DNA from: a virus
Taxonomy: Duplodnaviria; Caudoviricetes
IMG/VR virus record: IMGVR_UViG_3300035208_007487
Direction: 5' to 3' (one strand)
Length of the DNA: 64,000 bases
This document shows positions 1 through 64,000 of this stretch, piece after piece (the first letter of the stretch is position 1; every line of letters starts with the position of its first letter). The notes beneath the pieces were generated by a model that searched no databases, had not been told where the DNA came from, and worked only from the letters and a program-made list of their open reading frames with translations. A program made the position numbers and the translations under genes.

Positions 1-7
1 ATTCATT

Positions 8-481
8 TTAGCACCTCTTGAATCCCTTCAAGAGGGAAGAAATTTCACGACGGGCCAAAGATTTTTGGACATTGGCTTGCCTAGCCTGAAGAGAAGAAAC
101 CGAATTGCCATAGACCGCCTTCAGATTGGCTTCAACCTTCGACCGCAAATTATCCATCTTCAGGGCTTTCCATGCGATGTAATTGGGAGAATGGACGATC
201 TGCGATGTGTAAGCTTCCTCTGCAAGCTTGGCGTCAACTTCGCTCCTGAAAGGTTCCGACTGCAAGCCGTTCGTCCAGTCAAAAACGAGCATCCAACGAG
301 CAGGAAGAAACTTTCCATGCAAGCGCTCACCAGAAATCTTCTGAATATGGCAAATACGGAAAACGGTAGGATCAGACAAAACGGCTTGCATTTCCTTATC
401 AATAGCTTCCTTAGTTGCGTGAAAGTTCTTGACATGAGCAAAGCCCTTCTGAATCGCGTTAAGTTCCTTGGAAGTGTTCAT
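8..481 (-). CDS. hypothetical early protein
   Basis: ORF with AGGA RBS before ATG at 481, directly downstream of the promoter at 535-563. Confidence 0.7.
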   Translation of the reverse strand: MNTSKELNAIQKGFAHVKNFHATKEAIDKEMQAVLSDPTVFRICHIQKISGERLHGKFLPARWMLVFDWTNGLQSEPFRSEVDAKLAEEAYTSQIVHSPNYIAWKALKMDNLRSKVEANLKAVYGNSVSSLQARQANVQKSLARREISSLLKGFKRC

Positions 482-534
482 TTTGTCGGTCCTATCGTTA
501 AGGTTCAAGTGCGAGGCCGTTTACCTCTTCACAT

Positions 535-563
535 AATATAGCCCGAAATATTGGCCATGTCAA
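535..563 (-). promoter_or_regulatory. sigma70-type early promoter
   Basis: TTGACA-N17-TATATT on the minus strand. Confidence 0.8.
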
Positions 564-622
564 GGGCTTGATAAAAGAAAGATGAAAAAAAATTAGTGAT
601 CTGCTAATTAGTGAAGAACATG

Positions 623-720
623 AAAATAATTCCAAAATTTAGTCTTGCCAATCAGTCCAGTCTATACTAAATTACAAGTATATACATAAAGGAATAATAG
701 AGTAAGATATCTCTTATTAG
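623..720. repeat. conserved ~95-bp inter-cassette repeat, copy 1
   Basis: AAAATAATTCCAAAATTTAG..TTGC.AATCAGT.CAGTCTATACTAAATT...AAGGAATAATAGA; five copies in 0.6-12.3 kb. Confidence 0.9.
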
Positions 721-724
721 CCAA

Positions 725-758
725 TAAAAAAAGGAAGACATATTAATCTTCCTTTTTA
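725..758. terminator. probably bidirectional intrinsic terminator
   Basis: AAAAAAAGGAAGA-catattaa-TCTTCCTTTTT hairpin with A and T runs on both sides. Confidence 0.75.
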
Positions 759-762
759 TCTC

Positions 763-912
763 TTACTTGTATTTACGAATCATTTCCCGAATATCTGCTA
801 AAGTTTCACCTGAACAATGTTGTCCATTTACGCTAGCAGTATATCTCAAAGCGAATCCAATTGCAGTATTTTTCCAAATTTGAACACCAAAATATACTGA
901 ATGCGGTTCCAC
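763..912 (-). CDS. small hypothetical protein (49 aa, GTG start)
   Basis: AAGGA RBS; abuts the 914-1111 gene and ends at the terminator. Confidence 0.55.
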   Translation of the reverse strand: MEPHSVYFGVQIWKNTAIGFALRYTASVNGQHCSGETLADIREMIRKYK

Positions 913-913
913 T

Positions 914-1111
914 TTAGTATCCTTTCGCTATATGCAAGGGTTTCCATCCCCAATTGTATTCGGTACTCATATCCTTCCAAAACACTGAATAAGTCTTATT
1001 CTTATTATTGGCAAGGAACCTATCCAATTGTTCTTTGGGAGTACCTGAACCGGATTTATTAGTAAAGAAAATTTCCGTTCCATCTTCATGAATTATTTTG
1101 TAATGAAGCAT
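914..1111 (-). CDS. hypothetical protein
   Basis: AAGGA RBS before ATG at 1111 (MLHYKII...). Confidence 0.65.
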   Translation of the reverse strand: MLHYKIIHEDGTEIFFTNKSGSGTPKEQLDRFLANNKNKTYSVFWKDMSTEYNWGWKPLHIAKGY

Positions 1112-1127
1112 TTTATTATCCTTTTGA

Positions 1128-1742
1128 TTAAGTTGCTTCTGCCAAATCAAATTCGTAATTGGTATCAAGCTTTGGGAGATTATCTTTTGCCATTTGCAAG
1201 GCTTCATCCAAAGCATAAATATCCCCACACGAATCAATTATTTCCCCATGTTCATCAAAAGGATTGATAGCATGAGTATTATAGCAATATACATCGCCTC
1301 GAATGTATTGATCAAAGATAGCTATTTCGCCCTTCAATCGTTCTTCTACCGCCTTCCAATCAACGCTTCCGGTTTCTGGAATGATAATCTTTTCGGCCAT
1401 AGCGGTAAGATTATTCATATAGATATAACCTACCAAACCAGAATCCCAAGGATCGCCAAAAGGCTTAGTGCTAATGGTATCGCCAGAATGCGAATACATA
1501 TAAATTGGCAAAACAAGAGCTTTGCCGCCCGTTGCGTAGTTGTAGAAACCTTCGCTATCTAGAATAAGCTTACCATCTTCATTAGTTTCCAAAGGAATTG
1601 CATCTTTATCAGAAGAAAAATGCCTTGGAACCAAAGAAATAATCGTAGAAGAGCTTCCCCAACTACGAGGTGAATCATTATCGTTATCCAAGTAAATCTT
1701 GATGATAAAGTTACCAATCTTTTCAGTTTTGACAGAGTTCAT
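1128..1742 (-). CDS. conserved phage early-region hypothetical protein
   Basis: AAGGAG RBS; motifs LPIYMYSHSG, PWDSGLVGYIY, FDQYIRGDVY, IDSC. Confidence 0.8.
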   Translation of the reverse strand: MNSVKTEKIGNFIIKIYLDNDNDSPRSWGSSSTIISLVPRHFSSDKDAIPLETNEDGKLILDSEGFYNYATGGKALVLPIYMYSHSGDTISTKPFGDPWDSGLVGYIYMNNLTAMAEKIIIPETGSVDWKAVEERLKGEIAIFDQYIRGDVYCYNTHAINPFDEHGEIIDSCGDIYALDEALQMAKDNLPKLDTNYEFDLAEAT

Positions 1743-1819
1743 TTTTTAGCTCCTTAGAAGGTTTGGTTGAAGTTCTTAGAACAAAGATACATTGAAATTT
1801 TTAGTTTGTCAACTAATTT

Positions 1820-2086
1820 CTAGATTTCCTTTCCAAAATGACCTTCAAGCTCACCATAGGCCATTTCCATAAGATCACCATTAGGTGCGCTTTCATTCCG
1901 TCCGGGTGTATAGTCAGACATAGAGAGAGCACTGTAAAGCTCGCTATCTTGCCCGCTATGGTAGTTTGAGGCATACCAATAAATAGCGCCCTCAATGTCG
2001 AATTCGTCAAAACCATAGATCTTGAACTTGGGAAGATTGAGATATTCCCGCATTTCACTTGCGCTCGGATCAAAAAGCTTGCCCAT
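1820..2086 (-). CDS. hypothetical early protein
   Basis: GGAG RBS; acidic 88-aa ORF with an upstream promoter. Confidence 0.7.
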   Translation of the reverse strand: MGKLFDPSASEMREYLNLPKFKIYGFDEFDIEGAIYWYASNYHSGQDSELYSALSMSDYTPGRNESAPNGDLMEMAYGELEGHFGKEI

Positions 2087-2178
2087 GATTTTTCTCCATT
2101 GAAAGATTTTCTAGAATTCCTTATTAACAAGTATATATTCTAAATCCTAAGATGTCAAGAAAAAACATGAATAAAGAA

Positions 2179-2279
2179 AAAATAATTCTTCCAAAATTTA
2201 GCCTTGCAAATCAGTTCAGTCTATACTAAATTTCAAGAGATATTCAAAAGGAATAATAGATATATTAATCCATTATTCC
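2179..2279. repeat. conserved inter-cassette repeat, copy 2
   Basis: aligns with copy 1. Confidence 0.9.
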
Positions 2280-2310
2280 ATATTAAAAAATGAGTATATA
2301 TAATATATAC

Positions 2311-2334
2311 TCAATCACTCACTCAATCAATCAA
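2311..2334 (-). repeat. (TCAA/TCAC)6 tract, giving TGA in all three minus-strand frames
   Basis: tcaatcactcactcaatcaatcaa; supplies the stop of ORF 2331-2744. Confidence 0.8.
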
Positions 2335-2744
2335 TTATGTTTTTGGGACGGTGTAAACCATTGATGAGTTTCAAAAATATCATTCAAATCATTTTTGTGA
2401 GCAATAGCACCTTGCCCATTTGAATCATATACAATAGTACTATTTTTCATATTCTTGATATGAATTAACCAACTGCATAATAGCTCTGGATATTCCAATT
2501 CAGTATTACATTTGGAAATATCCTTTTCGCATTGTTCAATCAAGCCTTTAATCAAATCATGAATGAAATTATCAGAATCAAAAGGATCAAATGAACTTGG
2601 CATGAAAAACGTAGAAGGAATACTATTGTAAAGGCTAAAGAAAAGATAGCCTACCAAATTGCTATTCCAAATAATAGCCGAAACCCCAAAATTGGCCTTG
2701 ACGATGTGGTGCATATCGGCATAGAAACTGCGCTCACTTGCCAT
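2331..2744 (-). CDS. hypothetical early protein
   Basis: ORF between promoter 2786-2813 and a terminator. Confidence 0.7.
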   Translation of the reverse strand: MASERSFYADMHHIVKANFGVSAIIWNSNLVGYLFFSLYNSIPSTFFMPSSFDPFDSDNFIHDLIKGLIEQCEKDISKCNTELEYPELLCSWLIHIKNMKNSTIVYDSNGQGAIAHKNDLNDIFETHQWFTPSQKHN

Positions 2745-2785
2745 TTCATATCTTTCTTTTAGTGAGTAACATTACTCATAAGATG

Positions 2786-2813
2786 AATATAATAATTTTT
2801 GGAACTTTGGCAA
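2786..2813 (-). promoter_or_regulatory. early promoter
   Basis: TTGCCA-N16-TATATT. Confidence 0.75.
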
Positions 2814-3084
2814 CAAAAAAACCCACCTATCACAAAGTAATAAATGGGAAAGCTTTCAAATTGTAAACCGCACAAGCTTAGAGAGTTGAAAGCTTTTTTG
2901 GGCCTTAACGCAGAACAAATTGTAACGTGAGTTTTACGGCTCTCCGCGAATGTAATTCATTCGACCTCCAATGATGTACTGACAACGACAGCAAGCCCAA
3001 ATAGAGCGTGCGAATTCTATTTCTCACAATACCCAAGGTCGGGCAATAGTAGCGCCACCGAAAGTGCAGGCGGACTTCCTACAC
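2814..3084 (-). ncRNA. candidate ~265-nt small RNA or micropeptide cassette
   Basis: own promoter (3089-3116) and U-tailed end; no long ORF; hairpins; GGAGG-led 8-codon ORF MNYIRGEP. Confidence 0.45.
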
Positions 3085-3088
3085 ATAG

Positions 3089-3116
3089 AATATAATAATT
3101 TGAAAGATGCTGTCAA
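3089..3116 (-). promoter_or_regulatory. early promoter
   Basis: TTGACA-N16-TATATT followed by CTATGTG. Confidence 0.8.
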
Positions 3117-3209
3117 GCTTTTTGGGAAGAAAATAATAGAGCAATGAATCCATTATTAGTATATAAAAATGAGCATACATATAATAGGTATGCTCAATCA
3201 ATCACTCAC

Positions 3210-3506
3210 TCAATTAGGAATTAGTACACACATTTCCAGGAAGTTTTCTTTTGTGATGACCACAAGGGTGTCACCATCTTTCTCATAAATGCCCTTCAGC
3301 TCCTTTAGAAGGTCTTTATATTCTCCACAGGGGCAAGTAGCACTTTCCTCAATGTGGCCCTTTGAAACAGAGCTATGCTGACCAACATGGGCATAGCAAG
3401 TGAGATTTCCTTGTCTGTCGAAATTGACAGGAAAGGCTGCATAGATGTCGTCGTCCCCTTCGATGTCGCTATACTTGAGAAAAGTGACGTAATGAAGCAT
3501 TTTCAT
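3210..3506 (-). CDS. conserved phage early hypothetical protein
   Basis: AAGGAG RBS; motif IYAAFP...CYAHVGQHS...EYKDLLKEL; promoter at 3545-3572. Confidence 0.8.
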   Translation of the reverse strand: MKMLHYVTFLKYSDIEGDDDIYAAFPVNFDRQGNLTCYAHVGQHSSVSKGHIEESATCPCGEYKDLLKELKGIYEKDGDTLVVITKENFLEMCVLIPN

Positions 3507-3580
3507 TCTCCTTAAGAGTTAGAGCAACATTGCCCTTCACATAGAATATAAAAAAATCTAGAACTTTGGCAACTACTATT

Positions 3581-3916
3581 TTAGACTAATCCCAACAAGT
3601 ATTCAGAACGGAAGCCTAAGAACTTTTTCAATTCTCCCTTGATTGTCTTATAAGGATGATTAAGGAATTGTAATAAAGAAGGCTTTTCACCTAATCCAAT
3701 CATATTGTAAATCTCTTGCTTCTCATATCCATAATTGAATAAGGATTGTAATAAAATAATGTTATTTTCTGCATTCATCATTTCCTTCATGGTATCTACA
3801 TATAGGGTAGTTTCTTTTTTCGGAGTAATGAATTTAATCTGCTTGGTTGGATAATCAATTTCAAAGGTGCTTTGAGCTTTACCATTCAAAAAATATAGGC
3901 TGTATTGCATTGTCAT
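3581..3916 (-). CDS. hypothetical protein
   Basis: AAGGA RBS, own cassette. Confidence 0.7.
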   Translation of the reverse strand: MTMQYSLYFLNGKAQSTFEIDYPTKQIKFITPKKETTLYVDTMKEMMNAENNIILLQSLFNYGYEKQEIYNMIGLGEKPSLLQFLNHPYKTIKGELKKFLGFRSEYLLGLV

Positions 3917-4022
3917 TCCTTATGTGGAGGTGAAGTAGTCCTAATATAATTAAATTAATATAATATGTAAACAAAAAAGGAAAGCATTGAAGCCTTCCTT
4001 TTCAATTCAGTCGATAATTATT

Positions 4023-4373
4023 CTAAATTCTTGTGGCTAATCCAGTGGTTTGAACGAAAAGAAATTCCAATTGATCGCAATACACATCATCATGAGTTAT
4101 TTTCAAATTCCAATAACCTTTGGAAATCCGATAAAAATCCATCCGATATGTATCTCGGCCTTCACAATAGCTCAAAATTAATCCATTCAAGCCATTATTT
4201 GCTTTGGCTTTGAAATGAATCATTGCAGCATATTCACACTTACTAGCCTTGTAAGTATATGAATATGGAAGATTTGCTCCAATCATTTGAAGAAACCGGC
4301 TACCACCGATTTGATTCATCATGGTAAAAACTACCTTTTTTACCTCTTCATCTGGAACAGTATTGTTTTCCAT
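4023..4373 (-). CDS. conserved phage hypothetical protein
   Basis: motif QIGG.RF..MIGA...DTY.M.F...DVYCDQL..LF...TGL. Confidence 0.8.
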   Translation of the reverse strand: MENNTVPDEEVKKVVFTMMNQIGGSRFLQMIGANLPYSYTYKASKCEYAAMIHFKAKANNGLNGLILSYCEGRDTYRMDFYRISKGYWNLKITHDDVYCDQLEFLFVQTTGLATRI

Positions 4374-4374
4374 T

Positions 4375-4698
4375 TTATTCTACCTCATTAGAACCATGAT
4401 AGAGTTTCCAATCCCGAATCTTTTTGTCAAGATATTTGATAAACCTTTCATCTTCAATCTCCGCCTGAGAAACCATATCGGTAATCCAGGAAAATTCTTC
4501 TCGCATTTTTTCAGTATAAATTTTTACATTAGCGATAACTAATTCTAATGTATTGTGCATATTCCGATAAGCCTCGAATCTAGCTACATCTTTTTCTTGC
4601 TTGAATTTAGCATATTGAATAGCCGCATTGGTATATGCGTCAACAGTGCCTTTATCCAGTTGATTAAGAAAGTCTAGCAATTGATCTTTGGCGCTCAT
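4375..4698 (-). CDS. hypothetical protein
   Basis: GAGGTG RBS, operonic. Confidence 0.7.
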   Translation of the reverse strand: MSAKDQLLDFLNQLDKGTVDAYTNAAIQYAKFKQEKDVARFEAYRNMHNTLELVIANVKIYTEKMREEFSWITDMVSQAEIEDERFIKYLDKKIRDWKLYHGSNEVE

Positions 4699-4709
4699 TT
4701 TTTCACCTC

Positions 4710-4907
4710 TTAGGTTAAGTTGGGGGTTCTGTTATAAGTAATATAAAAATTCTTGAGGCTTTGGCAACAAAAAAGAGGATCTTTTTCAATCCTCTTATTA
4801 TCCATTCTTCTGTACTTTGTTTGGTCCTTGAATGCTTGGCATCTTTGCTTTGGCAAAGGAATCCGAACTTTTGGTAATTCTAGCTTTCGCCTTTTGTAGT
4901 CTTTCAT
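4710..4907 (-). CDS. small basic hypothetical protein
   Basis: operonic ORF. Confidence 0.55.
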   Translation of the reverse strand: MKDYKRRKLELPKVRIPLPKQRCQAFKDQTKYRRMDNKRIEKDPLFCCQSLKNFYITYNRTPNLT

Positions 4908-4918
4908 ACCACAATTAT

Positions 4919-5569
4919 TTATCCTCTTACGTTGTAAGTATCTTCATTTACTATCCAGCCTGAAATGTTGCTTATTAGAATAGCATTAACAATTGGCTTT
5001 GCTGCTTCAATTGATACACCTTCCGATAATGGAGCTACTACTCTTTCAGTGGGAAGAAAACCTATTTTAAGGTCTTTTAATTCATCTCCTTCAAAAGCTT
5101 CCTCTGTTCCATCTGAATATACCTTGAAATATACTACTTCAGATGCTTCCTTGGCAAGCTCTGCAAGTGATTTATTTCCGCTAGAATAAGCCCTTAAATA
5201 CTTTACTCCATCTTTTTCAATGAGTATCTTAGATCCATCTACCCATTTTCCCCAAGGTAATGGTTTACTTTCAAAGTTGCGAACAAATCCATTCTCTGCT
5301 AATGTATCATTAACTCTATCTTCATAATCATCACCTATTGAATATAACTTAGTAGATTCTTTAACTACCCCCTCAATAGTAAGATTGGTAGGATGTGTGT
5401 AACATTCAGTAAGAGATACCTTAAGTTTACCAATAGATTTTATTCTATGGCCTTTCAATACTTTAGGATTAGTACGAGTAGTGATGAATAAATCAATTGG
5501 ACCTTTACCATTAAATTCATTCAATAATTCAGCTACTTTATTTGCGGGGATATTCTTTTTGCTAGACAT
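4919..5569 (-). CDS. hypothetical protein
   Basis: 216 aa; GGAG RBS; motif YEDRVN...FESKPLPWGKW. Confidence 0.8.
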   Translation of the reverse strand: MSSKKNIPANKVAELLNEFNGKGPIDLFITTRTNPKVLKGHRIKSIGKLKVSLTECYTHPTNLTIEGVVKESTKLYSIGDDYEDRVNDTLAENGFVRNFESKPLPWGKWVDGSKILIEKDGVKYLRAYSSGNKSLAELAKEASEVVYFKVYSDGTEEAFEGDELKDLKIGFLPTERVVAPLSEGVSIEAAKPIVNAILISNISGWIVNEDTYNVRG

Positions 5570-5680
5570 TAAATTACTCCAATTATTCTATGGTGTAATC
5601 TAATGGTAACATTTAATAAGGAACAATAAAAAAGGAGAGCTAATTTAGCCCTCCTTTAGATGAACATTGAAAATTGAAGA

Positions 5681-6196
5681 TTAGGCAGCGGCGGGAGTCG
5701 AAGTATCAGCCTTCGGAGCGGCACCGTTCTTTGATCCCTTGGGGGCACGGTGGGTAACTTCGCCCTTGAACTGCTCCTGCAAGCGCTTGATCATCTTGGA
5801 AATGGAGTTCAGGCGAATGGAATCCAGCTTGGCAGTGAACTTGCGAGGAGCCTTGATGCCCTCAGCCGCGCCGCGAACCTGGGCATTGATCGTGCATTCG
5901 TGGCCGAAAAGAGCCTCATTGAGAGCCACTTCGACCATTTCATCTTCGACCTTCACCAGAACCTTGGAATCCGGCAAAGTCTTGATGGAATCCAAGATGC
6001 TCTGACGAAGCTTCTGATCCTCGTCCTTACGAGCGCTCTTCTGAACACCCATCGCCTGCTTCACTTCGTCCTGCTTCTGCTTCAGAATGGACTGAATCTT
6101 CTTGAGGTCCGTGGTGGGGATCGCATTGACATCCAGGGTGACAACCGGAGTATCGGTCTTGGGAGCAGCGGCTGGAGTGTTGATCGTGTTTTCCAT
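5681..6196 (-). CDS. GC-rich, probably highly expressed early protein, paralog A
   Basis: shares DQKLRQ..EALFGHECTI.AQV..KAPRKFTAKLDSIR..QFKGEVT with 7839-8489; tandem promoters upstream. Confidence 0.85.
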   Translation of the reverse strand: MENTINTPAAAPKTDTPVVTLDVNAIPTTDLKKIQSILKQKQDEVKQAMGVQKSARKDEDQKLRQSILDSIKTLPDSKVLVKVEDEMVEVALNEALFGHECTINAQVRGAAEGIKAPRKFTAKLDSIRLNSISKMIKRLQEQFKGEVTHRAPKGSKNGAAPKADTSTPAAA

Positions 6197-6360
6197 TGTC
6201 TTGTCTTTCTGATTGTGGTGAGTTTGTGAGTGGCTTTCAAGAGTCATTCTTGATTACCCTCTTGTATCTCTAATATCATTTTTCCAAGTTGCCTTGTCAA
6301 GCGATATTTTGAGATTTTGAAGTGAGAGGTTTTTGATTCCCTCCCCTTCCTTACACATAG

Positions 6361-6388
6361 AATATAAAAATTTAGCGACTCATGTCAA
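6361..6388 (-). promoter_or_regulatory. early promoter
   Basis: TTGACA-N16-TATATTCTATGTG. Confidence 0.8.
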
Positions 6389-6479
6389 GTCTTTTGGAAA
6401 GAAACTTTGAAATTCTTTGCTTTAGTAGTAGTGAGTCAACATGAGCAGAACAACATTAAAGATCTTTAATACTAGCCTA

Positions 6480-6575
6480 AAAATAATTCCAAAATTTAGC
6501 CTTGCAAATTTGTCCAGTCTATACTAAATTTCAACTATATAAGAATGGAATAATAGATATCTTAATCCATTAATA
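6480..6575. repeat. conserved inter-cassette repeat, copy 3
   Basis: aligns with copy 1. Confidence 0.9.
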
Positions 6576-6618
6576 CTATATAAAAAATCCCCTAAAATTT
6601 CTCTTAGAGGATTAAATA

Positions 6619-6691
6619 TGTGCCCGGTGGGGCTTGGACCCACGACCCGCGACTTAAAAGGCCGCTGCTCTACCAACTGAGCTACAAGCAC
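6619..6691 (-). tRNA. trnK: tRNA-Lys(UUU)
   Basis: cloverleaf GTGCTTG-TAGCTCAGTTGGTAGAGC-A-GCGGC CT TTT AA GTCGC...GTGGG TCCAAGC CCCAC-CGGGCAC-A; no encoded CCA. Confidence 0.92.
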
Positions 6692-6829
6692 GTCTCAAAT
6701 CTCAACACATTATGCTATCATCCAATAGAGGTGAGAAGCTAATTGGACGATTCCTTGAAGGCTATCCTTCCTCATCTCTCATGTAAATAATATAATAATT
6801 TTACCCAGCTCTGTCAACTTTTTCTTCAA

Positions 6830-7621
6830 CTATCTCAAATCATATTGAGAAACCTGAACATTATCAATAATTATATTATTTAGATTAACTTTAGCTCTAG
6901 TAATAATATTATCAATTGCAGTATGTGATAATAATAATTCTTCACCTAATTCTCGTAATGTCTTTTTCTTCTTCCCAAACAATCCTTCATAATTAATCAA
7001 ACAGAATTTTTCTCGTTCTTCTAATTGATTGATATATCTATGGATTAGATCTACCCTAGCCTTTACCAATATTTGGGTTAATGCATTCTCTGCATTAGGA
7101 TCGGGCACAATCTCTTCCAATGTAGTATCATTCCCATTACCTAATACAATGGGAGAATCAATTGGAGTAGTATTCAATAATGGTAGTATATTATCTTGCA
7201 ATTCTTTTTTCAATTCAGTCTCTTCAGGGGTTAGATTATCCCGTTCAAAGATTCTTAGCTTTTTTGCCTTACTTAACAGAGTGTAATAGTTATGTGGAAT
7301 ATGAATGATTGGAGCATTTCGATATTCCTTTTGACATTCAGATCTCATATAGAATCCAATATGCTTGGCAAAATGTATCTCACCTAGATACATCTTATCA
7401 TCTGCATACTTTTTGATTCCATCCATGAATCCCTTAATACAGGCAGTCATTGCAATATCAAAAGATAAGCTACTTGCTCGCTTGGCAATTTTGATTCGTA
7501 AGGGTTGATACTGAATGAATAATGAACTTACTAGGTTATTCCAATCTTGCCGATAAACTTTTCCATCTGGTCTACAAAATACTCTACAAAATTCAGCTTT
7601 ATGTGTACTGTATTCAGGCAT
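6830..7621 (-). CDS. sigma70-family RNA polymerase sigma factor (regions 2-4)
   Basis: region 4 HTH LEEREK..INYEGLFGKKKKTLRELGEELLLSHTAIDNIITRA; IHIP and D.TLEEIVPD motifs; AAGGA RBS before ATG 7621. Confidence 0.8.
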   Translation of the reverse strand: MPEYSTHKAEFCRVFCRPDGKVYRQDWNNLVSSLFIQYQPLRIKIAKRASSLSFDIAMTACIKGFMDGIKKYADDKMYLGEIHFAKHIGFYMRSECQKEYRNAPIIHIPHNYYTLLSKAKKLRIFERDNLTPEETELKKELQDNILPLLNTTPIDSPIVLGNGNDTTLEEIVPDPNAENALTQILVKARVDLIHRYINQLEEREKFCLINYEGLFGKKKKTLRELGEELLLSHTAIDNIITRAKVNLNNIIIDNVQVSQYDLR

Positions 7622-7838
7622 GGAATCCTTTTCTGGGAACAAAGAGGTTAAGCCATTAATATATTCCAATCTGATGAATAAAATTAAGATTATGAGTAAG
7701 GGGAAATTCCCTTGCCTGGATTCTAATATAGTGCAGCTATCCATAGTGGGCAAGAGAAAATTTTACATATTTTGAAACACAAAAAAGGAGAACCAAAATG
7801 GTCCTCCCTTTCATCTTATCACTTGGCTTGATTTTTGA

Positions 7839-8489
7839 TTAGGCTACGACTGCCTTGGGTGCCTTCTTGCCCTTGTGCTTGGGCACCTTGACGGTATCAA
7901 CCACGGGAGCGGGAACAGGTGCAGGAATCTCGGCCTTGGGTGCTTCGGGAGCGTGGCCCTCTTCCATCGTGGATTCGGTCGGCTTCACATGGCGAGTGAC
8001 TTCGCCCTTGAACTGAGCATTCAGCCGGGCAATGGCCTTCTGAATTCCGGTCATGCGAATGGAGTCCAGCTTGGCCGTGAACTTGCGAGGGGCCTTTGTT
8101 CCCTCGGGCTGGCCCTTCACCTGAGCCATGATCGTGCATTCGTGGCCGAAAAGAGCCTCTTCCAAGCTCACTTCCACGTACTCCCCTTCGACCTTCACCA
8201 CCACAGGATGGCTCTTGAGGGCGCGAAGATCATCCAAGATCGTCTGACGAAGCTTCTGATCGTCACCCTTCCTGGCCTTCTTCTGGTCGTCGAGAACCTT
8301 CGAGGTGCTGGCCAGAGCCGCCTTCAGAAGCGAATCAGCCTTCTTCAGGACATCCTTGGGAAGAGCAGCCATTTCCTCGGAACTGAGAGCCGAAAACTTG
8401 GCGGCAGTGATGTTCTCGACCGTGAGAACTTCATTGATGACGGTTTCGGTGAAAGCAGAGACAGGAGCGGAAGTAAGCGTGGTTTCCAT
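7839..8489 (-). CDS. GC-rich early protein, paralog B, with Pro/Ala/Lys-rich tail
   Basis: paralog of 5681-6196; promoter at 8554-8581. Confidence 0.85.
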   Translation of the reverse strand: METTLTSAPVSAFTETVINEVLTVENITAAKFSALSSEEMAALPKDVLKKADSLLKAALASTSKVLDDQKKARKGDDQKLRQTILDDLRALKSHPVVVKVEGEYVEVSLEEALFGHECTIMAQVKGQPEGTKAPRKFTAKLDSIRMTGIQKAIARLNAQFKGEVTRHVKPTESTMEEGHAPEAPKAEIPAPVPAPVVDTVKVPKHKGKKAPKAVVA

Positions 8490-8677
8490 TGTAGTGTCTT
8501 TCTTTTGAGGTTGAGAGGCTTGGAGAACCATTCTCGTCGTCTCTTACACATAGAATATAAAAATCTAGTGACTTTTGGCAACTAAATCTGAAAGAAAGTT
8601 AAAGATAATTTGCAGAACTAGCTAGGAGGGATTTTCTTGCCTAGTTGCGAGTATATATAATAGCAGAATAGAAGTCA

Positions 8678-8772
8678 AAAATAATTCCAAAATTTAACCT
8701 TGCAAATCAGTTCAGTCTATACTAAATTTCAAGTATATACAAAAGGAATAATAGATATACTAATCCATTATT
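8678..8772. repeat. conserved inter-cassette repeat, copy 4
   Basis: aligns with copy 1. Confidence 0.9.
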
Positions 8773-8878
8773 ACATAAAAAGAAAGAGTATATATTACTG
8801 CATACTCAATCAATCACTCAATTAAATGTTGTCGGAAATATATATAATAAGGAATTTATTATTTGCATAAATAGCAAT

Positions 8879-9658
8879 ATGTATAATAAATCAGTAATTA
8901 ATTTAGCTAAAAAAATGAAATTAAATGGAAGCTCAATTAGCGAAATAAGTAGAAAAATTTGTGCTAGTAGATCAGCCATTAAAGAATGGGTTACTCAATC
9001 AAAAAGATACACACCTAAAAACATATTTTATAATATAACTACTTTTGAATCATTTACTAATAATATGGCAAAGTTTGAAGAATATAGAAAATCATATTAT
9101 TACTTATTGGGCCAATATTTGGGAGATGGATGCATTAGCTTAATGAAAAATAAACGAACATACGAACTACGGATAATGTGTGCTGATTCACATCCTATGA
9201 TAATTGAAGAAGTTAAGAAATCCTTAAATATAGTATTTCCATATAATAAAATACAAGATGTGAAACGTCCAGGCTGTCGTTCAATTGGAATATATTGCAG
9301 TGCGTTACCTCAAATATTTCCTCACACTGGAAAGGGCAAAAAACATAATAGAATCATTAAATTAATAGATTGGCAACTTAATTATTTAGAATCAAATAAA
9401 ATTTATTTACTAAAAGGACTATTTCATTCAGATGGATCATATTATTATTCAAAAGCGACTAATAATTATCACTATAATTTTACCAATTGCTCATTAGATA
9501 TTCATAATATTTTTCAAAATTGTTTAGAGTCATTAAACATTAGATATACCTTTAATAAAAGAAAATGTAAAAAAATATTACCTAATGATATATATTTAAC
9601 AATAATTTATCGCAAATCTGAAGTAGATAAATTATTTGAATTAATTGGGCCTAAATAA
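8879..9658 (+). CDS. free-standing double-motif LAGLIDADG endonuclease with N-terminal HTH
   Basis: YLLGQYLGDGCI and LLKGLFHSDGS motifs; HTH SISEISRKICASRSAIKEW; CATAAATA just upstream. Confidence 0.8.
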   Translation: MYNKSVINLAKKMKLNGSSISEISRKICASRSAIKEWVTQSKRYTPKNIFYNITTFESFTNNMAKFEEYRKSYYYLLGQYLGDGCISLMKNKRTYELRIMCADSHPMIIEEVKKSLNIVFPYNKIQDVKRPGCRSIGIYCSALPQIFPHTGKGKKHNRIIKLIDWQLNYLESNKIYLLKGLFHSDGSYYYSKATNNYHYNFTNCSLDIHNIFQNCLESLNIRYTFNKRKCKKILPNDIYLTIIYRKSEVDKLFELIGPK

Positions 9659-9688
9659 AAAAACCTCCTAGAAATTAATCTAGGAGGA
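9657..9688 (-). terminator. terminator of the tRNA operon
   Basis: CCTCCTAGA/TCTAGGAGG hairpin plus U run on the minus strand. Confidence 0.75.
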
Positions 9689-9695
9689 TTTATAG

Positions 9696-10060
9696 TGCCC
9701 AAGGCGGGACTTGAACCCGCACGGCCTTACGGCCAAAGCATTTTACTTACCACTATTACTTTCGTAACCAATCAATTAGATTGTTTGTGGTCTGGACTAT
9801 CCCTTCATCATATTCAATTTCTTGAAGTTAGATGGGCGATTATAGTCTCTACACCTTCCTATTACTAGGCTTGGCACGGTATTGGGTCAATATTGCTATT
9901 AGGCCGTTCACCGTTAGCAGCTTATCTAGATAAACTACCCTCAAGGGACTCTTATGTCACTACTTGAGATTACGCCTTACTACATATTCGTTTCCAAATA
10001 TGCGACCCAACCCTATTACTAGGGTTTAGTGCTCAGTGTCTACCATTCCACCACCAGGGC
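9696..10060 (-). tRNA. trnL: tRNA-Leu(UAA), intron-containing (exons 10028-10060 and 9696-9745)
   Basis: spliced 83-nt cloverleaf GCCCTGG..GGAATGGTAGACAC T GAGCA CT^TAA AA TGCTT, long variable arm GGCCGTAAGGCC, GCGGGTTCAAGTCCCGC. Confidence 0.9.
9746..10027 (-). ncRNA. group I self-splicing intron (282 nt, no ORF)
   Basis: 5' exon ends in U, intron ends in G; core motifs AATACCGTGCCAAGC, GAAGGTGTAGAGACTA, GAAGGGATAGTCC; P1 hairpin AACCCTA-GTAA-TAGGGTT. Confidence 0.9.
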
Positions 10061-10073
10061 ATGAGCTAAAAAA

Positions 10074-10439
10074 TGAAGCTAAAAAGAATTGCCTATTACC
10101 TTGTTTATATCTGCTTGATGCAGTATATTAGGTTCTGTTCATTGACTCGGATTAAGGTGAACCCGATGATTGTAAATGGCCTGAAAAACTAACAATGATC
10201 CGTTCAGTTTCATCTTCAGTTTGACGTGAGGGCTTTATTTACTATCATTTTATTACACTTGCGTTTTTGTAATTAGGCTACTGGACTAACTACAATCTAT
10301 TTCAGTTTATGTGGATGACTGAAAAAAGATATTTTACCACAAGCCTATCATTCTTTTGATTTGATTTACCTCAAGGACTATGATTCACGAAGAGCGTAGC
10401 CATTAAGTGCTTCAAATGGTTATTGCTAACCTAGCTTCA
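10074..10439 (-). ncRNA. candidate ~366-nt structured ncRNA within the tRNA operon
   Basis: ends pair (TGAAGCTA/TAGCTTCA); several hairpins and an H-type pseudoknot; no long ORF. Confidence 0.55.
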
Positions 10440-10465
10440 ACTATTCCAAAGATTTCAAAGAACAA

Positions 10466-10553
10466 TGGGGGATGATGGATTCGAACCACCGATATCAAGC
10501 AGTTCACTTGGTAGCTCACTGCTAGGTGCCTTAAGCCTCTGGGCTAATCCCCC
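10466..10553 (-). tRNA. tRNA-like RNA with abnormal anticodon arm
   Basis: acceptor GGGGGAT/ATCCCCC-A, D arm, T arm GGTGG TTCGAAT CCATC; no canonical 5-bp stem with 7-nt loop. Confidence 0.7.
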
Positions 10554-10567
10554 AATCTCATGTATTC

Positions 10568-10596
10568 AATATAATAATTTGGGCTACTGTTGGCAA
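10568..10596 (-). promoter_or_regulatory. promoter of the tRNA operon
   Basis: TTGCCA-N17-TATATT. Confidence 0.75.
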
Positions 10597-10794
10597 CTTT
10601 TGGGAGAAGATTTCTTAAAATTCTGCAAGCTCTCAAACACACTGAACAAGCTAGCATCCTTGTTGCTCTGGCTTGCCTTTAGCTCGCTCATATTCACAAC
10701 CGCTTCAAACAATAGATCAACATCCTTCATCATATACTCTTTCTGATTGATTTATCTTGCTGCCTTACCATAAGGTGTAGCAAACATAGTAAAG

Positions 10795-11018
10795 AAAAAA
10801 GAGACTTGCAAGGGTTTATTCTTACAAGTCTCAATAGCACACTTCACATTTTTTAACTAGTGTACGGTAGTGTCTCACCTAGCTTACGCCCTAGCTTTTT
10901 GCATTTTGATATTTAAGGCATATGCGGAGCAAAGTCACCTGTGCCCAAGGGGATTTAGCTAGTCTCTTCTCATGTTCGCGGCCTGAGTCAAGACTTGCAT
11001 GGCTTCCTAGATCCACCT
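10795..11018 (-). ncRNA. candidate ~220-nt structured RNA
   Basis: promoter 11024-11052, terminator GAGACTTG hairpin 10795-10832, GC-rich, no minus-strand ORF. Confidence 0.5.
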
Positions 11019-11055
11019 CAACCAATATAATAAATGAATTTAATTCTGGCAAGCC

Positions 11056-11310
11056 CTACATGTACAGTTCTTCAACCGTCTTTCTACTCTTGCATTTGGA
11101 TAGTGACAATTCATGCCACCAAAGAGGAGTAGAATATCCATCCATTTTTACTAGACAATATTCTTTCTGGTGTACTCTAATGATCTGTCCAGTTGAACAA
11201 ATCATGTGCTGTCTGTCACGATATTGATGGTAATCTTGTTTAATGTCTATGTGTTCTTCAGTTGGTCGAAGACACATGACAATGACAAAATCCTTAGCAG
11301 AAAATGACAT
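11056..11310 (-). CDS. hypothetical protein
   Basis: AGGAG RBS, 84 aa. Confidence 0.6.
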   Translation of the reverse strand: MSFSAKDFVIVMCLRPTEEHIDIKQDYHQYRDRQHMICSTGQIIRVHQKEYCLVKMDGYSTPLWWHELSLSKCKSRKTVEELYM

Positions 11311-11484
11311 TGCATGCTCCTGGTCGATGGGAATATTCCCCTACTAGGAATATAAAATTCTAGCCAACCTTGCCAACTACAAAATGAACTATTTTCGGCT
11401 TTGTCAACTACTATTTTGACTTTTTTGAAGATCTCAAAATTCCAATGTTCATCACTAATTAACACCTAAGATTAGCTCAGATAC

Positions 11485-11830
11485 AGAAAAAGACAGTGAT
11501 TAGCGTCACTGCCTTCTTCCTGGAATTAGATGCCACTCTTTTTCCTACTTTTGACTTTCAGGAGAGAATGCTGCCATCCCATTGGGATGGCCTCCCTATT
11601 ATCAAAAGTAATTGCTAGATTAAGCTCGTTTCTCAGTTCAAGCTCGTTCATATCCCTTTCACTAAATGCCGCAACTGTGCATTTAGATATTCCATCTATG
11701 ACTAACATTCCAGAAAAATGGACAAATTTTCTGGGCCTGATAGGTTATAATTTAAGCTCAATGTACTAAGCCTACACCACATGAGCCGAGTTTTCTGAGG
11801 ATTACCAGGGATTGGCTCATCCTCTCCAAC
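11485..11830 (-). ncRNA. candidate ~345-nt multi-hairpin RNA
   Basis: promoter 11837-11865; terminator near 11487-11515; at least five strong stems. Confidence 0.5.
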
Positions 11831-11958
11831 AATATGAATATAATAAATTGAACTACATGTGGCAACCTATTTGAGAAGAAAAATCTATCAACAACTTATC
11901 AACATACGAAAAAAGGTTCCCATTGCTGGAAGCCTTAAGAGTGTGTCGTATTGGTATT

Positions 11959-11990
11959 GTTTCAATCTGCGCCCCTTTAGAAGGCGGTAC
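11959..11990 (-). CRISPR. solitary type I-C-like CRISPR repeat (not an array)
   Basis: 32-nt GTACCGCCTTCTAAAGGGGCGCAGATTGAAAC: hairpin followed by an 11-nt tail ending ATTGAAAC. Confidence 0.6.
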
Positions 11991-12163
11991 TAATAGCTAA
12001 AATTACAAGAGGGGTGCAATTAATTCCCCATCTCAAATAGGCCAAATGAAGCTAAACACCTATTTGAAACTTTTTTGCATCCTAACTATATACAATCACT
12101 TGGACTGCTCATTGAATATAAAAATATTTGACTATGTGGCAACCTTTTCTACACAAATCCTAA

Positions 12164-12262
12164 AAAATAATTCTTCCAAAATTTAACCTTGCAAAGTGAT
12201 CCACTCTATACTAAATTTCAAATATATACATAAAAGAATAATATATATCTTTATCTATTATT
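12164..12262. repeat. conserved inter-cassette repeat, copy 5
   Basis: aligns with copy 1. Confidence 0.85.
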
Positions 12263-12326
12263 AATCTCAACTCACTCACTCATTTTTTATTACTACTTTA
12301 CTATTATTGAATTTATTATATCACTA

Positions 12327-12818
12327 TCATGGTATTAACTCTTCAATAATCTCAAAATTATTATTGCTAGTTGTAAAATATACTATCCGACTCAATCCTA
12401 TTGATTTTAAAAATATCTCACAAGATGGACAAGGTTTAGATGATTTAACTAAATTTATTCCACTCTTACTTATTCCAACTATATATAATGTCATCTTTCT
12501 ACTAATTGTATTGTTCCGACTAATATGCTTAGTTATACAATTAATCTCAGAATGTGTGGGAATTGGATATGAATATATCTGAGGGGTATTCTTATTACTT
12601 TTATTATAATTGTTGACGCCACGACTTACTATCTTATTATTAACACTTAAATATGAAACCATTGTATATCTACCATGCTTTTGTAAATTATTTCTACAAT
12701 AATTTAAAGCAGAATTGATCATCTTTATGTCATATGATTTAATCATCCTAGTACTTTTCGGGTAGGTTGACCCTATTATTTTTAAATATACTAGGGGCTT
12801 TTTGTCGTATATTAGCAC
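12327..12818 (-). CDS. zinc-dependent cytidine/dCMP deaminase-fold protein
   Basis: HSE (HxE) and SKPCPSC (PCxxC) motifs; start codon uncertain. Confidence 0.8.
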   Translation of the reverse strand: MLIYDKKPLVYLKIIGSTYPKSTRMIKSYDIKMINSALNYCRNNLQKHGRYTMVSYLSVNNKIVSRGVNNYNKSNKNTPQIYSYPIPTHSEINCITKHISRNNTISRKMTLYIVGISKSGINLVKSSKPCPSCEIFLKSIGLSRIVYFTTSNNNFEIIEELIP

Positions 12819-12849
12819 TTTTCGGATTTTATTGATTATTTACTCTATA

Positions 12850-12926
12850 TGGGCCAGGAGGGGCTCGAACCCTCATGTAACCAATTACCATTTCAGCACC
12901 TTATAAGAGTGAGTGGATACTGGCCC
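12850..12926 (-). tRNA. non-canonical D-armless tRNA-Ile(UAU)-like gene
   Basis: acceptor GGGCCAG/CTGGCCC-A, anticodon loop CT TAT AA, T arm GAGGG TTCGAGC CCCTC; D arm absent. Confidence 0.75.
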
Positions 12927-13091
12927 GATGTCAATTTGCTAGACACATTTATATTGGCTAAAAAATGCTAATGTAATTTGTTGCTGTTAGTGTCTAATAT
13001 ATGCTTAATAGTTGTTTAGCTATTGCTTCACTTCCCTTTGGGCATGTATTCAATATAATAAAAGCATTTATCCTTGTAAAGTTTTTGAGCA

Positions 13092-13195
13092 TAAAAAAGG
13101 GGGAGAGGAACCTAAGCTCACTCTCCCCGAAGTTAAAGAAGACTTGGCACTAACAATTCCCCGCGTTCGGTGCCTAATCTCCTACTAACCTGTGC
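13092..13195 (-). ncRNA. candidate ~100-nt sRNA
   Basis: promoter TTGACA-N16-TATATT (13200-13227), GGCAC/GTGCC hairpin, strong terminator, no ORF. Confidence 0.55.
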
Positions 13196-13339
13196 ATAGA
13201 ATATAATAATTCTAGGCATCTTGTCAAGTATTTTGAACAGAAGTTTGTCTCAATCTGGTGCGAGTTTGAGACAATATTCTGATTTTTCCCAGGGGGTTTT
13301 TCAATTTCCTTGAGAATTAGTCTCAAAGATGCCCAAAAA

Positions 13340-13699
13340 TCATCGAGCTAATTCTACCAATGGAATATTGTCTACTGCCTCCAAAATGTGGGCTTCACAT
13401 TCGCTGATCTTGGCTAGAATGGCTTCAGTATTGTTGTGAGTATCCACCAGGGCTTCAGTGAGGCTATGCTTGAATACTTGATTGAAAGCCCGCTTAAGCT
13501 CTCCATGAAAGCCTAATACTTCCCATTTGGAGCGGCTTTCTCCCTTACCTTCCCCTCTCCTGGCAATAACATTGTCCTTATGAATTACTGTAGCAAAATT
13601 CATCTTATCAAACTTGATAATACGAATATTACCACCATCATAAATCATAGGACGATCACCACCACTTACCATTTCTTCATCAAATACTTCTTGAGCCAT
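13340..13699 (-). CDS. hypothetical protein
   Basis: 119-aa ORF with upstream promoter-like sequence. Confidence 0.75.
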   Translation of the reverse strand: MAQEVFDEEMVSGGDRPMIYDGGNIRIIKFDKMNFATVIHKDNVIARRGEGKGESRSKWEVLGFHGELKRAFNQVFKHSLTEALVDTHNNTEAILAKISECEAHILEAVDNIPLVELAR

Positions 13700-13993
13700 T
13701 GTATTACTTTCTTTTGTGCTATGGTTTTCTCTACTATTAAACTATTCAGCAATTACTGCTAAATTAACTTTTTCATTTTTTCTTCAATGATGTATAAATA
13801 AAAGAATATGCAACGGATGGCAACTTAGACCAAAAACGCCCTCAAAAATCCTAATCAATCAAATCAATTATTCAGCATAAAATTTCCCAAGATCTATAAA
13901 CAATCAATCAACATATTATTAACAATTGTTAATAATCATAATTAAAGTAATTTAATTATTGCTCAAAAAACGAGTTGGGACCGACCTTTTTTA

Positions 13994-14452
13994 TTACTCG
14001 GCTACCCGATAATAATTAAAATCCAATAGTATATTGCCAGTTAGCGAGATATTATTATCCCTAAGAATTTGGTTAAGTTCAAAGGATCTTATAAAATCAT
14101 TCTTATTTGGGTTCCAGTAGTAGTAAGCATTATTAGAGACTTCAAGATAAGTAATAAGCTCATCCATTAAATCTTTAGGAATATTAAGTTTATTCATATT
14201 TACTATAATAGCAGATCTTACTATTTCAGGGCATACAAGTTTTTCAAAGTCACAAAGATCATGAATTTCCTGAGTAATCCCGCTATATTTTTCAAGTTCT
14301 TGTAAAGTATCGTATGCTTGTTTTTTATTATAGAATAGAGTAAAATTAGCAATACCTAGATTAGAGTCATTAAATCTAGCATACATTGGTCTTCCAGTAG
14401 GAGTCAATCCAGCGTATACAGTTTTGTCAGTTGGGCAGTAAATGAAGTACAT
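13994..14452 (-). CDS. hypothetical protein
   Basis: promoter 14499-14526 (TTGCCA-N16-TATATT). Confidence 0.7.
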   Translation of the reverse strand: MYFIYCPTDKTVYAGLTPTGRPMYARFNDSNLGIANFTLFYNKKQAYDTLQELEKYSGITQEIHDLCDFEKLVCPEIVRSAIIVNMNKLNIPKDLMDELITYLEVSNNAYYYWNPNKNDFIRSFELNQILRDNNISLTGNILLDFNYYRVAE

Positions 14453-14566
14453 AGTTGAGATCCCTTTGAGTGAGTTGAGAATATTCTCTTCACGTAGTAA
14501 TATAAAAATTTTAGGGAAGTTGGCAAGGGGGAATTGAAGGTATGCTCATTATTTTAGGCCACTCAC

Positions 14567-14806
14567 TCAAGATCTAATTAAGGCTCCACAGTTTTGTGTA
14601 TCATCGTCCTGAGAATTTATAACATTATTATTTTTATCATAAGCAGTAACAATAATAGATCCATTGCTTGGAGACAGTGCTAGATAAGTTCCATCAATAA
14701 ATTCTATATGTATTCTTCCAGTTGGGTTAGGTTGAATGATATTAGAAATGACTTTACCGATAGAATGTCTACGGGTATATGGAGTAATGAAATAGCTCAT
14801 GCTCAA
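14567..14806 (-). CDS. hypothetical protein
   Basis: short operonic ORF. Confidence 0.55.
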   Translation of the reverse strand: MSMSYFITPYTRRHSIGKVISNIIQPNPTGRIHIEFIDGTYLALSPSNGSIIVTAYDKNNNVINSQDDDTQNCGALIRS

Positions 14807-14840
14807 TCTTTCTGTTTAGTAGATTTTGTTATATAAAATT

Positions 14841-15401
14841 TCATTGGTTATTTCGTTCAAAATATAGTGCATGGAATCTATATTTAATGAAAGTCCGGTA
14901 TTCATTTGTATAGTATTCTATTGTAGAAGTGCTAGAGGAAGTACTATTTCCATTGTAATTGCCATTATAAGTTCCATAAGAATAGTTACTATCCCAAGAT
15001 CCACTAAATGACCCATTATTGTTTGTTTGAGTCGTAGTATTTACGTTTGCAGTATGATATACTGGGACTAATAATGTCTGAGATGATAATTCTTTTGGAT
15101 ACATGACAACTACAAGATCAGCACCCACATTTTCACCTTGGGTTGTAGCGCAATCTATAGTGGTTCTATCACTATATCCTCCAATAAAAGCCGAATATCC
15201 TAATAATGTTAAATTATATTTGTTTACAGTATCTTGAGTTGGTAATGTATTTACTACAATTGTTTTAGGTTCTTTTCGCTTATTTGGAATCTTGGCAATA
15301 TTGACTTCATGATAAAAATCACCATATGCGCCCGCACACCCTACTAATGATGTAGTAAATAATGCAATAATTAGTGTGATTATATTATGCTTGAGTTTCA
15401 T
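14841..15401 (-). CDS. putative lipoprotein (paralog of 17223-17756)
   Basis: lipobox LVGC; shared CAGAYGD.YH...LLGYSAFIG...EYRTF..Y.FHA.Y.ER. Confidence 0.8.
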   Translation of the reverse strand: MKLKHNIITLIIALFTTSLVGCAGAYGDFYHEVNIAKIPNKRKEPKTIVVNTLPTQDTVNKYNLTLLGYSAFIGGYSDRTTIDCATTQGENVGADLVVVMYPKELSSQTLLVPVYHTANVNTTTQTNNNGSFSGSWDSNYSYGTYNGNYNGNSTSSSTSTIEYYTNEYRTFIKYRFHALYFERNNQ

Positions 15402-15430
15402 GTGTATCCTTTTAGTTTTGATTTATATAT

Positions 15431-15655
15431 TTAAGTATTTTTGCTTAGATTTTCTTCCATGTCTTTATTAAGTCGAGTAAAATACTTTACACATTCTTGG
15501 GTTAAATTGAAAGTATTCACATCACTCTCAATAAATATGTTTGGAATATATGTGGATACTTTATCTATGCTGTGCGGAGTTTTGAATAAATTAGTAATCC
15601 CACATTGTTTAGATAGCTCTAATTCTACTATTTGAATAATCGCAGACATACTCAT
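15431..15655 (-). CDS. hypothetical protein
   Basis: ATGA overlap with upstream gene. Confidence 0.55.
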   Translation of the reverse strand: MSMSAIIQIVELELSKQCGITNLFKTPHSIDKVSTYIPNIFIESDVNTFNLTQECVKYFTRLNKDMEENLSKNT

Positions 15656-16701
15656 TTCTTATCAATTTCTGCGCGGAGTTGTGTCACTTCCTTTTGGAGT
15701 TCGGCTGACGGTTTAACCTTACTCCAATCTTTTTCCGAATCTTCATTCCAATTTCGTTCAGTCGTGATGTAGAAATTTCCCTTACGAGTTGGATATATTG
15801 CAGGATGCCCAACCAAAGATATTAAGGTATGCCTTTCTATCTTGATAGTTTTGTAATATGATCCACTGGTATACAGTAACTTGATTTCAAAGGAATCTGA
15901 ATACTCGCCTTGATCATTAAAAACAGTATCATTGTATTTCAAGAAATGTGCATAGAATTCACAGTCAATTTCATTTGCTGCAAGCCCGGCATACTTTCCA
16001 TGTAGAGAAAATCTCTGGGTGGCCTTTGAACTATCGAGTACACCATTATTAACAAAGGTGTCGTGAACAACCTTAGTTATGGTATCATACTTAATCTTAT
16101 CCACTCCGAGTACGGAATTGCAAGATACCCACGATGGGGAAATTTTATCAACCTTAATTACTGTATCAATCTTAAATACAGTATCATGGGCACATATAGT
16201 GTCAACCTTAACTAAACTGTTAACTACACTGTCAATCTTAATTAATGTATCATGAATATATACTTTTTTGGCACCCCCATATACATATATACTGTCAACC
16301 TTAACTATGGTGTCATGTAGATATTTAGTTTTGAATCCATCTTGATAGTAATCATCGCTCCAACCATGAGATATGGTGCAAGTTACTTCTCCAGTATTCA
16401 ATGTCCAGGTTGCCGGAATTCCGTATCTCAATCCATAGTCTGAACGTAGTCCTCGATATTCATTTCCGTCAAAAATATCGAAAGAGAATGCCCCACCATT
16501 TGCATAAATAGCTTTACGATTATGCCCACTACTACCGTCAGCATTGTACAGGTTATTGTCATCTAGGATGAGATTCACACTATATGCTTTGCTAGCATAC
16601 CCTGCGGCAACTGCATCGAATCGGCAAGTCATATTGACTCGTTCAGTCGCATTAAGTCTAATGACAAAGAGCGCAAGAATCAAAATCAACAATTGTTTCA
16701 T
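15652..16701 (-). CDS. secreted protein with HDTxxKVDS repeats
   Basis: signal peptide; repeated HDT/KVDS/KIDT units. Confidence 0.8.
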   Translation of the reverse strand: MKQLLILILALFVIRLNATERVNMTCRFDAVAAGYASKAYSVNLILDDNNLYNADGSSGHNRKAIYANGGAFSFDIFDGNEYRGLRSDYGLRYGIPATWTLNTGEVTCTISHGWSDDYYQDGFKTKYLHDTIVKVDSIYVYGGAKKVYIHDTLIKIDSVVNSLVKVDTICAHDTVFKIDTVIKVDKISPSWVSCNSVLGVDKIKYDTITKVVHDTFVNNGVLDSSKATQRFSLHGKYAGLAANEIDCEFYAHFLKYNDTVFNDQGEYSDSFEIKLLYTSGSYYKTIKIERHTLISLVGHPAIYPTRKGNFYITTERNWNEDSEKDWSKVKPSAELQKEVTQLRAEIDKK

Positions 16702-16715
16702 TACTTATCTCCTTT

Positions 16716-17207
16716 TTATTTGGGTAATGCTACGCCTTTAATTTCATACTTTTGCATAAGTCTAGATAATTCTGTACGTTCTTTTTCTTCTATAATTTTT
16801 TTATTATTTTTATCTTCTAGTAATTTAGCTGCCTTTATTTCATCATTATATTTTTTAAGAATTAGAGAAGATTTCAATAACTTTCTAGCTAATTTAGTAT
16901 GATGATTTTGATTAGATTCGGGAATATCTAAAAATCCAAATTTTTCAACATCATCTTTAGTATATTCACGATCTCCACGTTCAAAGAATTTACGGCCATC
17001 TACTTCAACCATATCAACCAAAGTTGCATAAGCGGAATAGATGTTTAATTGTGTGACCCTATATTCATCAGATTCAAAGGCATCATTAATAGCTTCTACG
17101 AGATTATTTCCAAAGCCTTCAATATCCCAATCATCTCCACAATCGTCACATCCAGGATCATTACTTATAGTAACCTTGACAATTGTTTTAATATTTGCTT
17201 CTGACAT
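16716..17207 (-). CDS. hypothetical protein
   Basis: GGAG RBS; CxxC. Confidence 0.75.
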   Translation of the reverse strand: MSEANIKTIVKVTISNDPGCDDCGDDWDIEGFGNNLVEAINDAFESDEYRVTQLNIYSAYATLVDMVEVDGRKFFERGDREYTKDDVEKFGFLDIPESNQNHHTKLARKLLKSSLILKKYNDEIKAAKLLEDKNNKKIIEEKERTELSRLMQKYEIKGVALPK

Positions 17208-17222
17208 GTTTACTCCACCTCT

Positions 17223-17756
17223 TTATTTTCTTTCTAAGTATATTGCATGAAATTTATAGGTATTGAATGTTCGGTATTCATCAGTAGTATATTGAATAGT
17301 AGATCTTGAATTGCTATATGCATTGCCTGAATAACCAATAGATGAATTATTTCCATATATTGTTCCATTATAAGTAGTATTACTATTTGTATTTACTGTA
17401 GCTTCATGATCAATTGGTACTAACCTAGTAGTTGAATTAATTAATTCAGGGGTAGTTACAATTACTAAATCTGCATCTACTTCAGAGCCTTGTTCAGTTG
17501 CACAACCTATACTAGTAGTATTTGAATTATAATATCCAATGAAAGCAGAATATCCTAATAACCTTAAATTATATTTTTCTAAAGTATCATAATCAATATA
17601 TGGGGTATTTTCAACAACAATTGTATTGGGCATTTTATTTTTATTTTTAATTTGAGCTATATTAATAGTATGATAATAATCCCCATATGCACCAGCACAC
17701 CCAAGTAATGTATTTAAACATAAGATTAAGACAGCAAATGCTAAGATTTTTTTCAT
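17223..17756 (-). CDS. putative lipoprotein (paralog of 14841-15401)
   Basis: lipobox LLGC. Confidence 0.8.
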   Translation of the reverse strand: MKKILAFAVLILCLNTLLGCAGAYGDYYHTINIAQIKNKNKMPNTIVVENTPYIDYDTLEKYNLRLLGYSAFIGYYNSNTTSIGCATEQGSEVDADLVIVTTPELINSTTRLVPIDHEATVNTNSNTTYNGTIYGNNSSIGYSGNAYSNSRSTIQYTTDEYRTFNTYKFHAIYLERK

Positions 17757-18056
17757 TAAACTATTTCTCCGTGTAAATTAGTTATTCTAAATCTTTTTGA
17801 TTATAGTGTGAAATGTTTATGTAATTGGGATTCAGTTGGTTCAGTCATTTGGACGACTTTCTTGTAGTTCAATTAATTTTTTAACCAAATCATATTGATT
17901 TTGTGCATTAGGTGGAAACCAAATATCAATCATATAACAATCAATATATTTGATTAATTTTTTTACTTCTTCTAATAAATCAGCATTTTCTTTAGATTCT
18001 ACACATAATTCATTAATTTTATCATATATTTTATTAATAGCTAATAATAAATTATT

Positions 18057-18239
18057 TCATTGGGCTTCGGCTGCTTCATGATATAGTTCATTAAGCCAAA
18101 GAGTTACTTGCCTCAAATTAATAAAAATAGTATATTCTTCTTTATTTGTTAATCGTTCATATAATTCACAATAAAAATCTCCAGTAGATTTAATATTTTC
18201 TTTCACCCATTCTGTAAATATTTCTAGTGCATTTTTCAT
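18057..18239 (-). CDS. hypothetical protein
   Basis: ATGA-coupled ORF. Confidence 0.55.
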   Translation of the reverse strand: MKNALEIFTEWVKENIKSTGDFYCELYERLTNKEEYTIFINLRQVTLWLNELYHEAAEAQ

Positions 18240-18544
18240 TTGTTACCTATTCCAGCCCATTTCATTAATTCAGTTGCATACTCAGAAGCTATAAGTATCC
18301 AAGCATCTTTAATAGTAAGATTTGATAGATTATATTCAATAATAGTAGTTTCTTCATCATATTCATTGCTATAAAAATAAGGCAATGCTCCTAATGTATA
18401 TGAAAATTCTGCTAAGTTTTTAGTAGTCCATTTCCATTTTGGTCCTCGATATTCATCATTTATCATTGTAGCAAATGCAATTCCAGTGCATTTGATTACC
18501 ATTTGAATAAATTCTGCTATTCTTACTCCTTTTAATTCTTTCAT
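18236..18544 (-). CDS. hypothetical protein
   Basis: operonic ORF. Confidence 0.65.
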   Translation of the reverse strand: MKELKGVRIAEFIQMVIKCTGIAFATMINDEYRGPKWKWTTKNLAEFSYTLGALPYFYSNEYDEETTIIEYNLSNLTIKDAWILIASEYATELMKWAGIGNK

Positions 18545-18622
18545 AATATTGTAGCCTTTATTTTATCATTAATTTTAGAATGAGAGCTAAATTAACATCT
18601 GTTTTTACAGTAGTATTCATAA

Positions 18623-19096
18623 TTAAAAATGAATATCTGAATGAATTATATAGCCTCTTTTGAGGGCTTTTATTTTAAGTATAGTTGGTAATTGCTCAAC
18701 ATCTGGCTTAGATTCAATCTGAATTTGGCCTATTGATATTATAATTTTTGCATATTTGTAATCTTGATCTAAATCTTTTTTTAACTTATTTACGAAATGA
18801 CTACCTATTTTATTTAATTCTAATATATTGAAATTATTTACAATATAAGTAAAAGGATCGAAAGTAGTATTCAATTTAAACGTATTTCTAAACAATTTAC
18901 CAGAATATGTTAAGATGAATAAATCTTCGGCTGGATTAATTATATCAAATTCATTATCATTCTGGACAATATAGTTGGGTAGATTAAATTCATATCCTAG
19001 ATACCATGCAATTGCTTTAACTACATGGCTTTTAGATATACTGGTATCAATATCATCTATCATAGACATTTTTATTTTCTTTCTGTTTAGCTTCAT
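18623..19096 (-). CDS. hypothetical protein
   Basis: ORF; true start probably at a downstream Met. Confidence 0.6.
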   Translation of the reverse strand: MKLNRKKIKMSMIDDIDTSISKSHVVKAIAWYLGYEFNLPNYIVQNDNEFDIINPAEDLFILTYSGKLFRNTFKLNTTFDPFTYIVNNFNILELNKIGSHFVNKLKKDLDQDYKYAKIIISIGQIQIESKPDVEQLPTILKIKALKRGYIIHSDIHF

Positions 19097-19259
19097 TTTC
19101 TATACATTGTTTAGATCGAACTATAGTATTGCCACTTGGACTGATATATTCAATAGTTCCACATAGATATTCATATGCATCATTCATAATCATAGGAGAT
19201 TCTAATTCATTACAGCAAGGGCATTTACCCATAATTGGGGGATATTCTTTAAATTCCAT
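19053..19259 (-). CDS. small Cys-rich protein (paralog of 19757-19930)
   Basis: CPCC...YLCGT...RSKQCIENEAKQKE. Confidence 0.7.
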   Translation of the reverse strand: MEFKEYPPIMGKCPCCNELESPMIMNDAYEYLCGTIEYISPSGNTIVRSKQCIENEAKQKENKNVYDR

Positions 19260-19268
19260 TATGTATCC

Positions 19269-19475
19269 TTACGTATTTAATGGGCAATTAGGGTGGATAT
19301 TTTTAAACATATTAAAATCACCAATTCCAACTTTAAATCCAGGTCCATCTTTTTCTAAACATTCCCAAACACCAATTGGAGCAGAAGTAAAAGGATCATC
19401 ATGATCCCAAGCTGAATTATAAATTCTAGGACAATCATGACAACATTCTACATCATGAGTAATTTGAACTTGCAT
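19269..19475 (-). CDS. small Cys-rich phage protein
   Basis: CxDCP...C...IHPNCPL. Confidence 0.7.
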   Translation of the reverse strand: MQVQITHDVECCHDCPRIYNSAWDHDDPFTSAPIGVWECLEKDGPGFKVGIGDFNMFKNIHPNCPLNT

Positions 19476-19481
19476 TATATT

Positions 19482-19760
19482 TTACTTTCTTTTGAATTTA
19501 GTAGTGCGTTTTAAAACATCAATAAAACATGCAATGTCTTCTAAAGAAGAAGTTCTAGCATATATAATTTCATCATTTTTAATAATCACTCGTTCTTTGC
19601 ATCCATCTGGATGAATTGTAACAAAGCAATCACATTTTAATGAAACATTCCCATTTAATTTATCTTTGGCATATTGAGTTGTATCCTCATCAATGAACCA
19701 TTTAATAGGACCATTTGGACCATCTGTTAGAAAGTCTGGATCTTTATTGAAATCAATCAT
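19482..19760 (-). CDS. hypothetical protein
   Basis: operonic ORF. Confidence 0.65.
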   Translation of the reverse strand: MIDFNKDPDFLTDGPNGPIKWFIDEDTTQYAKDKLNGNVSLKCDCFVTIHPDGCKERVIIKNDEIIYARTSSLEDIACFIDVLKRTTKFKRK

Positions 19761-19930
19761 TTAATTTCTTTTTGTTTAGCTTCATTTTCTATACATTGTT
19801 TAGATCTTGTTACATTATCTTTAATAGCTCTAAGATACTTGAAAGTTCCGCATGGATATCTAATAGCATCCAGCATATTCCGATAACTTATTGCTTCGGC
19901 TCCGCAAAATGGACATTTAATTGTTTTCAT
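19757..19930 (-). CDS. small Cys-rich protein (57 aa, absent from the ORF track)
   Basis: MKTIKCPFCG...YPCGT...RSKQCIENEAKQKE; DNA-level duplication with ~19085-19117. Confidence 0.7.
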   Translation of the reverse strand: MKTIKCPFCGAEAISYRNMLDAIRYPCGTFKYLRAIKDNVTRSKQCIENEAKQKEIK

Positions 19931-19956
19931 TGTAAACCTTATTATTTTGGATTATA

Positions 19957-20472
19957 TTATTTTATTAAGATAAATTTATATGAATCTGGGATAATCATAT
20001 CCATATTCCAAGATAACGCATGGGGATCATTAATACCAGATGAACTCCCTAATTGCGGTATTGGTGTTAAATTAAACGATGAAAGAGATTCACTTCTATT
20101 TGGATTATTTGCATATATAGTAGGCCATTTATAATATTTAATAGTAATATCTAACCATTTATCTAAATTTACTCTATATGAAATAATATGCGCTATTTTA
20201 GGGTCAATAGATAATTTACCTTGTTTAGGTAAATCAATCCCTCCAATTGACTTATTATCAATGCACAATAAATCAATAAATTCATATTCAATTATTGGAG
20301 CATTTTTAATTTTAATTATAAATTGAGCAAATTTATAATTTTCAAGTATCCATTTAATATCATCTTGATCTTCTAGAATTTCCCAGACTTTACCTAATGG
20401 AAATATATTGGGCAATGAAACATTACGTATTGATAATATTTCATATTTTTCTTCATCTGTTAATATTGACAT
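19957..20472 (-). CDS. hypothetical protein
   Basis: operonic ORF. Confidence 0.65.
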   Translation of the reverse strand: MSILTDEEKYEILSIRNVSLPNIFPLGKVWEILEDQDDIKWILENYKFAQFIIKIKNAPIIEYEFIDLLCIDNKSIGGIDLPKQGKLSIDPKIAHIISYRVNLDKWLDITIKYYKWPTIYANNPNRSESLSSFNLTPIPQLGSSSGINDPHALSWNMDMIIPDSYKFILIK

Positions 20473-20473
20473 A

Positions 20474-20668
20474 TTAATTTCCTTTGTTTTTTAAATCTTC
20501 TCTTTTATCATTAATTGCAGCATCTGTTCTTTTTAAATCTTTAGCAGTATTATGCGCTGGAATTTTATTTTTTTCATCCCTTAATATTTTTTGACATTCT
20601 GGTTCAGTATAATGTTTTCCAGCGTTTTCTGCTAAATTTTTTGATTTTGGTAAATACCTTTTCATCAT
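20474..20668 (-). CDS. small basic hypothetical protein
   Basis: GAGG RBS. Confidence 0.6.
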   Translation of the reverse strand: MMKRYLPKSKNLAENAGKHYTEPECQKILRDEKNKIPAHNTAKDLKRTDAAINDKREDLKNKGN

Positions 20669-20727
20669 TAATTCCTCATTAGAAAGACGGTATTGCCTTT
20701 CATCTGCTCAAATTATATCATTTAATA

Positions 20728-21114
20728 TTAATGCCATCCTTTTTCTAGCCATAATTCTACATTTGAAGTTGGAGTGCCTTGTATCCAATGTGAACCTGTT
20801 ATTAACAATGGTAGTGGAAATCCTGGATCATATATTAATCTCATTAGCATTGTGCTATCTGTTGTAAATATGCAAGAATCTAATCCATTAACACGCTTAC
20901 AAATATAAATAGGCGTAGATTGAAATCTAATATCCGACCCATTTATATTAAGTAATTGCCATTTATTATCCTCATTACTTAATATTAAATGAGCAATTAC
21001 TTTATATTCACTATTATTAATAGTAACTGGATTATTTGAAAATATAAAAGTAACTCTTTCAGTTGCAAAAGAAACGCCAAAGAATAGTAAGAGTATTGCA
21101 ATTAGATTCTTCAT
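20728..21114 (-). CDS. secreted protein
   Basis: signal peptide followed by ATERV, as in 15652-16701. Confidence 0.7.
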   Translation of the reverse strand: MKNLIAILLLFFGVSFATERVTFIFSNNPVTINNSEYKVIAHLILSNEDNKWQLLNINGSDIRFQSTPIYICKRVNGLDSCIFTTDSTMLMRLIYDPGFPLPLLITGSHWIQGTPTSNVELWLEKGWH

Positions 21115-21998
21115 TTTATATCCCTATTATTAATAAAGGATGAATTTATTTTCATCATGATAGCAAATCTATTACCTTCTTCATTTGCATTTTCTTTAAC
21201 AATCATTCTATCATTAATTAATGTTAATACTTTATAACCAGCTTGCTTTTTATTTCTTTGCATAAATCTAATATGATCGTTATTGGTTATATAAGTGAAA
21301 TCTTCCATTATTGCTTGTTTTTTAGATAAAGCAACTCCACTAAGAATTAGTCCTAGTATATTTATATTTCGATTATGTTTAATAATTGAATCCGCCTCAA
21401 ACCATTCATAACTATGGCTGTTTTCAAATTCTATATAATGAAATCTATTAAATTTCATATTACTACCTAATGTGGTAAATTTTTTAAAATTCCAAAGCCC
21501 CTTCAAATTATTAAAATCAATTTTCCCGCTATTTATTACCACACATTTGCTAATTGCAGCAGTATAATTACCTAAAGAATCTTTACCTCTAATTAATACA
21601 TTAAAAATTCCAGGTAATAATGAAGAATCAGGCGTTATTACTACAAAGCCATTGTTATTGCTACTTTTTGTAAGAGGGATCTCAATAAATTCATTAGATG
21701 AATCTACCTCAATACTAATCGCTTTAATATCTCCCATTTTTGAATTCCAATTTATATTAATAGTATCTTTATTATAATCATTTAATACAATTACTTCATT
21801 TTTAAATTTAATTTTTATTTTAGAATATCCTAGCTTTAGACTACTATCAATATTATGAATTGTTGAATTGTCTGCAATGAATCTAGAAGCAACTCCTTTA
21901 GAAACTTTCATCGGATCAATTGAGTCTAATTTTTTAGGATAATGCTCAGAGTCACAACCAATTAATATAGCAAATAGTAACATAATTAATTTATTCAT
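21111..21998 (-). CDS. putative lipoprotein
   Basis: lipobox LIGC. Confidence 0.75.
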   Translation of the reverse strand: MNKLIMLLFAILIGCDSEHYPKKLDSIDPMKVSKGVASRFIADNSTIHNIDSSLKLGYSKIKIKFKNEVIVLNDYNKDTININWNSKMGDIKAISIEVDSSNEFIEIPLTKSSNNNGFVVITPDSSLLPGIFNVLIRGKDSLGNYTAAISKCVVINSGKIDFNNLKGLWNFKKFTTLGSNMKFNRFHYIEFENSHSYEWFEADSIIKHNRNINILGLILSGVALSKKQAIMEDFTYITNNDHIRFMQRNKKQAGYKVLTLINDRMIVKENANEEGNRFAIMMKINSSFINNRDIK

Positions 21999-22435
21999 TA
22001 TTCAATCCCTTTATTTTTTAATAATAATAGTACAAGATCAGATTCCAATTTATCTAAAGTATTAGGAGTTATTTCACTAAAGTCATCCCAATCAAATTCA
22101 TTTTTATTAAATTCAATGGGATTTCCTTTAGCATTATAAGCCACAAGAAGTTTTTGCCTAACATAAATAGAAAGACCATAAACATATTCCCTTTTAATTA
22201 CAATTCCAGAATCACTATTATTTGGAGAAAATGCTTCAAATACAAATACATGAAGATTTTTAACAGAATCCCTGTAATACATTAAATCAGAAGTATCAAT
22301 ATATCTAGCTAAACTACGATTTTTTGTAGTAATACATACATAAGGTGCATCTCTAAAAGGAGAATGAGTAATGTGTCTTTTTTGGGCAAAACATATTGAT
22401 GTTGCAAATAGTAATCCAAGTATTAGCTTTTTCAT
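21998..22435 (-). CDS. secreted protein (possible paralog of 46818-47321)
   Basis: MKKLILGLL signal peptide; YIDTSDL...HVFVF. Confidence 0.7.
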   Translation of the reverse strand: MKKLILGLLFATSICFAQKRHITHSPFRDAPYVCITTKNRSLARYIDTSDLMYYRDSVKNLHVFVFEAFSPNNSDSGIVIKREYVYGLSIYVRQKLLVAYNAKGNPIEFNKNEFDWDDFSEITPNTLDKLESDLVLLLLKNKGIE

Positions 22436-22568
22436 CTCAAATCTTTCTGTGAAGTTATTGAAAAAATATGGCCGTTTAAAGCAGCTCAATCATTAGTCTA
22501 TGTAGTTCTTCACAAAACTAATAAAAGTACTTTCAAATGGCTAAAATCAGGCTTAGAATTGAATCTAG

Positions 22569-22961
22569 TTAGTTACAACCAGCTTCTCGTTTAGCTTCTT
22601 CATATGCAGCTTCAATGCCCTGCTCTCTAGCAACATGATCATCGGTAGCTTGATCATTATACAAAGGAGTTTGACTTTCAGCTTTAACTTGATTGAGGTG
22701 AGTAATTTCAAGATTATTGCAAGCTTCTTTTTTAATTAATTCTTTTTGCTGTTCATTAATATTCGCATCTTGAGCAGCGGAAGGAGTATTTGCTGGTGCA
22801 GTAATTGGAGTTGATGGAGTGGAAGAATAATCGGCATCTTCTGGTTTATTGCAAGAACGAATAACATATATGCAGAATCCAAGTATAATAAGTCCAATAG
22901 TTAGTTTTAATGTGCTATGGGAAGATTTAGAAGTTTTGGGCTGTTCATTTTCTTCAGACAT
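22569..22961 (-). CDS. membrane-anchored protein
   Basis: single TM followed by a Pro/Thr/Ala linker; AAGGA RBS. Confidence 0.75.
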   Translation of the reverse strand: MSEENEQPKTSKSSHSTLKLTIGLIILGFCIYVIRSCNKPEDADYSSTPSTPITAPANTPSAAQDANINEQQKELIKKEACNNLEITHLNQVKAESQTPLYNDQATDDHVAREQGIEAAYEEAKREAGCN

Positions 22962-23030
22962 GGTTGGTCCTTTCTGAGTAATCAGTGGCTAGTATTGACT
23001 AATATAACAAAACTGAATGCGCATGTAGTC

Positions 23031-23402
23031 TCATTCAGTTAGTAGCTTAAAGCCTTTAGAATGAATTCTTTCAAGTAGTATTATTCTATCATTTATAGAT
23101 TCTGAATAATCATTCATTAATTCCTCTGGAAGATTTTCAAATGAATCTCCATAATATTGCACATTTAGCTGCCTATGAATACATGTATAATATATTAGTT
23201 CATATCTATTTTTTAAATAAGCCAATTTATTATAGAAAAATTTTACATGACCTGTTCCCAAAGTAAAAGCAGGTGGAATATTTTGCATACTCACTCGACC
23301 TGCTTTTACCATATTTGGAATTCTTTTAATTTCTCTATGTTCAGCTAAAAGTAATTTAGTTGGCAATTCATCTGGAATTATTCCTACATTAATTCTTGTC
23401 AT
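23031..23402 (-). CDS. denV: pyrimidine-dimer DNA glycosylase (T4 endonuclease V)
   Basis: MTRIN...LLAEHREIKRI...FTLGTGHVKFFYNKL signature. Confidence 0.92.
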   Translation of the reverse strand: MTRINVGIIPDELPTKLLLAEHREIKRIPNMVKAGRVSMQNIPPAFTLGTGHVKFFYNKLAYLKNRYELIYYTCIHRQLNVQYYGDSFENLPEELMNDYSESINDRIILLERIHSKGFKLLTE

Positions 23403-23886
23403 CTACATCTATAATACAAAACCCAGATAGATCTTTAATGAAGGCATCAATGTATTTTTTACAATTAAGGTGCCATTCCATATTACGAATGAAATCATTG
23501 GCTTGCTCATATGCATCTTCACCAACAGTAGTTTTTAAGTCAGTTCCCCAATATCCATGACTAATCATAGTAAAAACAGAATGATCATAATTAAGATCTG
23601 AATTATCTAGTTCAATTCTCCAGTTATTACCATATCGCCAATATCTACGATCAATGCATCTTCCCAAAAATCGCAAACCAAGTTCAGAAGTGCATCTGAA
23701 CCAAATGGCAAAAGGTTTTTTACCATGCCCGCAACAAGATTCACAAGTCTGTATTCCTGGTAAACTATTAAGAGCATCACATAATGGAATACATTCAACA
23801 TCCATCTGTTCATCATAGTTTTGACTATAGTTTAATTTAAACATTATTTTATGTCCTCGTATAATAGATAACCTTTTGCTCTGCAT
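23389..23886 (-). CDS. conserved phage protein with TxESCxGH motif
   Basis: CIPLCDALNSLPGIQTCESCCGHG; start probably at a downstream Met. Confidence 0.7.
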   Translation of the reverse strand: MQSKRLSIIRGHKIMFKLNYSQNYDEQMDVECIPLCDALNSLPGIQTCESCCGHGKKPFAIWFRCTSELGLRFLGRCIDRRYWRYGNNWRIELDNSDLNYDHSVFTMISHGYWGTDLKTTVGEDAYEQANDFIRNMEWHLNCKKYIDAFIKDLSGFCIIDVDDKN

Positions 23887-24104
23887 TCTTTCACCGCATC
23901 TTCTAATGTTTTTGCATCTAATGGAATCTTTTCCATATTAGGCACGGTACACCATCCAACAAAGTGTGGCGCAAGATGTTCCTGGCAATATATGATTTGA
24001 TTGAAACCAAATTCTTTTTCATCTTCCGTTCTCGGTTTTTTAATATCACTCAATTTAATCTCATCTTTCTCCAGATTTATTTCCAGATTTATTGTTTGAA
24101 TCAA
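23844..24104 (-). CDS. hypothetical protein
   Basis: YCQEHLAPH..GWCTV motif. Confidence 0.7.
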   Translation of the reverse strand: MIQTINLEINLEKDEIKLSDIKKPRTEDEKEFGFNQIIYCQEHLAPHFVGWCTVPNMEKIPLDAKTLEDAVKECRAKGYLLYEDIK

Positions 24105-24478
24105 TCATCGTGAGGTTGAGGTTTAAATTTAAGAGGGAAAATAGTAAGATTATATTCATATTTGGGCTTCTTAGGTTCAGATATATCAATAATAATTAAA
24201 CATTTACCTCTAGAAGTTTTAATATCATATCCGCCCATATCCAATCTTTCACTGCTAAAAATATTGGATAGTGCAGATTTGGTATTTAATCCTAATAGCT
24301 CTTTTACAATAGGATTTAATTCTTCTTCTGCAAGATTTGGCTCTATTTGAACTTCTTCATCTACATCATCAAAGTGGATATGATAATGCATAAATTCACC
24401 TTTAAGATCTTTGATGATCTGTTCTTTATTGGCAATAATATGATCTCTTACTAATTGAATAGATTTAGTTGTATTCAT
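24101..24478 (-). CDS. hypothetical protein
   Basis: operonic ORF. Confidence 0.65.
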   Translation of the reverse strand: MNTTKSIQLVRDHIIANKEQIIKDLKGEFMHYHIHFDDVDEEVQIEPNLAEEELNPIVKELLGLNTKSALSNIFSSERLDMGGYDIKTSRGKCLIIIDISEPKKPKYEYNLTIFPLKFKPQPHDD

Positions 24479-24484
24479 TTTTAT

Positions 24485-24874
24485 TTACCTTTCTTTAGGA
24501 GGTTCATTTATGAAAGGAATATTAGGTAGAAAGCTTTCCCATTTCTTTACAATCTTTAGTTTATTTTCAATGATAGGTCTAGGCGGAGCTTTAGCTTTTT
24601 GAAGTTCATAAACTTCTATTTCAGCTTCTTCAATATATTGATTGATTTCATTAATTACAATATTGACATAAAATCGCAAGCCTCCAAATTTTTCCTTTAC
24701 TTGCATAACTTGAAATTCAATACCTGGATGAGCGATTAAGTAATTCTCAATCTTCTCACTCAATCTATTAAGAATATCAAACCATTCATCAGGTGCCCAA
24801 AATCCACATACGATATCTTTTTCATATGTTTTGGGATACAATTCTTTAAGTTTAATGTAGGAATCTTTTAGCAT
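24485..24874 (-). CDS. conserved phage protein (QVKEKFGGLRFY family)
   Basis: motif QVKEKFGGLRFY. Confidence 0.8.
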   Translation of the reverse strand: MLKDSYIKLKELYPKTYEKDIVCGFWAPDEWFDILNRLSEKIENYLIAHPGIEFQVMQVKEKFGGLRFYVNIVINEINQYIEEAEIEVYELQKAKAPPRPIIENKLKIVKKWESFLPNIPFINEPPKER

Positions 24875-25206
24875 TATTTTTTGCTCATTAAATGATTAGC
24901 ATTGGTATCAATCTTTTTAGTGCTATCATTTAGCTTGTAAAAATTGATACCAATATTATCACCAATTTTAAACTTTTCACAAGTATCTAAGATACCATAA
25001 TCATCAGTAGCACCTTCACCTCCAAAGAAAGAAGCCACATTACTGACATCTTCTTTAATAATAGCAGTCGTATAATATATGCATAAACCATGTCCATTAT
25101 AATTTTCAATTTTATAAACTTTTTCTTTAGCATCAATTGGATGATAATAATTCTCGCATCCACTTAGAATAGCAAATGCAAACAAACACATGAGTATCTT
25201 TTTCAT
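24874..25206 (-). CDS. putative lipoprotein
   Basis: lipobox LSGC. Confidence 0.75.
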   Translation of the reverse strand: MKKILMCLFAFAILSGCENYYHPIDAKEKVYKIENYNGHGLCIYYTTAIIKEDVSNVASFFGGEGATDDYGILDTCEKFKIGDNIGINFYKLNDSTKKIDTNANHLMSKK

Positions 25207-25502
25207 TATTCAGCTTCTTTCAGGTAAAGAGTATGTTCAGGAATGAATGGAGCAATTTTGAACAATTCTTTCTTATAACGAGTTTTCAACTCGCTACATT
25301 CTTTTTCATAATTCTCCTTAAGTTCTTGGATCTTTTCCATAAGAGCAATGCCTTCAGATTCTTCAAGGATCATTATAGGCTTTACAATCATTTCCTGATA
25401 ACCATAAACACGAAAATTTCCATTGGGTAGAATCTCTTTAGCCTTATCTCCTAAACAATAAGGATAAAGATCATATTTCCAAAACACATAGAGGGAATTC
25501 AT
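25206..25502 (-). CDS. hypothetical protein
   Basis: LYVFWKYDLYPYCLG motif. Confidence 0.7.
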   Translation of the reverse strand: MNSLYVFWKYDLYPYCLGDKAKEILPNGNFRVYGYQEMIVKPIMILEESEGIALMEKIQELKENYEKECSELKTRYKKELFKIAPFIPEHTLYLKEAE

Positions 25503-25849
25503 TCTTTTACTTCCTTATTTTGATTAAGCATAGTATCAAAAACATGTTGATCTGTTAAAAGATCCTTAACAGTTTCCGTTTCTAGAGCTTCAAGCAATGG
25601 AGTATTAGTGCAATTAAGAGTAGCTTTAAAAATTTTGTCAACTAAATTAGCTGCAATTTTCTTTTTCCAAAGTTCTTGAGTTTTTTCCAATCTATAAGCA
25701 GATTTTCCAATTGCCCAATTAGCTCCATAATGCCCAAAACCACAATAAGGGCATCCATTTGGATATTTGGATTCCCTGAAAATAAATTCACAGCTTGCGC
25801 ATATCCTTAGATCGGCTTTTTTATTAGACAAAATATAGCCTTTCATCAA
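25499..25849 (-). CDS. Zn-ribbon protein
   Basis: CASC...CPYC. Confidence 0.7.
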   Translation of the reverse strand: MMKGYILSNKKADLRICASCEFIFRESKYPNGCPYCGFGHYGANWAIGKSAYRLEKTQELWKKKIAANLVDKIFKATLNCTNTPLLEALETETVKDLLTDQHVFDTMLNQNKEVKE

Positions 25850-25899
25850 GAATTTGAGCCTTTAATGAATATCACTAAAGGCTCAAATTGAATACAATA

Positions 25900-26343
25900 T
25901 TACTTTTTAGAGCTTGAATCAATATTCAAATTGATGATTTGCTTGGGTATGAATTTATTAGTGGGGATCGCAATTGTATCAACGTAGACGCCGTTAGTAT
26001 TGAAATGACTCCACATAAAAGTATGCTCTTTGTAGGCATAATATTTTTGATCCTGATTAAATTTTAAGGCATTAGCCAAATTAGTTGCATTATAATCTTC
26101 ATTTAGTAGCCTAACGTATGTTGCTCGCTGGTTCATGTAGTTTTGAAAAGTAAGATCCTTAGTAATTACATCACCTAAAGTGAATAAGTAAAATAGCGCA
26201 GCATTACCAGCAAGGGCACCACCTGCTATTACCGCACAAGTATACATACAATCCAAAAAATTATTCATTGTATAATTTCTTAGAATTGCACCTGCAAGAC
26301 CAAGCACGATTCCGATTGCCAGGATGATGAGCATGAATCCCAT
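25900..26343 (-). CDS. membrane protein
   Basis: two N-terminal TM segments; AAGGA RBS. Confidence 0.75.
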   Translation of the reverse strand: MGFMLIILAIGIVLGLAGAILRNYTMNNFLDCMYTCAVIAGGALAGNAALFYLFTLGDVITKDLTFQNYMNQRATYVRLLNEDYNATNLANALKFNQDQKYYAYKEHTFMWSHFNTNGVYVDTIAIPTNKFIPKQIINLNIDSSSKK

Positions 26344-26481
26344 TTTTATTCCTTACTATATGTTGTTGATTATTATGCCAATCTGATCATTGTCGAATTT
26401 AGTCAAGCAGATTGGCTTCAAAGTAGAATATAAAATTTTATAGCAGAGTGGCTAGCTGAATTTTAGGGATATTTAATAAAT

Positions 26482-26512
26482 CTATCAACAACTTATCCAC
26501 AATCTATTAACA
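26482..26512 (+). promoter_or_regulatory. tandem DnaA-box-like 9-mers
   Basis: CTATCAACA, TTATCCACA (consensus) and CTATTAACA at 11-bp period. Confidence 0.5.
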
Positions 26513-26634
26513 TTTTCTACTAAATGAGCTTTAAAAAAGTCTTTAAAGGTATTGGTTTAGCAGATTGGCAACATGTACTATTTGCAAATTTTATTTGTGG
26601 AAGTAATTTAAAAGATAAAGAGAAATAACTATTT

Positions 26635-27234
26635 TTACCACTCTCGTTCAAGCAGAGCACATGCAACATCGCTAAGAATTTCATTATTATCAAATGCTCG
26701 AAATACTTGTTCTTTTACAATTCTCTTTTTAGTAATTGAGTACCATGTTTGTGCTTCTGATATTGTTTTAAATGCCTTTTTAATTAGCTCTCCATATCCA
26801 TCATTACACTGCGCCCTATATGTGATATTAATTCTACTTGATTTAATTGAAGGTTTTAATGCACTAACTCCTAATGGCAAATCACCACGAGCTGCACCGG
26901 AATCTGCTAATAATGAATTTAAATACACTGGGATAAATCTACAATATTCTGGAGAGTATATTTTATTGCCTATTTTTAGAATATCCTTATCAAGCACAAA
27001 TCCTTTTTTATAATTATCATCATAAAATTTTTTAAAATTAGAAAATAATAACCATTCCTCACAGACAATACAACCTATATAAGTTGGGTGAATTACTTGG
27101 CATTTTGCGGAATAACAACGGTTGAGCATATTATTCCAACAATGATATGATGGAATCATGTGTCCACTTGTACCTACAGATCCATCGTAATCATTTTCTC
27201 CCACACCGCACACTAATTTATTCTTTTTACGCAT
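26635..27234 (-). CDS. phage HNH-related homing endonuclease-like protein
   Basis: GVG.ND...WNNMLNRCY...VCEEWLLFSNF...LDKDIL..GNKIYSPE.C.FIP..LN; own TTGACA promoter. Confidence 0.75.
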   Translation of the reverse strand: MRKKNKLVCGVGENDYDGSVGTSGHMIPSYHCWNNMLNRCYSAKCQVIHPTYIGCIVCEEWLLFSNFKKFYDDNYKKGFVLDKDILKIGNKIYSPEYCRFIPVYLNSLLADSGAARGDLPLGVSALKPSIKSSRINITYRAQCNDGYGELIKKAFKTISEAQTWYSITKKRIVKEQVFRAFDNNEILSDVACALLEREW

Positions 27235-27469
27235 ATTCACAAGATAATATAAAACTAATGTCATGTCAACACTAAAAACCACATCGGCTATAATAAATGA
27301 TATGAGCCATTTAGCCCTGATAAGTAATTTTATTTGACAATAAATCGACAAATCTGGCAAACCTGCGACTGGAGCTAAGAGCTACACATATGAATCTCAA
27401 ACGTATATTAATAAAAACACATATTCAGATTGTGAAGGATTTTAATTTTAGCATTATATATCTTTTTGT

Positions 27470-28585
27470 TTATAGTATTAATGTGACTTGTTCAGCCGCC
27501 CTAGTAACGGCTGTATATAAATGTCTAGCTGAATTTTCACCAAAGACGCTACTTTCATCTAGAATTAAAACATTATCCCATTGGCTACCTTGACTTTTAT
27601 GAACAGTCAAAGCATCTCCAAAAGTAAACTCATCAATAGATTTTTTATATTTCCAATTAAGAGTATTTTCAGTTCCCATAAAGAATTCTCTAGGAACCTT
27701 AGCATCAAAATCTTCATCTCCTAGTTCATCTAATGATTCAACTCTTAGATAATATTCTTTAATTTTCTCAACAGATTGAACTTTCCACATACTACCATTT
27801 AATAATCCTTTTTTATGATTATTCTTAATACATATTAATTTGTCATTAACTCTTGGCTCAAATAAGTCATCAGGATTCGCAACTCCCTTTGATAGCCTAA
27901 TTCTAGTATTCAGATGAGTTCTAGTTTTATTCATTCCACAAATAACCTGATCAGCTTTTATTAACATAGCATTGAATTCAGGATTAGCTAAATTTTTACG
28001 ATATAATATTTGACATTCATCATAATCTTCTTTACGAAAATCTACACCCATTCTAATATCTGAAGCTAGTCTAATAATTGGATTATCTTTAGCTTGCCTA
28101 TGAATTTCAGTTAGCATTACATCCGGTGTAGTGGATGTAAAATATCCTTGCCCTTTAATGGGAGGAAGCTGGAATGGATCACCAATAATTAATATTTTTC
28201 TTCCAAATTTAACAAGATCTTCTCCTATTTCTGGATTAACCATTGAAACTTCATCAATAATAATTAGATCTGCACTAGAAGCTATAGAATCATAGTTCAA
28301 TACAAATTCTATTTTTCCATTTGATTTATCTTCAATTGGACGATAAATTGCACTATGTATTGTTGTTGCATCTGCGCAACCTTTTTTTCTCATAATAAGT
28401 GCAGCTTTTCCAGTATATGCCATATATACTACTACACCTTTAACCAAACTAGCAATTTCACTAATTAATGTAGTTTTACCAGTGCCAGCATATCCAAATA
28501 ATCTAAAAAGTTGGGGACTTTTTCTAGTATTCAACCATTTTGATATTTTGCCTAAAGCTTTTTCTTGTTGATTTGACCATTCCAT
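27470..28585 (-). CDS. RecD/Dda-like superfamily 1B DNA helicase
   Basis: GYAGTGKT, DEVSMV, GDPFQLPP, IHRQ, TVHKSQGSQW, LYTAVTRA. Confidence 0.92.
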   Translation of the reverse strand: MEWSNQQEKALGKISKWLNTRKSPQLFRLFGYAGTGKTTLISEIASLVKGVVVYMAYTGKAALIMRKKGCADATTIHSAIYRPIEDKSNGKIEFVLNYDSIASSADLIIIDEVSMVNPEIGEDLVKFGRKILIIGDPFQLPPIKGQGYFTSTTPDVMLTEIHRQAKDNPIIRLASDIRMGVDFRKEDYDECQILYRKNLANPEFNAMLIKADQVICGMNKTRTHLNTRIRLSKGVANPDDLFEPRVNDKLICIKNNHKKGLLNGSMWKVQSVEKIKEYYLRVESLDELGDEDFDAKVPREFFMGTENTLNWKYKKSIDEFTFGDALTVHKSQGSQWDNVLILDESSVFGENSARHLYTAVTRAAEQVTLIL

Positions 28586-28588
28586 TAA

Positions 28589-28888
28589 TCATTTTTTCCT
28601 TATATCAGTTAACACATCTTTAAAATATTCCAATATTGTACCATCATCTGTAGTATATATAACAGTCTTATCGTTTGGAGATACCACAACATCCATTACA
28701 TGTTTACAATACGCATGGCCATTTTGTATATACCTAATATTAGGTATTCCATGAAGTCTATATATATCAGAACTTTGCCCACTAATCTTAGACGTAAAAA
28801 ATGGGCTATGTATAGATAGTTTAGCCAAAGAAATGCCAGTAACAATTCCAGCCAAAGTTATTAATATTATTTTATACTTACTCATCAA
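28589..28888 (-). CDS. membrane-anchored hypothetical protein
   Basis: N-terminal hydrophobic helix. Confidence 0.6.
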   Translation of the reverse strand: MMSKYKIILITLAGIVTGISLAKLSIHSPFFTSKISGQSSDIYRLHGIPNIRYIQNGHAYCKHVMDVVVSPNDKTVIYTTDDGTILEYFKDVLTDIRKK

Positions 28889-29145
28889 TCGTTGTTTAAT
28901 TCAATTGTAACATTACTAGCTAAATCTTCAAAAGATTCCATTATCCAATTTTGACCAGCTTCACCAATTGCATGATATTTATTTGGAATAATAACTACGC
29001 CCATTCCTCTTGATAAATCTCGATTCGATCTAATATCAATGGCTGTCATTAGCACTATTAAATCACTTTTTGCATCTTTCATCAATTTTGGGAAAGGTAA
29101 TTCTTTAGCCTGACTCTCAGCATTATCTTTTATTCTTGCTTTCAT
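28885..29145 (-). CDS. hypothetical protein, tandem paralog
   Basis: FPKLMK...IGE...NW.M..F.DL.SNVTIEL shared with 29163-29432. Confidence 0.75.
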   Translation of the reverse strand: MKARIKDNAESQAKELPFPKLMKDAKSDLIVLMTAIDIRSNRDLSRGMGVVIIPNKYHAIGEAGQNWIMESFEDLASNVTIELNND

Positions 29146-29162
29146 TAGTTTCTTCCTTGTTT

Positions 29163-29432
29163 TTAATTGTTGCTTAATTCAATTGTAACATTACTATCTA
29201 AATCTGCAAAATTATCCATATACCAATTTTCTTCAAATTCACCAATAGGATGAATATTTGAATTATTTGTTGCCACTACATAACCAATTCCTATTACCCG
29301 ATCTGAGCTTGATTGATTTGCTTTAATTCCAGTCATCAATACTACTACGATATAATGATCCGACTTAAATTTCATTAATTTAGGGAATTCAGACACTTTA
29401 GCTATACTTTTGTCATTAATTATTGATTTCAT
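29163..29432 (-). CDS. hypothetical protein, tandem paralog
   Basis: paralog of 28885-29145. Confidence 0.75.
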   Translation of the reverse strand: MKSIINDKSIAKVSEFPKLMKFKSDHYIVVVLMTGIKANQSSSDRVIGIGYVVATNNSNIHPIGEFEENWYMDNFADLDSNVTIELSNN

Positions 29433-29880
29433 TTATAGCCTTCTTGTTCATTTTTTCTAAGCAATTACTTATAAGTGAGGATTCTAATTCTTCAGTCATT
29501 TTCATTACTATTTCATTTTCAATATCTATATGCTTTTCTACTACATGAGGTATTATTTCATCTTTGGTATTTACCAAATAATGTTTATATACTTCAATTG
29601 CGCCCATCAAGCGATAAGCATTCCTGATATATGATTTTTCATCTTTCCAATAATCTAAACTAGCATCATACTTAATATAAAATAATGCATTTACTAATTC
29701 ATGCAGTTCTTTGACAGTTGGAATTGCCTGAATATCCCAACCACCTTTAGTTACATCTATTCTATCATTTCCAAAATTAGTGCCATGAACTAAATACAAT
29801 TCTTCAGTACCATCATCCAATTGAACTTCTATTCCACCTGTACTGCAATCTCTATAGAAATCGAAATGCTTGATTTTCAT
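29416..29880 (-). CDS. hypothetical protein
   Basis: operonic ORF. Confidence 0.7.
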   Translation of the reverse strand: MKIKHFDFYRDCSTGGIEVQLDDGTEELYLVHGTNFGNDRIDVTKGGWDIQAIPTVKELHELVNALFYIKYDASLDYWKDEKSYIRNAYRLMGAIEVYKHYLVNTKDEIIPHVVEKHIDIENEIVMKMTEELESSLISNCLEKMNKKAINEINN

Positions 29881-30174
29881 TTAATGTAGGTCCATTTGAA
29901 GTTGAAGATTTAAAATAGATTCTTCAGTTGTTTCACTAATATCATTACAATTAGTTACATAAAATTCACATAATTCATCAATATCATATAGCATAACTTC
30001 GTTTACTAGATATATTACATATTCATTATTACTATATTTTAGAGCTTTTTCAACTATTCCTTTTCCATAAAAACCATGCAAGTAATAGATAATCTCATCA
30101 CCATTACTTAGCGCACTCACTTTTTTGAACATTGTTAGCTCTTTCTTTATTGTATTGTTCCAATGGACTACCAA
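29881..30174 (-). CDS. hypothetical protein
   Basis: ORF; start likely at the downstream MFKK. Confidence 0.55.
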   Translation of the reverse strand: MVVHWNNTIKKELTMFKKVSALSNGDEIIYYLHGFYGKGIVEKALKYSNNEYVIYLVNEVMLYDIDELCEFYVTNCNDISETTEESILNLQLQMDLH

Positions 30175-30901
30175 ATTTATCTAAGTAATCTCTAAGACCT
30201 TGCGCCATATGTCTACGGCCAGTTCTAAGCCATTTATAATATTTTGCTAAATCTCTCTTGAATAATTTTATCTTTTCTTCATGAACCTTAGTTGGATGAT
30301 TCCAAAAGCTATACATAATATCATCAATACGTTTTTCTGTTAGTTTAGCTCCATTAGCTGCATCATAGAGAAGTAGACTTTTGTAAGCTCTAATAAAACC
30401 TCTATGTTCGTTTATAAGCTCTTCTTTAAAGGTTGGATAATCTCGCCTCACTAGGTTTTTAGTATCCCAAAACCAGACCCTAGGCAATGGTAATTCCAAT
30501 TCGATTAAATAAAATTTAATCAATGGAAAGTGCCTCTTGTAGTTGTTAAATATAACAATATTTGAATCAGAAATAAATGAATAGAAATCTTTAAAGACCT
30601 CAAAGGTGCTACGGCAATCTTTAATATTCTCATCATTTAACCCAATCAAATCACTCCAATATTTCCTAGTTTCTTTCATCTTATTATTAATTGGGCTATA
30701 ACAGGGCCTAGCTAATACATGAAACGTTTCTATCTTATCATTATAGCACTTAATTGCAGAATATTCTACTATACGCCCACCATCTTTTATACTACCATGT
30801 TGTATTTGGAAATCTATGAAGCATATTGTTTTATCTAAATGCCCAATAAAATTAGGTTTATCAATCCCACATTCTCTATCTAATAAACTAAAATATTCCA
30901 T
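30104..30901 (-). CDS. degenerate DnaQ/DEDD exonuclease-fold protein
   Basis: FIDFQ...RIVEYSAIK...F.DFYSFI...WDTKNL pattern; catalytic acidic residues partly lost. Confidence 0.6.
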   Translation of the reverse strand: MEYFSLLDRECGIDKPNFIGHLDKTICFIDFQIQHGSIKDGGRIVEYSAIKCYNDKIETFHVLARPCYSPINNKMKETRKYWSDLIGLNDENIKDCRSTFEVFKDFYSFISDSNIVIFNNYKRHFPLIKFYLIELELPLPRVWFWDTKNLVRRDYPTFKEELINEHRGFIRAYKSLLLYDAANGAKLTEKRIDDIMYSFWNHPTKVHEEKIKLFKRDLAKYYKWLRTGRRHMAQGLRDYLDKFGSPLEQYNKERANNVQKSECAK

Positions 30902-30904
30902 TAT

Positions 30905-31156
30905 CTAATCTCCTTTGGATTTAGTATTTTTAATCCATTCAATAGTTTCTTCTTTAATCAATCTTTGAATTTTATTATGACGGTATTCAAATCCTTTTTC
31001 TTCAGCAATATTTAACTCAACTAATTGTAATATTTCTTTGGCTAGCAGAGTATCTTTATTTTTAAAATATTCTATATAATAAGGATATAAGTAATCTCTT
31101 ATTATTTGATGATTGTGAATATTAAATAAAGCTTTTTTGCTAATTTGTGGGGCCAT
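30905..31156 (-). CDS. hypothetical protein
   Basis: operonic ORF. Confidence 0.6.
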   Translation of the reverse strand: MAPQISKKALFNIHNHQIIRDYLYPYYIEYFKNKDTLLAKEILQLVELNIAEEKGFEYRHNKIQRLIKEETIEWIKNTKSKGD

Positions 31157-31255
31157 TAATAATTATTTAACAATAATTAAAACATTTTAATAATTTATAA
31201 AAAGACTATATAAAATCCTAATAGATCAGCCTAATCTCAAATAGTTCTAGTAATG

Positions 31256-32545
31256 CTAAATAATAGTATACATAGCATTAAATTCTTGTTTCATAGACGA
31301 GCACTGTTCCGTAAGAAACTGTAACCTCTCATCTCCACAAGCATAACTTTGGCTGGAACTCAGCCTAGTTGCAGTTTCCCGCAAATGTTTATCCATCAAC
31401 CATAGGGCATAATATTGTAGATTTTTAGCAGCGTTAACATCGCGATCATGATGCACTCCACAATTGCTACAAGTCCATTCTCTATCTGACAGTTTCAATT
31501 CGTTATGTTTATGCCCGCAAACACTACAATACCTAGAAGAAGCATAGAAGGTAGGAGCCATTATTAAATGGATTCCAGCCCAGCTACATTTATACTTCAA
31601 AGTATCTCTAATTTTACCAAAAGAAGAATCTAAAATAGAACTGGCTAATTTATGATTTTTGGACATATTTTTTGGTTTTAATGTTTCAATAACAATGACT
31701 TTTGGCTTGGCTTTTACCAAAGAACTTGCCAATTTATGCACAGCATCATTGCGGATATCCGCAACTTTCTTGTGAACTCTTGACAATCTTGTTATTGCTT
31801 TCTTTCTATTGGTACTTCCTTTAACTCTTCTAGATACCATTCTTTGATATCGTTGAAGTTTCTTTAAATGACTCTTGTATGCTTTCGGATTGTTAAATGC
31901 CTCACCTTCACTAGTAATCGCTAACTCTTTGATTCCTAAATCTACACCTAGAATATCATTAGTTTCTATTTCGCTAATTGGAGCCAACTCAGGGGCTTCA
32001 ATATCTTCTTTTATTAAAAATGAAACAAACCATCTATCTGCTTGGCGTGATACTGTTGCTTGACTTAATTTTAATTTCCCTTCTTGTATTGGATAATTCT
32101 TCTCCTTTAATCTAATCTTGCCTAATATTGGTAATTGAGCATAATTAGATGCAATATATATTGAACCTGTTAATCTAAATGAATCTTTATTTCCCTTTTT
32201 CTTAAATTTTGGATAATCTGACTTTTTAGTGAAAAATTGTTTAAAAGCATATTCTAAGTCTCTTAATGATTCCTGGCCGCAGCATTTAGACACTTCACGA
32301 ATCCAAGGAAACTCATTTTTGAGCAAGACCCATTCTTTGTGCCAATCTTGAGCATTGCCTAAAGTGCAGGGAATTTTAGGCAAATCATACATTATAGCTA
32401 AAGATTTATTAGCTTCATATTCTCTAATAAGTTTGTCTAATTCCCAATTATATGCATAACGACTAATTCCAGCACTTTTAGCACATAAAGCTTTTTGACT
32501 ATTATTGATTTTTAATTCAATCTTATAACTGTGCATTCTAATCAT
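31256..32545 (-). CDS. tnpB: RNA-guided endonuclease TnpB (IS607-type), no recognisable intact element ends
   Basis: N-terminal HTH; RuvC GVDLGIK / IETL / DRDVNAAKN; CxxC-CxxC finger; omegaRNA-overlapping tail ACGDERLQ..CSSMKQE. Confidence 0.92.
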   Translation of the reverse strand: MIRMHSYKIELKINNSQKALCAKSAGISRYAYNWELDKLIREYEANKSLAIMYDLPKIPCTLGNAQDWHKEWVLLKNEFPWIREVSKCCGQESLRDLEYAFKQFFTKKSDYPKFKKKGNKDSFRLTGSIYIASNYAQLPILGKIRLKEKNYPIQEGKLKLSQATVSRQADRWFVSFLIKEDIEAPELAPISEIETNDILGVDLGIKELAITSEGEAFNNPKAYKSHLKKLQRYQRMVSRRVKGSTNRKKAITRLSRVHKKVADIRNDAVHKLASSLVKAKPKVIVIETLKPKNMSKNHKLASSILDSSFGKIRDTLKYKCSWAGIHLIMAPTFYASSRYCSVCGHKHNELKLSDREWTCSNCGVHHDRDVNAAKNLQYYALWLMDKHLRETATRLSSSQSYACGDERLQFLTEQCSSMKQEFNAMYTII

Positions 32546-32656
32546 TTTATATTATTTGCCCATTATTTTTTTGTATAAAATTTATTTATACCATCAAACT
32601 CCCACTGAATTTTAACTCAGTATTGTAATATTAACATATTTAGATAAATAATAGAT

Positions 32657-33355
32657 ATGTTTTTGCATGAGTTCCCTGCCTCAATAAAGTCGCAAACTCC
32701 TTTCAATTTAGTTATATCTAACAGAGTTAAAACTATTACATTACCTATTCCTAAGTTTACCATCAATTCTAATTTAATATCTTCAAATAATTTAAATATA
32801 CTTTTTACAACTCCTTACAAAGAACAAGAATTATTCAAAACATTTAATGCCTCAGAAATAGAATATTTAATAACCAGAATAACTGCTGTTTTATCTAATA
32901 TAAATCTTCCAGAAAATATATCAATATATCACTATGATCAAATATTTAACAATAATCTATTTAAATCATATAAACACTATACTAAATTAACTCATATTAT
33001 TGCTAGCAATAATCAAATTTATCCAATATATGAAAAAAATGATATAATAATAACTGAACCATCTCTAGTAATAGATGAATTAAATAGCAAAAAACTCATT
33101 AACAAAATTGCTAATGAAGTTTCAAATTCACTTATATTCATTAAAATAAAGCGGGATAACTTAACAAACATAAGTCACATATTTGGAGTATTATCACAAG
33201 TAGCTAATATATTAAATTATGATGACTATGATAAAATATTTGCAATAAACCTTAAACAACCTATTGATCTATATGGAGTGCTCACTCAATCGGGTGTTAA
33301 TAGCTCATTGGCAGTTATTGATAGATCTAATGAATTATTTGAATTCCTACAATAA
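32657..33355 (+). CDS. hypothetical protein, probably late
   Basis: GATAAATA just before ATG. Confidence 0.65.
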   Translation: MFLHEFPASIKSQTPFNLVISNRVKTITLPIPKFTINSNLISSNNLNILFTTPYKEQELFKTFNASEIEYLITRITAVLSNINLPENISIYHYDQIFNNNLFKSYKHYTKLTHIIASNNQIYPIYEKNDIIITEPSLVIDELNSKKLINKIANEVSNSLIFIKIKRDNLTNISHIFGVLSQVANILNYDDYDKIFAINLKQPIDLYGVLTQSGVNSSLAVIDRSNELFEFLQ

Positions 33356-33356
33356 G

Positions 33357-33797
33357 TTATAAATTAATATTATGTTTTTTAAGCTCTGAGGTTTCTTCTT
33401 GAATTTTATTAGCAGCATCTTTTGCATTATCGCTATGTTTTTTTACACCATCAGCATCTCCTCTATTTTTTGCAGAAATAGCTTGATTATTTTCAAATAC
33501 GCAATCTTTGATGGCTTGATTAAGAGCGGTTTTTTCTAAAGATATTGCAGGCTCATCATCACGATTTATTTCAACATTAGAACTTCCAAATGAAATATTT
33601 CTAATTTGATTAATATTATAGTTATGTAATTGATTACTTATATATAACGCATATTCATAGGCTGAATCAGATTCAACTAATGCTTCATCAACATCTATAT
33701 ATTCGTCATGATTACATGAATCTAAAGATGGACAGCCATGAACACTTATTAGAAATGCCGCACCTAAGCAAATACTAGCCCAAATTCCTTTAGACAT
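33357..33797 (-). CDS. membrane-anchored or lipoprotein
   Basis: N-terminal hydrophobic segment followed by GC; GGAGG RBS. Confidence 0.7.
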   Translation of the reverse strand: MSKGIWASICLGAAFLISVHGCPSLDSCNHDEYIDVDEALVESDSAYEYALYISNQLHNYNINQIRNISFGSSNVEINRDDEPAISLEKTALNQAIKDCVFENNQAISAKNRGDADGVKKHSDNAKDAANKIQEETSELKKHNINL

Positions 33798-33964
33798 ATT
33801 TCAATCCTCCGTATCATTATCTTCAAATTCCCAAGATGGTTTAAGTTCTCCATCTGACTCTTGTTTCCAAGTAATATCAAAATCATCTTCAGGGCTATCC
33901 ATATCAGAATCAATGAAAGTATTGGGTGATTTTTTAAACAAATTCTTAATAAAATTGAATATGC

Positions 33965-34234
33965 TCATAGCCCAAATATATCTGCAAATATGCTTAATCC
34001 TTCTAATGCAATACCGGCTCCTGCTGCTAAGATATCTCCAGGAATACCTCCTAAGTCATCATCAATTGCTAAAGCAATTCCTGCGGCTGTTGCAAATGAG
34101 ACTAATAATAGATTTGCATCTTCACTATTCGAGCAATCTTTTTTATGTAAAATTACATCATATGCAAAATCACTAGCTTCAGTTTTGCTCAATCCTTTTG
34201 ATTGAGCATATTTAATTAATTCATCATAGCTCAT
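33965..34234 (-). CDS. small protein with Gly/Ala-rich hydrophobic hairpin
   Basis: LLLVSFATAAGIALAIDDDLGGIPGDILAAGAGIAL. Confidence 0.65.
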   Translation of the reverse strand: MSYDELIKYAQSKGLSKTEASDFAYDVILHKKDCSNSEDANLLLVSFATAAGIALAIDDDLGGIPGDILAAGAGIALEGLSIFADIFGL

Positions 34235-34502
34235 GGGCGCTTACTCCATATCTATTTAATTCAAATATTTCACATTCAGCTTCAACGAATACTTCAAATC
34301 CAAGTTCAGTTGTTTTTGAAATAATTTTCATACTGGTAGGAATACCTGTAGACAATGAATCAATTGAAACATTCTTTAACATATCCAATGCTAAATTAGT
34401 AGCTTCACTAAATCCTTCGGATTCAGATATTACCTCAGTTTTCACTTTATTATAATAAGGGAAATCACTACCAATCATTTTTGTTGTGATATATACGAAC
34501 AT
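34224..34502 (-). CDS. hypothetical protein
   Basis: AAGGAG RBS. Confidence 0.65.
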   Translation of the reverse strand: MFVYITTKMIGSDFPYYNKVKTEVISESEGFSEATNLALDMLKNVSIDSLSTGIPTSMKIISKTTELGFEVFVEAECEIFELNRYGVSAHEL

Positions 34503-34516
34503 GATGCGCTCCTTTA

Positions 34517-34954
34517 TTAAATGCGTTCAATACCAAAATTAAATTTAGCATCAAGGCTTAAAAGCTCAGTTCCAGGTAATACTTCAATCTTCTTTCGCAT
34601 ATTCACATTTCTGTCAATAGATCCTGAAATGGTGCTAATGTAAGTTGGCAGTTGATTAATTGGAAGATTACTTAATCCATCCAGGACAAAATCAAATCCC
34701 CCATCTAAAAATAGAATATCATATTTATTTTTAGAAATGAAATTTAATGCAGTAATTCCATCCATAGCAACATCTGAAAATAGTTCGCCTGATTTTTCAG
34801 CAATTGATTTTTTAAGATTTGCATAATCTTCTGAATCAAAATAGTGGCAGTGCTTCAAGATAATGAAATGTAGAGCGGCAAATGCTCCATCTCCAGGAAA
34901 CATATTTGCAAATTCTCCAAAATCATCATCAACTAGCAGAATTTTAAGAGACAC
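34517..34954 (-). CDS. stand-alone response-regulator receiver-like protein
   Basis: KILLVDDD...ALNFISKNKYDILFLD...ISTISGS; promoter 35016-35044. Confidence 0.65.
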   Translation of the reverse strand: MSLKILLVDDDFGEFANMFPGDGAFAALHFIILKHCHYFDSEDYANLKKSIAEKSGELFSDVAMDGITALNFISKNKYDILFLDGGFDFVLDGLSNLPINQLPTYISTISGSIDRNVNMRKKIEVLPGTELLSLDAKFNFGIERI

Positions 34955-35133
34955 ACAAACCCTTTCATTGATTCAAGCTCTTCCTAAAGGAGGTCTACAT
35001 TATGCACCAACTATCAATATAATATTTTTTAGAAATGCTGGCAAGTGAATTCAGCCTTCTTTTGATTTTACATGATATTTTGTTTTTATTATATTAAGCT
35101 GGAACTTTTAAAATTTCGTATTGAAAGGATAAT

Positions 35134-35349
35134 ATGTCATTTTTGCTAATATTGGGAATAAGTGGCTGGATATTAAATATCCTATTTTATGTCATATTTT
35201 GGAAAATAATAGATAAAGAAGAATTTGATATTAATGATTTAGGAGGAGAATGCATTCTTCATATTTTAGTATTAATACCATTTTTATTTATAATAGGATA
35301 TTTGTTCGCTTGTGCATTGTTTGAATTAAGCATAGGAGATGACGAATGA
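35134..35349 (+). CDS. small membrane protein
   Basis: two TM segments; AAGGA RBS. Confidence 0.65.
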   Translation: MSFLLILGISGWILNILFYVIFWKIIDKEEFDINDLGGECILHILVLIPFLFIIGYLFACALFELSIGDDE

Positions 35350-35828
35350 AAGAAGCCGTATATTCTGTTAAATTTTTCCGTCTAAAAAATGGAATTTTAA
35401 CTGGTCCTAGCCAAGGATACAAATACACCAAACCGTCTAATTTTGGGGAGTTTGGAAGATGGCATACTATGGGTAAAAACGATGAAGATCCTGGCATATG
35501 CACTTGTGATAAAGGATTTCACGCTCCTATATTAGAGTCTATAGAATATTGGAAAAACAATTATTATTATGAAGCAGATAAAATGCCTATTAAAGCATAT
35601 ATTGTACAATTAGGGGAATTTTGCTCATATGAAATTGATCCACTATTTAGTGGGAAAATAGCTTGTCAAAGAATTAGATTAATTAGAGAATTAAAGGGAT
35701 TTAGTTTATGCAAGGCTGCTATTAATTATTTAAACAAAGAATATAATTTAATAAGTGATAAATTAATTAGCGAATGTATTGCAAAGTATGGCAAATTTGA
35801 CTATATTGACTATAAAGAGGCTAAGTGA
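35346..35828 (+). CDS. CxxGFH-family phage protein (DUF7666-like)
   Basis: VKF...CDKGFHA...AYIVQLG...KIACQRIRLIREL. Confidence 0.75.
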   Translation: MKEAVYSVKFFRLKNGILTGPSQGYKYTKPSNFGEFGRWHTMGKNDEDPGICTCDKGFHAPILESIEYWKNNYYYEADKMPIKAYIVQLGEFCSYEIDPLFSGKIACQRIRLIRELKGFSLCKAAINYLNKEYNLISDKLISECIAKYGKFDYIDYKEAK

Positions 35829-36223
35829 TGATACGAGGAATTAAAATATTAGATGAAAGTTGTACCAGTTTATTATTTAAATATAAATTTGGATTTGATC
35901 TACTTAATCATACGTTAGGATATCAAACTTGGGGCCATACTGTTAAATGCGGAGAATGGGGATTTCATGCTATGGCCCGAGATGTTAGTAATTATTATTT
36001 GTATAAAAAGATTTCTAGCAAAATTAAAAATCGAGCATTTATTGTAGAAATGACTGATGCTCTTGATTATGATTACGATTTAAAAATAATGGCAACTAGC
36101 TATATTAAATTTATATATGAATTTGAACCATCTTGTTTATTAGATAAGGCAATTTTCAATAAAATATGTGATAAATTTAATGTAATTTCTTCTAAAGATT
36201 TCCCAACAAAAGGCATAATGTAA
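35825..36223 (+). CDS. CxxGFH-family paralog
   Basis: CGEWGFHA...AFIVEM...KI. Confidence 0.7.
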   Translation: MMIRGIKILDESCTSLLFKYKFGFDLLNHTLGYQTWGHTVKCGEWGFHAMARDVSNYYLYKKISSKIKNRAFIVEMTDALDYDYDLKIMATSYIKFIYEFEPSCLLDKAIFNKICDKFNVISSKDFPTKGIM

Positions 36224-36663
36224 TGGCTAAAGCTATAAAATTTTTCAAGAATAACGGTGGATTTATTACTAGCCCGCATACTGGTTTAGCTTATGTTCCA
36301 GGTAATTTATATCGTACTTCTTTACCATTAGTGATGTGCGCAAATGGATTTCATTTTCCAAGCAATTTACTTGGAATAGAAAAATGGGGATTAAACTATT
36401 ATACTAGTCATTTAACAAGCTGGATAATTGAAATTAGTGGAGCTATTATAGAAGACGATATTTATAATAAATTTGCAGTTCAAAATATGAAATTAATTGA
36501 AGAAGTGTCAATTACAATTAGATCATTTGATCGAAGAAATTCTCTAAGAGAATTAAAAAGCACCTTAAGAAATAATCATCCAGATTTAATATATTTTAAT
36601 AGGAAATTTAGAAGCACTTTATTATCAGTACCCGAAAAGCAGTGTTATTTAATAAAGGATTAA
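36223..36663 (+). CDS. CxxGFH-family paralog
   Basis: CANGFHF...IIEISG...KFAVQNMKLIEEV. Confidence 0.75.
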   Translation: MAKAIKFFKNNGGFITSPHTGLAYVPGNLYRTSLPLVMCANGFHFPSNLLGIEKWGLNYYTSHLTSWIIEISGAIIEDDIYNKFAVQNMKLIEEVSITIRSFDRRNSLRELKSTLRNNHPDLIYFNRKFRSTLLSVPEKQCYLIKD

Positions 36664-36665
36664 TA

Positions 36666-37025
36666 ATGTCAATAGCAAAATTAAATAAATTATGCTCATA
36701 CTTATTATGGGATGATACTCATCTGGACCGTATTAATTTTCATTTGCCTAATGATGGAAATAATCATTTAACATTTTTTATAGAAAAAGGTTTGCATGAC
36801 TGCCGAATATGTATTAAGATTAAACGCATATCAGATGCTAAGATTAGAATATACCCAAAACAATTGCTAGAAATTACTAATTTTGGAATCAATATTGATG
36901 CTATAAAAAATATGATTAGAATATTATCTGATTGGGATTCATTTGATATATGTCAAAAGGATCTTAAAAATTTTAATTATGATTACACTGGATTACCTAA
37001 CTACGAAGGAGATTCTAATGAATGA
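36666..37025 (+). CDS. hypothetical protein
   Basis: operonic ORF. Confidence 0.6.
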   Translation: MSIAKLNKLCSYLLWDDTHLDRINFHLPNDGNNHLTFFIEKGLHDCRICIKIKRISDAKIRIYPKQLLEITNFGINIDAIKNMIRILSDWDSFDICQKDLKNFNYDYTGLPNYEGDSNE

Positions 37026-37629
37026 ATTTACCACAGAAAAGCCTCATACTAAACTATTAGCCTTAAAAAAAGCATTACATGCATTAGGTTTTAAGTGTGA
37101 ATTTTGGCCTGTTAATTTTGCAGATGGAACCCAAGGTCATTCTATTCACGTATTAGCTCCTAAGAGCAATACTACCCCAAATATGAAATCTCAATTACTT
37201 GAAGATACTTCTATGTTTTCAATTAGTGTATTATTAGATGGAACTGTTAAAGATTATGATGATAATGGCTTGTCTATTTTATTTAATGAAGATCTTTCCC
37301 CTAAATCCTTATCTCAAGCCACTATTATTGAAGGGATTCCGCATATCCAGAGTGTGATTTTGGATAGATTAGTAACCGCACTTGTACCAGAATTTGCTTG
37401 GGTTAGTATTCAAGCTAATGAATTAATTAGTAAATTTGCTTGTTGTAAAGATCCAATAAAAGTGAGAAAGATTATTAATTCTCTTATTAATAATGTATTT
37501 ACTTCAAGTACTTGTGAAAGCGCTAGTGAATGGGGATTTAATGATACTTGTGTAAGAGATAGTATGTGTGAGGATATTGATAATAAGTTTGAATATGTTA
37601 AAGAAGTTATTGAAAAATATGCGGAATAA
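37018..37629 (+). CDS. hypothetical protein
   Basis: AAGGAG RBS; C-terminal EWGFNDTCVRD. Confidence 0.7.
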   Translation: MNEFTTEKPHTKLLALKKALHALGFKCEFWPVNFADGTQGHSIHVLAPKSNTTPNMKSQLLEDTSMFSISVLLDGTVKDYDDNGLSILFNEDLSPKSLSQATIIEGIPHIQSVILDRLVTALVPEFAWVSIQANELISKFACCKDPIKVRKIINSLINNVFTSSTCESASEWGFNDTCVRDSMCEDIDNKFEYVKEVIEKYAE

Positions 37630-37767
37630 AGGAATCATAATGAATAGGATAGTTAATACAAATTCAGCAACTTTATAATTATATACTCCATGATAATATT
37701 CTTTACTTAATATTATGCTATTTGGAATAGCCATTTCATATAAAAAACCATTATATGCAATCTTCAT
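37504..37767 (-). pseudogene. probably truncated MK..YNGFLYE-tag protein
   Basis: TATAAATA upstream; MKIAYNGFLYE then YYHG; runs antisense into the convergent gene. Confidence 0.5.
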
Positions 37768-37804
37768 GCTTACTATTTATATTACTATAATATATAATTA
37801 AAAT

Positions 37805-38452
37805 ATGAATCCAGATATATTAGAAGAAGAAATATTATCAAAAACCACTAGAATTATTATGAATAAATTAGATGAGGCTAAAATATGTAAAAGAATAAAA
37901 ATTGGAAAAATACCAAAAAATCAAATAACTAGAATGATAACAAGTACTATATCAATGGAACTACTGCAAGACTTAACTTGTTTTCATGGTATTAATATGG
38001 ATATTTCTGAAACTGTAACTTATGATATTTTGTATCAAGTGTATTGTGATCTTATTAAGTTCATTAAAGAAAAAGCAAATGTACTTAATAAAGATTATTA
38101 TCCAACAGCAGACGGGGCATTAGCTCGTATGTATGAATTATTGCATAAAGGAGATATTGTCATTAGCCCTTCCATCCCAACTATCCTAAATTTAAAATAC
38201 AAAAGAATAAACGACTATACATTACTAGATATTGAAACAAATAAATTAATGTATACTTCACCAAATATTAATGAACCATTAACTATAATAAGTGCTCCTA
38301 ATGATTTAACTATTAATATAGAAAGCATTTCTGATGAATTGAATATCAGAAAGGAAGACTTTTCTCCCCTATATACAATAAAGCTAACGTATTCATTATA
38401 TACTAACTACGAATCTCTAGAGTCTTATATTTTATCTAATCCATGTGATTAA
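37805..38452 (+). CDS. short, divergent T4 gp23/gp24 capsid-like protein
   Basis: SMELLQDLTCFHGINMD.SE...IL resembles the gp23 ELAQDL.AVHG.DA.AEL..IL motif. Confidence 0.5.
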   Translation: MNPDILEEEILSKTTRIIMNKLDEAKICKRIKIGKIPKNQITRMITSTISMELLQDLTCFHGINMDISETVTYDILYQVYCDLIKFIKEKANVLNKDYYPTADGALARMYELLHKGDIVISPSIPTILNLKYKRINDYTLLDIETNKLMYTSPNINEPLTIISAPNDLTINIESISDELNIRKEDFSPLYTIKLTYSLYTNYESLESYILSNPCD

Positions 38453-38464
38453 TAAATACCTAAT

Positions 38465-39511
38465 ATGAAGCTGCTATTTAAGGGATTTATCTACGAATCT
38501 CAACAAGTCAAAATTAAGTACATTGAACCAGGAACTGAATTATATCATGGAACAGGAGAATCTATCAATGGTAATTTAGGTATTGGTGACACTGATAAAA
38601 TATTATGGTTAGCTGATAATACGGCAATTGCCCAATCATATATTCATTGTTCACTAAAAACAATGATATATTCTAAATCATTAATAGCTCCATTAAATAA
38701 AAAAGAAACAACTTTAGCTAAAATCCAAAAACAATTAGGTATTATTTTTAATATTGAATCATATGATTCTAATGGAAATCCTATTAAGTATAGTATTGTT
38801 AAACCGGATAGCTTTAATTCATCACATGAGAATAACAAAAAAACATATGAAACAAAGCTAAAACCACTATCTGATGAAATAAAAACAACTAAACATGAAC
38901 TAGATAAGGTAAATGCCGAAATAGTCAAATACTTAAAAGATAAATCATATAAAATAAATACGCAAGAACTAGATTCAAAATACATGAACTTGTCAGCTAA
39001 ATTGGAGGAATTAAATAAAAAATATTCTAAAATCCAATCTTCAAATCCAGATCCAACCCAAAGTAAAATAAAATACGTAGATGATAAATTAAAAGAATAT
39101 GGATATACTGGAGACTATCAAAATAAATATGATGGATCAATATACAATCTATACCTAGATGAAGATGATAATCTTCTACCTTATGATCATCAAGATATGG
39201 GAAAATTATATATCGTTAAACCAAAAAGAAGACTCAAATTTTTAGATATGTCTAGCGGAATATCAGATGAAGATTACTTGCTTTATAATGATCTTGAATT
39301 ATTGAGAAGAACAGAAAAACAAGGATACGATGGAATTATAATTGATGATATAGCGCAGCATGATAAATTAGGAAATGTTCCCCATATTAGCTATGGTGTG
39401 TTTAAAAAAACAATCCCAGATCTGGAAATTGAATCTATTAATGCTTGCCACCCTAAAGAAATAAAAAATGAACCAACCTCAGAGTATTCTAAATATAAAG
39501 AATCAAAATGA
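38465..39511 (+). CDS. ADP-ribosyltransferase-fold protein with coiled-coil insert and MK..YE tag
   Basis: LYHGT...LWLADNTAIAQSY...GYDGIIIDD...YGVF; AATAAATA upstream. Confidence 0.65.
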   Translation: MKLLFKGFIYESQQVKIKYIEPGTELYHGTGESINGNLGIGDTDKILWLADNTAIAQSYIHCSLKTMIYSKSLIAPLNKKETTLAKIQKQLGIIFNIESYDSNGNPIKYSIVKPDSFNSSHENNKKTYETKLKPLSDEIKTTKHELDKVNAEIVKYLKDKSYKINTQELDSKYMNLSAKLEELNKKYSKIQSSNPDPTQSKIKYVDDKLKEYGYTGDYQNKYDGSIYNLYLDEDDNLLPYDHQDMGKLYIVKPKRRLKFLDMSSGISDEDYLLYNDLELLRRTEKQGYDGIIIDDIAQHDKLGNVPHISYGVFKKTIPDLEIESINACHPKEIKNEPTSEYSKYKESK

Positions 39512-39710
39512 AAATAGTATATAATGCCTTTTAATATGAAAGTATAGACAATCTACCATTCCCACCTAAAGGATCTATACCTACAGCCCATATTCCAATT
39601 TTTTCTACTTTTAAAGGCATCAAAGATCAGCTAGATAGTTTTACTCAACCTGTTGGATTGATTTGGGTAATTGCTGCATATGATTCAATTAACCATATTA
39701 TATTAATGGG
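39508..39710 (+). pseudogene. MK..YE-tag gene with nonsense codon, interrupted by the 444-bp element
   Basis: MKIVYNAF*YESIDN..., TAA at 39532-39534; frame open up to the insertion. Confidence 0.6.
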
Positions 39711-40154
39711 TTCGTAGCAGCACATTAATCTCTAAATAAAAGTATGCAAAGTTATGTAAAAAGGATATAAATTTGCATATTTTTAATTTTAATGAAAAAA
39801 TAAGATATTTGCAGTAATTTTTTGTTATACTTAATATTAGATGAAGAGGCGGTTGTAAGACCGCCACATCAAGCAAAAACCACGCTTGATGATTCAACAT
39901 CTGATTGTTGGCCAATGGCCAACAGCCCCGACTAGAAATAGTCAAAGAGTTGTGTAAATACAACAATTGTACTTGAAAAACAGTACTGGATACGGGAAGT
40001 TCTCCCGGAATCCGGCTTTGCCTAGGCAAAGCCTAACGCTTGCAGAGATCGGAGGTTTCAGTTTGGTGAAAGTCAAACAGTGCGGGTCGTTGAAGCAAGA
40101 AATCAAAAGTACAAAATCAGGCTTGCCTAGTTTTGCACACTTTTGGTGGAACGG
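39711..40154 (+). mobile_element. 444-bp non-autonomous IS607-type element carrying omegaRNA, copy 1
   Basis: TGGG|TTCGTAGCAGC...TAGTTTTGC..GAACGG; near-identical to 56681-57124; 3' part homologous to the tnpB tail. Confidence 0.85.
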
Positions 40155-40206
40155 TTATCTTCCCATTTTATGATTAGTTTAATTTCACTCATGTTATCTC
40201 CTATTC

Positions 40207-40497
40207 TTATTTAATTAAATATTTATTTTTACCATTGGAATCAACATATTCCGTAGTAAAATTCGTATGATAGCATGTACGATAATGTTTATTAAACTTA
40301 GGAATATAATCTTTTAATTCTTGAGAAGTATGTATTGGTAATTCATTAATCTTTAAATTAGGATAAGAATAATATGTATATGGAGTAGCATTGTTTTGCA
40401 TATATTTCACTAATCGAATTGGTTCTTCAATTATATTTTTCACAATTAATCCTTTATGCTGAATAGTTAGCTGCAATGGTTCTTTTATTAAGTCCAA
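40207..40497 (-). CDS. partial CxxGFH-family paralog
   Basis: EPIRLVKYM.N.ATPY...LP matches the N-terminus of 40454-40960. Confidence 0.55.
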   Translation of the reverse strand: MDLIKEPLQLTIQHKGLIVKNIIEEPIRLVKYMQNNATPYTYYSYPNLKINELPIHTSQELKDYIPKFNKHYRTCYHTNFTTEYVDSNGKNKYLIK

Positions 40498-40960
40498 ATA
40501 AATTGAAAATACTTGGGCGATCTTTCAAGGTTAGTAAATCATCATAATTAGCAACTCCAGCAGCTTTAGCCTTCGTAATAATATTAGCAATATATCTATC
40601 AGTAATCAGTGCAGAGTACTTAGACTCAAGTTGGCTAATGAATTTCATATTTTGGCAAGAAAGTTTAATTTTATTCCCTTCAATTTCATCATACTCATCA
40701 ATAAAGTTAACGTCTAGCACTCCACTTACTTCAACTAAATAAGCATCCAATTTAAGATCTCCCCAAAATTGAATACCTTCAATTGGAACTGCATGATATC
40801 CATACTTGCAGTTTTCAACTTTTAATCCCAAAAATTTAGAATATTTACGGCTAGGCAAATTATTTAAATCTAAATCATCATAACCGCATAGTTGGTATGG
40901 AGCATACCCGTTATGTAAAAATTTAACAAGTTTTATTGGTTGTCTAGTATATATTTTCAT
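40454..40960 (-). CDS. CxxGFH-family paralog
   Basis: CKYGYHAVP...AYLVEVSG...KLSCQNMKFI. Confidence 0.75.
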   Translation of the reverse strand: MKIYTRQPIKLVKFLHNGYAPYQLCGYDDLDLNNLPSRKYSKFLGLKVENCKYGYHAVPIEGIQFWGDLKLDAYLVEVSGVLDVNFIDEYDEIEGNKIKLSCQNMKFISQLESKYSALITDRYIANIITKAKAAGVANYDDLLTLKDRPSIFNLFGLNKRTIAANYSA

Positions 40961-41805
40961 CGGAACTCCTGCAAATACTGTTTATTGAAAGTAGGAATAG
41001 TTATTTTAGGCAAAGGCTCTAATCCAGTTCTAGCTAATTTCCAATAATTTAATGTGGTTGGGTCAGGTTGGAAATTCAAATTTTTGCATCTTGTTAGTAT
41101 AATATCAAATACTTTAGATGCTTTATTTTCACCGAGTAGATAAAAAGTAGATTTAATAATTCGAGTAATTCTTAGATGATTATGATCGTGCATTACTGCC
41201 CATTTACTAGTTCTATTATAATAATCCAATAATTTATCTAACCCATTTAGGAAATTTGCAATTGCATCTGAGGAATCTTTAATTTGCTTTTCTACTTCAG
41301 GTGTTAAGACTGGAACAACGAAATTAAATAAGCTAGCTTCTCTTAGTGGAAATATCCATTGAATATAATCATGGCATCTTTCTAAATTACGATCACTGAA
41401 TCGCATAATATCTGAAAAAAATCTGCCTTCATCATTTTTAACTTTATCACTAAGAAAATCACATAGATTTACTGTAGATGGAAGTAATGGTACAAAATCT
41501 CCAAAAACATCTTCATAATCAAGCGGAACTGAGGGAAGCAATTCATCTTTAATTTTTAATATTTCATTTGGATTAAATGTAGATATCATTGAAGAGTTAC
41601 AATAAACATATCTATTCTTTTTAATACTATTTGCTATCCTTTTTTGTTCACTAGCCATAGGCATAATTGAAAAGAAAGCTTTGAAGTGATCATATAAAAA
41701 TAACCACTCTGTTGCACTAAGAGTATCATGAAACCACATATTGCAAAATTCTGAATAATAAAATTTGTCAGCTAATATTTCTTTAGGGTTAAGTTTTTTT
41801 GTCAT
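40957..41805 (-). CDS. OGFr (opioid growth factor receptor) N-domain-like protein
   Basis: LERCHDYIQWIFPL.E.S.FN...HNHLRITRIIKS...T..YW. Confidence 0.8.
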   Translation of the reverse strand: MTKKLNPKEILADKFYYSEFCNMWFHDTLSATEWLFLYDHFKAFFSIMPMASEQKRIANSIKKNRYVYCNSSMISTFNPNEILKIKDELLPSVPLDYEDVFGDFVPLLPSTVNLCDFLSDKVKNDEGRFFSDIMRFSDRNLERCHDYIQWIFPLREASLFNFVVPVLTPEVEKQIKDSSDAIANFLNGLDKLLDYYNRTSKWAVMHDHNHLRITRIIKSTFYLLGENKASKVFDIILTRCKNLNFQPDPTTLNYWKLARTGLEPLPKITIPTFNKQYLQEFR

Positions 41806-42170
41806 ATAGAAGTAGCTCCGTTATCCTTTGTATATTTAAAGTTACCATATTCTGGATGTTCTGTTAAATATTCGTTAATATTGACTTCTACTGAACTATT
41901 GATTTTCAAATCATGCCCAATAGATATTTTATTGAAATTAGGTATAGCTGAATGTTTGGTTAATAATTCTCTAAAAGTAATATTATTATATAAAAATAAT
42001 GTTTTACCTTTTTTAGTTATAAAGAATTCTCGCCAATAATTATTATTTTCATCATCATCTTCCCAATCAATAATTACAAATAAATCTACATCTTTTTGGT
42101 ATAGAACAGTTAAAGGGCCATCAAACCAAAGAATATCCATTACATATTCTCCAAAAGGCGATGCATTCAT
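41802..42170 (-). CDS. hypothetical protein
   Basis: operonic ORF with WFDGPL motif. Confidence 0.65.
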   Translation of the reverse strand: MNASPFGEYVMDILWFDGPLTVLYQKDVDLFVIIDWEDDDENNNYWREFFITKKGKTLFLYNNITFRELLTKHSAIPNFNKISIGHDLKINSSVEVNINEYLTEHPEYGNFKYTKDNGATSI

Positions 42171-42173
42171 TTC

Positions 42174-42446
42174 TTATACTCCAAATATTTTGTTAAACCA
42201 ACTAGATTTCTGCTTTGGCTCCGAAGTAGTTAGAATTGCAGATTCATCTTCAGCAATTTTTCTTTTAAATTCTGAATATGATTTGGAATCAGAATATTTC
42301 ATCTTACTCTTATATCGTTGAAATAGTTCTTCTAATAATTTTGCTTTATTGGGCTTTTTTACAGGATCTATCTTTCTAGTATCAACATAATCAATAGGCT
42401 CATTCCCTTCGTCCCATTTCTTCACATAGATATTTTTAATATTCAC
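42174..42446 (-). CDS. hypothetical protein
   Basis: operonic ORF. Confidence 0.6.
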   Translation of the reverse strand: MNIKNIYVKKWDEGNEPIDYVDTRKIDPVKKPNKAKLLEELFQRYKSKMKYSDSKSYSEFKRKIAEDESAILTTSEPKQKSSWFNKIFGV

Positions 42447-42448
42447 AC

Positions 42449-42634
42449 TTAAAGCTTTCTTTTTATTTTTGTACCAAAATGTATTATAGTTCTAGTTCCA
42501 TCTGCAAAATCTGTTAAATCAGTATCACATTCAGGGCAATCGTCAGATGGAACTTTTCCTTTAGCTATGCAATAATCTGATCTATGATCTTGACCACAGT
42601 GATTACAACGAATTATTTCGATATTATTGGGCAA
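42449..42634 (-). CDS. small Zn-ribbon protein
   Basis: CNHC...CPEC. Confidence 0.65.
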   Translation of the reverse strand: MPNNIEIIRCNHCGQDHRSDYCIAKGKVPSDDCPECDTDLTDFADGTRTIIHFGTKIKRKL

Positions 42635-42971
42635 GAAAAGCCTTAAATTCTTTTATTTTAGATAATCTTCCTTTTAAATATGATTCATGTATTTTTTCTT
42701 CAAATAATTCTTTAAATTTATTTAAAGGAATATTCTTAATAACAAGATCAAGTAAATAATCATCAATTATTTCATATTCTTTATTTTCAATAAGTCGGCT
42801 AAGTTTAATACCTTCTATAGTATTTTTAAGTATACTAAAACCACTTCCTAATTCTGTATAAACAATCCAATATGATTTAGAATTTTGAGAAACACTGCTT
42901 TTAATTGGAAGACCCATATTAATAGAGCTATTTAATGTATCGCCACTTCCAATGGTAAAATCATCCCACAT
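42624..42971 (-). CDS. hypothetical protein
   Basis: AGGAG RBS. Confidence 0.65.
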   Translation of the reverse strand: MWDDFTIGSGDTLNSSINMGLPIKSSVSQNSKSYWIVYTELGSGFSILKNTIEGIKLSRLIENKEYEIIDDYLLDLVIKNIPLNKFKELFEEKIHESYLKGRLSKIKEFKAFLAQ

Positions 42972-43410
42972 TTATTGTCTCCTGATATTTTGAACTTGTA
43001 AGTTTTACTTGTGAGTTGGATTTTCTAATAGATTCTAAGGATCTGGATATTTGCTCAATAGTAAATTTGTTTAAATATTCAAATTCACCGTAGCATAAAA
43101 CTGTCAAAACTACTAAAGTTTCTTTACTAATAGTGAAAAGTAAATAGTTAGATTTCAAATAATAATTATGCCGATTCTTTTTGATATCCATTTGCAGATG
43201 TTTTTCATCAATAAATGGAGTGCTATTGTAAAAGAATTCTTTAAATAATTCAATCTTTTTGTATATTGGCTCATTTAAGATATTTTTATATAATATTGAA
43301 TATCTGAGTGAGAATCTATGTAAGGCATGTTTAGATACTTTTAAAGTTAATTCATTCCCATTATCATCAGTTACATTTAATTCCATATTATAGATGAGAT
43401 TATCAAACAT
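42961..43410 (-). CDS. hypothetical protein with SKHA..RF motif
   Basis: VSKHALHRFSLR...VLTV. Confidence 0.65.
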   Translation of the reverse strand: MFDNLIYNMELNVTDDNGNELTLKVSKHALHRFSLRYSILYKNILNEPIYKKIELFKEFFYNSTPFIDEKHLQMDIKKNRHNYYLKSNYLLFTISKETLVVLTVLCYGEFEYLNKFTIEQISRSLESIRKSNSQVKLTSSKYQETINVG

Positions 43411-43473
43411 GGCTAAATTCCTTAAATGATATTATTTGTCAGAAATCCATTTTCCATCAATAAGATTGTAAAT

Positions 43474-44908
43474 CCGTTCTAACAAATCTATGCAAAACTA
43501 TGCTCACCTTACGGCTCGCACTCAAGATGCAGAGCATGATTTTGCGATTTGAATTCTTGTTTCATAGACGAACACTGTTCCGTTAGGAACTGTAACCTTT
43601 CATCTCCACAAGCGTCACTTCCGGTGGAACTCACCGTAGATTCACCCGAAGGTGAATGTTTATCAATCATCCAAAGACCTAGATATTGTAGATTTTTAGC
43701 GGCATTGACATCTCGATCAAGATGCGTTCCACAATAGCTACAAGTCCATTCTCTATCTGATAGTTTTAAGTCATTATGTTTATGTCCACAAACACTACAA
43801 TACTTTGAAGATGCATAAAAGGCTGGAGCCATAATTAAATGAACACCATTCCATGCACACTTATACTTCAAAGTATCCTTAATCTTACCAAAGGAAGAAT
43901 CCAAAACTGCACTTGCTAGTTTGTGATTCTTGGACATATTCTTTGGTTTTAATGTTTCAATAACTATGACCTTTGGCTTGGTTTTCACCAAAGATGTTGT
44001 CAACTTATGCACACTGTCATTGCGGATGTCCGCAACTCTCTTGTGAATTCGTGACAACTTTGTTATTGCTTTCTGCTTATTTTTACTTCCTTTAACTCTA
44101 CGAGAAACCATTCTTTGATACCTTTTGAGTTTCACTAAATGTTTCTTGTAGGCTTTAGGGTTCTCGAAGGTTTCACCTTCACTGGTGATTGCTAACTCTT
44201 TTATACCTAAATCTACACCTAGAATATCACATTCTTCTATAGATTCTATTGAAGCTAAATCAGGCACATCAACTGTTTCTGGTAATAAGAATGAGACATA
44301 CCATCTATCACACTGTCTTGAAACAGTAGCTTGTGATAGCAAACACTTACCTTCGAGAATTGGGTAGTTCCTTTCCTTGAGTCTGATCTTTCCTAGATTT
44401 GGAAGTTGAACATAGTCAGATGCAATGTAGACTGAACCTGTCAATCGGAATGAATCTCTTTGTCCACGCTTCTTGAATTTAGGATAACCCGACTTATTAA
44501 TAAAGAATCGTTTAAATGCTACTTCTAGATCTCTTAATGCCTCTTGACCACAGCATTTAGAGGTTTCTCTTATCCAAGGAAGTTCAGTTTTTAATAAAAC
44601 CCAATCTTTATGCCAATCAATAGCTGATCCGAAAGTAGACGGGACTTTATTTAATCCATACATAATAGCTAAGGCTTTATTAGCTTCATATTCACTTATA
44701 AGTTTATCTAATTTCCAATTATAGGCAAAGCGAGAAGTTCCTGCGCTCTTAGCGCAGAGAACTCTTTGACTTTGATTGAGCTTTAACTCAAGCCTATAAC
44801 CACGCATCTTCATCTGTTATTATTTATTCCTCTTTTTTTGTATGAAATGTCAAGTAGTTTTGCTCAAGTTTGCCTAGTTTTGCGTAGATTTATTGGAGCA
44901 GCTACTAA
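43474..44908 (-). mobile_element. tnpB-only IS607-type element (1435 bp)
   Basis: left end AGGG|TTAGTAGCTGC with GCAAAACTA repeats; right end TAGTTTTGC..GAACGG; removal restores ...NLEKG-IYNLIDGKWISDK*. Confidence 0.85.
43509..44813 (-). CDS. tnpB: RNA-guided endonuclease TnpB
   Basis: intact RuvC D/E/D motifs and Zn finger; close paralog of 31256-32545. Confidence 0.92.
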   Translation of the reverse strand: MKMRGYRLELKLNQSQRVLCAKSAGTSRFAYNWKLDKLISEYEANKALAIMYGLNKVPSTFGSAIDWHKDWVLLKTELPWIRETSKCCGQEALRDLEVAFKRFFINKSGYPKFKKRGQRDSFRLTGSVYIASDYVQLPNLGKIRLKERNYPILEGKCLLSQATVSRQCDRWYVSFLLPETVDVPDLASIESIEECDILGVDLGIKELAITSEGETFENPKAYKKHLVKLKRYQRMVSRRVKGSKNKQKAITKLSRIHKRVADIRNDSVHKLTTSLVKTKPKVIVIETLKPKNMSKNHKLASAVLDSSFGKIKDTLKYKCAWNGVHLIMAPAFYASSKYCSVCGHKHNDLKLSDREWTCSYCGTHLDRDVNAAKNLQYLGLWMIDKHSPSGESTVSSTGSDACGDERLQFLTEQCSSMKQEFKSQNHALHLECEP

Positions 44909-45166
44909 CCCTTTCTCTAGATTCTTGTTAAAACATTGACAATTATTATGTCCACCTGTTTCATATTGAACATCACTCATTTCAAATGCAGCCCAAATAG
45001 CAGGCCATCCTGCATACTCTACTATATCTGAAAACACCTGATCATCTATTGACAGAGAAACACTAGTATACGACTTATTGAGAATAGGATCTTTACAATA
45101 AATAGCAATTCGACTAATTTTGACTTTTTTGCAAGCTCTTAAAAATCTAGTTGTCGTCTCATTCAT
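44864..45166 (-). CDS. hypothetical protein, 3' end displaced by the tnpB element
   Basis: GAGGAG RBS; native C-terminus lies beyond 43473. Confidence 0.65.
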   Translation of the reverse strand: MNETTTRFLRACKKVKISRIAIYCKDPILNKSYTSVSLSIDDQVFSDIVEYAGWPAIWAAFEMSDVQYETGGHNNCQCFNKNLEKGLVAAPINLRKTRQT

Positions 45167-45268
45167 AAGGCACTCCTCTCGCTGGTCAAAGGTTACTATG
45201 AATATAATAATAAGTGAGGGGGGTGTCAATCTTGATGTTACAAGGCGTTAAAATTTTATTACTATTTT

Positions 45269-45958
45269 TTGATGCTATATTGGAGCCTCGATTCAATCAA
45301 ATCAATAAGCCACTTAAAGTATTTGTTTGCAAAAGATAATCAGGGATTAATTTTCAAATTTAAATTATCTGGAGCTATTAGTGGAAAGCTAAACTTAAAA
45401 GAAGCAGTAGTTGAGCCAATTGATAGTGTACTAAGTTTAACATATATATCTTCAAATATTACCGATGTGCTAAAAAGCTATAATTTTGTAGATGAGCATA
45501 ATGTTAGATATATTTTAATGATTAAAGAATTTGCAAAATATCCAGATCTTTTTGTATGCAATTTACGTAAGAAAAATGAATTGTTAGTTAAATGCGCAGA
45601 TACAGTAGGTAATCCCAAAAAATTCGGATATCCATTATTGAATAGTTATGATATATATAAAGTTGATAATATTCAATGGGATCCCTCAATTAAAGATGCC
45701 CCTAAAGATATTACAGAAATTAGCCGAAATGATGCAATTATATTACGATTTATTTGCAAAGATTGCGGCAAAAATACTATAAGTAGTTCTGATTATTATA
45801 TGGTAAATAATAACATTTGGAAGAAATATGGTGTTGATGGCATGCTTTGTTTAAAATGTTTAGAGAGAAGGATTGGAAGAAAATTAGTATTTGAAGATTT
45901 CACAGATTGTTTATTAAATCGTAATAATGAATTTGTTAAAGGATTGGCGAAGCAATGA
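45269..45958 (+). CDS. hypothetical protein with C-terminal Zn finger
   Basis: CKDC...YMV...W...LCLKCLERRIGR.L...DF. Confidence 0.7.
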   Translation: MMLYWSLDSIKSISHLKYLFAKDNQGLIFKFKLSGAISGKLNLKEAVVEPIDSVLSLTYISSNITDVLKSYNFVDEHNVRYILMIKEFAKYPDLFVCNLRKKNELLVKCADTVGNPKKFGYPLLNSYDIYKVDNIQWDPSIKDAPKDITEISRNDAIILRFICKDCGKNTISSSDYYMVNNNIWKKYGVDGMLCLKCLERRIGRKLVFEDFTDCLLNRNNEFVKGLAKQ

Positions 45959-46338
45959 ATACAATATTTGAAATAGGTTCGTTAATTTGGAATCATTTAG
46001 TATTATATAATCTAATTGGAGTTGTTGTATTAATTGGGGTATTATATATTGAAATTAGAAGAGATGTTGGGCTTGCTTACAGTGTAGCTAATCCTTGTCT
46101 ATTAGTATTAATTCCATTATGGCCTTTGCTTATATTGGAGCAGTTAGTTATTGCCGCTATTTTATTAGGACTACATTATTATCACCCCCGAATTAAGAAA
46201 CCAATACATAAAGAAAATATCGTTTCATTTGATGCAAATTCAATGTATACTACTAGTATACTGCCGAATGATTCAAGGTTTTCTAGTTTCATATCACCAG
46301 ATGAACGTAGGAGTAATAATGAAATTGCGATTAAATAA
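45955..46338 (+). CDS. membrane protein
   Basis: hydrophobic segments. Confidence 0.6.
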   Translation: MNTIFEIGSLIWNHLVLYNLIGVVVLIGVLYIEIRRDVGLAYSVANPCLLVLIPLWPLLILEQLVIAAILLGLHYYHPRIKKPIHKENIVSFDANSMYTTSILPNDSRFSSFISPDERRSNNEIAIK

Positions 46339-46813
46339 GCCAATTAAACTACTCAAGTTTATGTGTGATGGTTTCACTCCATTTACAGGTAAGGAATTTG
46401 AAAATTTAAACGATGAATACTTACCTTCAAAAATATATAAAATAGATGACCCGCAAAAAATTGAACAATGTAAATGGGGATACCATGCTGTACCTATTGA
46501 TGGTATTGAAGGCTGGGTTGAACCCAACTATAGCGCATATATTGTTGAAGTAAGTGGAGTGATTGATATTAAAAGATCTCACAGATTTAGTAAAATTGCG
46601 GCTGAAAATATTCAATTCATTGCAAAAATTCCAAATTATTTGTGGAAAATTCAAAATTCTAATGATGAGAGAGATTGTCTTTTGCATATTGACTCTGCTG
46701 AAATATTGCAGGATATTGCTAAAGAAAAAGGAGTGATTTCTTTATCTTGGTGGAGAATGGGATTATATATAATGCTGGCTATTTTATATAAACATTGCAA
46801 TAATCAGGAGTAA
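46319..46813 (+). CDS. CxxGFH-family paralog
   Basis: CKWGYHAVP...AYIVEVSG...KIAAENIQFI; AGGAG RBS. Confidence 0.75.
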   Translation: MKLRLNKPIKLLKFMCDGFTPFTGKEFENLNDEYLPSKIYKIDDPQKIEQCKWGYHAVPIDGIEGWVEPNYSAYIVEVSGVIDIKRSHRFSKIAAENIQFIAKIPNYLWKIQNSNDERDCLLHIDSAEILQDIAKEKGVISLSWWRMGLYIMLAILYKHCNNQE

Positions 46814-46817
46814 TATA

Positions 46818-47321
46818 ATGAAGAAACTGATTTTAAGTATTTTAATTCTATTAGCTACTCAAGTATTTTCAAGCTCACCTAAAATACCTGCAAATTTTGC
46901 ATATATGGGTAATAATGATGGGATTATTACTTATTATGATTCATCTGATTTAGATATTCATGCAAAAGTAAATACAGAAGATTCGACATATCATGTATAT
47001 GTTTGGATAGCTAATTTAATTAATAATAGTGAAACGCATCATAAAGATTTATTGGTTATTACTAATGATGAGATTGTTTGCAAAGTATCTGGTAAATCTA
47101 TTATATCTGGAATACCTTATATTACTTGCGATAATTTAACTTTCAATGTATTATCAGGATCAGCTTGCTTATACTCAAAAAACAAGATGCCTAAATGCGA
47201 TATAGTTATTGACAAGAATACTAATGATGTAATAATCCCTGGATCATTAATGTGGCAATGGTGGCCTGTAATGTCAATTAAAGGACTACTTAGCCTAGCT
47301 AAAACAATACCTGTTGAATAA
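46818..47321 (+). CDS. secreted protein
   Basis: signal peptide; YYDSSDL...HVYVW. Confidence 0.7.
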   Translation: MKKLILSILILLATQVFSSSPKIPANFAYMGNNDGIITYYDSSDLDIHAKVNTEDSTYHVYVWIANLINNSETHHKDLLVITNDEIVCKVSGKSIISGIPYITCDNLTFNVLSGSACLYSKNKMPKCDIVIDKNTNDVIIPGSLMWQWWPVMSIKGLLSLAKTIPVE

Positions 47322-47331
47322 GGAGCGCAAT

Positions 47332-47853
47332 ATGAAATATGATCCAAAACTGTCAAGATATGCTATAAAATATCTGTATAAGAATAAAGAGACTGGTAAG
47401 TTATTTGGCCCGATTAAAGATTTTGAATATAAAGTTGGGAAATGGTGTACTATTAAAGGCAAAGTAAAAGCATGTGAAAATGGATTCCATGTTCCATCTT
47501 ATAATGATATATTCTTAGAAAATTATTCATGGTATGATGAATATGCTAAACGTAATGATTATCAAGTTAATGACTTAATAATTGCATTAGTTGAAGTGAG
47601 CGGATATTTATCTAACACAAGTTATGGTTATTGCCATTTAGATACTGGCAAAATAGCATTTAAAAGAATTAAAATAATTAAAGAAATAACGATTGATATA
47701 TCTTCATTGCCATTGGAAGGTGAAGGTTCAAGATGGGCCGCTATTCTTAATATAGTAAATAAATTGAATAAAAAATATCGTACAATTTATCATGAAGATT
47801 TTGACAAATATGTTTTTACTAATAGACTTAATAATACATATCTAATCAAATGA
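47332..47853 (+). CDS. CxxGFH-family paralog
   Basis: FEYKVGKW...CENGFHV...LVEVSG...KIAFKRIKIIKEI. Confidence 0.78.
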   Translation: MKYDPKLSRYAIKYLYKNKETGKLFGPIKDFEYKVGKWCTIKGKVKACENGFHVPSYNDIFLENYSWYDEYAKRNDYQVNDLIIALVEVSGYLSNTSYGYCHLDTGKIAFKRIKIIKEITIDISSLPLEGEGSRWAAILNIVNKLNKKYRTIYHEDFDKYVFTNRLNNTYLIK

Positions 47854-48296
47854 ATAATAATATGACTGAAGCCGATGCTTTTTTGGAAAAATATGACATT
47901 AATCGCTCAATTAGAGGATTGATTAGTGATATTAATTGGTTAAATATCACTAATAATTCTAAGGAATATTTGGAAACTAGACTTCCAGAAATAAGTGAAA
48001 AATTCAATAAAGCTATTGATGATCTGCAAAAATTAAGAATAGAATTGATTAGCAAATGGGCTACTGAATCGGGTCTATCTTTTTCTATTGAAGTATCTGA
48101 ATATGAATGGTTTTATTATGCAGATGCTAAAGAAACTCCAATGTGCATAATTAAAGATAAGGGTTTTAGATATATTAATGGAAAACTAGTTAATCAGCCA
48201 TTAACCGATAGGTGGATGGTAAGTAAAACAGTTGATGGATTAAAATATATAGTAAGCCACAAAATATTACCATTAAGTAAAATGTCAAAGGAGTAA
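47850..48296 (+). CDS. hypothetical protein
   Basis: ATGA-coupled ORF. Confidence 0.65.
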   Translation: MNNNMTEADAFLEKYDINRSIRGLISDINWLNITNNSKEYLETRLPEISEKFNKAIDDLQKLRIELISKWATESGLSFSIEVSEYEWFYYADAKETPMCIIKDKGFRYINGKLVNQPLTDRWMVSKTVDGLKYIVSHKILPLSKMSKE

Positions 48297-48299
48297 ATC

Positions 48300-49154
48300 A
48301 TGAGTCTTCAGAAATTAGAAAATGAAATTCTAGATAAATTAGAATCATATATAAAACATTTTAAGCCTGAAATTTTAGATAAGAGCCAATTTGTAATAAT
48401 TGCAGATATTGATGACATATTAGTTGGAAATTTTACAAATATTAGGGCTGAAGTTTTATATAGAATTAATTATGTATTAGTTTTCAAATATGATTCGGAT
48501 ATATATTCGGTTAATATTAATACGGGTATAGATATTAGTGAGGCACTTCTTTGGAGTAATTATGGGGTGCGCTTTATTGAGAATAATAAAGTAGCAATTG
48601 GATTTAGTAATTATGATGTTAGGGAGGCTATATACTTTGATGGGCCTACTTATTATAATGTAGATATTAAGAATATTATTAAGATATACGAAGATGAAAT
48701 TAGTAGAGGATTTATTACTAATATTAATTTAAATAATTGCTCAATTTATGAAGAACGTATTGATAAATTTACTAGTCATGAAGATATGATTAATAAATTT
48801 ACCATTGAAACTAGTTTATTAAAAAATCATACAGTAACTCAAGTTGAATTTTTTAATGTAAATGGTTTGAATTATATTGGCTATCTGTTTGTAAATGGAT
48901 GGGATTATATTTGTAGAGTAGTTAAATTACATTTAGATAATTTTGAATATGAAGATATTGATAGCGATGGTGATTTAATTCCAATTAATGACTTTATTTC
49001 AGCTATTGAAGAAGGATTACTATTACCAAGTGATGGGTTTGGAATGGTATGTAGTTCCACTCAAATGAGCAATATTGAAATAAGCCCCCTATTAAAATAT
49101 ACTAAAATTAAATTTCCAGATTGGGCTAAGTCAATTTGCTGGTATAATAGATAA
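48300..49154 (+). CDS. hypothetical protein
   Basis: AAGGAG RBS; C-terminal DG.G...FPDWA..I.WYNR. Confidence 0.7.
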   Translation: MSLQKLENEILDKLESYIKHFKPEILDKSQFVIIADIDDILVGNFTNIRAEVLYRINYVLVFKYDSDIYSVNINTGIDISEALLWSNYGVRFIENNKVAIGFSNYDVREAIYFDGPTYYNVDIKNIIKIYEDEISRGFITNINLNNCSIYEERIDKFTSHEDMINKFTIETSLLKNHTVTQVEFFNVNGLNYIGYLFVNGWDYICRVVKLHLDNFEYEDIDSDGDLIPINDFISAIEEGLLLPSDGFGMVCSSTQMSNIEISPLLKYTKIKFPDWAKSICWYNR

Positions 49155-49366
49155 TGATTGATGTCACAAATTATCCTCAATTACTTGCCAAAGAATTAGC
49201 AGGTAAAGTTGATTTTATGAAATGCAATTTATGCAAAGGCATTGGATATATAAATTACGAAGATGAAGGAAATGATATAATTTCAGGTGAGAGTAAAAAT
49301 CTTAATAGAATAAATAAAGAGTGTTCAAATTGTGAAGGTTTGGGATTTGTAGTAAAGGAGTTTTAA
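49154..49366 (+). CDS. DnaJ-type Zn-finger miniprotein
   Basis: CNLCKGIG and CSNCEGLG. Confidence 0.7.
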   Translation: MIDVTNYPQLLAKELAGKVDFMKCNLCKGIGYINYEDEGNDIISGESKNLNRINKECSNCEGLGFVVKEF

Positions 49367-49367
49367 A

Positions 49368-49808
49368 ATGAGTAAAAAATGCTATGCAATTAAATTTTTA
49401 ACTAATGATGGCAATGGCCCTTATTATGAATATGATTTATCTGGGAATTGGAATGTTACAGATAGTGATAGAACTGTTTGCTGTTGCCGCTATGGATTGC
49501 ATGCTTGTTTAATTACATCTTTATCATATTATTATCGTGATACTAGCCGGCGTTCAAAAAATAGGGCATTTATTGTAGAATTAGGCGGGCGCATTGATAT
49601 AGATATTGATTCACCTAACGACCAGACTGCTAAAATAGCGGCTGAAAAGATGAGATTTATTGGCGAGATTCCTTTGGTATATTTAAGATTTAAAGGAATT
49701 TCTGATTTTATTAATAAAATTAAAATTTATTTTATTGCTAAAACATATGGAGTGCTAAATGTTAAACAAGCTAAAAAATTACCTACATTAATTGAAGTAG
49801 AAGAATGA
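49368..49808 (+). CDS. CxxGFH-family paralog
   Basis: CRYGLHAC...AFIVELGG...KIAAEKMRFIGEI. Confidence 0.78.
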   Translation: MSKKCYAIKFLTNDGNGPYYEYDLSGNWNVTDSDRTVCCCRYGLHACLITSLSYYYRDTSRRSKNRAFIVELGGRIDIDIDSPNDQTAKIAAEKMRFIGEIPLVYLRFKGISDFINKIKIYFIAKTYGVLNVKQAKKLPTLIEVEE

Positions 49809-50129
49809 TAATGAGTACACTACATGATCAAGTTTATGATGAATTTATAAAAATCTTACTTAATAGAGGGTTAGGATTCAAGCTAGGCAAAGAGAGCGCA
49901 AAGGTTTAGTGGTTGAATTTTAATTATTTTTTAATTATATTTTAATGATGAAGCATCTCACCCGAAGCCAGCTTGAAGCCCTATCAACTCCAACTCTTTT
50001 AGCTTATAAAAGAGATCGCATACCTTCTAAAATTATTAATAAAACTGATGTTAGTATGTATGAAACCCATTGTCATATTAAAGAAATATTAACCATTAGA
50101 AAACAAGTTAATCTAGAGGAAATAGATTC

Positions 50130-50654
50130 ATGCCATTTGAATTAAGCGCAATAATATATGGAGTATTTGGTATATTTAATGGGCTACTTGTTGCCATTTT
50201 AATTAATAAAGGATACAAAGAATATCCAAATAAGTATAGTTTAATTATAAGCTATACTTTATATGTATTAGGTGGATTTATTTCATCTGCAATATTATTT
50301 CTTCAAATATTAGCTAGTGATACTGAAGCAATTCAGAGCTTTAAAGGTAAGATAAGTTCAAAACATCTTTGCGATTATAGATATTGCTTAAATCATAAAG
50401 TAGGTAATTATATTTGGGATTTAAATGTTAATGATATATTAATTGTAGACGATGTTGAATATGTATTAGTAACTAAAGATAATGTGTTTTTTGATTATCC
50501 AATTCCAGGCGTTAATACTTGGTTTTATACTTTTGATAATAATTATAAAATAGATAATAGCGATTGGTTTACTTTGGCAATAGATGACAAAGAAAAGCGA
50601 ATTACTATGGCAATGCCTTCTTGCTTAATTGATGAACAGGATGATGATGACTAA
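50130..50654 (+). CDS. membrane protein
   Basis: two N-terminal TM segments. Confidence 0.65.
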   Translation: MPFELSAIIYGVFGIFNGLLVAILINKGYKEYPNKYSLIISYTLYVLGGFISSAILFLQILASDTEAIQSFKGKISSKHLCDYRYCLNHKVGNYIWDLNVNDILIVDDVEYVLVTKDNVFFDYPIPGVNTWFYTFDNNYKIDNSDWFTLAIDDKEKRITMAMPSCLIDEQDDDD

Positions 50655-51414
50655 TACAATTAATAACTATGTTGAAGAATTAATTAAAGCTAGAATTACT
50701 TCTAGAATTAAGCACATTGAATTAGCTAAAATAATGGATATTCTAGGAGTAACATCATTATATATTTGTGGTAATTCATTAAATGCTGAAGTCCCAAATG
50801 ATTATGATATATATTTACTAGAAGATGATTCATTTCGCTTGCATGATTTAAGCTCTAATGAATTATTTAAAGTTAAAATAGAGAAAATTGGATACAAAAT
50901 TACTAGTAGCACTAAAAATGCAGTAACTTTAAAAAATAATTCAGTTATATTACAAATCTGTTTATATCATAAACCTACTTTAAAAGAATTAGTTGATTCA
51001 TTTGATTTTACATATTGCCAAGTTGGAGTAGAAGTATCGTTTGATTGGCTTAATGTTTTAAATATATCTGATGAATATTTTACTTTTGGATATTTGGAAT
51101 TCTTAACATCTAGAGTAACACATTACACGGGATCGGAATATCCAATTTCTTCATTATTGAGATTATTTAAGGTTAAAGATAAAGGATATTTACCTGGAAA
51201 TTTACATATACGTGAATTAATTACAATATTGATTGAAATTGTAGAACGTGGATTTGATGATTATGATGATTTTAAGGATCAACTTGATGCAATTGATTTA
51301 GGATTATTATCTGAAGATTTAAATAGCATTGATAAAAATAATTTATTGAAGTTATTTATTTTAATGGGGAAAGATAAGGAATCGGTTGAAGCCAGCAAAG
51401 AATTTCTTGAATAG
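50647..51414 (+). CDS. nucleotidyltransferase (CCA-adding/poly(A) polymerase head-like)
   Basis: LYICGNSL...NDYDIY (DxD)...QI...LVDSFDFTYCQ. Confidence 0.7.
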   Translation: MTNTINNYVEELIKARITSRIKHIELAKIMDILGVTSLYICGNSLNAEVPNDYDIYLLEDDSFRLHDLSSNELFKVKIEKIGYKITSSTKNAVTLKNNSVILQICLYHKPTLKELVDSFDFTYCQVGVEVSFDWLNVLNISDEYFTFGYLEFLTSRVTHYTGSEYPISSLLRLFKVKDKGYLPGNLHIRELITILIEIVERGFDDYDDFKDQLDAIDLGLLSEDLNSIDKNNLLKLFILMGKDKESVEASKEFLE

Positions 51415-51555
51415 AGCTTGATTTTAGCCCTTTAGAATGGATAATTTTATGCTTCCAAAGAACTGCTCCACCCAGCTATTAAGGTGCTTTAAAAGGCTTA
51501 AATTTTTAATTACATTTAGGTTTTAGAAGCCCACCTCAGTTCAAAAGGAAACAAA

Positions 51556-52404
51556 TTGACTCTCACAGAAAAAATTAAATCATTCTATTCAGGTTGGACT
51601 AACTTGGATTTTGATGATTTTGTTAAGATATTTACTCTAATTTTTTTGCCCTTTACTGCAATTGCGACATTCATTCATCTGCAATTCCGTATGGCTACAA
51701 AAGTTGTAAATACTTGTAGCAATACTAGTATTTCATTAATTGGAATAGCTCCGGTTGAAATAGCTAATTTAATATTCAGCCTTTGGTTTGGTATGGTAAT
51801 TGCACTTATCTTATCAGTACTATTGTTTATCGCTAAAGAAATAGTGGGAGCAGTTGGAGAGCTGTTTGGCGTTAATGATCCTCCAAAAGAAAAAGAAGAA
51901 AATTTTAATTATGTTATTCCAAATACTACTTCAAGATTGACTAGATTAGGTAGAGTTATTAGATATTATGCTAAAAAAGTTTTATATACTTCATTAATAC
52001 ATCCTGGGCTAATTTGTATGGAAGGTTACCTCTTATTAGTAGTTTTTGGATTGCTTGGATGGTTCTTACCAATTGATACTTGCTTAAATACTGAGGGCAA
52101 ACAGCTAGCTAAACTAGGCGACTTATTCGCATTGTTATTCTTAGGTGTAGGTGCCATTTATTTAATAGCAAAATTAGATATATATAATAATATTGTAAAG
52201 AAATTGCCAGCTAATGTATTTAAGTCATTGTCAGATTTTTGGTTTTATATTGATATTATTGTTGATTTTGAGAAGGAAACTCGATATGATTTATTTAAAG
52301 ATCCAATTGAGAATGTTTGCAAAAAATATGATGATTTAATAATTACCACATGTCCACATATGCTTCTGTTAGTAATCAGACAAATACTTGGGCAATTAGA
52401 TTAA
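51556..52404 (+). CDS. multi-pass membrane protein
   Basis: four hydrophobic segments; AAGGA RBS, TTG start. Confidence 0.7.
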   Translation: MTLTEKIKSFYSGWTNLDFDDFVKIFTLIFLPFTAIATFIHLQFRMATKVVNTCSNTSISLIGIAPVEIANLIFSLWFGMVIALILSVLLFIAKEIVGAVGELFGVNDPPKEKEENFNYVIPNTTSRLTRLGRVIRYYAKKVLYTSLIHPGLICMEGYLLLVVFGLLGWFLPIDTCLNTEGKQLAKLGDLFALLFLGVGAIYLIAKLDIYNNIVKKLPANVFKSLSDFWFYIDIIVDFEKETRYDLFKDPIENVCKKYDDLIITTCPHMLLLVIRQILGQLD

Positions 52405-52627
52405 ATCAAGACAATATAAATCTATCTTCATTTAGCTATCATAAAGATGGCTGCAAACAGGTATACATCAAATATGATAAGTTTGATGATATTGCTCATA
52501 TTATTAACTCAGTTGCTATTCTATTTGAATCAATGATAAAAGAAGACTTAGGTCCAAGTAATAAAAAGGCTATTGATTCTATCAATGAACCTGAATATTC
52601 AAATCCACATACCGAGGATAATAACTC

Positions 52628-52867
52628 ATGAAAAATCTAATCGCTTTAATGCTGTTAAGTTTGGCTCTAGTTGGCTGTGCTGAATCTAAATCAATTAATA
52701 ACAAAGTAATTCCTCCTTATGGATTGTTCAATGAACAAGCTGAAAAAGTCCCAGGAGTTGTATATGAAATTAGTGCTCCTGATATTATCGTAGCTATTAT
52801 ATTCTGCGAAACAATTGTAGTTCCAGTGTATATTTTTGGTTGGGATATGTATCAGCCTGTTAGGTAA
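52628..52867 (+). CDS. small phage lipoprotein
   Basis: lipobox LVGC; PYGLFN...V.YE....IIF.ETIVVP. Confidence 0.8.
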   Translation: MKNLIALMLLSLALVGCAESKSINNKVIPPYGLFNEQAEKVPGVVYEISAPDIIVAIIFCETIVVPVYIFGWDMYQPVR

Positions 52868-52870
52868 AAT

Positions 52871-53557
52871 ATGGTATATAATAAATCGTTCATTAAAATT
52901 GATGGAGTAGTTGTCAAAAACTACTCCTTTACTTATAAACAAGTATTAACTTGTTACAATAAAACATTTTTACAAACTAATGAAGCTAGTGCGCTTAGGT
53001 GTAAAGTATCTCCATTTGAAAGATTAATTCTTATTTGCGATGGTGCTAAACAACCTAGTCCTATCAAGCCTAGTGTATGGCGAATCGGTGATGAATATTG
53101 GCAAAATGAATTTCATATAACTTTTTCAGATATTAAGACTGGGAATTATATTGCGAAATTTGATTTAGAGTATTTTTATTTTACTCCAAGTGAATTAAAT
53201 TTGGATATGATAATTAATGCTGATCTATTGAAAAAAATCAAGCTTCGGGCTAAATCATTTAGATTAAATGAAGAAATATTACATAGATTATATGTCAGGA
53301 TTGAATTGTATTTTAATAATACTAAAGCTAATGGCTATATCGGAGCTAATGAATGGATAATGTTTATTGCGCATGGAGCATATCCTGTATTTTTTAAAGA
53401 TGTTAAAAAATACAATGAATTTTTAGAAGAGATATTAGTTAAATCTAAAAATGGAGATAATTCCAATAAATATAGCTATTTTAATGTTACCCCAACTATT
53501 TTACAATTATTCAAAAAATATAAATTTGTAGAAAAGGCTGAATATGTTAAGCAATAA
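52871..53557 (+). CDS. hypothetical protein
   Basis: operonic ORF. Confidence 0.65.
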   Translation: MVYNKSFIKIDGVVVKNYSFTYKQVLTCYNKTFLQTNEASALRCKVSPFERLILICDGAKQPSPIKPSVWRIGDEYWQNEFHITFSDIKTGNYIAKFDLEYFYFTPSELNLDMIINADLLKKIKLRAKSFRLNEEILHRLYVRIELYFNNTKANGYIGANEWIMFIAHGAYPVFFKDVKKYNEFLEEILVKSKNGDNSNKYSYFNVTPTILQLFKKYKFVEKAEYVKQ

Positions 53558-54230
53558 ATATCCTAAAGGTTCATTTGATCGCACCCAACCATATGAATGC
53601 CATATGAAGGTAATACAATATGATGGAATAGATATAAAAATATTTGATAATGTGCCTTTTAAACAACGCTCATTTTATAACTGCTTATATGATGGAGGAT
53701 TAGAATTTAATATATCATATTCTCCACATGAAATTAATACAGTTATTCATGTATTTGGAAATCCTGAATCATATCTTGTTGAAAATAATGATACTTATGT
53801 ATTAGCAATTATTACTAATATTGATGCCAAAGTTCAACAAATTAATATGCTTAAAGTTGCGTTAATTAATACTTATATTCAAAGTATATTAGATAAAGCT
53901 AAAATAATTAATAGTAATATTACTAAACATAGTAAAATGTGCAATGAAGTCTTTAATAAAAATCTATTTAATGAATATAATAAGCTATTTAAATTAGGTA
54001 GCAAAGTTAGGATAAACATTAAACATTCTGAAAAAATAGAGCCCTGGCTTATTAAAGAATTATGTGGAGCAACTGGTACAATTTCAGAAATTATAAATAT
54101 TGAAGATATTAATGAAGATGAAATAATGCCTTGGGATCTATATTCAAGATATTATGTTAAATTAGATGCAAGAACTAAGTTCGATAAAACAGAAATGTAT
54201 TTTGATGCAATTGATTTAGAATTAATTTAG
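53544..54230 (+). CDS. hypothetical protein with SH3-like C-terminus
   Basis: FKLGSKVRI...GATGTI...YYVKLD. Confidence 0.65.
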   Translation: MLSNKYPKGSFDRTQPYECHMKVIQYDGIDIKIFDNVPFKQRSFYNCLYDGGLEFNISYSPHEINTVIHVFGNPESYLVENNDTYVLAIITNIDAKVQQINMLKVALINTYIQSILDKAKIINSNITKHSKMCNEVFNKNLFNEYNKLFKLGSKVRINIKHSEKIEPWLIKELCGATGTISEIINIEDINEDEIMPWDLYSRYYVKLDARTKFDKTEMYFDAIDLELI

Positions 54231-54834
54231 TTATAATTAATGCATGTACAATTCAATTACGATAGTTAGTGAAGAAATTATTCAAGATCGTATTAAAACA
54301 TTTAGATTAGAAGGTAGTGCTAAATTGCATGAAATCTTTAAAAAACAGATTAAATTAGGCACTATCATTTATCCTCCTCATATCTCTACTAGTGGAGATG
54401 GTAAATGGTAGGTAATACTGATATTATTAAAATATCCAAAAAAGATTTAAGTAGGCTAATTTACGAAGCTTATAAATCAGGTTGGGATAATAGTAATGAT
54501 AATAGAGATGAATTTTATGGAATGAATTATTATCCACCTATTAAAGGGATTAATGATTTTTTTAATGAATCTAAAATATGTGAAAAATTAAAATACTTAT
54601 TAAAAAATAATAAAGGCATTGTTACATGAAATATTCAAATATATTAATAGCTATTGCTTCAATTAGCGTTGGATTAATTATAGCTAAGAAAATTAAATTA
54701 CCTATTATTTCTACTCTTAGATTTAAGAAGCCTTCAAAAGAAGAAAAGGCTGCATTAGAAATTCATGGAGTTGATATTAAAAAAATGCAGGATGAAATTT
54801 TTGAGTATGAAATTAATATAGCAAAGAAAAACAT

Positions 54835-55224
54835 ATGAATGATGAGTTTATTGAATATCTTAGTAAAATATATGGAAAATTATATATAGATAGACTATTA
54901 GATACTCAATCATTTAATTTTTATGACAGCGCTAAATCATTTGAATTTAGTAATATTTTTAAGTGTATTAGTAAAATTAATATTATATGGAAATGTCTTA
55001 ATGTTGATTTAGAATTGGTTCAATTATTTAGACGAAATTTACGTGATAATTTTAGATGCTATAGATATGTATATGATGATAATTCTAAGAATGGCAAATT
55101 AATTGATTATAAATTTGAAATCAATAATGAACTAGTGTGTGAAACCAATCCTAGAAAATCTATCATAAATCTAGATGTTGACAGGTTAAATTCATTTATT
55201 AATAATTATAAGTTCACTAAATAA
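54835..55224 (+). CDS. hypothetical protein
   Basis: operonic ORF. Confidence 0.6.
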   Translation: MNDEFIEYLSKIYGKLYIDRLLDTQSFNFYDSAKSFEFSNIFKCISKINIIWKCLNVDLELVQLFRRNLRDNFRCYRYVYDDNSKNGKLIDYKFEINNELVCETNPRKSIINLDVDRLNSFINNYKFTK

Positions 55225-55276
55225 TATTTGTTAGAATTTACACAGTGCAAGTAGCACAAAAAAAGGAAAAAATATA

Positions 55277-55513
55277 ATGAGTATGTTTAAATTAGTCCCA
55301 GCTTTAGCTCTTAGTCTCGGCATGACTTTCGCCCTTGGTGCATGCCAGAAGAACGCTGTAGTGGCTGGAACCGATAGCACTAAGGTTGACAGCGTTAAAG
55401 TGGATACTGCTAATACAGATACTACTAAGGTAGATACTTCCAAGGTAGTAGCCAAGAAGGATACAACTAAAGCCGTTAAATCTGCTAAAGTTGTTAAAGC
55501 TGCTAAAAAGTAA
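55277..55513 (+). CDS. small lipoprotein with DTTKVD repeats
   Basis: lipobox LGAC; DSTKVDSVKVDTANTDTTKVDTSK; own terminator at 55538-55565. Confidence 0.85.
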   Translation: MSMFKLVPALALSLGMTFALGACQKNAVVAGTDSTKVDSVKVDTANTDTTKVDTSKVVAKKDTTKAVKSAKVVKAAKK

Positions 55514-55566
55514 TTAAATAATTAAAGTTATTTAATTGAGCCTCTAAGTAATTAGAGGCTTTTTTG

Positions 55567-55953
55567 TTAGAATAATTTCTTATTAGTAACTAAATTAAGG
55601 GCTGAAATTAATTTAGCTTTTTTAACAATTATTTCACTTCCACCAGTGGCCGCATCTTGTTCATTTGGATCGCCTTTAACTAAATCAGATATTATATGAT
55701 ATTCATAAGTTAAAAGTAATGAAGGCAAATCACTTTCATCTTCTGGTTCAGAATAGTAATAATCTGTAGCAAATTTAGGGCTAGTTGCCAAATACATATT
55801 TCCAGTTGCTATTGAATTTTTTCTTAATGGATATTTTACAGTATTATCAGCTAGGCTAAGTGCATCTTTGCCATCAAATAATACAACCTTATATCCATAT
55901 CTAATATCATTATTGCTCTCTTCATATAAACAGTCATTGTATAGAAGTTTCAT
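55567..55953 (-). CDS. MK..YE-tag protein, ART-like fold
   Basis: TATAAATA upstream; MKLLYNDCLYE; YK...MYLATSPKFA...SEIIV. Confidence 0.65.
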   Translation of the reverse strand: MKLLYNDCLYEESNNDIRYGYKVVLFDGKDALSLADNTVKYPLRKNSIATGNMYLATSPKFATDYYYSEPEDESDLPSLLLTYEYHIISDLVKGDPNEQDAATGGSEIIVKKAKLISALNLVTNKKLF

Positions 55954-56022
55954 AATTAATATTTATATACTCTGAGGCCCAAAAAACTTTACGAGTATTT
56001 TTAATTTAATTATTACTAAGAT

Positions 56023-56496
56023 ATGGCTACTGCAATCTCAATTGAACCAGATGAAGATACTAAAGGATTCTTGGCTGGATTTATTATTTTTGCTTTAATA
56101 ACTAATTTCTTTTTTGTGCAAGTGTGGGGGCCTGATATTAAAGCTGATCTTTTCAATAAAGGATTTAGGCAATATCAATTAACTTCAATTGCATATGGAA
56201 CTAATGAAAATAAACAAGTTATTAAATCTATTAAAGGCTATTATTTAGATAATAATGATCTATATAATCGTAATCAGGCTGGCAATATGGATGTTCCCAC
56301 TAATTGGTATAATACTAATATAATATATAAAGAAGAAGCAACTGGATTATTTGGAATTATACTGATGGAATTATTTAATCTTTTAGTTTGCCTTCTTCCT
56401 TCAATAATTTGCCAGAAATTATTTGCTCAATGTTTCTTAAATAATAGAATTAATAAAAATAGAAAAGAATATATCGTGAAAGGTAAAATAGCATGA
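56023..56496 (+). CDS. membrane protein
   Basis: two TM segments. Confidence 0.65.
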   Translation: MATAISIEPDEDTKGFLAGFIIFALITNFFFVQVWGPDIKADLFNKGFRQYQLTSIAYGTNENKQVIKSIKGYYLDNNDLYNRNQAGNMDVPTNWYNTNIIYKEEATGLFGIILMELFNLLVCLLPSIICQKLFAQCFLNNRINKNRKEYIVKGKIA

Positions 56497-57671
56497 ACAT
56501 CCTAGATATTGAAGAACGTAGGATTAAGCTACCTAAAGCTGAATCTTATGAAGTGCAAGATAAAAAAATAAGATTAGAAATTCTTAAAAAGAAATTATCT
56601 GATCCTGAATTATTGGAGTTTGAAAAAGCACAAATTCGAGCCAATATAAAGGAATTAGAGCATTCAATTAAAGCTGAGGGTTATTAGCAGCAGGTTAATC
56701 TCTAAATAAAAGTATGCAAAGTTATGTAAAAAGGATATAAATTTGCATATTTTTAATTTTAATGAAAAAATAAGATATTTGCAGTAATTTTTTGTTATAC
56801 TTAATATTAGATGAAGAGGTGGTTGTAAGACCGCCACATCAAGCAAAAACCACGCTTGATGATTCAACATCTGACTGTTGGCCTTTGACCAACAAATCCG
56901 ACTAGAAATAGTCAAAAAGTTGTGTAAATACAACAATTGTACTTGAAAAACAGTACTGGATACGGGAAGTTCTCCCGGAATCCGGCTTTGCTTAGGCAAA
57001 GCCTGACGCTTGCAGAGATTGGAGGTTTCAGTTTGGTGAAAGTCAAACAGTGCTGGTCGTTGAAGCAAGAAATCAAAAGTACAAAATCAGGCTTGCCTAG
57101 TTTTGCACACTTTTGGTGGAACGGCTTGAATGTTACTAAAATGGATTCACGTTATGACCGAATTGATATGGACTATGTAGAGAAGATACGAATATTCAGT
57201 AAATCACTTGGTAAATATGTTCCAAGATTTGCAATATATAAGTTAAGTGAATCTAAATTAAGAATGATAATAAATTGTCAATGTGATCATCATCATTCAA
57301 AAGATGTATATGAAACTAATGTATATCCTAGTGAATTAAATCAAGATAATTATTCAGATATTATGGGTGAAACACTCTTAACAAGAATTTGCAAATCTTA
57401 TTTCAGTGAAGAAAATGAGGTAATTAAATATACCCACGAATTTAAGGGATTATTTCCAGATGAAGTTCGTAAAATAATTAAAGAATGTGGATTCCAATTA
57501 GACCAGCTATTTCTCATTGAAGAGTCTTATGCTTGGAATTGCACAGTTGAGAGAATAAATCCTGATCCTATTATTGTGGGTTTATACCAAAATTACTTTT
57601 ATTATATTTGTTCATTTGATATAACATCAATGGAGCAATTTGTTTTAACTGAAAAGACTACTCATGTTTGA
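56493..57671 (+). pseudogene. single gene split by the 444-bp element
   Basis: removing 56681-57124 gives in-frame ...HSIKAEG-LNVTKMDSRY... Confidence 0.75.
56681..57124 (+). mobile_element. 444-bp non-autonomous IS607-type element, copy 2
   Basis: AGGG|TTATTAGCAGC...GAACGG; near-identical to 39711-40154. Confidence 0.85.
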
Positions 57672-57975
57672 TTTTACTAGTGAGCATCTAGAAGATGATA
57701 TTAAAAAATATTTAATTGCTTCTGATTTTTTACTCTATATGAAAGATACTTTATTCATAAGAACAATTACCGAAAAAGAATCAAAAACTGAAGCAACTAA
57801 TATTGGTGCAAGTTATGTATCCCTGGTACTAAATTCAAGTTTTGAAGTATTTTCAAAAATTGCTAAACATTGTAGTAATATAATTAAATTAAATGATACC
57901 ATTTGCTTTGCTTGTTTAGTTGAAGAAATTGAATACGTGTTTTTTGTAAATAAATCATCCGCACATACTAGATAG
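57664..57975 (+). CDS. hypothetical protein
   Basis: operonic ORF. Confidence 0.6.
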   Translation: MFDFTSEHLEDDIKKYLIASDFLLYMKDTLFIRTITEKESKTEATNIGASYVSLVLNSSFEVFSKIAKHCSNIIKLNDTICFACLVEEIEYVFFVNKSSAHTR

Positions 57976-57984
57976 AAGGAACCA

Positions 57985-58419
57985 ATGAATAAACTATTAG
58001 GTGTTAAATTTTTACTTTCAGATAACAATGGACCTTGTTTTACTAATTGTAAATATGATGTTAGTGGAGCCTGGAATAGCCTCACTAGTCGTAAGAAAGC
58101 CATTAGAGTTTGCGAATTTGGCTATCATGCTGCAATCTTAGATAGTATTGAATATTACTATAAAGATTGGTATAACAATGATGGCTCTTGCTATATTGTT
58201 GAATTAAGTGGCAAAATTGCTATAGAAACTGACAATACATATGATTCTAAAATTGCAGCAGAAAATATGCGCTTTATTCATAAGATAAAGCTTGGAGATG
58301 ATAATGAAACTAATATTCAGCATATAATAAAAATCGCTAAGAAGTTTAAAGTATTAGAATATGAAGATCTATTTGAGATTCCAGAAGTAAGAGGAATTAT
58401 GCGCTGGGACGCTAAGTAA
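57985..58419 (+). CDS. CxxGFH-family paralog
   Basis: CEFGYHAA...YIVELSG...KIAAENMRFI. Confidence 0.78.
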   Translation: MNKLLGVKFLLSDNNGPCFTNCKYDVSGAWNSLTSRKKAIRVCEFGYHAAILDSIEYYYKDWYNNDGSCYIVELSGKIAIETDNTYDSKIAAENMRFIHKIKLGDDNETNIQHIIKIAKKFKVLEYEDLFEIPEVRGIMRWDAK

Positions 58420-59029
58420 TGTAATGATTGCTAGTATTTTGTTGATTGAAAGCATTCTAGGAATAATTTTCTACATATTGTATTGTATATTCAAATGGGA
58501 ATATGCATATGATTTATGTGGAGGATTAAATGCTAGATTTTACTTAATACTGGTAGTGATTACGTTTGCTGCCAGTATTTCTTCTATTTTAATGAAAGGT
58601 AGCTAAATATATTTTGATTTTCTTAGGTATTTTTATACCATCACTTATGGATTTCATTGCTTGACTGGATTTTTAGGCGCAGCATTATTAATAACTGGAT
58701 TTTCTTGCTTAATATGCTATATTAATAATGCAATTGATGGCGATTATTTTAAATAGTATTGGCTTACTTTTATAATAGGTGTAGTATTATTGACAATATG
58801 CGCTTTAACTCCATTTGAAGATGGTGTTTTATATTTGATAGGTAAACATTAATGATTAGTGAAGATGAATTTAAAGATTCATATTTAAGTAAATTAACTT
58901 GGAATCAATTAGTTGAACAGGCTATTAATGTAATACTAGATTTTGAACATTCTGAATTAAGTCGCAAAAAATCTATTGAGTATTAGCTTAAACTAGCAAT
59001 ATTATGGAGTAAGTTTAATAAATAATGAT

Positions 59030-59428
59030 ATGATAATTGAATATGATTCAGCTTTATATGAAGCTGAAGAAAATAATCGAGATACTAGTAAAGGCAAATT
59101 ATTATCAGAAACGAATCCTGCATTAGGGTTCGTTAAAATGTTTAGAGCCAGAGATGCTAAATCTGATGAATTCAATACTAATGATTATGTAACACTATCC
59201 CCCAAATTTGCAGTAGAACATGCTGAGAATAATCATATCTATAATGATGAACCTCAAATTGTCATCAGAAAATTAGTTTCTACTAATCTATTAAGAGAAG
59301 CTAGTAATCCTGGTGAATATTTTTACATTGGGCCATCTATTAAAGGTGAATTAGTTTATCGTACATTAGGTGAAGACTTTGATGCAGAAAATATCCCAGA
59401 TTTAAGATATTCAAAAAAAGTCAAATAG
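59030..59428 (+). CDS. YE-tag protein, ART-like fold
   Basis: AATAAATA upstream; MIIEYDSALYE; VKMFRA...DYVTLSPKFA..H...GEYFY. Confidence 0.65.
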   Translation: MIIEYDSALYEAEENNRDTSKGKLLSETNPALGFVKMFRARDAKSDEFNTNDYVTLSPKFAVEHAENNHIYNDEPQIVIRKLVSTNLLREASNPGEYFYIGPSIKGELVYRTLGEDFDAENIPDLRYSKKVK

Positions 59429-59449
59429 GCAATTTGTTACAATTAATTT

Positions 59450-59776
59450 ATGAAACACATTACACATTCTGATTTTCAAACTGAAGTTGTTGATTCCAAT
59501 GGGCCAGTTTTGGTCGATTTTTTTGCTCCCTGGTGCGGTCCTTGCAAAGCTCTTTCCCCTGTCTTGGAAAGCCTTGCTACAGCCTATGAAGGACGTTTGC
59601 AGGTGGTTAAGCTAGACATAGATGGAGAGGGAAACCAAGAGCTTGTAACCTCTTTGGGCATTCGCAATGTTCCTACCCTTAAATTTTTCAAGCAAGGAAA
59701 GTCCCATAATACCATAGTGGGATTTGCACCTAAAAATAAAATTGTAGAAGCAATTGAATCAATAATCAACCAATAA
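59450..59776 (+). CDS. trxA: thioredoxin
   Basis: VLVDFFAPWCGPCK, GIRNVPTL. Confidence 0.95.
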   Translation: MKHITHSDFQTEVVDSNGPVLVDFFAPWCGPCKALSPVLESLATAYEGRLQVVKLDIDGEGNQELVTSLGIRNVPTLKFFKQGKSHNTIVGFAPKNKIVEAIESIINQ

Positions 59777-59817
59777 GGATTATTTGAAAAACATTGCCAC
59801 TTGTATAGAAGGAGATA

Positions 59818-60390
59818 TTGATGCATCAAAAAATAGAAGTACTGGACTTGAAAAAAGCCCCTTGTTACGCTAGTTATGCTACAACTAGAGCAGATTTAAA
59901 TATTGATATTAACGGTAAATATTATATAAAAATTTGGTATAGTAAAGATTTTTATAAAACTTACATATATGATACTAGAGATTTGGCTAAGAAATGCGAT
60001 TGCGAATTCTCATCAATTATTAATTCTACTACTTTATTGAGTAATTATTTAAGATATACCTTTGGTGATTATCTTATTGGAGATTTATATGGCATTAATC
60101 CAGAAATATTTAAGGCAGATGATTTATCAATTGAACTCAACAAGTATTTTACAATATTGCAGAAAGAAAAGATTAATCAACTTATTGCAACTAGTAGAGA
60201 TGAATTAAATAAAGATTATTTAAAAGATGCTAATATTTTTAGAGGATATTATAAGGGAATCTTTAGAGATGCTATAAAATCCCAATTAGTATTAGGTGAT
60301 AATACTTTTGAACGCCTTCAATTATCAATTAATCAAGTAGTTGAAGATATTTGGAATGATTATCAATTTTCAATAACTAGAGGCGAATAA
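59818..60390 (+). CDS. hypothetical protein
   Basis: AAGGAG RBS. Confidence 0.65.
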   Translation: MMHQKIEVLDLKKAPCYASYATTRADLNIDINGKYYIKIWYSKDFYKTYIYDTRDLAKKCDCEFSSIINSTTLLSNYLRYTFGDYLIGDLYGINPEIFKADDLSIELNKYFTILQKEKINQLIATSRDELNKDYLKDANIFRGYYKGIFRDAIKSQLVLGDNTFERLQLSINQVVEDIWNDYQFSITRGE

Positions 60391-60487
60391 TGAAATCCAG
60401 TGAATTAGATTTTGAATCTTTAAATATAACACCAAGGATAATTAAAATAGACGGATTATAGTGTCTTTTTTTTCATAAATATTTAGT

Positions 60488-61219
60488 ATGAATATTTCAG
60501 ATAATATTGATATTACTAATGAAGATAGTCTAATTTACTTCAAAAAAGAAATAGAAAATGGAGTACGTGAAATATTTGATGCTATTATAACTGATCCACC
60601 TTACAATATATCAAGAGATAATAATTTTGATACAATGGGTAGAGCTGGTATTGATTTTGGTAATTGGGATAAAGGATTTGATATATTAAGTTGGATACCT
60701 GATGCAGTAAAATTATTAAAAAAGGGCGGAAATATTGTTATATTCAATGACTGGAAAAATTTAGGAGATATAGCTAAAGCTCTTGAAGAAAATGGTTGTA
60801 TTATTAAAGATATGATTAGATGGATAAAATCTAATCCTATGCCTAGAAATAGGGATAGACGATTTATAACTGATTATGAAGTGGCAATTTGGGCTGTTAA
60901 GGGCGGGGATAAATGGACTTTCAATCGTATTTCAGATAAGTATGAACGGCCTGAAATACAAGGAGGATTAACTACCTCAACTGAGAAGATATATGGCGCA
61001 CATCCAACTCAGAAGCCCATTTATGTAATGAAATGGCTAATTGAACGATTAAGTAATCCAGGTGATTTAATATTTGATCCATTTATGGGGGCTGGTAGTA
61101 CCGGAATTGCATGTATTGATCTTGATAGAAAATTTAGGGGAATTGAACTAGATGAAACATATTTTAATATAGCTAAAACTAGATTAAATTTTGAGTCACT
61201 AACAATAAAAAAGACTTGA
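60488..61219 (+). CDS. orphan N6A/N4C DNA methyltransferase (beta class)
   Basis: TDPPY precedes HPTQKP and DPFMGAGSTG; no adjacent restriction enzyme. Confidence 0.92.
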   Translation: MNISDNIDITNEDSLIYFKKEIENGVREIFDAIITDPPYNISRDNNFDTMGRAGIDFGNWDKGFDILSWIPDAVKLLKKGGNIVIFNDWKNLGDIAKALEENGCIIKDMIRWIKSNPMPRNRDRRFITDYEVAIWAVKGGDKWTFNRISDKYERPEIQGGLTTSTEKIYGAHPTQKPIYVMKWLIERLSNPGDLIFDPFMGAGSTGIACIDLDRKFRGIELDETYFNIAKTRLNFESLTIKKT

Positions 61220-61385
61220 CTAATAGCCAAGCCTTTATATAGAAATATCTACTTGATTACAAATACATTGAACTATTACGCCCATGTGTACGCGCAAATA
61301 ATTCATCTAAAAGTAATTGTGCATTACTAGGAGTCTTAATATAAACATATACATATTACAGATATGCAGTATGTATTTTTATTTA

Positions 61386-61418
61386 AAAAGCCCTCAGCCC
61401 TCATTACAAGGGCTTTTT
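61386..61418. terminator. bidirectional terminator between convergent blocks
   Basis: AAAAAGCCCT...AGGGCTTTTT. Confidence 0.65.
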
Positions 61419-61420
61419 AA

Positions 61421-61732
61421 TTACATCCAGCCTTTAGCTTTAAAATCAGATTCAATTGTTTCTAGAAATTCTAGGAATTTTCCAGTTGCATCTTTTTTGG
61501 TATGGCCTAAATCAAAATCTTGGCACCAATATTCAGCTTCACCATTGTCAATGACAATTTGGCTAAATCCCATATCATCACTTTGAAAAACAATTTTACT
61601 TAATTTATTTACAGCAGCTAATTCATCGCTAGTTAAAATATGCATTAAAATAGCCCCCTGATGAAAAATGAGTTTAACAAAGCAAATAGCATAATAACGA
61701 AGCAAATTGCATTTACTCCTATTAATAGCCAA
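61421..61732 (-). CDS. hypothetical protein
   Basis: ORF; start probably at MHILTS. Confidence 0.55.
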   Translation of the reverse strand: MAINRSKCNLLRYYAICFVKLIFHQGAILMHILTSDELAAVNKLSKIVFQSDDMGFSQIVIDNGEAEYWCQDFDLGHTKKDATGKFLEFLETIESDFKAKGWM

Positions 61733-61941
61733 TCTTTAACTCTCTTAATAGAATGATCTTTTTTCATTTGAGTAAGTTTTCCAACGATGAATCCACCATT
61801 GAATCCCATTATTAAAGCTACTATTGCTCTCAGCATGTTTTCCTTTTGCTTAATTAAGTATGTTTAGTGTGGTATTAGTATATTCTAATTAATTGCTAAA
61901 TGTATTTTTTTTAACAATACTCTATTAGCATCTCGAATACA

Positions 61942-62844
61942 TCATTCTGGACGATTAAATCCATAATATTCAATGTCTCTATTACTACCTCTATCTTCTT
62001 TACTTTCCATATAAAAAGGCGTACCGTTCCATGTGCGATCACTCCAAGGATTATTTAAGATCACTTCAATCTCAAGAATAGCTAATAAAATATTACCAGG
62101 CTCACATCTAGAATAAGCAAATGCACTAGCTTTATCCCATTTAGCGGCATACCCCCCTCTTCCCAATGATCCACATCTAGATGCCTTAATTCCATTTAAA
62201 GCAATCTCATGTGCATTACAATAAGATGTTCCATGAAATAATGTAATTAATTTACTTTGTTTAATGTCAGCTTTATCTAATTCTTTATAAAAGTTCTCAT
62301 AATTACCCGGAGTATTGAAAGTTAAATAATTATCTACCTGGGAAATTCCTAAATTCTCTATTTCATATTCAGAAAAATTAAAAACTTTAAATAGATTTTT
62401 CGCACCATTGAAAGCAGTCTGCAATTTATTAACGTAAGCTTGACATTCTAATTTAATTCCATCAATATAATAGCTATTATCTTTACTGTCTTCAAATCCT
62501 CTTAAATGCAATAACGCCTCTTTTGAAGAATTATACAAATGATAATCAAAATTATATATTTCAATTTTATAAAAACCTTCGTCCTCTCCTGGCAAATTAT
62601 TATGAAAGCAATAATCATTGCGATAATATTTTCCAGTATTTTTATCAAATAAGCCATGCGAAACCGATTTAGTGATTACACAATATTTGCTATTGTGTAT
62701 GGAGCAAGAATCTCGATGAATTTCATGCAAAGTAATAAGAGTGCTCTTAACAAGTTTTCCCGCAATACGGTTAGTTACTATGCGACTATTTATCTTATAT
62801 TTTGAGATATCTAATAATTTAAATTCCGAATTCAGCTTTTTCAT
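61942..62844 (-). CDS. PARP-like ADP-ribosyltransferase domain protein, apparently truncated by TGA
   Basis: LFHGTS...GIKASRCGSLGRGGY...AFA...LE; frame stays open past the TGA to 61885. Confidence 0.7.
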   Translation of the reverse strand: MKKLNSEFKLLDISKYKINSRIVTNRIAGKLVKSTLITLHEIHRDSCSIHNSKYCVITKSVSHGLFDKNTGKYYRNDYCFHNNLPGEDEGFYKIEIYNFDYHLYNSSKEALLHLRGFEDSKDNSYYIDGIKLECQAYVNKLQTAFNGAKNLFKVFNFSEYEIENLGISQVDNYLTFNTPGNYENFYKELDKADIKQSKLITLFHGTSYCNAHEIALNGIKASRCGSLGRGGYAAKWDKASAFAYSRCEPGNILLAILEIEVILNNPWSDRTWNGTPFYMESKEDRGSNRDIEYYGFNRPE

Positions 62845-62911
62845 AAGTATCTATAATATAATATAATCCATCACCGGCTGCAATGGATTATTACTCTGCG
62901 CACTTAGTTTT

Positions 62912-63415
62912 TTACTTGTCTGAAAGCCCCCATCCAGACAGCGAGATAGCAGTACCATTACCGCACGGCTCAATTTCTACGCTAAATCCTTCATTTTTAA
63001 ATGTATCAGCAATTAATAATAAATAAGCTTTATTAAATGAGGTACCGTAAGATTTAGTGTATTTAGTTATTTTATGAGCAATTATGTCTTTAGAAATAGT
63101 AGCCTTAATATCTTCAATTTCTTTTTCAAATTTAGCATCCGCAAGTGCTTTTACATATAATTCTTTAAGATCTGCTATAAATCTAATGGATTCATTAGGT
63201 TTAAGATAAATTAAATTAAGCCAACTATTACAGTGAGGACATCCTGTACTATTTTCATCAATTGTAGATTCTGTTTTACAGTTTTTACAATATATTTTAA
63301 ACGATTTATTGGTTATTTTTGAAAAACGTGCAGCGTGTCCACTCATCATGCATATACCATAAGGCTGAGTGTAATCTACTATTAAATGGTGACAGTCACA
63401 ATACGCCTTAGTCAT
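62912..63415 (-). CDS. Zn-ribbon hypothetical protein
   Basis: CKNC...CPHC; C-terminus resembles 63408-63686. Confidence 0.65.
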   Translation of the reverse strand: MTKAYCDCHHLIVDYTQPYGICMMSGHAARFSKITNKSFKIYCKNCKTESTIDENSTGCPHCNSWLNLIYLKPNESIRFIADLKELYVKALADAKFEKEIEDIKATISKDIIAHKITKYTKSYGTSFNKAYLLLIADTFKNEGFSVEIEPCGNGTAISLSGWGLSDK

Positions 63416-63686
63416 TAGCCCATCCTCCTATTATCACATAGTATTGAGTGTTATCGTAAATAGTAAATCCGTACTCTTCTATTTTAATAATAATGGCATC
63501 AATTATATTTCTAGGTTCATCATCTTCCCAATTTATTGTAAGATCTTTTAAGCCAAAAGCTACTGCCCGATCAACATCATTGAATATTTTTTTAAGTTTC
63601 CATTCTGCTCTACTATTAACTGGAGTTTCTTTTGCTTCAATATATTCAGCTTTTAACCGATTAATTAAATATGGTTGTTTTTTCAT
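63408..63686 (-). CDS. hypothetical protein
   Basis: operonic ORF ending in GW. Confidence 0.65.
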   Translation of the reverse strand: MKKQPYLINRLKAEYIEAKETPVNSRAEWKLKKIFNDVDRAVAFGLKDLTINWEDDEPRNIIDAIIIKIEEYGFTIYDNTQYYVIIGGWAND

Positions 63687-63771
63687 AGTTTTTATTGATT
63701 TACATACACTTTCTATTATCTTATTTAAATAATTATGTAAAAAACATTATTCTAATGAAAATAATTCTTTT

Positions 63772-64000
63772 TTATTCAGTCTCAACAAATTTGCCATTAA
63801 TCATTTCATAAAAGGTATTGGCTTTAATATGCTTTCCATCAATTTTACGTGTTTCATAATTTATAATTTTATTATCCGCCCATTCTACTAGCGTTAATAA
63901 ATCACCTAAAGCTCCTTTGGCTTTACTATTAGGACCAAATGCAACTGCTAATGATTGTTCTCCACTAACAATTGCTTGACTACTATCACCTACGGTGGAC
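63772..64000 (-). CDS. C-terminal part of a GxxS-A repeat phage protein (partial)
   Basis: ...GDSSQAIVSGEQSLAVAFGPNSKAKGALG...KIDGKHIKANTFYEMINGKFVE*. Confidence 0.7.
   Translation of the reverse strand, partial: STVGDSSQAIVSGEQSLAVAFGPNSKAKGALGDLLTLVEWADNKIINYETRKIDGKHIKANTFYEMINGKFVETE

Follow-up and report, generated by a model that had tools for sequence, protein, structure and literature searches.

A single type I-C repeat spliced into a small RNA gene of a ~319-kb phage, whose RNA probably hijacks host CRISPR proteins, either as a decoy or to guide them against sister strains without the repeat

Viruses commonly carry solitary repeat units behind promoters, and 2,103 such units have been found (Camara-Wilpert et al. 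2023, PMC10651486). The RNA anti-CRISPRs (Racrs) described there, such as RacrIC1 and RacrIF1, are intergenic, non-coding phage units with one repeat, a promoter of their own and no cas genes, and the type I-C RacrIC1 inhibited I-C interference. Another kind of cas-less unit is the virus-borne mini-array of inter-virus conflict, which serves as a guide unit in viruses of Sulfolobales archaea and has closely related strains in the same habitats as its likely targets (Medvedeva et al. 2019, PMC6858448). Finally, the RNAs of the Cracr, CreR and CreA group combine a degenerate repeat with a short spacer-like stretch and a rho-independent terminator (Liu et al., bioRxiv 10.1101/2024.10.29.618823).

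Canonical type I-C repeats, as in Bacillus halodurans, S. mutans, X. oryzae and D. vulgaris, have 32 nt in the format 2 + 7 + 5 + 7 + 11, with a stem-loop that ends at nt 21; Cas5c cuts after this nucleotide and leaves an 11-nt handle (PMC8524198). The B. halodurans enzyme reads mainly U22-G23-G24 and is sensitive at these positions, whereas SmuCas5c is tolerant (PMC8524198).

Here we describe a phage locus that resembles each of these systems in part. It lies in a 64,000-nucleotide stretch of viral DNA, referred to below as the window. Like the Racrs, it is an intergenic non-coding unit of subtype I-C with its own promoter, a single repeat and no cas genes, and the same first step would be expected of it, namely binding by the repeat-processing Cas protein. 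In contrast to the Racrs, its repeat sits 118 nt into a conserved small RNA and is polymorphic among strains, and its downstream flank matches repeat-less alleles in which the same sequence stands beside a PAM. Furthermore, it is ~75% like the nearest real repeat, which by our estimate probably places it below the 41.1-bit cut-off of SRUFinder. With the virus-borne mini-arrays it shares the cas-less candidate guide on a virus and, as likely targets, closely related strains in the same habitats. However, it has one repeat only, its 'spacer' is the downstream sequence of the gene itself instead of acquired DNA, and its host would be a bacterium with type I-C and not a Sulfolobales archaeon. The same phage also carries a classical mini-array with a leader and 1-2 strain-variable spacers. 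With the Cracrs, the unit shares the degenerate repeat, the rho-independent terminator and the short spacer-like stretch, here 22 nt before the hairpin, and a guide shortened in this way would give a smaller Cascade, as for I-F Cracrs (bioRxiv 10.1101/2024.10.29.618823). Unlike in the Cracrs, no match to a cas promoter or to CreR was found for it, and its spacer-like part predates the repeat.

The unit spans ~200 nt between promoter and terminator and contains no ORF of at least 30 aa on its own strand (Table 1). The original prediction had described an ORF-less minus-strand RNA with one 32-nt repeat, a pseudo-spacer of ~22 nt and a terminator hairpin, and we located all of these parts where it had placed them; the promoter TTGCCA-N16-TATATT likewise agreed in sequence and coordinates. 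This promoter belongs to a recurrent class (TTG[CG]CA-N16/17-TATA[TA]T) with 21 copies in the two contigs of the phage genome, C18 and C172, compared with ~1.4 copies expected by chance as estimated from base composition. Seventeen of the 21 copies lie on the minus strand, clustered in the cassette region, and the next promoter of the same type begins at 11865. The leader matched no Rfam family. As DNA, the terminator reads AAGGCTTCC-AGCA-ATGGGAACCTT, leading into six T, which corresponds to an RNA stem AAGGCUUCC-AGCA-AUGGGAACCUU with a C.A mismatch, followed by a U-run. The ~100-bp element that bounds the unit upstream was identified by a blastn comparison of the first 20 kb of the window with the assembly.

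Table 1. Positions of the features of the RNA unit and of the element bounding it, in window coordinates.
Feature	Position	Strand	Description
Promoter	12115..12142	-	-35 TTGCCA 12142-12137, 16 nt, -10 TATATT 12120-12115
Leader	11991..12108	-	~118 nt, two predicted hairpins, no ORF; 5' end placed from the -10 box
Solitary divergent type I-C repeat unit (psi-R)	11959..11990	-	32 nt, GTACCGCCTTCTAAAGGGGCGCAGATTGAAAC
Pseudo-spacer	11937..11958	-	22 nt, single-stranded, AATACCAATACGACACACTCTT; segment of the conserved RNA backbone
Terminator	11909..11936	-	hairpin AAGGCTTCCAGCAATGGGAACCTT at 11936-11913, then T-run to 11909
Copy of inter-cassette repeat element	12164..12263	.	~100 bp; bounds the RNA unit upstream, outside the RNA

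The window holds another unit that lacks an ORF and has this type of promoter (~210 nt; 10801-11052, minus strand); it has a strong terminator at 10832-10801 and no Rfam match. A sigma-factor-like gene at 6830-7753 on the minus strand (phrog_351, E = 2e-13; no Pfam match) might encode the factor that reads the recurrent TTGCCA-N16/17-TATATT promoters.

The 32-mer is predicted to fold with a 4-nt 5' tail, a 6-bp stem CGCCUU/GGGGCG and a CUAAA loop. The hairpin therefore ends at nt 21 (4 + 6 + 5 + 6) and is followed by an 11-nt tail, CAGATTGAAAC in DNA and CAGAUUGAAAC in RNA, which bears out the earlier claim that exactly 11 nt follow the repeat hairpin. The length of 32 nt, the end of the hairpin at nt 21 and an 11-nt tail ending in AUUGAAAC with G24 kept are all shared with canonical I-C repeats (PMC8524198). 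On the other hand, the stem has 6 bp instead of 7, the 5' tail has 4 nt instead of 2, the repeat starts with GTACC instead of GTCGC, and C22-A23 stands in place of U22-G23; the canonical phage-type repeat has the form GTCGCC...GTGGATTGAAAC. Compared with the canonical repeat of the same phage, the window repeat is ~75% alike, with two of the three bases read by Cas5c changed (U22-G23-G24 to CAG) and a weaker stem (-6.9 versus -12.5 kcal/mol). A host enzyme that acts on the canonical repeat may therefore not process the window repeat, although natural I-C arrays with a CAG tail do exist, their repeats ending in ...GGGGCGCAGATTGAAAC.

The 32-mer occurs once in the window and once in the whole 2.36-Mb assembly. 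No repeat-like sequence was found in its flanks, and no second repeat lies within 100 bp, as defines a solitary repeat unit. When both strands of the assembly were scanned for a hairpin followed by 2-4 nt and ATTGAAAC, only the window unit and the three repeats of the C172 mini-array were found. At gathering thresholds, the sole Rfam match in the window was a tRNA; permissive thresholds added only a weak match to CRISPR-DR9, in which the window unit scored 21.4 bits (E = 0.18 in the 3.1 kb searched) and the genuine C172 repeats 20.7 bits, against a gathering score of 45.

The original prediction had proposed matching the 32-mer to CRISPR repeat databases; its exact variant occurred in none of the arrays searched. 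We queried with the 3' half of the repeat, with a pattern of hairpin plus tail in a looser and a stricter form and, in metagenomes, with the exact hairpin. No array with the variant appeared in the scans of GTDB species genomes (in one of them among the matches listed; a narrower re-scan was complete), in the exact-18-mer scan of JGI metagenome contigs or in the exact-17-mer scan of IMG/VR. The matches returned were unrelated I-C arrays or chance matches in high-GC DNA, and a match on L095 proved to be a coding-region coincidence. A further scan covered 401 genomes from the order of a MAG (G041 and 400 relatives); its pattern spacing excludes the canonical repeat, so that it says little. On these searches, the window unit is a divergent, repeat-like sequence that copies no known host repeat.

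The window forms the last 64 kb of contig C18 (212,780 bp, 29% GC), and its genes are phage-like, including those for a Dda-like helicase, a sigma factor, a dCMP deaminase, TnpB-type transposases and a DNA methyltransferase. C18 ends in 96 nt that are 100% identical to the first 96 nt of C172 (106,128 bp), and the other ends of the two contigs overlap by ~93 nt at ~95% identity inside a tandem-repeat gene. Because both ends overlap, we regard C18 and C172 as one circular or permuted phage genome of ~319 kb. Two TnpB/IS605 OrfB-type genes of 429 and 434 aa lie on the minus strand of the window at 31256-32545 and 43509-44813 (phrog_506, E about 1e-106 to 1e-110).

C172 carries a canonical mini-array on its minus strand (8992-9149, locus L235). 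Behind a promoter TTGCCA-N17-TATATA and a leader, it comprises a repeat, a 32-nt spacer, a second repeat, a 33-nt spacer and a third repeat, the repeat being GTCGCCTCCTTACGGGGGCGTGGATTGAAAC. The very same sequence forms the first repeat after cas2 in a Bacteroidales MAG, on a contig with a complete I-C operon that carries a WYL regulator, cas3, cas5d, cas8c, cas7, a RhuM gene, cas4, cas1 and cas2. The type I-C connection that had been proposed for the window repeat thus gains support from within the genome itself, which holds a mini-array whose repeat also stands beside cas3-cas5-cas8c-cas7-cas4-cas1-cas2. The sister strain L256 has a mini-array with two repeats and one different spacer between flanks that are 100% identical, which indicates that the mini-array turns over, as a working guide store would. 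None of the three spacers (S1, S2 and Sx) had a target in the assembly, IMG/VR, GenBank phages, the Bacteroidales MAG or the fetched relatives. A search of the assembly found neither Cas5d nor Cas8c, and the phage has no cas genes of its own. The lineage thus carries the RNA parts of a I-C system, as the canonical mini-array attests, and these could work only with host proteins. Apart from the repeat and the type of promoter, the window unit and the mini-array showed no paralogy that was significant against shuffles.

A hairpin with a perfect 9-bp stem and an ORF of 139 aa come directly after the last repeat of the C172 mini-array. Adjoining the mini-array is a gene for an AAA ATPase (P0012; C172 6899-8470, L235), of which another sample contains an 870-aa form with Hom_end and LAGLIDADG domains, probably an intein-containing allele.

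In the bin from which the contigs come, ~1.1 Mb have 40-46% GC, whereas large contigs totalling ~1.24 Mb have 24-34% GC, so that the latter stand beside a small bacterial genome. We considered the taxonomy of the source MAG as a pointer to the host and rejected it, given the mixed GC content of the bin and the failure to find cas8c in its genus, of which 48 genomes were searched (G000 and 47 relatives).

To compare the locus among strains, we fetched relatives through the 90%-identity protein cluster of the neighbouring dCMP deaminase, which is present on many metagenome contigs; IMG/VR queried with two flanking proteins gave no close relatives. This yielded 14 alleles of the RNA unit, the window's own included. 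Promoter, leader, 22-nt stretch and terminator were present in all 14. The 32-mer, on the other hand, was present in seven, in identical form (the window, L242, L243, L245, L247, L259 and L262), and missing from the other seven (L238, L241, L246, L253-255 and L258). In L238, L241, L246 and L253-255, the 15 nt GATCAATGTTAGCTC stand exactly in its place, and in L258 a different 17-nt segment replaces it by the same boundaries. The indel begins and ends exactly where the repeat does, which argues that the 32-mer is a discrete module and not a chance resemblance. In this ~319-kb phage, a conserved small RNA gene of ~200 nt has thus had a single I-C repeat spliced into it as a separate block of 32 nt.

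The seven identical copies sit on at least two leader backgrounds, and the whole RNA unit is a mosaic, a recombination-prone spot among strains. In the closest pair, L246 without the repeat and L247 with it, the flanks are 99.7-99.9% identical, and contigs with and without the repeat have adjacent accessions, apparently from the same sequencing projects. The leader is common to both kinds of allele and varies at 19 of 124 sites. In the repeat-less alleles, the pseudo-spacer carries 2-3 substitutions; it varies at 5 of 22 sites, which is not significantly more than the leader. Since pseudo-spacer and terminator occur in all seven repeat-less alleles, they are old parts of the RNA gene. The terminator itself differs between the two kinds of allele: in every repeat-bearing allele, a G-to-A change opens the C.A mismatch in the stem, which has -8.9 kcal/mol in the window versus -15.6 kcal/mol for the perfect stem (GGGAGCC) of the repeat-less alleles.

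Compared with the window at 11830, L238 also has a 1.38-kb insertion with a D12-class DNA methyltransferase gene (2113-3490), placed precisely in the -10/start region of the promoter unit that follows. L238 lacks the group I intron in tRNA-Leu and the LAGLIDADG gene (window 9745-10025 and 8879-9658), both of which are therefore optional in this phage lineage.

The place of the repeat relative to its downstream flank may bear on its function. On the RNA-sense strand, the three bases just before the guide-equivalent sequence are CTC in all seven repeat-less alleles, which read CTC followed by AATACCAATACGACACAC... (AATACC..., or AACACC... in L258). In the repeat-bearing allele, the end of the repeat puts AAC, a 'self' context, where the repeat-less alleles have CTC. 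CTC is a functional I-C PAM, ranked second in B. halodurans and validated in Xanthomonas albilineans, and in the I-C system of Legionella pneumophila it gave 95-99.5% protection. We estimate that ~6-11% of random triplets would qualify as an I-C PAM.

The RNA probably commandeers the CRISPR proteins of the host, whether by acting as a decoy or by directing them against sister strains that lack the repeat. The reading we favour, at a probability of about 0.4, is that of a single-repeat guide aimed at these sister strains, which would also compete for Cas proteins. The unit would be transcribed from one of the recurrent promoters of the phage, whereupon host Cas5c would bind the repeat hairpin and its tail and cut after nt 21. 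The cut would leave the 11-nt handle joined to the RNA's own 3' part, on which Cas7, Cas8c and Cas11 would assemble. The resulting complex would act as a guide against the repeat-less sister strains, which carry the same 3' sequence beside a CTC PAM, while the repeat-bearing strain would be spared because the repeat has replaced the PAM with AAC. [quoted passage not shown] We infer transcription, Cas5c binding and assembly of the Cas proteins from the anatomy of the unit and from published work on I-C systems and Racrs; we likewise infer the targeting and the host's possession of a I-C system. The original prediction of a crRNA mimic thus remains a fair reading as far as the loading of host Cas proteins is concerned.

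A guide against sister strains would explain the PAM register and would fit a lineage that keeps a live mini-array. It is also consistent with the terminator, since the stem weakened by the C.A mismatch in all repeat-bearing alleles would free the guide. The match to the siblings is close and imperfect: guide and repeat-less alleles differ by 2-3 mismatches in 34 nt, and none of the seven matches perfectly. The mismatches lie at positions 19 and 20 in L238 and L241, at 8 and 20 in L253-255, at 13, 18 and 20 in L246, and at 3, 19 and 20 in L258. Each repeat-less haplotype thus has its own 2-3 changes, which in two haplotypes include positions 3 and 8, a pattern that speaks for the guide. Against it, every repeat-less allele found has at least two mismatches to the guide, the CTC could be due to chance, and the pseudo-spacer does not stand out from the leader in variability. 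Furthermore, the altered CAG tail and the weaker stem of the repeat tell against it, as does the lack of an array with this variant in the scans. The unit also differs in build from the mini-array on C172, which has a leader and the repeat-spacer-repeat arrangement: with one repeat and a guide that ends in the terminator, the window unit offers no second repeat for the usual 3' hairpin, and guide positions 23 onward fall in the terminator stem. The pseudo-spacer had no match in the assembly, IMG/VR, the GenBank phage collection, the Bacteroidales MAG or the fetched relatives, and in the literature we found no published experimental precedent for flanking DNA serving as a guide.

If the repeat does act on the siblings in this manner, it could be seen as a protein-free selfish element, a tentative and rather doubtful extension of the guide reading. 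A bare repeat placed before a PAM-flanked sequence would turn the carrier's flank into a guide, and the I-C system of the host would then destroy repeat-less sister phages and possibly convert them by recombination. The 32 nt would amount to a 'cut the rival allele' drive riding in a small RNA gene of the phage, with the carrier safe because its PAM is replaced.

The first alternative to be weighed is that the unit is a pure RNA anti-CRISPR, in which the decoy repeat would bind Cas5c and nucleate useless Cas7 complexes, thereby draining the I-C machinery of the host. The downstream sequence would then be irrelevant and the small RNA gene a mere expression platform with a strong phage promoter. 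The frequency of solitary repeat units behind viral promoters and the activity of RacrIC1 (PMC10651486) argue for such a decoy, as does the non-coding unit itself, which has both a promoter and a terminator of its own. That earlier claim, of a solitary type I-C-format repeat in a non-coding promoter-to-terminator unit of a phage, is upheld by the anatomy and the fold. Presence and absence among near-identical strains are typical of accessory anti-defence loci, and the altered Cas5c-recognition bases could yield a binder that is poorly cleaved. A decoy leaves unexplained, however, why the 3' edge of the repeat falls exactly at the start of the CTC-flanked sequence in all repeat-less alleles, and why the terminator stem is weakened in repeat-bearing alleles only. 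Moreover, the repeat is not directly behind the promoter but 118 nt from the RNA start, it is only ~75% like the phage's canonical repeat, the small ORFs nearby have no match among known Acr or other families, and no known acr homologue adjoins. We therefore consider a pure decoy somewhat unlikely.

It is less probable still that the repeat is a recombination scar or CRISPR-escape allele, the RNA having no further CRISPR-related role. A host array would have held a spacer against this site, and recombination between array and phage would have swapped the PAM and the bases upstream of it for a repeat. Such an event also predicts the PAM-to-protospacer register and a low-diversity, recently spread allele, which is what the seven identical copies on at least two leader backgrounds look like, and the mosaic nature of the unit would favour it. 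Yet what was inserted amounts to precisely one complete repeat, without remnants of a spacer upstream of it, the variant occurs in no array among those searched, and the insert is sense-oriented in a unit predicted to be transcribed. Owing to this orientation, a handle-plus-guide RNA would be made whatever the origin of the insert.

A Cracr-type regulatory RNA, guiding host Cascade to a cas or toxin promoter and shutting it off, appears highly improbable. I-C Cracrs have been reported, and CracrVA1 is built in the same way, from one repeat-like unit, a short spacer-like sequence and a rho-independent terminator (bioRxiv 10.1101/2024.10.29.618823). This role implies a host I-C cas3/cas8c promoter or CreR gene with TTC or CTC followed by AATACCAATA... 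The original prediction had suggested comparing the pseudo-spacer with host cas promoters, and the one I-C locus with the phage's repeat gave no match: its promoter regions contained no stretch of at least 9 PAM-proximal bases with a proper PAM, and the genome of the Bacteroidales MAG, which covers one candidate locus, contained no match at up to 3 mismatches. In addition, the spacer-like part and the terminator are already present in the repeat-less alleles, so that the spacer-like part was not selected to match a host promoter. The proposal that the crRNA mimic is directed at a regulatory target is therefore unsupported.

Finally, it is hardly credible that the small RNA merely has a common GC hairpin that by chance precedes ATTGAAAC: the Rfam score does fall below the gathering threshold and the fold is not unusual compared with shuffles, but this genome's genuine I-C repeats reach no higher score against that family, the 32-mer comes and goes as one indel with the exact borders of a repeat, and elsewhere in the assembly the format occurs only in the mini-array.

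Phage-borne solitary repeats and mini-arrays are already known, and in this respect the basic finding is another example of them. Two features are less ordinary: one huge phage combines a canonical I-C mini-array that varies between strains with a solitary, divergent repeat, and natural isogenic pairs with and without this repeat provide a clean test system. If the flank does serve as the guide, one 32-nt repeat would be enough to weaponise host CRISPR against sibling viruses, which would make it the smallest conceivable CRISPR-based competition or drive element. Searches for RNA anti-CRISPRs by repeat similarity alone would then miss part of the biology of such phages.

What the first reader, a model, noticed from the sequence alone, without database searches (positions are those of the whole stretch)
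39711..57124. Protein-free IS607-type elements encoding an omegaRNA fused to an extra structured RNA module
Seen: two near-identical 444-bp elements (39711-40154, 56681-57124), both inserted after nGGG, with ends matching the tnpB element at 43474-44908 (left TTnnTAGCnGC, right TAGTTTTGC..GAACGG). Each has an internal promoter TTGCAG-N17-TAATAT, then ~150 nt of hairpins absent from the tnpB element: an AGATG/CATCT-closed junction with GGCGGT/ACCGCC and CATCAAGC/GCTTGATG arms, then TGTTGG/CCAACA, GACTA-GAAA-TAGTC, GTTGT/ACAAC and GTACT/AGTAC. The omegaRNA-like scaffold follows and runs into a flank-derived guide (TTATCTTCCC... or CTTGAATGTT...). Several differences between copies fall in loops or give G-U pairs. 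Known: TnpB omegaRNAs derive from the element right end plus flank. Inference: an RNA-only mobile guide cassette borrowing TnpB (and TnpA) in trans, with an uncharacterised 5' RNA domain.
Basis: partly seen in the sequence, partly recalled or inferred. Interest (0 to 1): 0.85.

Follow-up and report, generated by a model that had tools for sequence, protein, structure and literature searches.

The report
Gene-less guide-RNA transposon with extra RNA domain
A giant phage carries small gene-less jumping elements that encode only a guide RNA for the TnpB nuclease. That kind of element is known, but here the guide is fused to a conserved, tightly folded 150-base RNA domain of unknown function that matches no described RNA family.

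Summary
Copies A (39711-40154) and B (56681-57124) are 96-97% identical 444-bp elements. Both lie after nGGG and end in GAACGG, and their ends match the tnpB element at 43474-44908.

The family is larger than reported:
- three more copies on a second contig of the same phage, two of them only 71-74% identical;
- one copy in a related phage;
- one copy in an unrelated viral contig.

An allele lacking exactly the 444 bp of copy B exists in public runs. Copy B splits a conserved phage gene and copy E splits a tRNA-Leu gene.

The 3' 167 nt is the guide scaffold of IS607-type TnpB (RAGATH-18 core, reRNA/omegaRNA). Four TnpB genes lie on the contig. No serine transposase was found on the two phage contigs.

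The 5' 150 nt is a real RNA structure. In the whole RNA 98.7% of pair cells are paired, and 24 pairs changed on both sides (16 of them in the 5' domain). Its G-U pairs fit only the sense strand. It matches no Rfam family (no group I intron), has no conserved ORF and shows no tnpB similarity.

Gene-less guide cassettes are already known, and this scan has noted them in other genomes and at this same locus. The new part is the 5' domain. Its function is untested and transcription is not shown.

The parts
39711..40154 (+). Copy A, a gene-less IS607-type mini-element (444 bp). It lies after ATGGG, in the spacer between convergent genes.
39711..39790 (+). Left end of copy A. It holds the motif TATGCAAAGTTA and its inverted copy, related to TAGTTTTGCA in the right end. 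These are presumed transposase-binding repeats (inferred).
   Evidence: read; imperfect AT-rich inverted ends are described for IS607/group B IStrons in PMC4227781
39823..39831 (+). Extended -10 promoter-like site TGTTATACT, ending 7 nt before AGATG. This position is conserved in all lineages (L112 has TGCTACAAT). The start site is inferred, not shown.
   Evidence: not called by the consensus scan
39837..39904 (+). 5' domain, three-way junction. The invariant closing helix is (U)AGAUG..GA / UC..CAUCU(A). It encloses a GNRA-capped hairpin (39848-39865) and a second hairpin (39869-39889).
39907..39986 (+). 5' domain, four hairpins: 39907-39923; 39930-39943 (GAAA loop); 39949-39964 (GNRA-like loop); 39969-39986 (invariant loop UGAAAAAC).
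   Evidence: 13 of these 21 pairs changed on both sides
39988..40154 (+). Guide-RNA scaffold (reRNA/omegaRNA). It has a 5' flank of two hairpins (39988-40033), a RAGATH-18-like core (40038-40096) and a 3' flank hairpin (40104-40145), and ends in GAACGG.
   Evidence: PMC11061315
40155..40174 (+). Presumed guide of copy A, taken from the flank (TTATCTTCCC...).
   Evidence: position relative to the right end; model of 10.1101/2023.11.20.567912
56681..57124 (+). Copy B, after GAGGG, in sense orientation inside a conserved phage gene. Its 5' domain is about 56807-56956 and its scaffold 56958-57124.
57125..57144 (+). Presumed guide of copy B (CTTGAATGTT...). It matches the empty-site allele seen in public runs, where it directly follows GAGGG.
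   Evidence: joint 56678->57123
56493..56680 (+). N-terminal piece of the gene split by copy B. The reading frame stops at TAG inside the element's left end.
57125..57671 (+). C-terminal piece of the split gene, in frame with the N-terminal piece once the 444 bp are removed.
   Evidence: uninterrupted homologs P0003-P0005 (255-263 aa) cover both pieces
43474..44908 (-). tnpB element T1, with related ends. The tnpB ORF is 43509-44813 (434 aa). Its guide scaffold overlaps the 3' end of the ORF.
31274..32542 (-). Second TnpB gene in the window (T3), 76% identical to T1, with a divergent right end.

Best explanation
These are non-autonomous, gene-less derivatives of an IS607-type tnpB element living in a giant phage.

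Anatomy. Each copy keeps the two transposon ends, a promoter-like extended -10 site, and a complete guide-RNA scaffold (RAGATH-18 core with both flanks) that reads out into the neighbouring DNA. Each copy therefore makes its own guide.

Mechanism (inferred). One of the four phage TnpB nucleases, most likely the T1/T2 type whose ends are closest, is loaded with this RNA in trans. It cuts genomes that carry nGGG plus the flank but lack the insert, such as co-infecting sister phages or a site left empty by excision. Repair from the filled copy then copies the element in. This follows the homing model shown for IS605 and IS607 elements. New sites need a serine transposase that was not found here.

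The 5' domain. Between the presumed start site and the scaffold lies an extra ~150-nt domain: a three-way junction plus four hairpins, three of them capped by GNRA loops. It sits where the tnpB ORF used to be. It is under selection as a sense-strand RNA structure.

Best guess for its role (inferred, about 1 in 3). It is a cis-acting domain that makes a guide RNA workable without its own mRNA and protein. It would bury the 5' end in a helix and fold compactly, so the RNA stays stable and correctly folded until TnpB, made from a phage late-type promoter, arrives or processes it.
For: Shown:
- Seven copies in three lineages share the same anatomy: five in this genome, L007 and L112.
- The ends resemble those of T1/T2. 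The first ~35 nt of the left end of copy D are nearly identical to T1, and ATG lies at about the same distance from the left end in both (~92 vs ~95 nt).
- All copies lie after nGGG and end in CGG (one, L112, reads TAGG by my placement). This matches the published IS607 target motif and scaffold end (10.1101/2023.11.20.567912; PMC13565253).
- The scaffold is homologous to the 3' end of the tnpB elements, with compensatory changes and a residual match to TnpB residues ~391-430. Weak RAGATH-18 hits fall on the core. Its parts of about 50, 66 and 53 nt fit the published reRNA layout (PMC11061315).
- A joint skipping exactly 444 bp is seen in a DNA run and in an RNA-library run. A related phage has a copy in a spot where this phage has none.
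- TnpB T1 is a full-length TnpB, and four paralogs lie on the contig.
- For the whole RNA, 98.7% of pair cells are paired and 24 pairs changed on both sides, against 1-4 in slid controls. 16 of those pairs are in the 5' domain.
- The 5' domain has 17 G-U cells, which would be A-C on the other strand.
- Folding of the 5' domain gives z = -7.7.
- The 5' domain shows no protein or DNA similarity to tnpB and no conserved ORF.
- Most other gene-less cassettes of this guide family have no comparably structured upstream part.

Inferred: the promoter and start site, TnpB loading, cutting and homing, and the stabilising role of the 5' domain.
Against: - No transcript start or end is shown. The RNA-library contigs cannot prove transcription and may be DNA carry-over.
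- No TnpA serine recombinase lies on C18 or C172, or beside six related phage TnpBs checked.
- The mini-element scaffold is not a recent copy of T1-T4. One hairpin is gained and one lost relative to T1, by my own reading. Which TnpB accepts it is therefore open.
- A simple stabiliser would not need seven helices, three GNRA loops, and an invariant junction and loop. That degree of conservation suggests a more specific function.
- Covariation rests on three lineages, so each compensatory change is only one or two events.
Confidence: 0.6

Rival explanations
1. The 5' domain is an independent cargo RNA that rides on the mini-transposon. It could be a phage regulatory or anti-defence RNA, a protein-binding scaffold, a transcription antitermination signal, or a new self-cleaving ribozyme that sets the 5' end of the guide. 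In this reading it has a function of its own and is not a helper of the guide.
For: - The closing helix, the junction and the loop UGAAAAAC are invariant, while the other stems are freely replaced.
- Three GNRA tetraloops suggest a compact tertiary fold.
- The domain is found only in phage DNA: this phage, L007 and L112.
- Most other gene-less cassettes lack any such part.
Against: - The domain has never been seen apart from the guide scaffold. The covariance model finds it only fused to one.
- No known ribozyme, riboswitch or other Rfam family matches, even at E up to 10.
- There is no terminator between the domain and the scaffold.
Confidence: 0.22
2. The element is a miniature IStron-like intron. 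The 5' domain, with or without the scaffold, would remove the whole element from host transcripts. That would make insertions in genes and in a tRNA harmless.
For: - The layout is that of an IStron without its genes: left end, structured RNA, guide RNA, right end.
- Gene-less IStrons exist (PMC4227781).
- Six of seven copies point the same way as the local genes.
- Copy B sits in a conserved gene, copy C in an ORF (in frame) and copy E in tRNA-Leu(CAA).
- A contig from an RNA library joins the two gene halves exactly.
Against: - There is no match to the group I intron model at E up to 10 in three lineages, whereas the same library finds a phage group I intron in L095. IStron introns are reported to match that model (10.1101/2023.11.20.567912).
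- The same exact joint stands in a DNA run, and the RNA-library run shows no filled site at this locus. The joint is therefore an empty allele, not a splice.
- The region between the left end and the domain differs in sequence and length between subfamilies.
- I saw no conserved pairing partner for the upstream exon (my reading).
Confidence: 0.05
3. The elements are inert relics. The 5' part is decayed tnpB sequence or junk left by an internal deletion, and the copies merely persist.
For: - The first ~20 nt of the domain (AGATGAAGAGGCGG...) resemble the tnpB start region of T1 (ACAGATGAAGATGCG...), at about the same distance from the left end.
- Other gene-less cassettes keep such remnants; one example is L034, with an ATG followed by a TnpB-like N-terminus.
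- No transposase was found.
Against: - Beyond those 20 nt there is no similarity to tnpB at the protein level or the DNA level (z = -0.8 to 2.2).
- Whole stems are replaced while pairing and the GNRA loops are kept, in three lineages 71-80% identical overall.
- Copies A-C differ by only 3-4% and sit at different sites.
- A filled/empty polymorphism exists in nature.
Confidence: 0.06

Closest known systems
Gene-less (PATE-like) derivatives of TnpB transposons that still encode the guide RNA, and stand-alone omegaRNAs
   Same: - Both transposon ends are kept and there is no protein gene.
- The guide scaffold runs into the flank.
- A TnpB encoded elsewhere must act in trans.
- There are several copies per genome.

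Meers et al. [quoted passage not shown]
   Different: - Those described are IS200/IS605-type, with hairpin ends and a tyrosine TnpA. These are IS607-type (GG core, nGGG) and live in a phage.
- The described elements carry no extra structured RNA. Here about 150 nt of covarying structure precede the scaffold.
- Stand-alone omegaRNAs (Altae-Tran 2021) are cited from my own knowledge and from scan notes. I did not read that paper here.
IS607 TnpB with RAGATH-18-derived guide RNA (reRNA), e.g. ISFba1 (PMC11061315)
   Same: - The core shares the sequence and shape of RAGATH-18 (CUUGyrGAGA ... UGAArCAAGAA), with conserved flanks of about 50 and 55 nt.
- The target motif GAGGG/nGGG is G-rich.
- The paper notes that 36% of RAGATH-18 RNAs are not next to a TnpB.
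   Different: - The core scores only 17.8-22.5 bits against a gathering score of 44.9.
- In this phage's tnpB elements the scaffold overlaps the ORF, whereas the paper describes it as separate.
- The published scaffold (187 nt) has nothing like the 5' domain.
Group B (IS607-type) IStrons, e.g. CboIStron, and the gene-less BcISt1 variants (10.1101/2023.11.20.567912; PMC4227781)
   Same: - The order of parts is the same: left end, structured RNA, guide RNA, right end.
- Insertion is after GGG and the element ends in CGG.
- Orientation is sense, inside genes.
- Gene-less variants exist, and IStrons occur in phages.
   Different: The structured RNA here is not a group I intron. It has no RF00028 match, its shape is a three-way junction plus a row of hairpins, and it starts at an internal promoter-like site about 127 nt inside the element instead of at the exon junction. 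No splicing is shown.

Membership tests
IS607-family transposable element (non-autonomous derivative) | Inserts at a GG-containing target (nGGG next to the left end) and its right end finishes in CGG | tested here: met
   Six of seven copies, and T1/T2, follow nGGG (ATGGG, GAGGG x3, TTGGG x2). The L112 copy reads TAGG by my placement of its left end. All seven end in GAACGG.
IS607-family transposable element (non-autonomous derivative) | No target-site duplication; removal restores the original sequence | tested here: met
   The empty allele skips exactly 444 bp, with only the 2-nt GG ambiguity. Rebuilt empty sites restore a 245-aa ORF and a tRNA-Leu gene.
IS607-family transposable element (non-autonomous derivative) | Serine-recombinase TnpA available to move it | tested here: not met
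   PF00239 hits fall only on C84, C81 and C25 of the bin. None is on phage contigs C18/C172 and none is next to a TnpB. No resolvase lies upstream of the six related phage TnpBs checked. The assembly is incomplete (83%).
IS607-family transposable element (non-autonomous derivative) | Ends shared with a protein-coding element of the family | tested here: met
   The left and right ends match T1/T2 (family D12, 14, 32).
RAGATH-18 / reRNA (guide RNA of IS607 TnpB) | Reaches the Rfam RF03064 gathering score | tested here: not met
   17.8 bits (copy A) and 22.5 bits (L007) against 44.9. Phage versions in 14 other loci also stay below the cut-off.
RAGATH-18 / reRNA (guide RNA of IS607 TnpB) | Homologous, with kept pairing, to the RNA at the 3' end of TnpB genes, and followed directly by flank DNA | tested here: met
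   See the alignment to the T1-T4 3' regions and the blastx match to the TnpB C-terminus. 67 of 120 pattern matches in viral contigs lie at the end of a TnpB gene.
RAGATH-18 / reRNA (guide RNA of IS607 TnpB) | Bound by TnpB and directs DNA cutting | not testable with these tools
   Needs RIP-seq and interference assays.
Group I intron / IStron | Group I catalytic core (match to RF00028) | tested here: not met
   No hit at E up to 10 in copy A, nor at E up to 5 in D, L007 and L112. The model works on L095 (96 bits).
Group I intron / IStron | Exons joined in RNA while the DNA is filled | tested here: inconclusive
   The joint is seen in an RNA-library contig, but also in a DNA run, and the RNA-library run shows no filled site.
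Gene-less guide-RNA cassette (PATE-like) | No conserved protein-coding frame | tested here: met
   The longest frames differ in length and position between copies, and none spans the 5' domain in all lineages.

The most novel reading that the evidence does not exclude
The 150-nt 5' domain is a new class of functional RNA attached to a TnpB guide. The most striking version is a catalytic or self-processing RNA: a new self-cleaving ribozyme that releases the guide from read-through transcripts, or an intron-like module that removes the element from host RNAs. Either would explain the sense orientation and the tolerated insertions in a conserved gene and a tRNA.
Probability: 0.08. Interest if true: 0.9.

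Novelty: new variant of a known kind. Interest (0 to 1): 0.55.

Why it matters
Guide RNAs of TnpB are the ancestors of CRISPR-Cas12 guides and are being developed as very small genome editors. Natural cassettes that carry only the guide show how these RNAs spread and act in trans.

A conserved accessory RNA domain on such a guide has, as far as I found, not been described. If it stabilises, matures or regulates the guide, it would be a natural design for expressing guides apart from the nuclease. If it has its own activity, it would be a new structured RNA class carried by a transposon.

The phage setting adds a case of likely RNA-guided homing between co-infecting phages: a filled/empty polymorphism in nature, landing sites in tRNA arrays, and a split tRNA gene.

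Tried and rejected
- Group I intron / IStron: no Rfam match. The exact exon joint also stands in DNA. Rejected as the main reading.
- Known ribozymes, riboswitches and other Rfam families: nothing at E up to 10 on the 5' domain.
- Decayed tnpB coding sequence: blastx and shuffled local alignments are negative beyond the first ~20 nt.
- Hidden protein gene: no conserved frame. The micro-ORF at AGATG (MKRRL*, MKRWSQ..., MKR*) is not conserved.
- Pairing between the loop UGAAAAAC and GUUUU of the right end: not kept in copy E or in L112 (my reading).
- tRNA-like reading of the three-way junction: ARAGORN calls no tRNA in the filled sites of copies D and E, which contain the domain.
- More family members:
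  - the INPHARED phage collection gave no match;
  - 100 relatives of the bin gave none;
  - four pattern scans of IMG/VR gave only L112;
  - two cyanobacterial pattern hits were chance.
- Transcription from public runs: all runs are kept as contigs only. RNA-library contigs cover the element (X16 depth 28.7 against 8.3 for the neighbouring gene; X18 one 184-nt contig), but they cannot show a start, a strand or RNA origin.
- Extra targets of the guides in the bin: each of the four guides whose output was visible (A, B, T1, T2) has one exact match, its own locus. The middle of the output, with C-E, was cut.
- Copy D inside a tRNA: not supported by ARAGORN.
- My interim idea that T3/T4 lack a right end was wrong. 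They have divergent ends.

Full report
WHAT IS THERE

The window is the last 64 kb of a 212.8-kb contig (C18, 29% GC) binned into a 2.36-Mb, 35% GC assembly. Notes from other readers of this genome and my own reading point to a giant phage: many tRNA genes, a tmRNA and TnpB genes.

Copies A (39711-40154) and B (56681-57124) are 444 bp each and 96-97% identical. Both lie directly after GGG and end in GGAACGG. The tnpB element at 43474-44908 (minus strand; ORF 43509-44813) has the same kind of ends. The stated observation is correct.

THE FAMILY IS LARGER

- The same assembly holds three more copies on contig C172: C (96% identical), D (74%) and E (71%).
- Metagenome contigs L008 and L009 are the same phage.
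- L007 is a related phage with a sixth copy at a place where C18 has none.
- One viral contig, L112, carries a seventh and more distant copy between tRNA genes.
- Six copies follow nGGG (L112 reads TAGG by my placement of its end), and all end in GAACGG.

THE ELEMENT IS A DISCRETE INSERTION

Public runs contain a form of the copy-B locus that skips exactly 444 bp, with only the GG ambiguity. One contig comes from a DNA run, and one 293-nt contig from an RNA-library run spans 184 + 109 nt. So the element is a discrete insertion that is present or absent in natural populations.

Copy B interrupts a gene. Uninterrupted homologs of 255-263 aa align to both pieces. Copy E interrupts tRNA-Leu(CAA) in the T arm, because ARAGORN finds the tRNA only after the element is removed in silico. 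Copy C splits an ORF in frame (not checked against homologs). Copy D lies 78 nt upstream of tRNA-Tyr.

THE 3' HALF IS A TnpB GUIDE SCAFFOLD

From GGAUACGGG (39988) to GAACGG (40154), the sequence is homologous to the 3' ends of the four TnpB elements on C18, with compensatory changes. It keeps a faint protein-level echo of TnpB residues ~391-430, as expected for a scaffold that overlaps the ORF in the parent.

Rfam gives a weak RAGATH-18 hit exactly on the core. RAGATH-18 is the core of the guide RNA (reRNA) of IS607-type TnpBs, with conserved flanks of about 50 and 60 nt and a 187-nt scaffold in ISFba1 (PMC11061315). The target motif GAGGG/nGGG and the CGG end fit IS607 elements (10.1101/2023.11.20.567912; PMC13565253). 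T1 is a full-length TnpB by Pfam, PHROGs and the solved TnpB structures.

THE 5' HALF IS A REAL RNA STRUCTURE

Between the promoter-like site and the scaffold lie seven helices:
- a three-way junction closed by an invariant helix, carrying a GNRA-capped hairpin and a second hairpin;
- four further hairpins, with a variable loop, a GAAA loop, a GNRA-like loop and an invariant UGAAAAAC loop.

The evidence for structure is as follows.
- The single sequence folds far better than shuffles (z = -7.7).
- On seven copies in three lineages, 98.7% of pair cells are standard pairs. 24 of 97 pairs changed on both sides, against 1-4 when partners are slid, and no shuffle reaches the observed covariation score.
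- 16 of the 24 pairs are in the 5' domain, where whole stems are replaced while the loops stay.
- Seventeen G-U cells in the domain would be A-C on the other strand, so the folded strand is the sense RNA.
- A loose end in an RNA-library contig shows a fourth variant of the GNRA hairpin (GGTTGCC-GAAA-GGCAA).

WHAT THE 5' DOMAIN IS NOT

- It is not a group I intron or any other Rfam family, while the same library detects a phage group I intron elsewhere.
- It is not recognisable tnpB sequence. Only the first ~20 nt resemble the tnpB start region, at about the same distance from the left end as in T1.
- It is not a protein gene.
- A covariance model of the domain finds it only fused to a guide scaffold: in the five own copies and in L112. 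It is absent from 100 related genomes and from about 150 other viral loci.

PROMOTER

What is conserved in all lineages is an extended -10 (TGnTAnAnT) ending 7 nt before AGAUG. That would put the RNA 5' end at the foot of the closing helix. This is inferred; the consensus scan does not call a promoter here.

HOW COMMON ARE GENE-LESS CASSETTES

A pattern for the RAGATH-18-like core found more than 117 viral loci. In 67 of 120 matches it sits at the end of a TnpB gene. At least 32 of 84 evaluable matches have no TnpB upstream, and several of those lie in tRNA arrays. Most of these have no comparably structured upstream part, with z around -1.

Gene-less guide cassettes are also known from the literature and from earlier notes of this scan. 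The cassette itself is therefore ordinary, and the fused domain is the unusual part.

MECHANISM

Shown: the anatomy, mobility in populations, selection on RNA structure, and TnpB genes present in trans.

Inferred: transcription from the internal site, loading onto a phage TnpB, cutting of empty nGGG-plus-flank sites in sister genomes, copying in by repair, and transposition to new sites by a serine TnpA. No TnpA was found on the phage contigs or beside six related phage TnpBs checked.

For the 5' domain I commit, at about one chance in three, to a cis-acting role in stability, folding or maturation of a guide made apart from its nuclease. An independent cargo function is nearly as likely. An intron-like or ribozyme function is a long shot. 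It would, however, explain the sense orientation of six of seven copies and the insertions in a gene and a tRNA.

VERDICT

This is a real, well-supported structured RNA fused to a known kind of gene-less guide cassette. It is a new variant of a known kind, of moderate interest, with function untested.

Noticed in passing
G000:C172:54095-54519 (minus strand; locus L005): Copy E of the element splits a phage tRNA-Leu(CAA) gene in its T arm. The GGG of the T stem serves as the target motif. ARAGORN finds the tRNA only in the rebuilt empty site.
   Followed up: yes
L004:2452-2803 (minus) = G000:C172, about 61567-61918: A tmRNA gene (124.9 bits) lies inside the phage tRNA array. C172:52796-64009 holds 23 tRNA genes.
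   Followed up: partly
window 43474-43560 and 44805-44825 (T1), and the same places in T2 (C18:15867-17168): The tnpB start region AAGATGC is exactly complementary to GCATCTT in a hairpin of the element's own guide-RNA 3' flank. This could be long-range pairing of the start codon with the guide RNA. T1 and T2 are too similar to test covariation.
   Followed up: no
window 31274-32542 (T3) and C18:127874-129166 (T4): Two further TnpB paralogs (76% and 72% identical to T1) have divergent right ends. T3 ends ...TAGAAC followed by TA and so lacks the GG core. T4 ends ...AATCGG.
   Followed up: partly
IMG/VR loci L024, L054, L079, L053, L085, L124 and others: Many short gene-less cassettes with a RAGATH-18-like core occur in phage contigs, often inside tRNA arrays. 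None reaches the Rfam gathering score, so standard annotation misses them.
   Followed up: partly
L176, L177, L179: about 60-90 nt upstream of the TnpB start (near position 2425): A right-end-like sequence (...TTGCATAGACAATAGAACGG) lies just upstream of another TnpB gene. This suggests tandem or nested elements.
   Followed up: no
window 625-12263: There are five copies of a ~95-nt intergenic repeat (AATAATTCCAAAATTTAG..CTATACTAAATT..), plus related shorter families. They look like repeated promoter or regulatory regions.
   Followed up: no
window 40203-40245: A weak match to a CRISPR repeat family (CRISPR-DR49, 26.8 bits, E 0.046) lies just downstream of copy A. It is probably chance in AT-rich DNA.
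   Followed up: no
window 40707-40823 and 46456-46572: A 117-nt inverted repeat (71% complementary) flanks the region that holds the T1 tnpB element.
   Followed up: no
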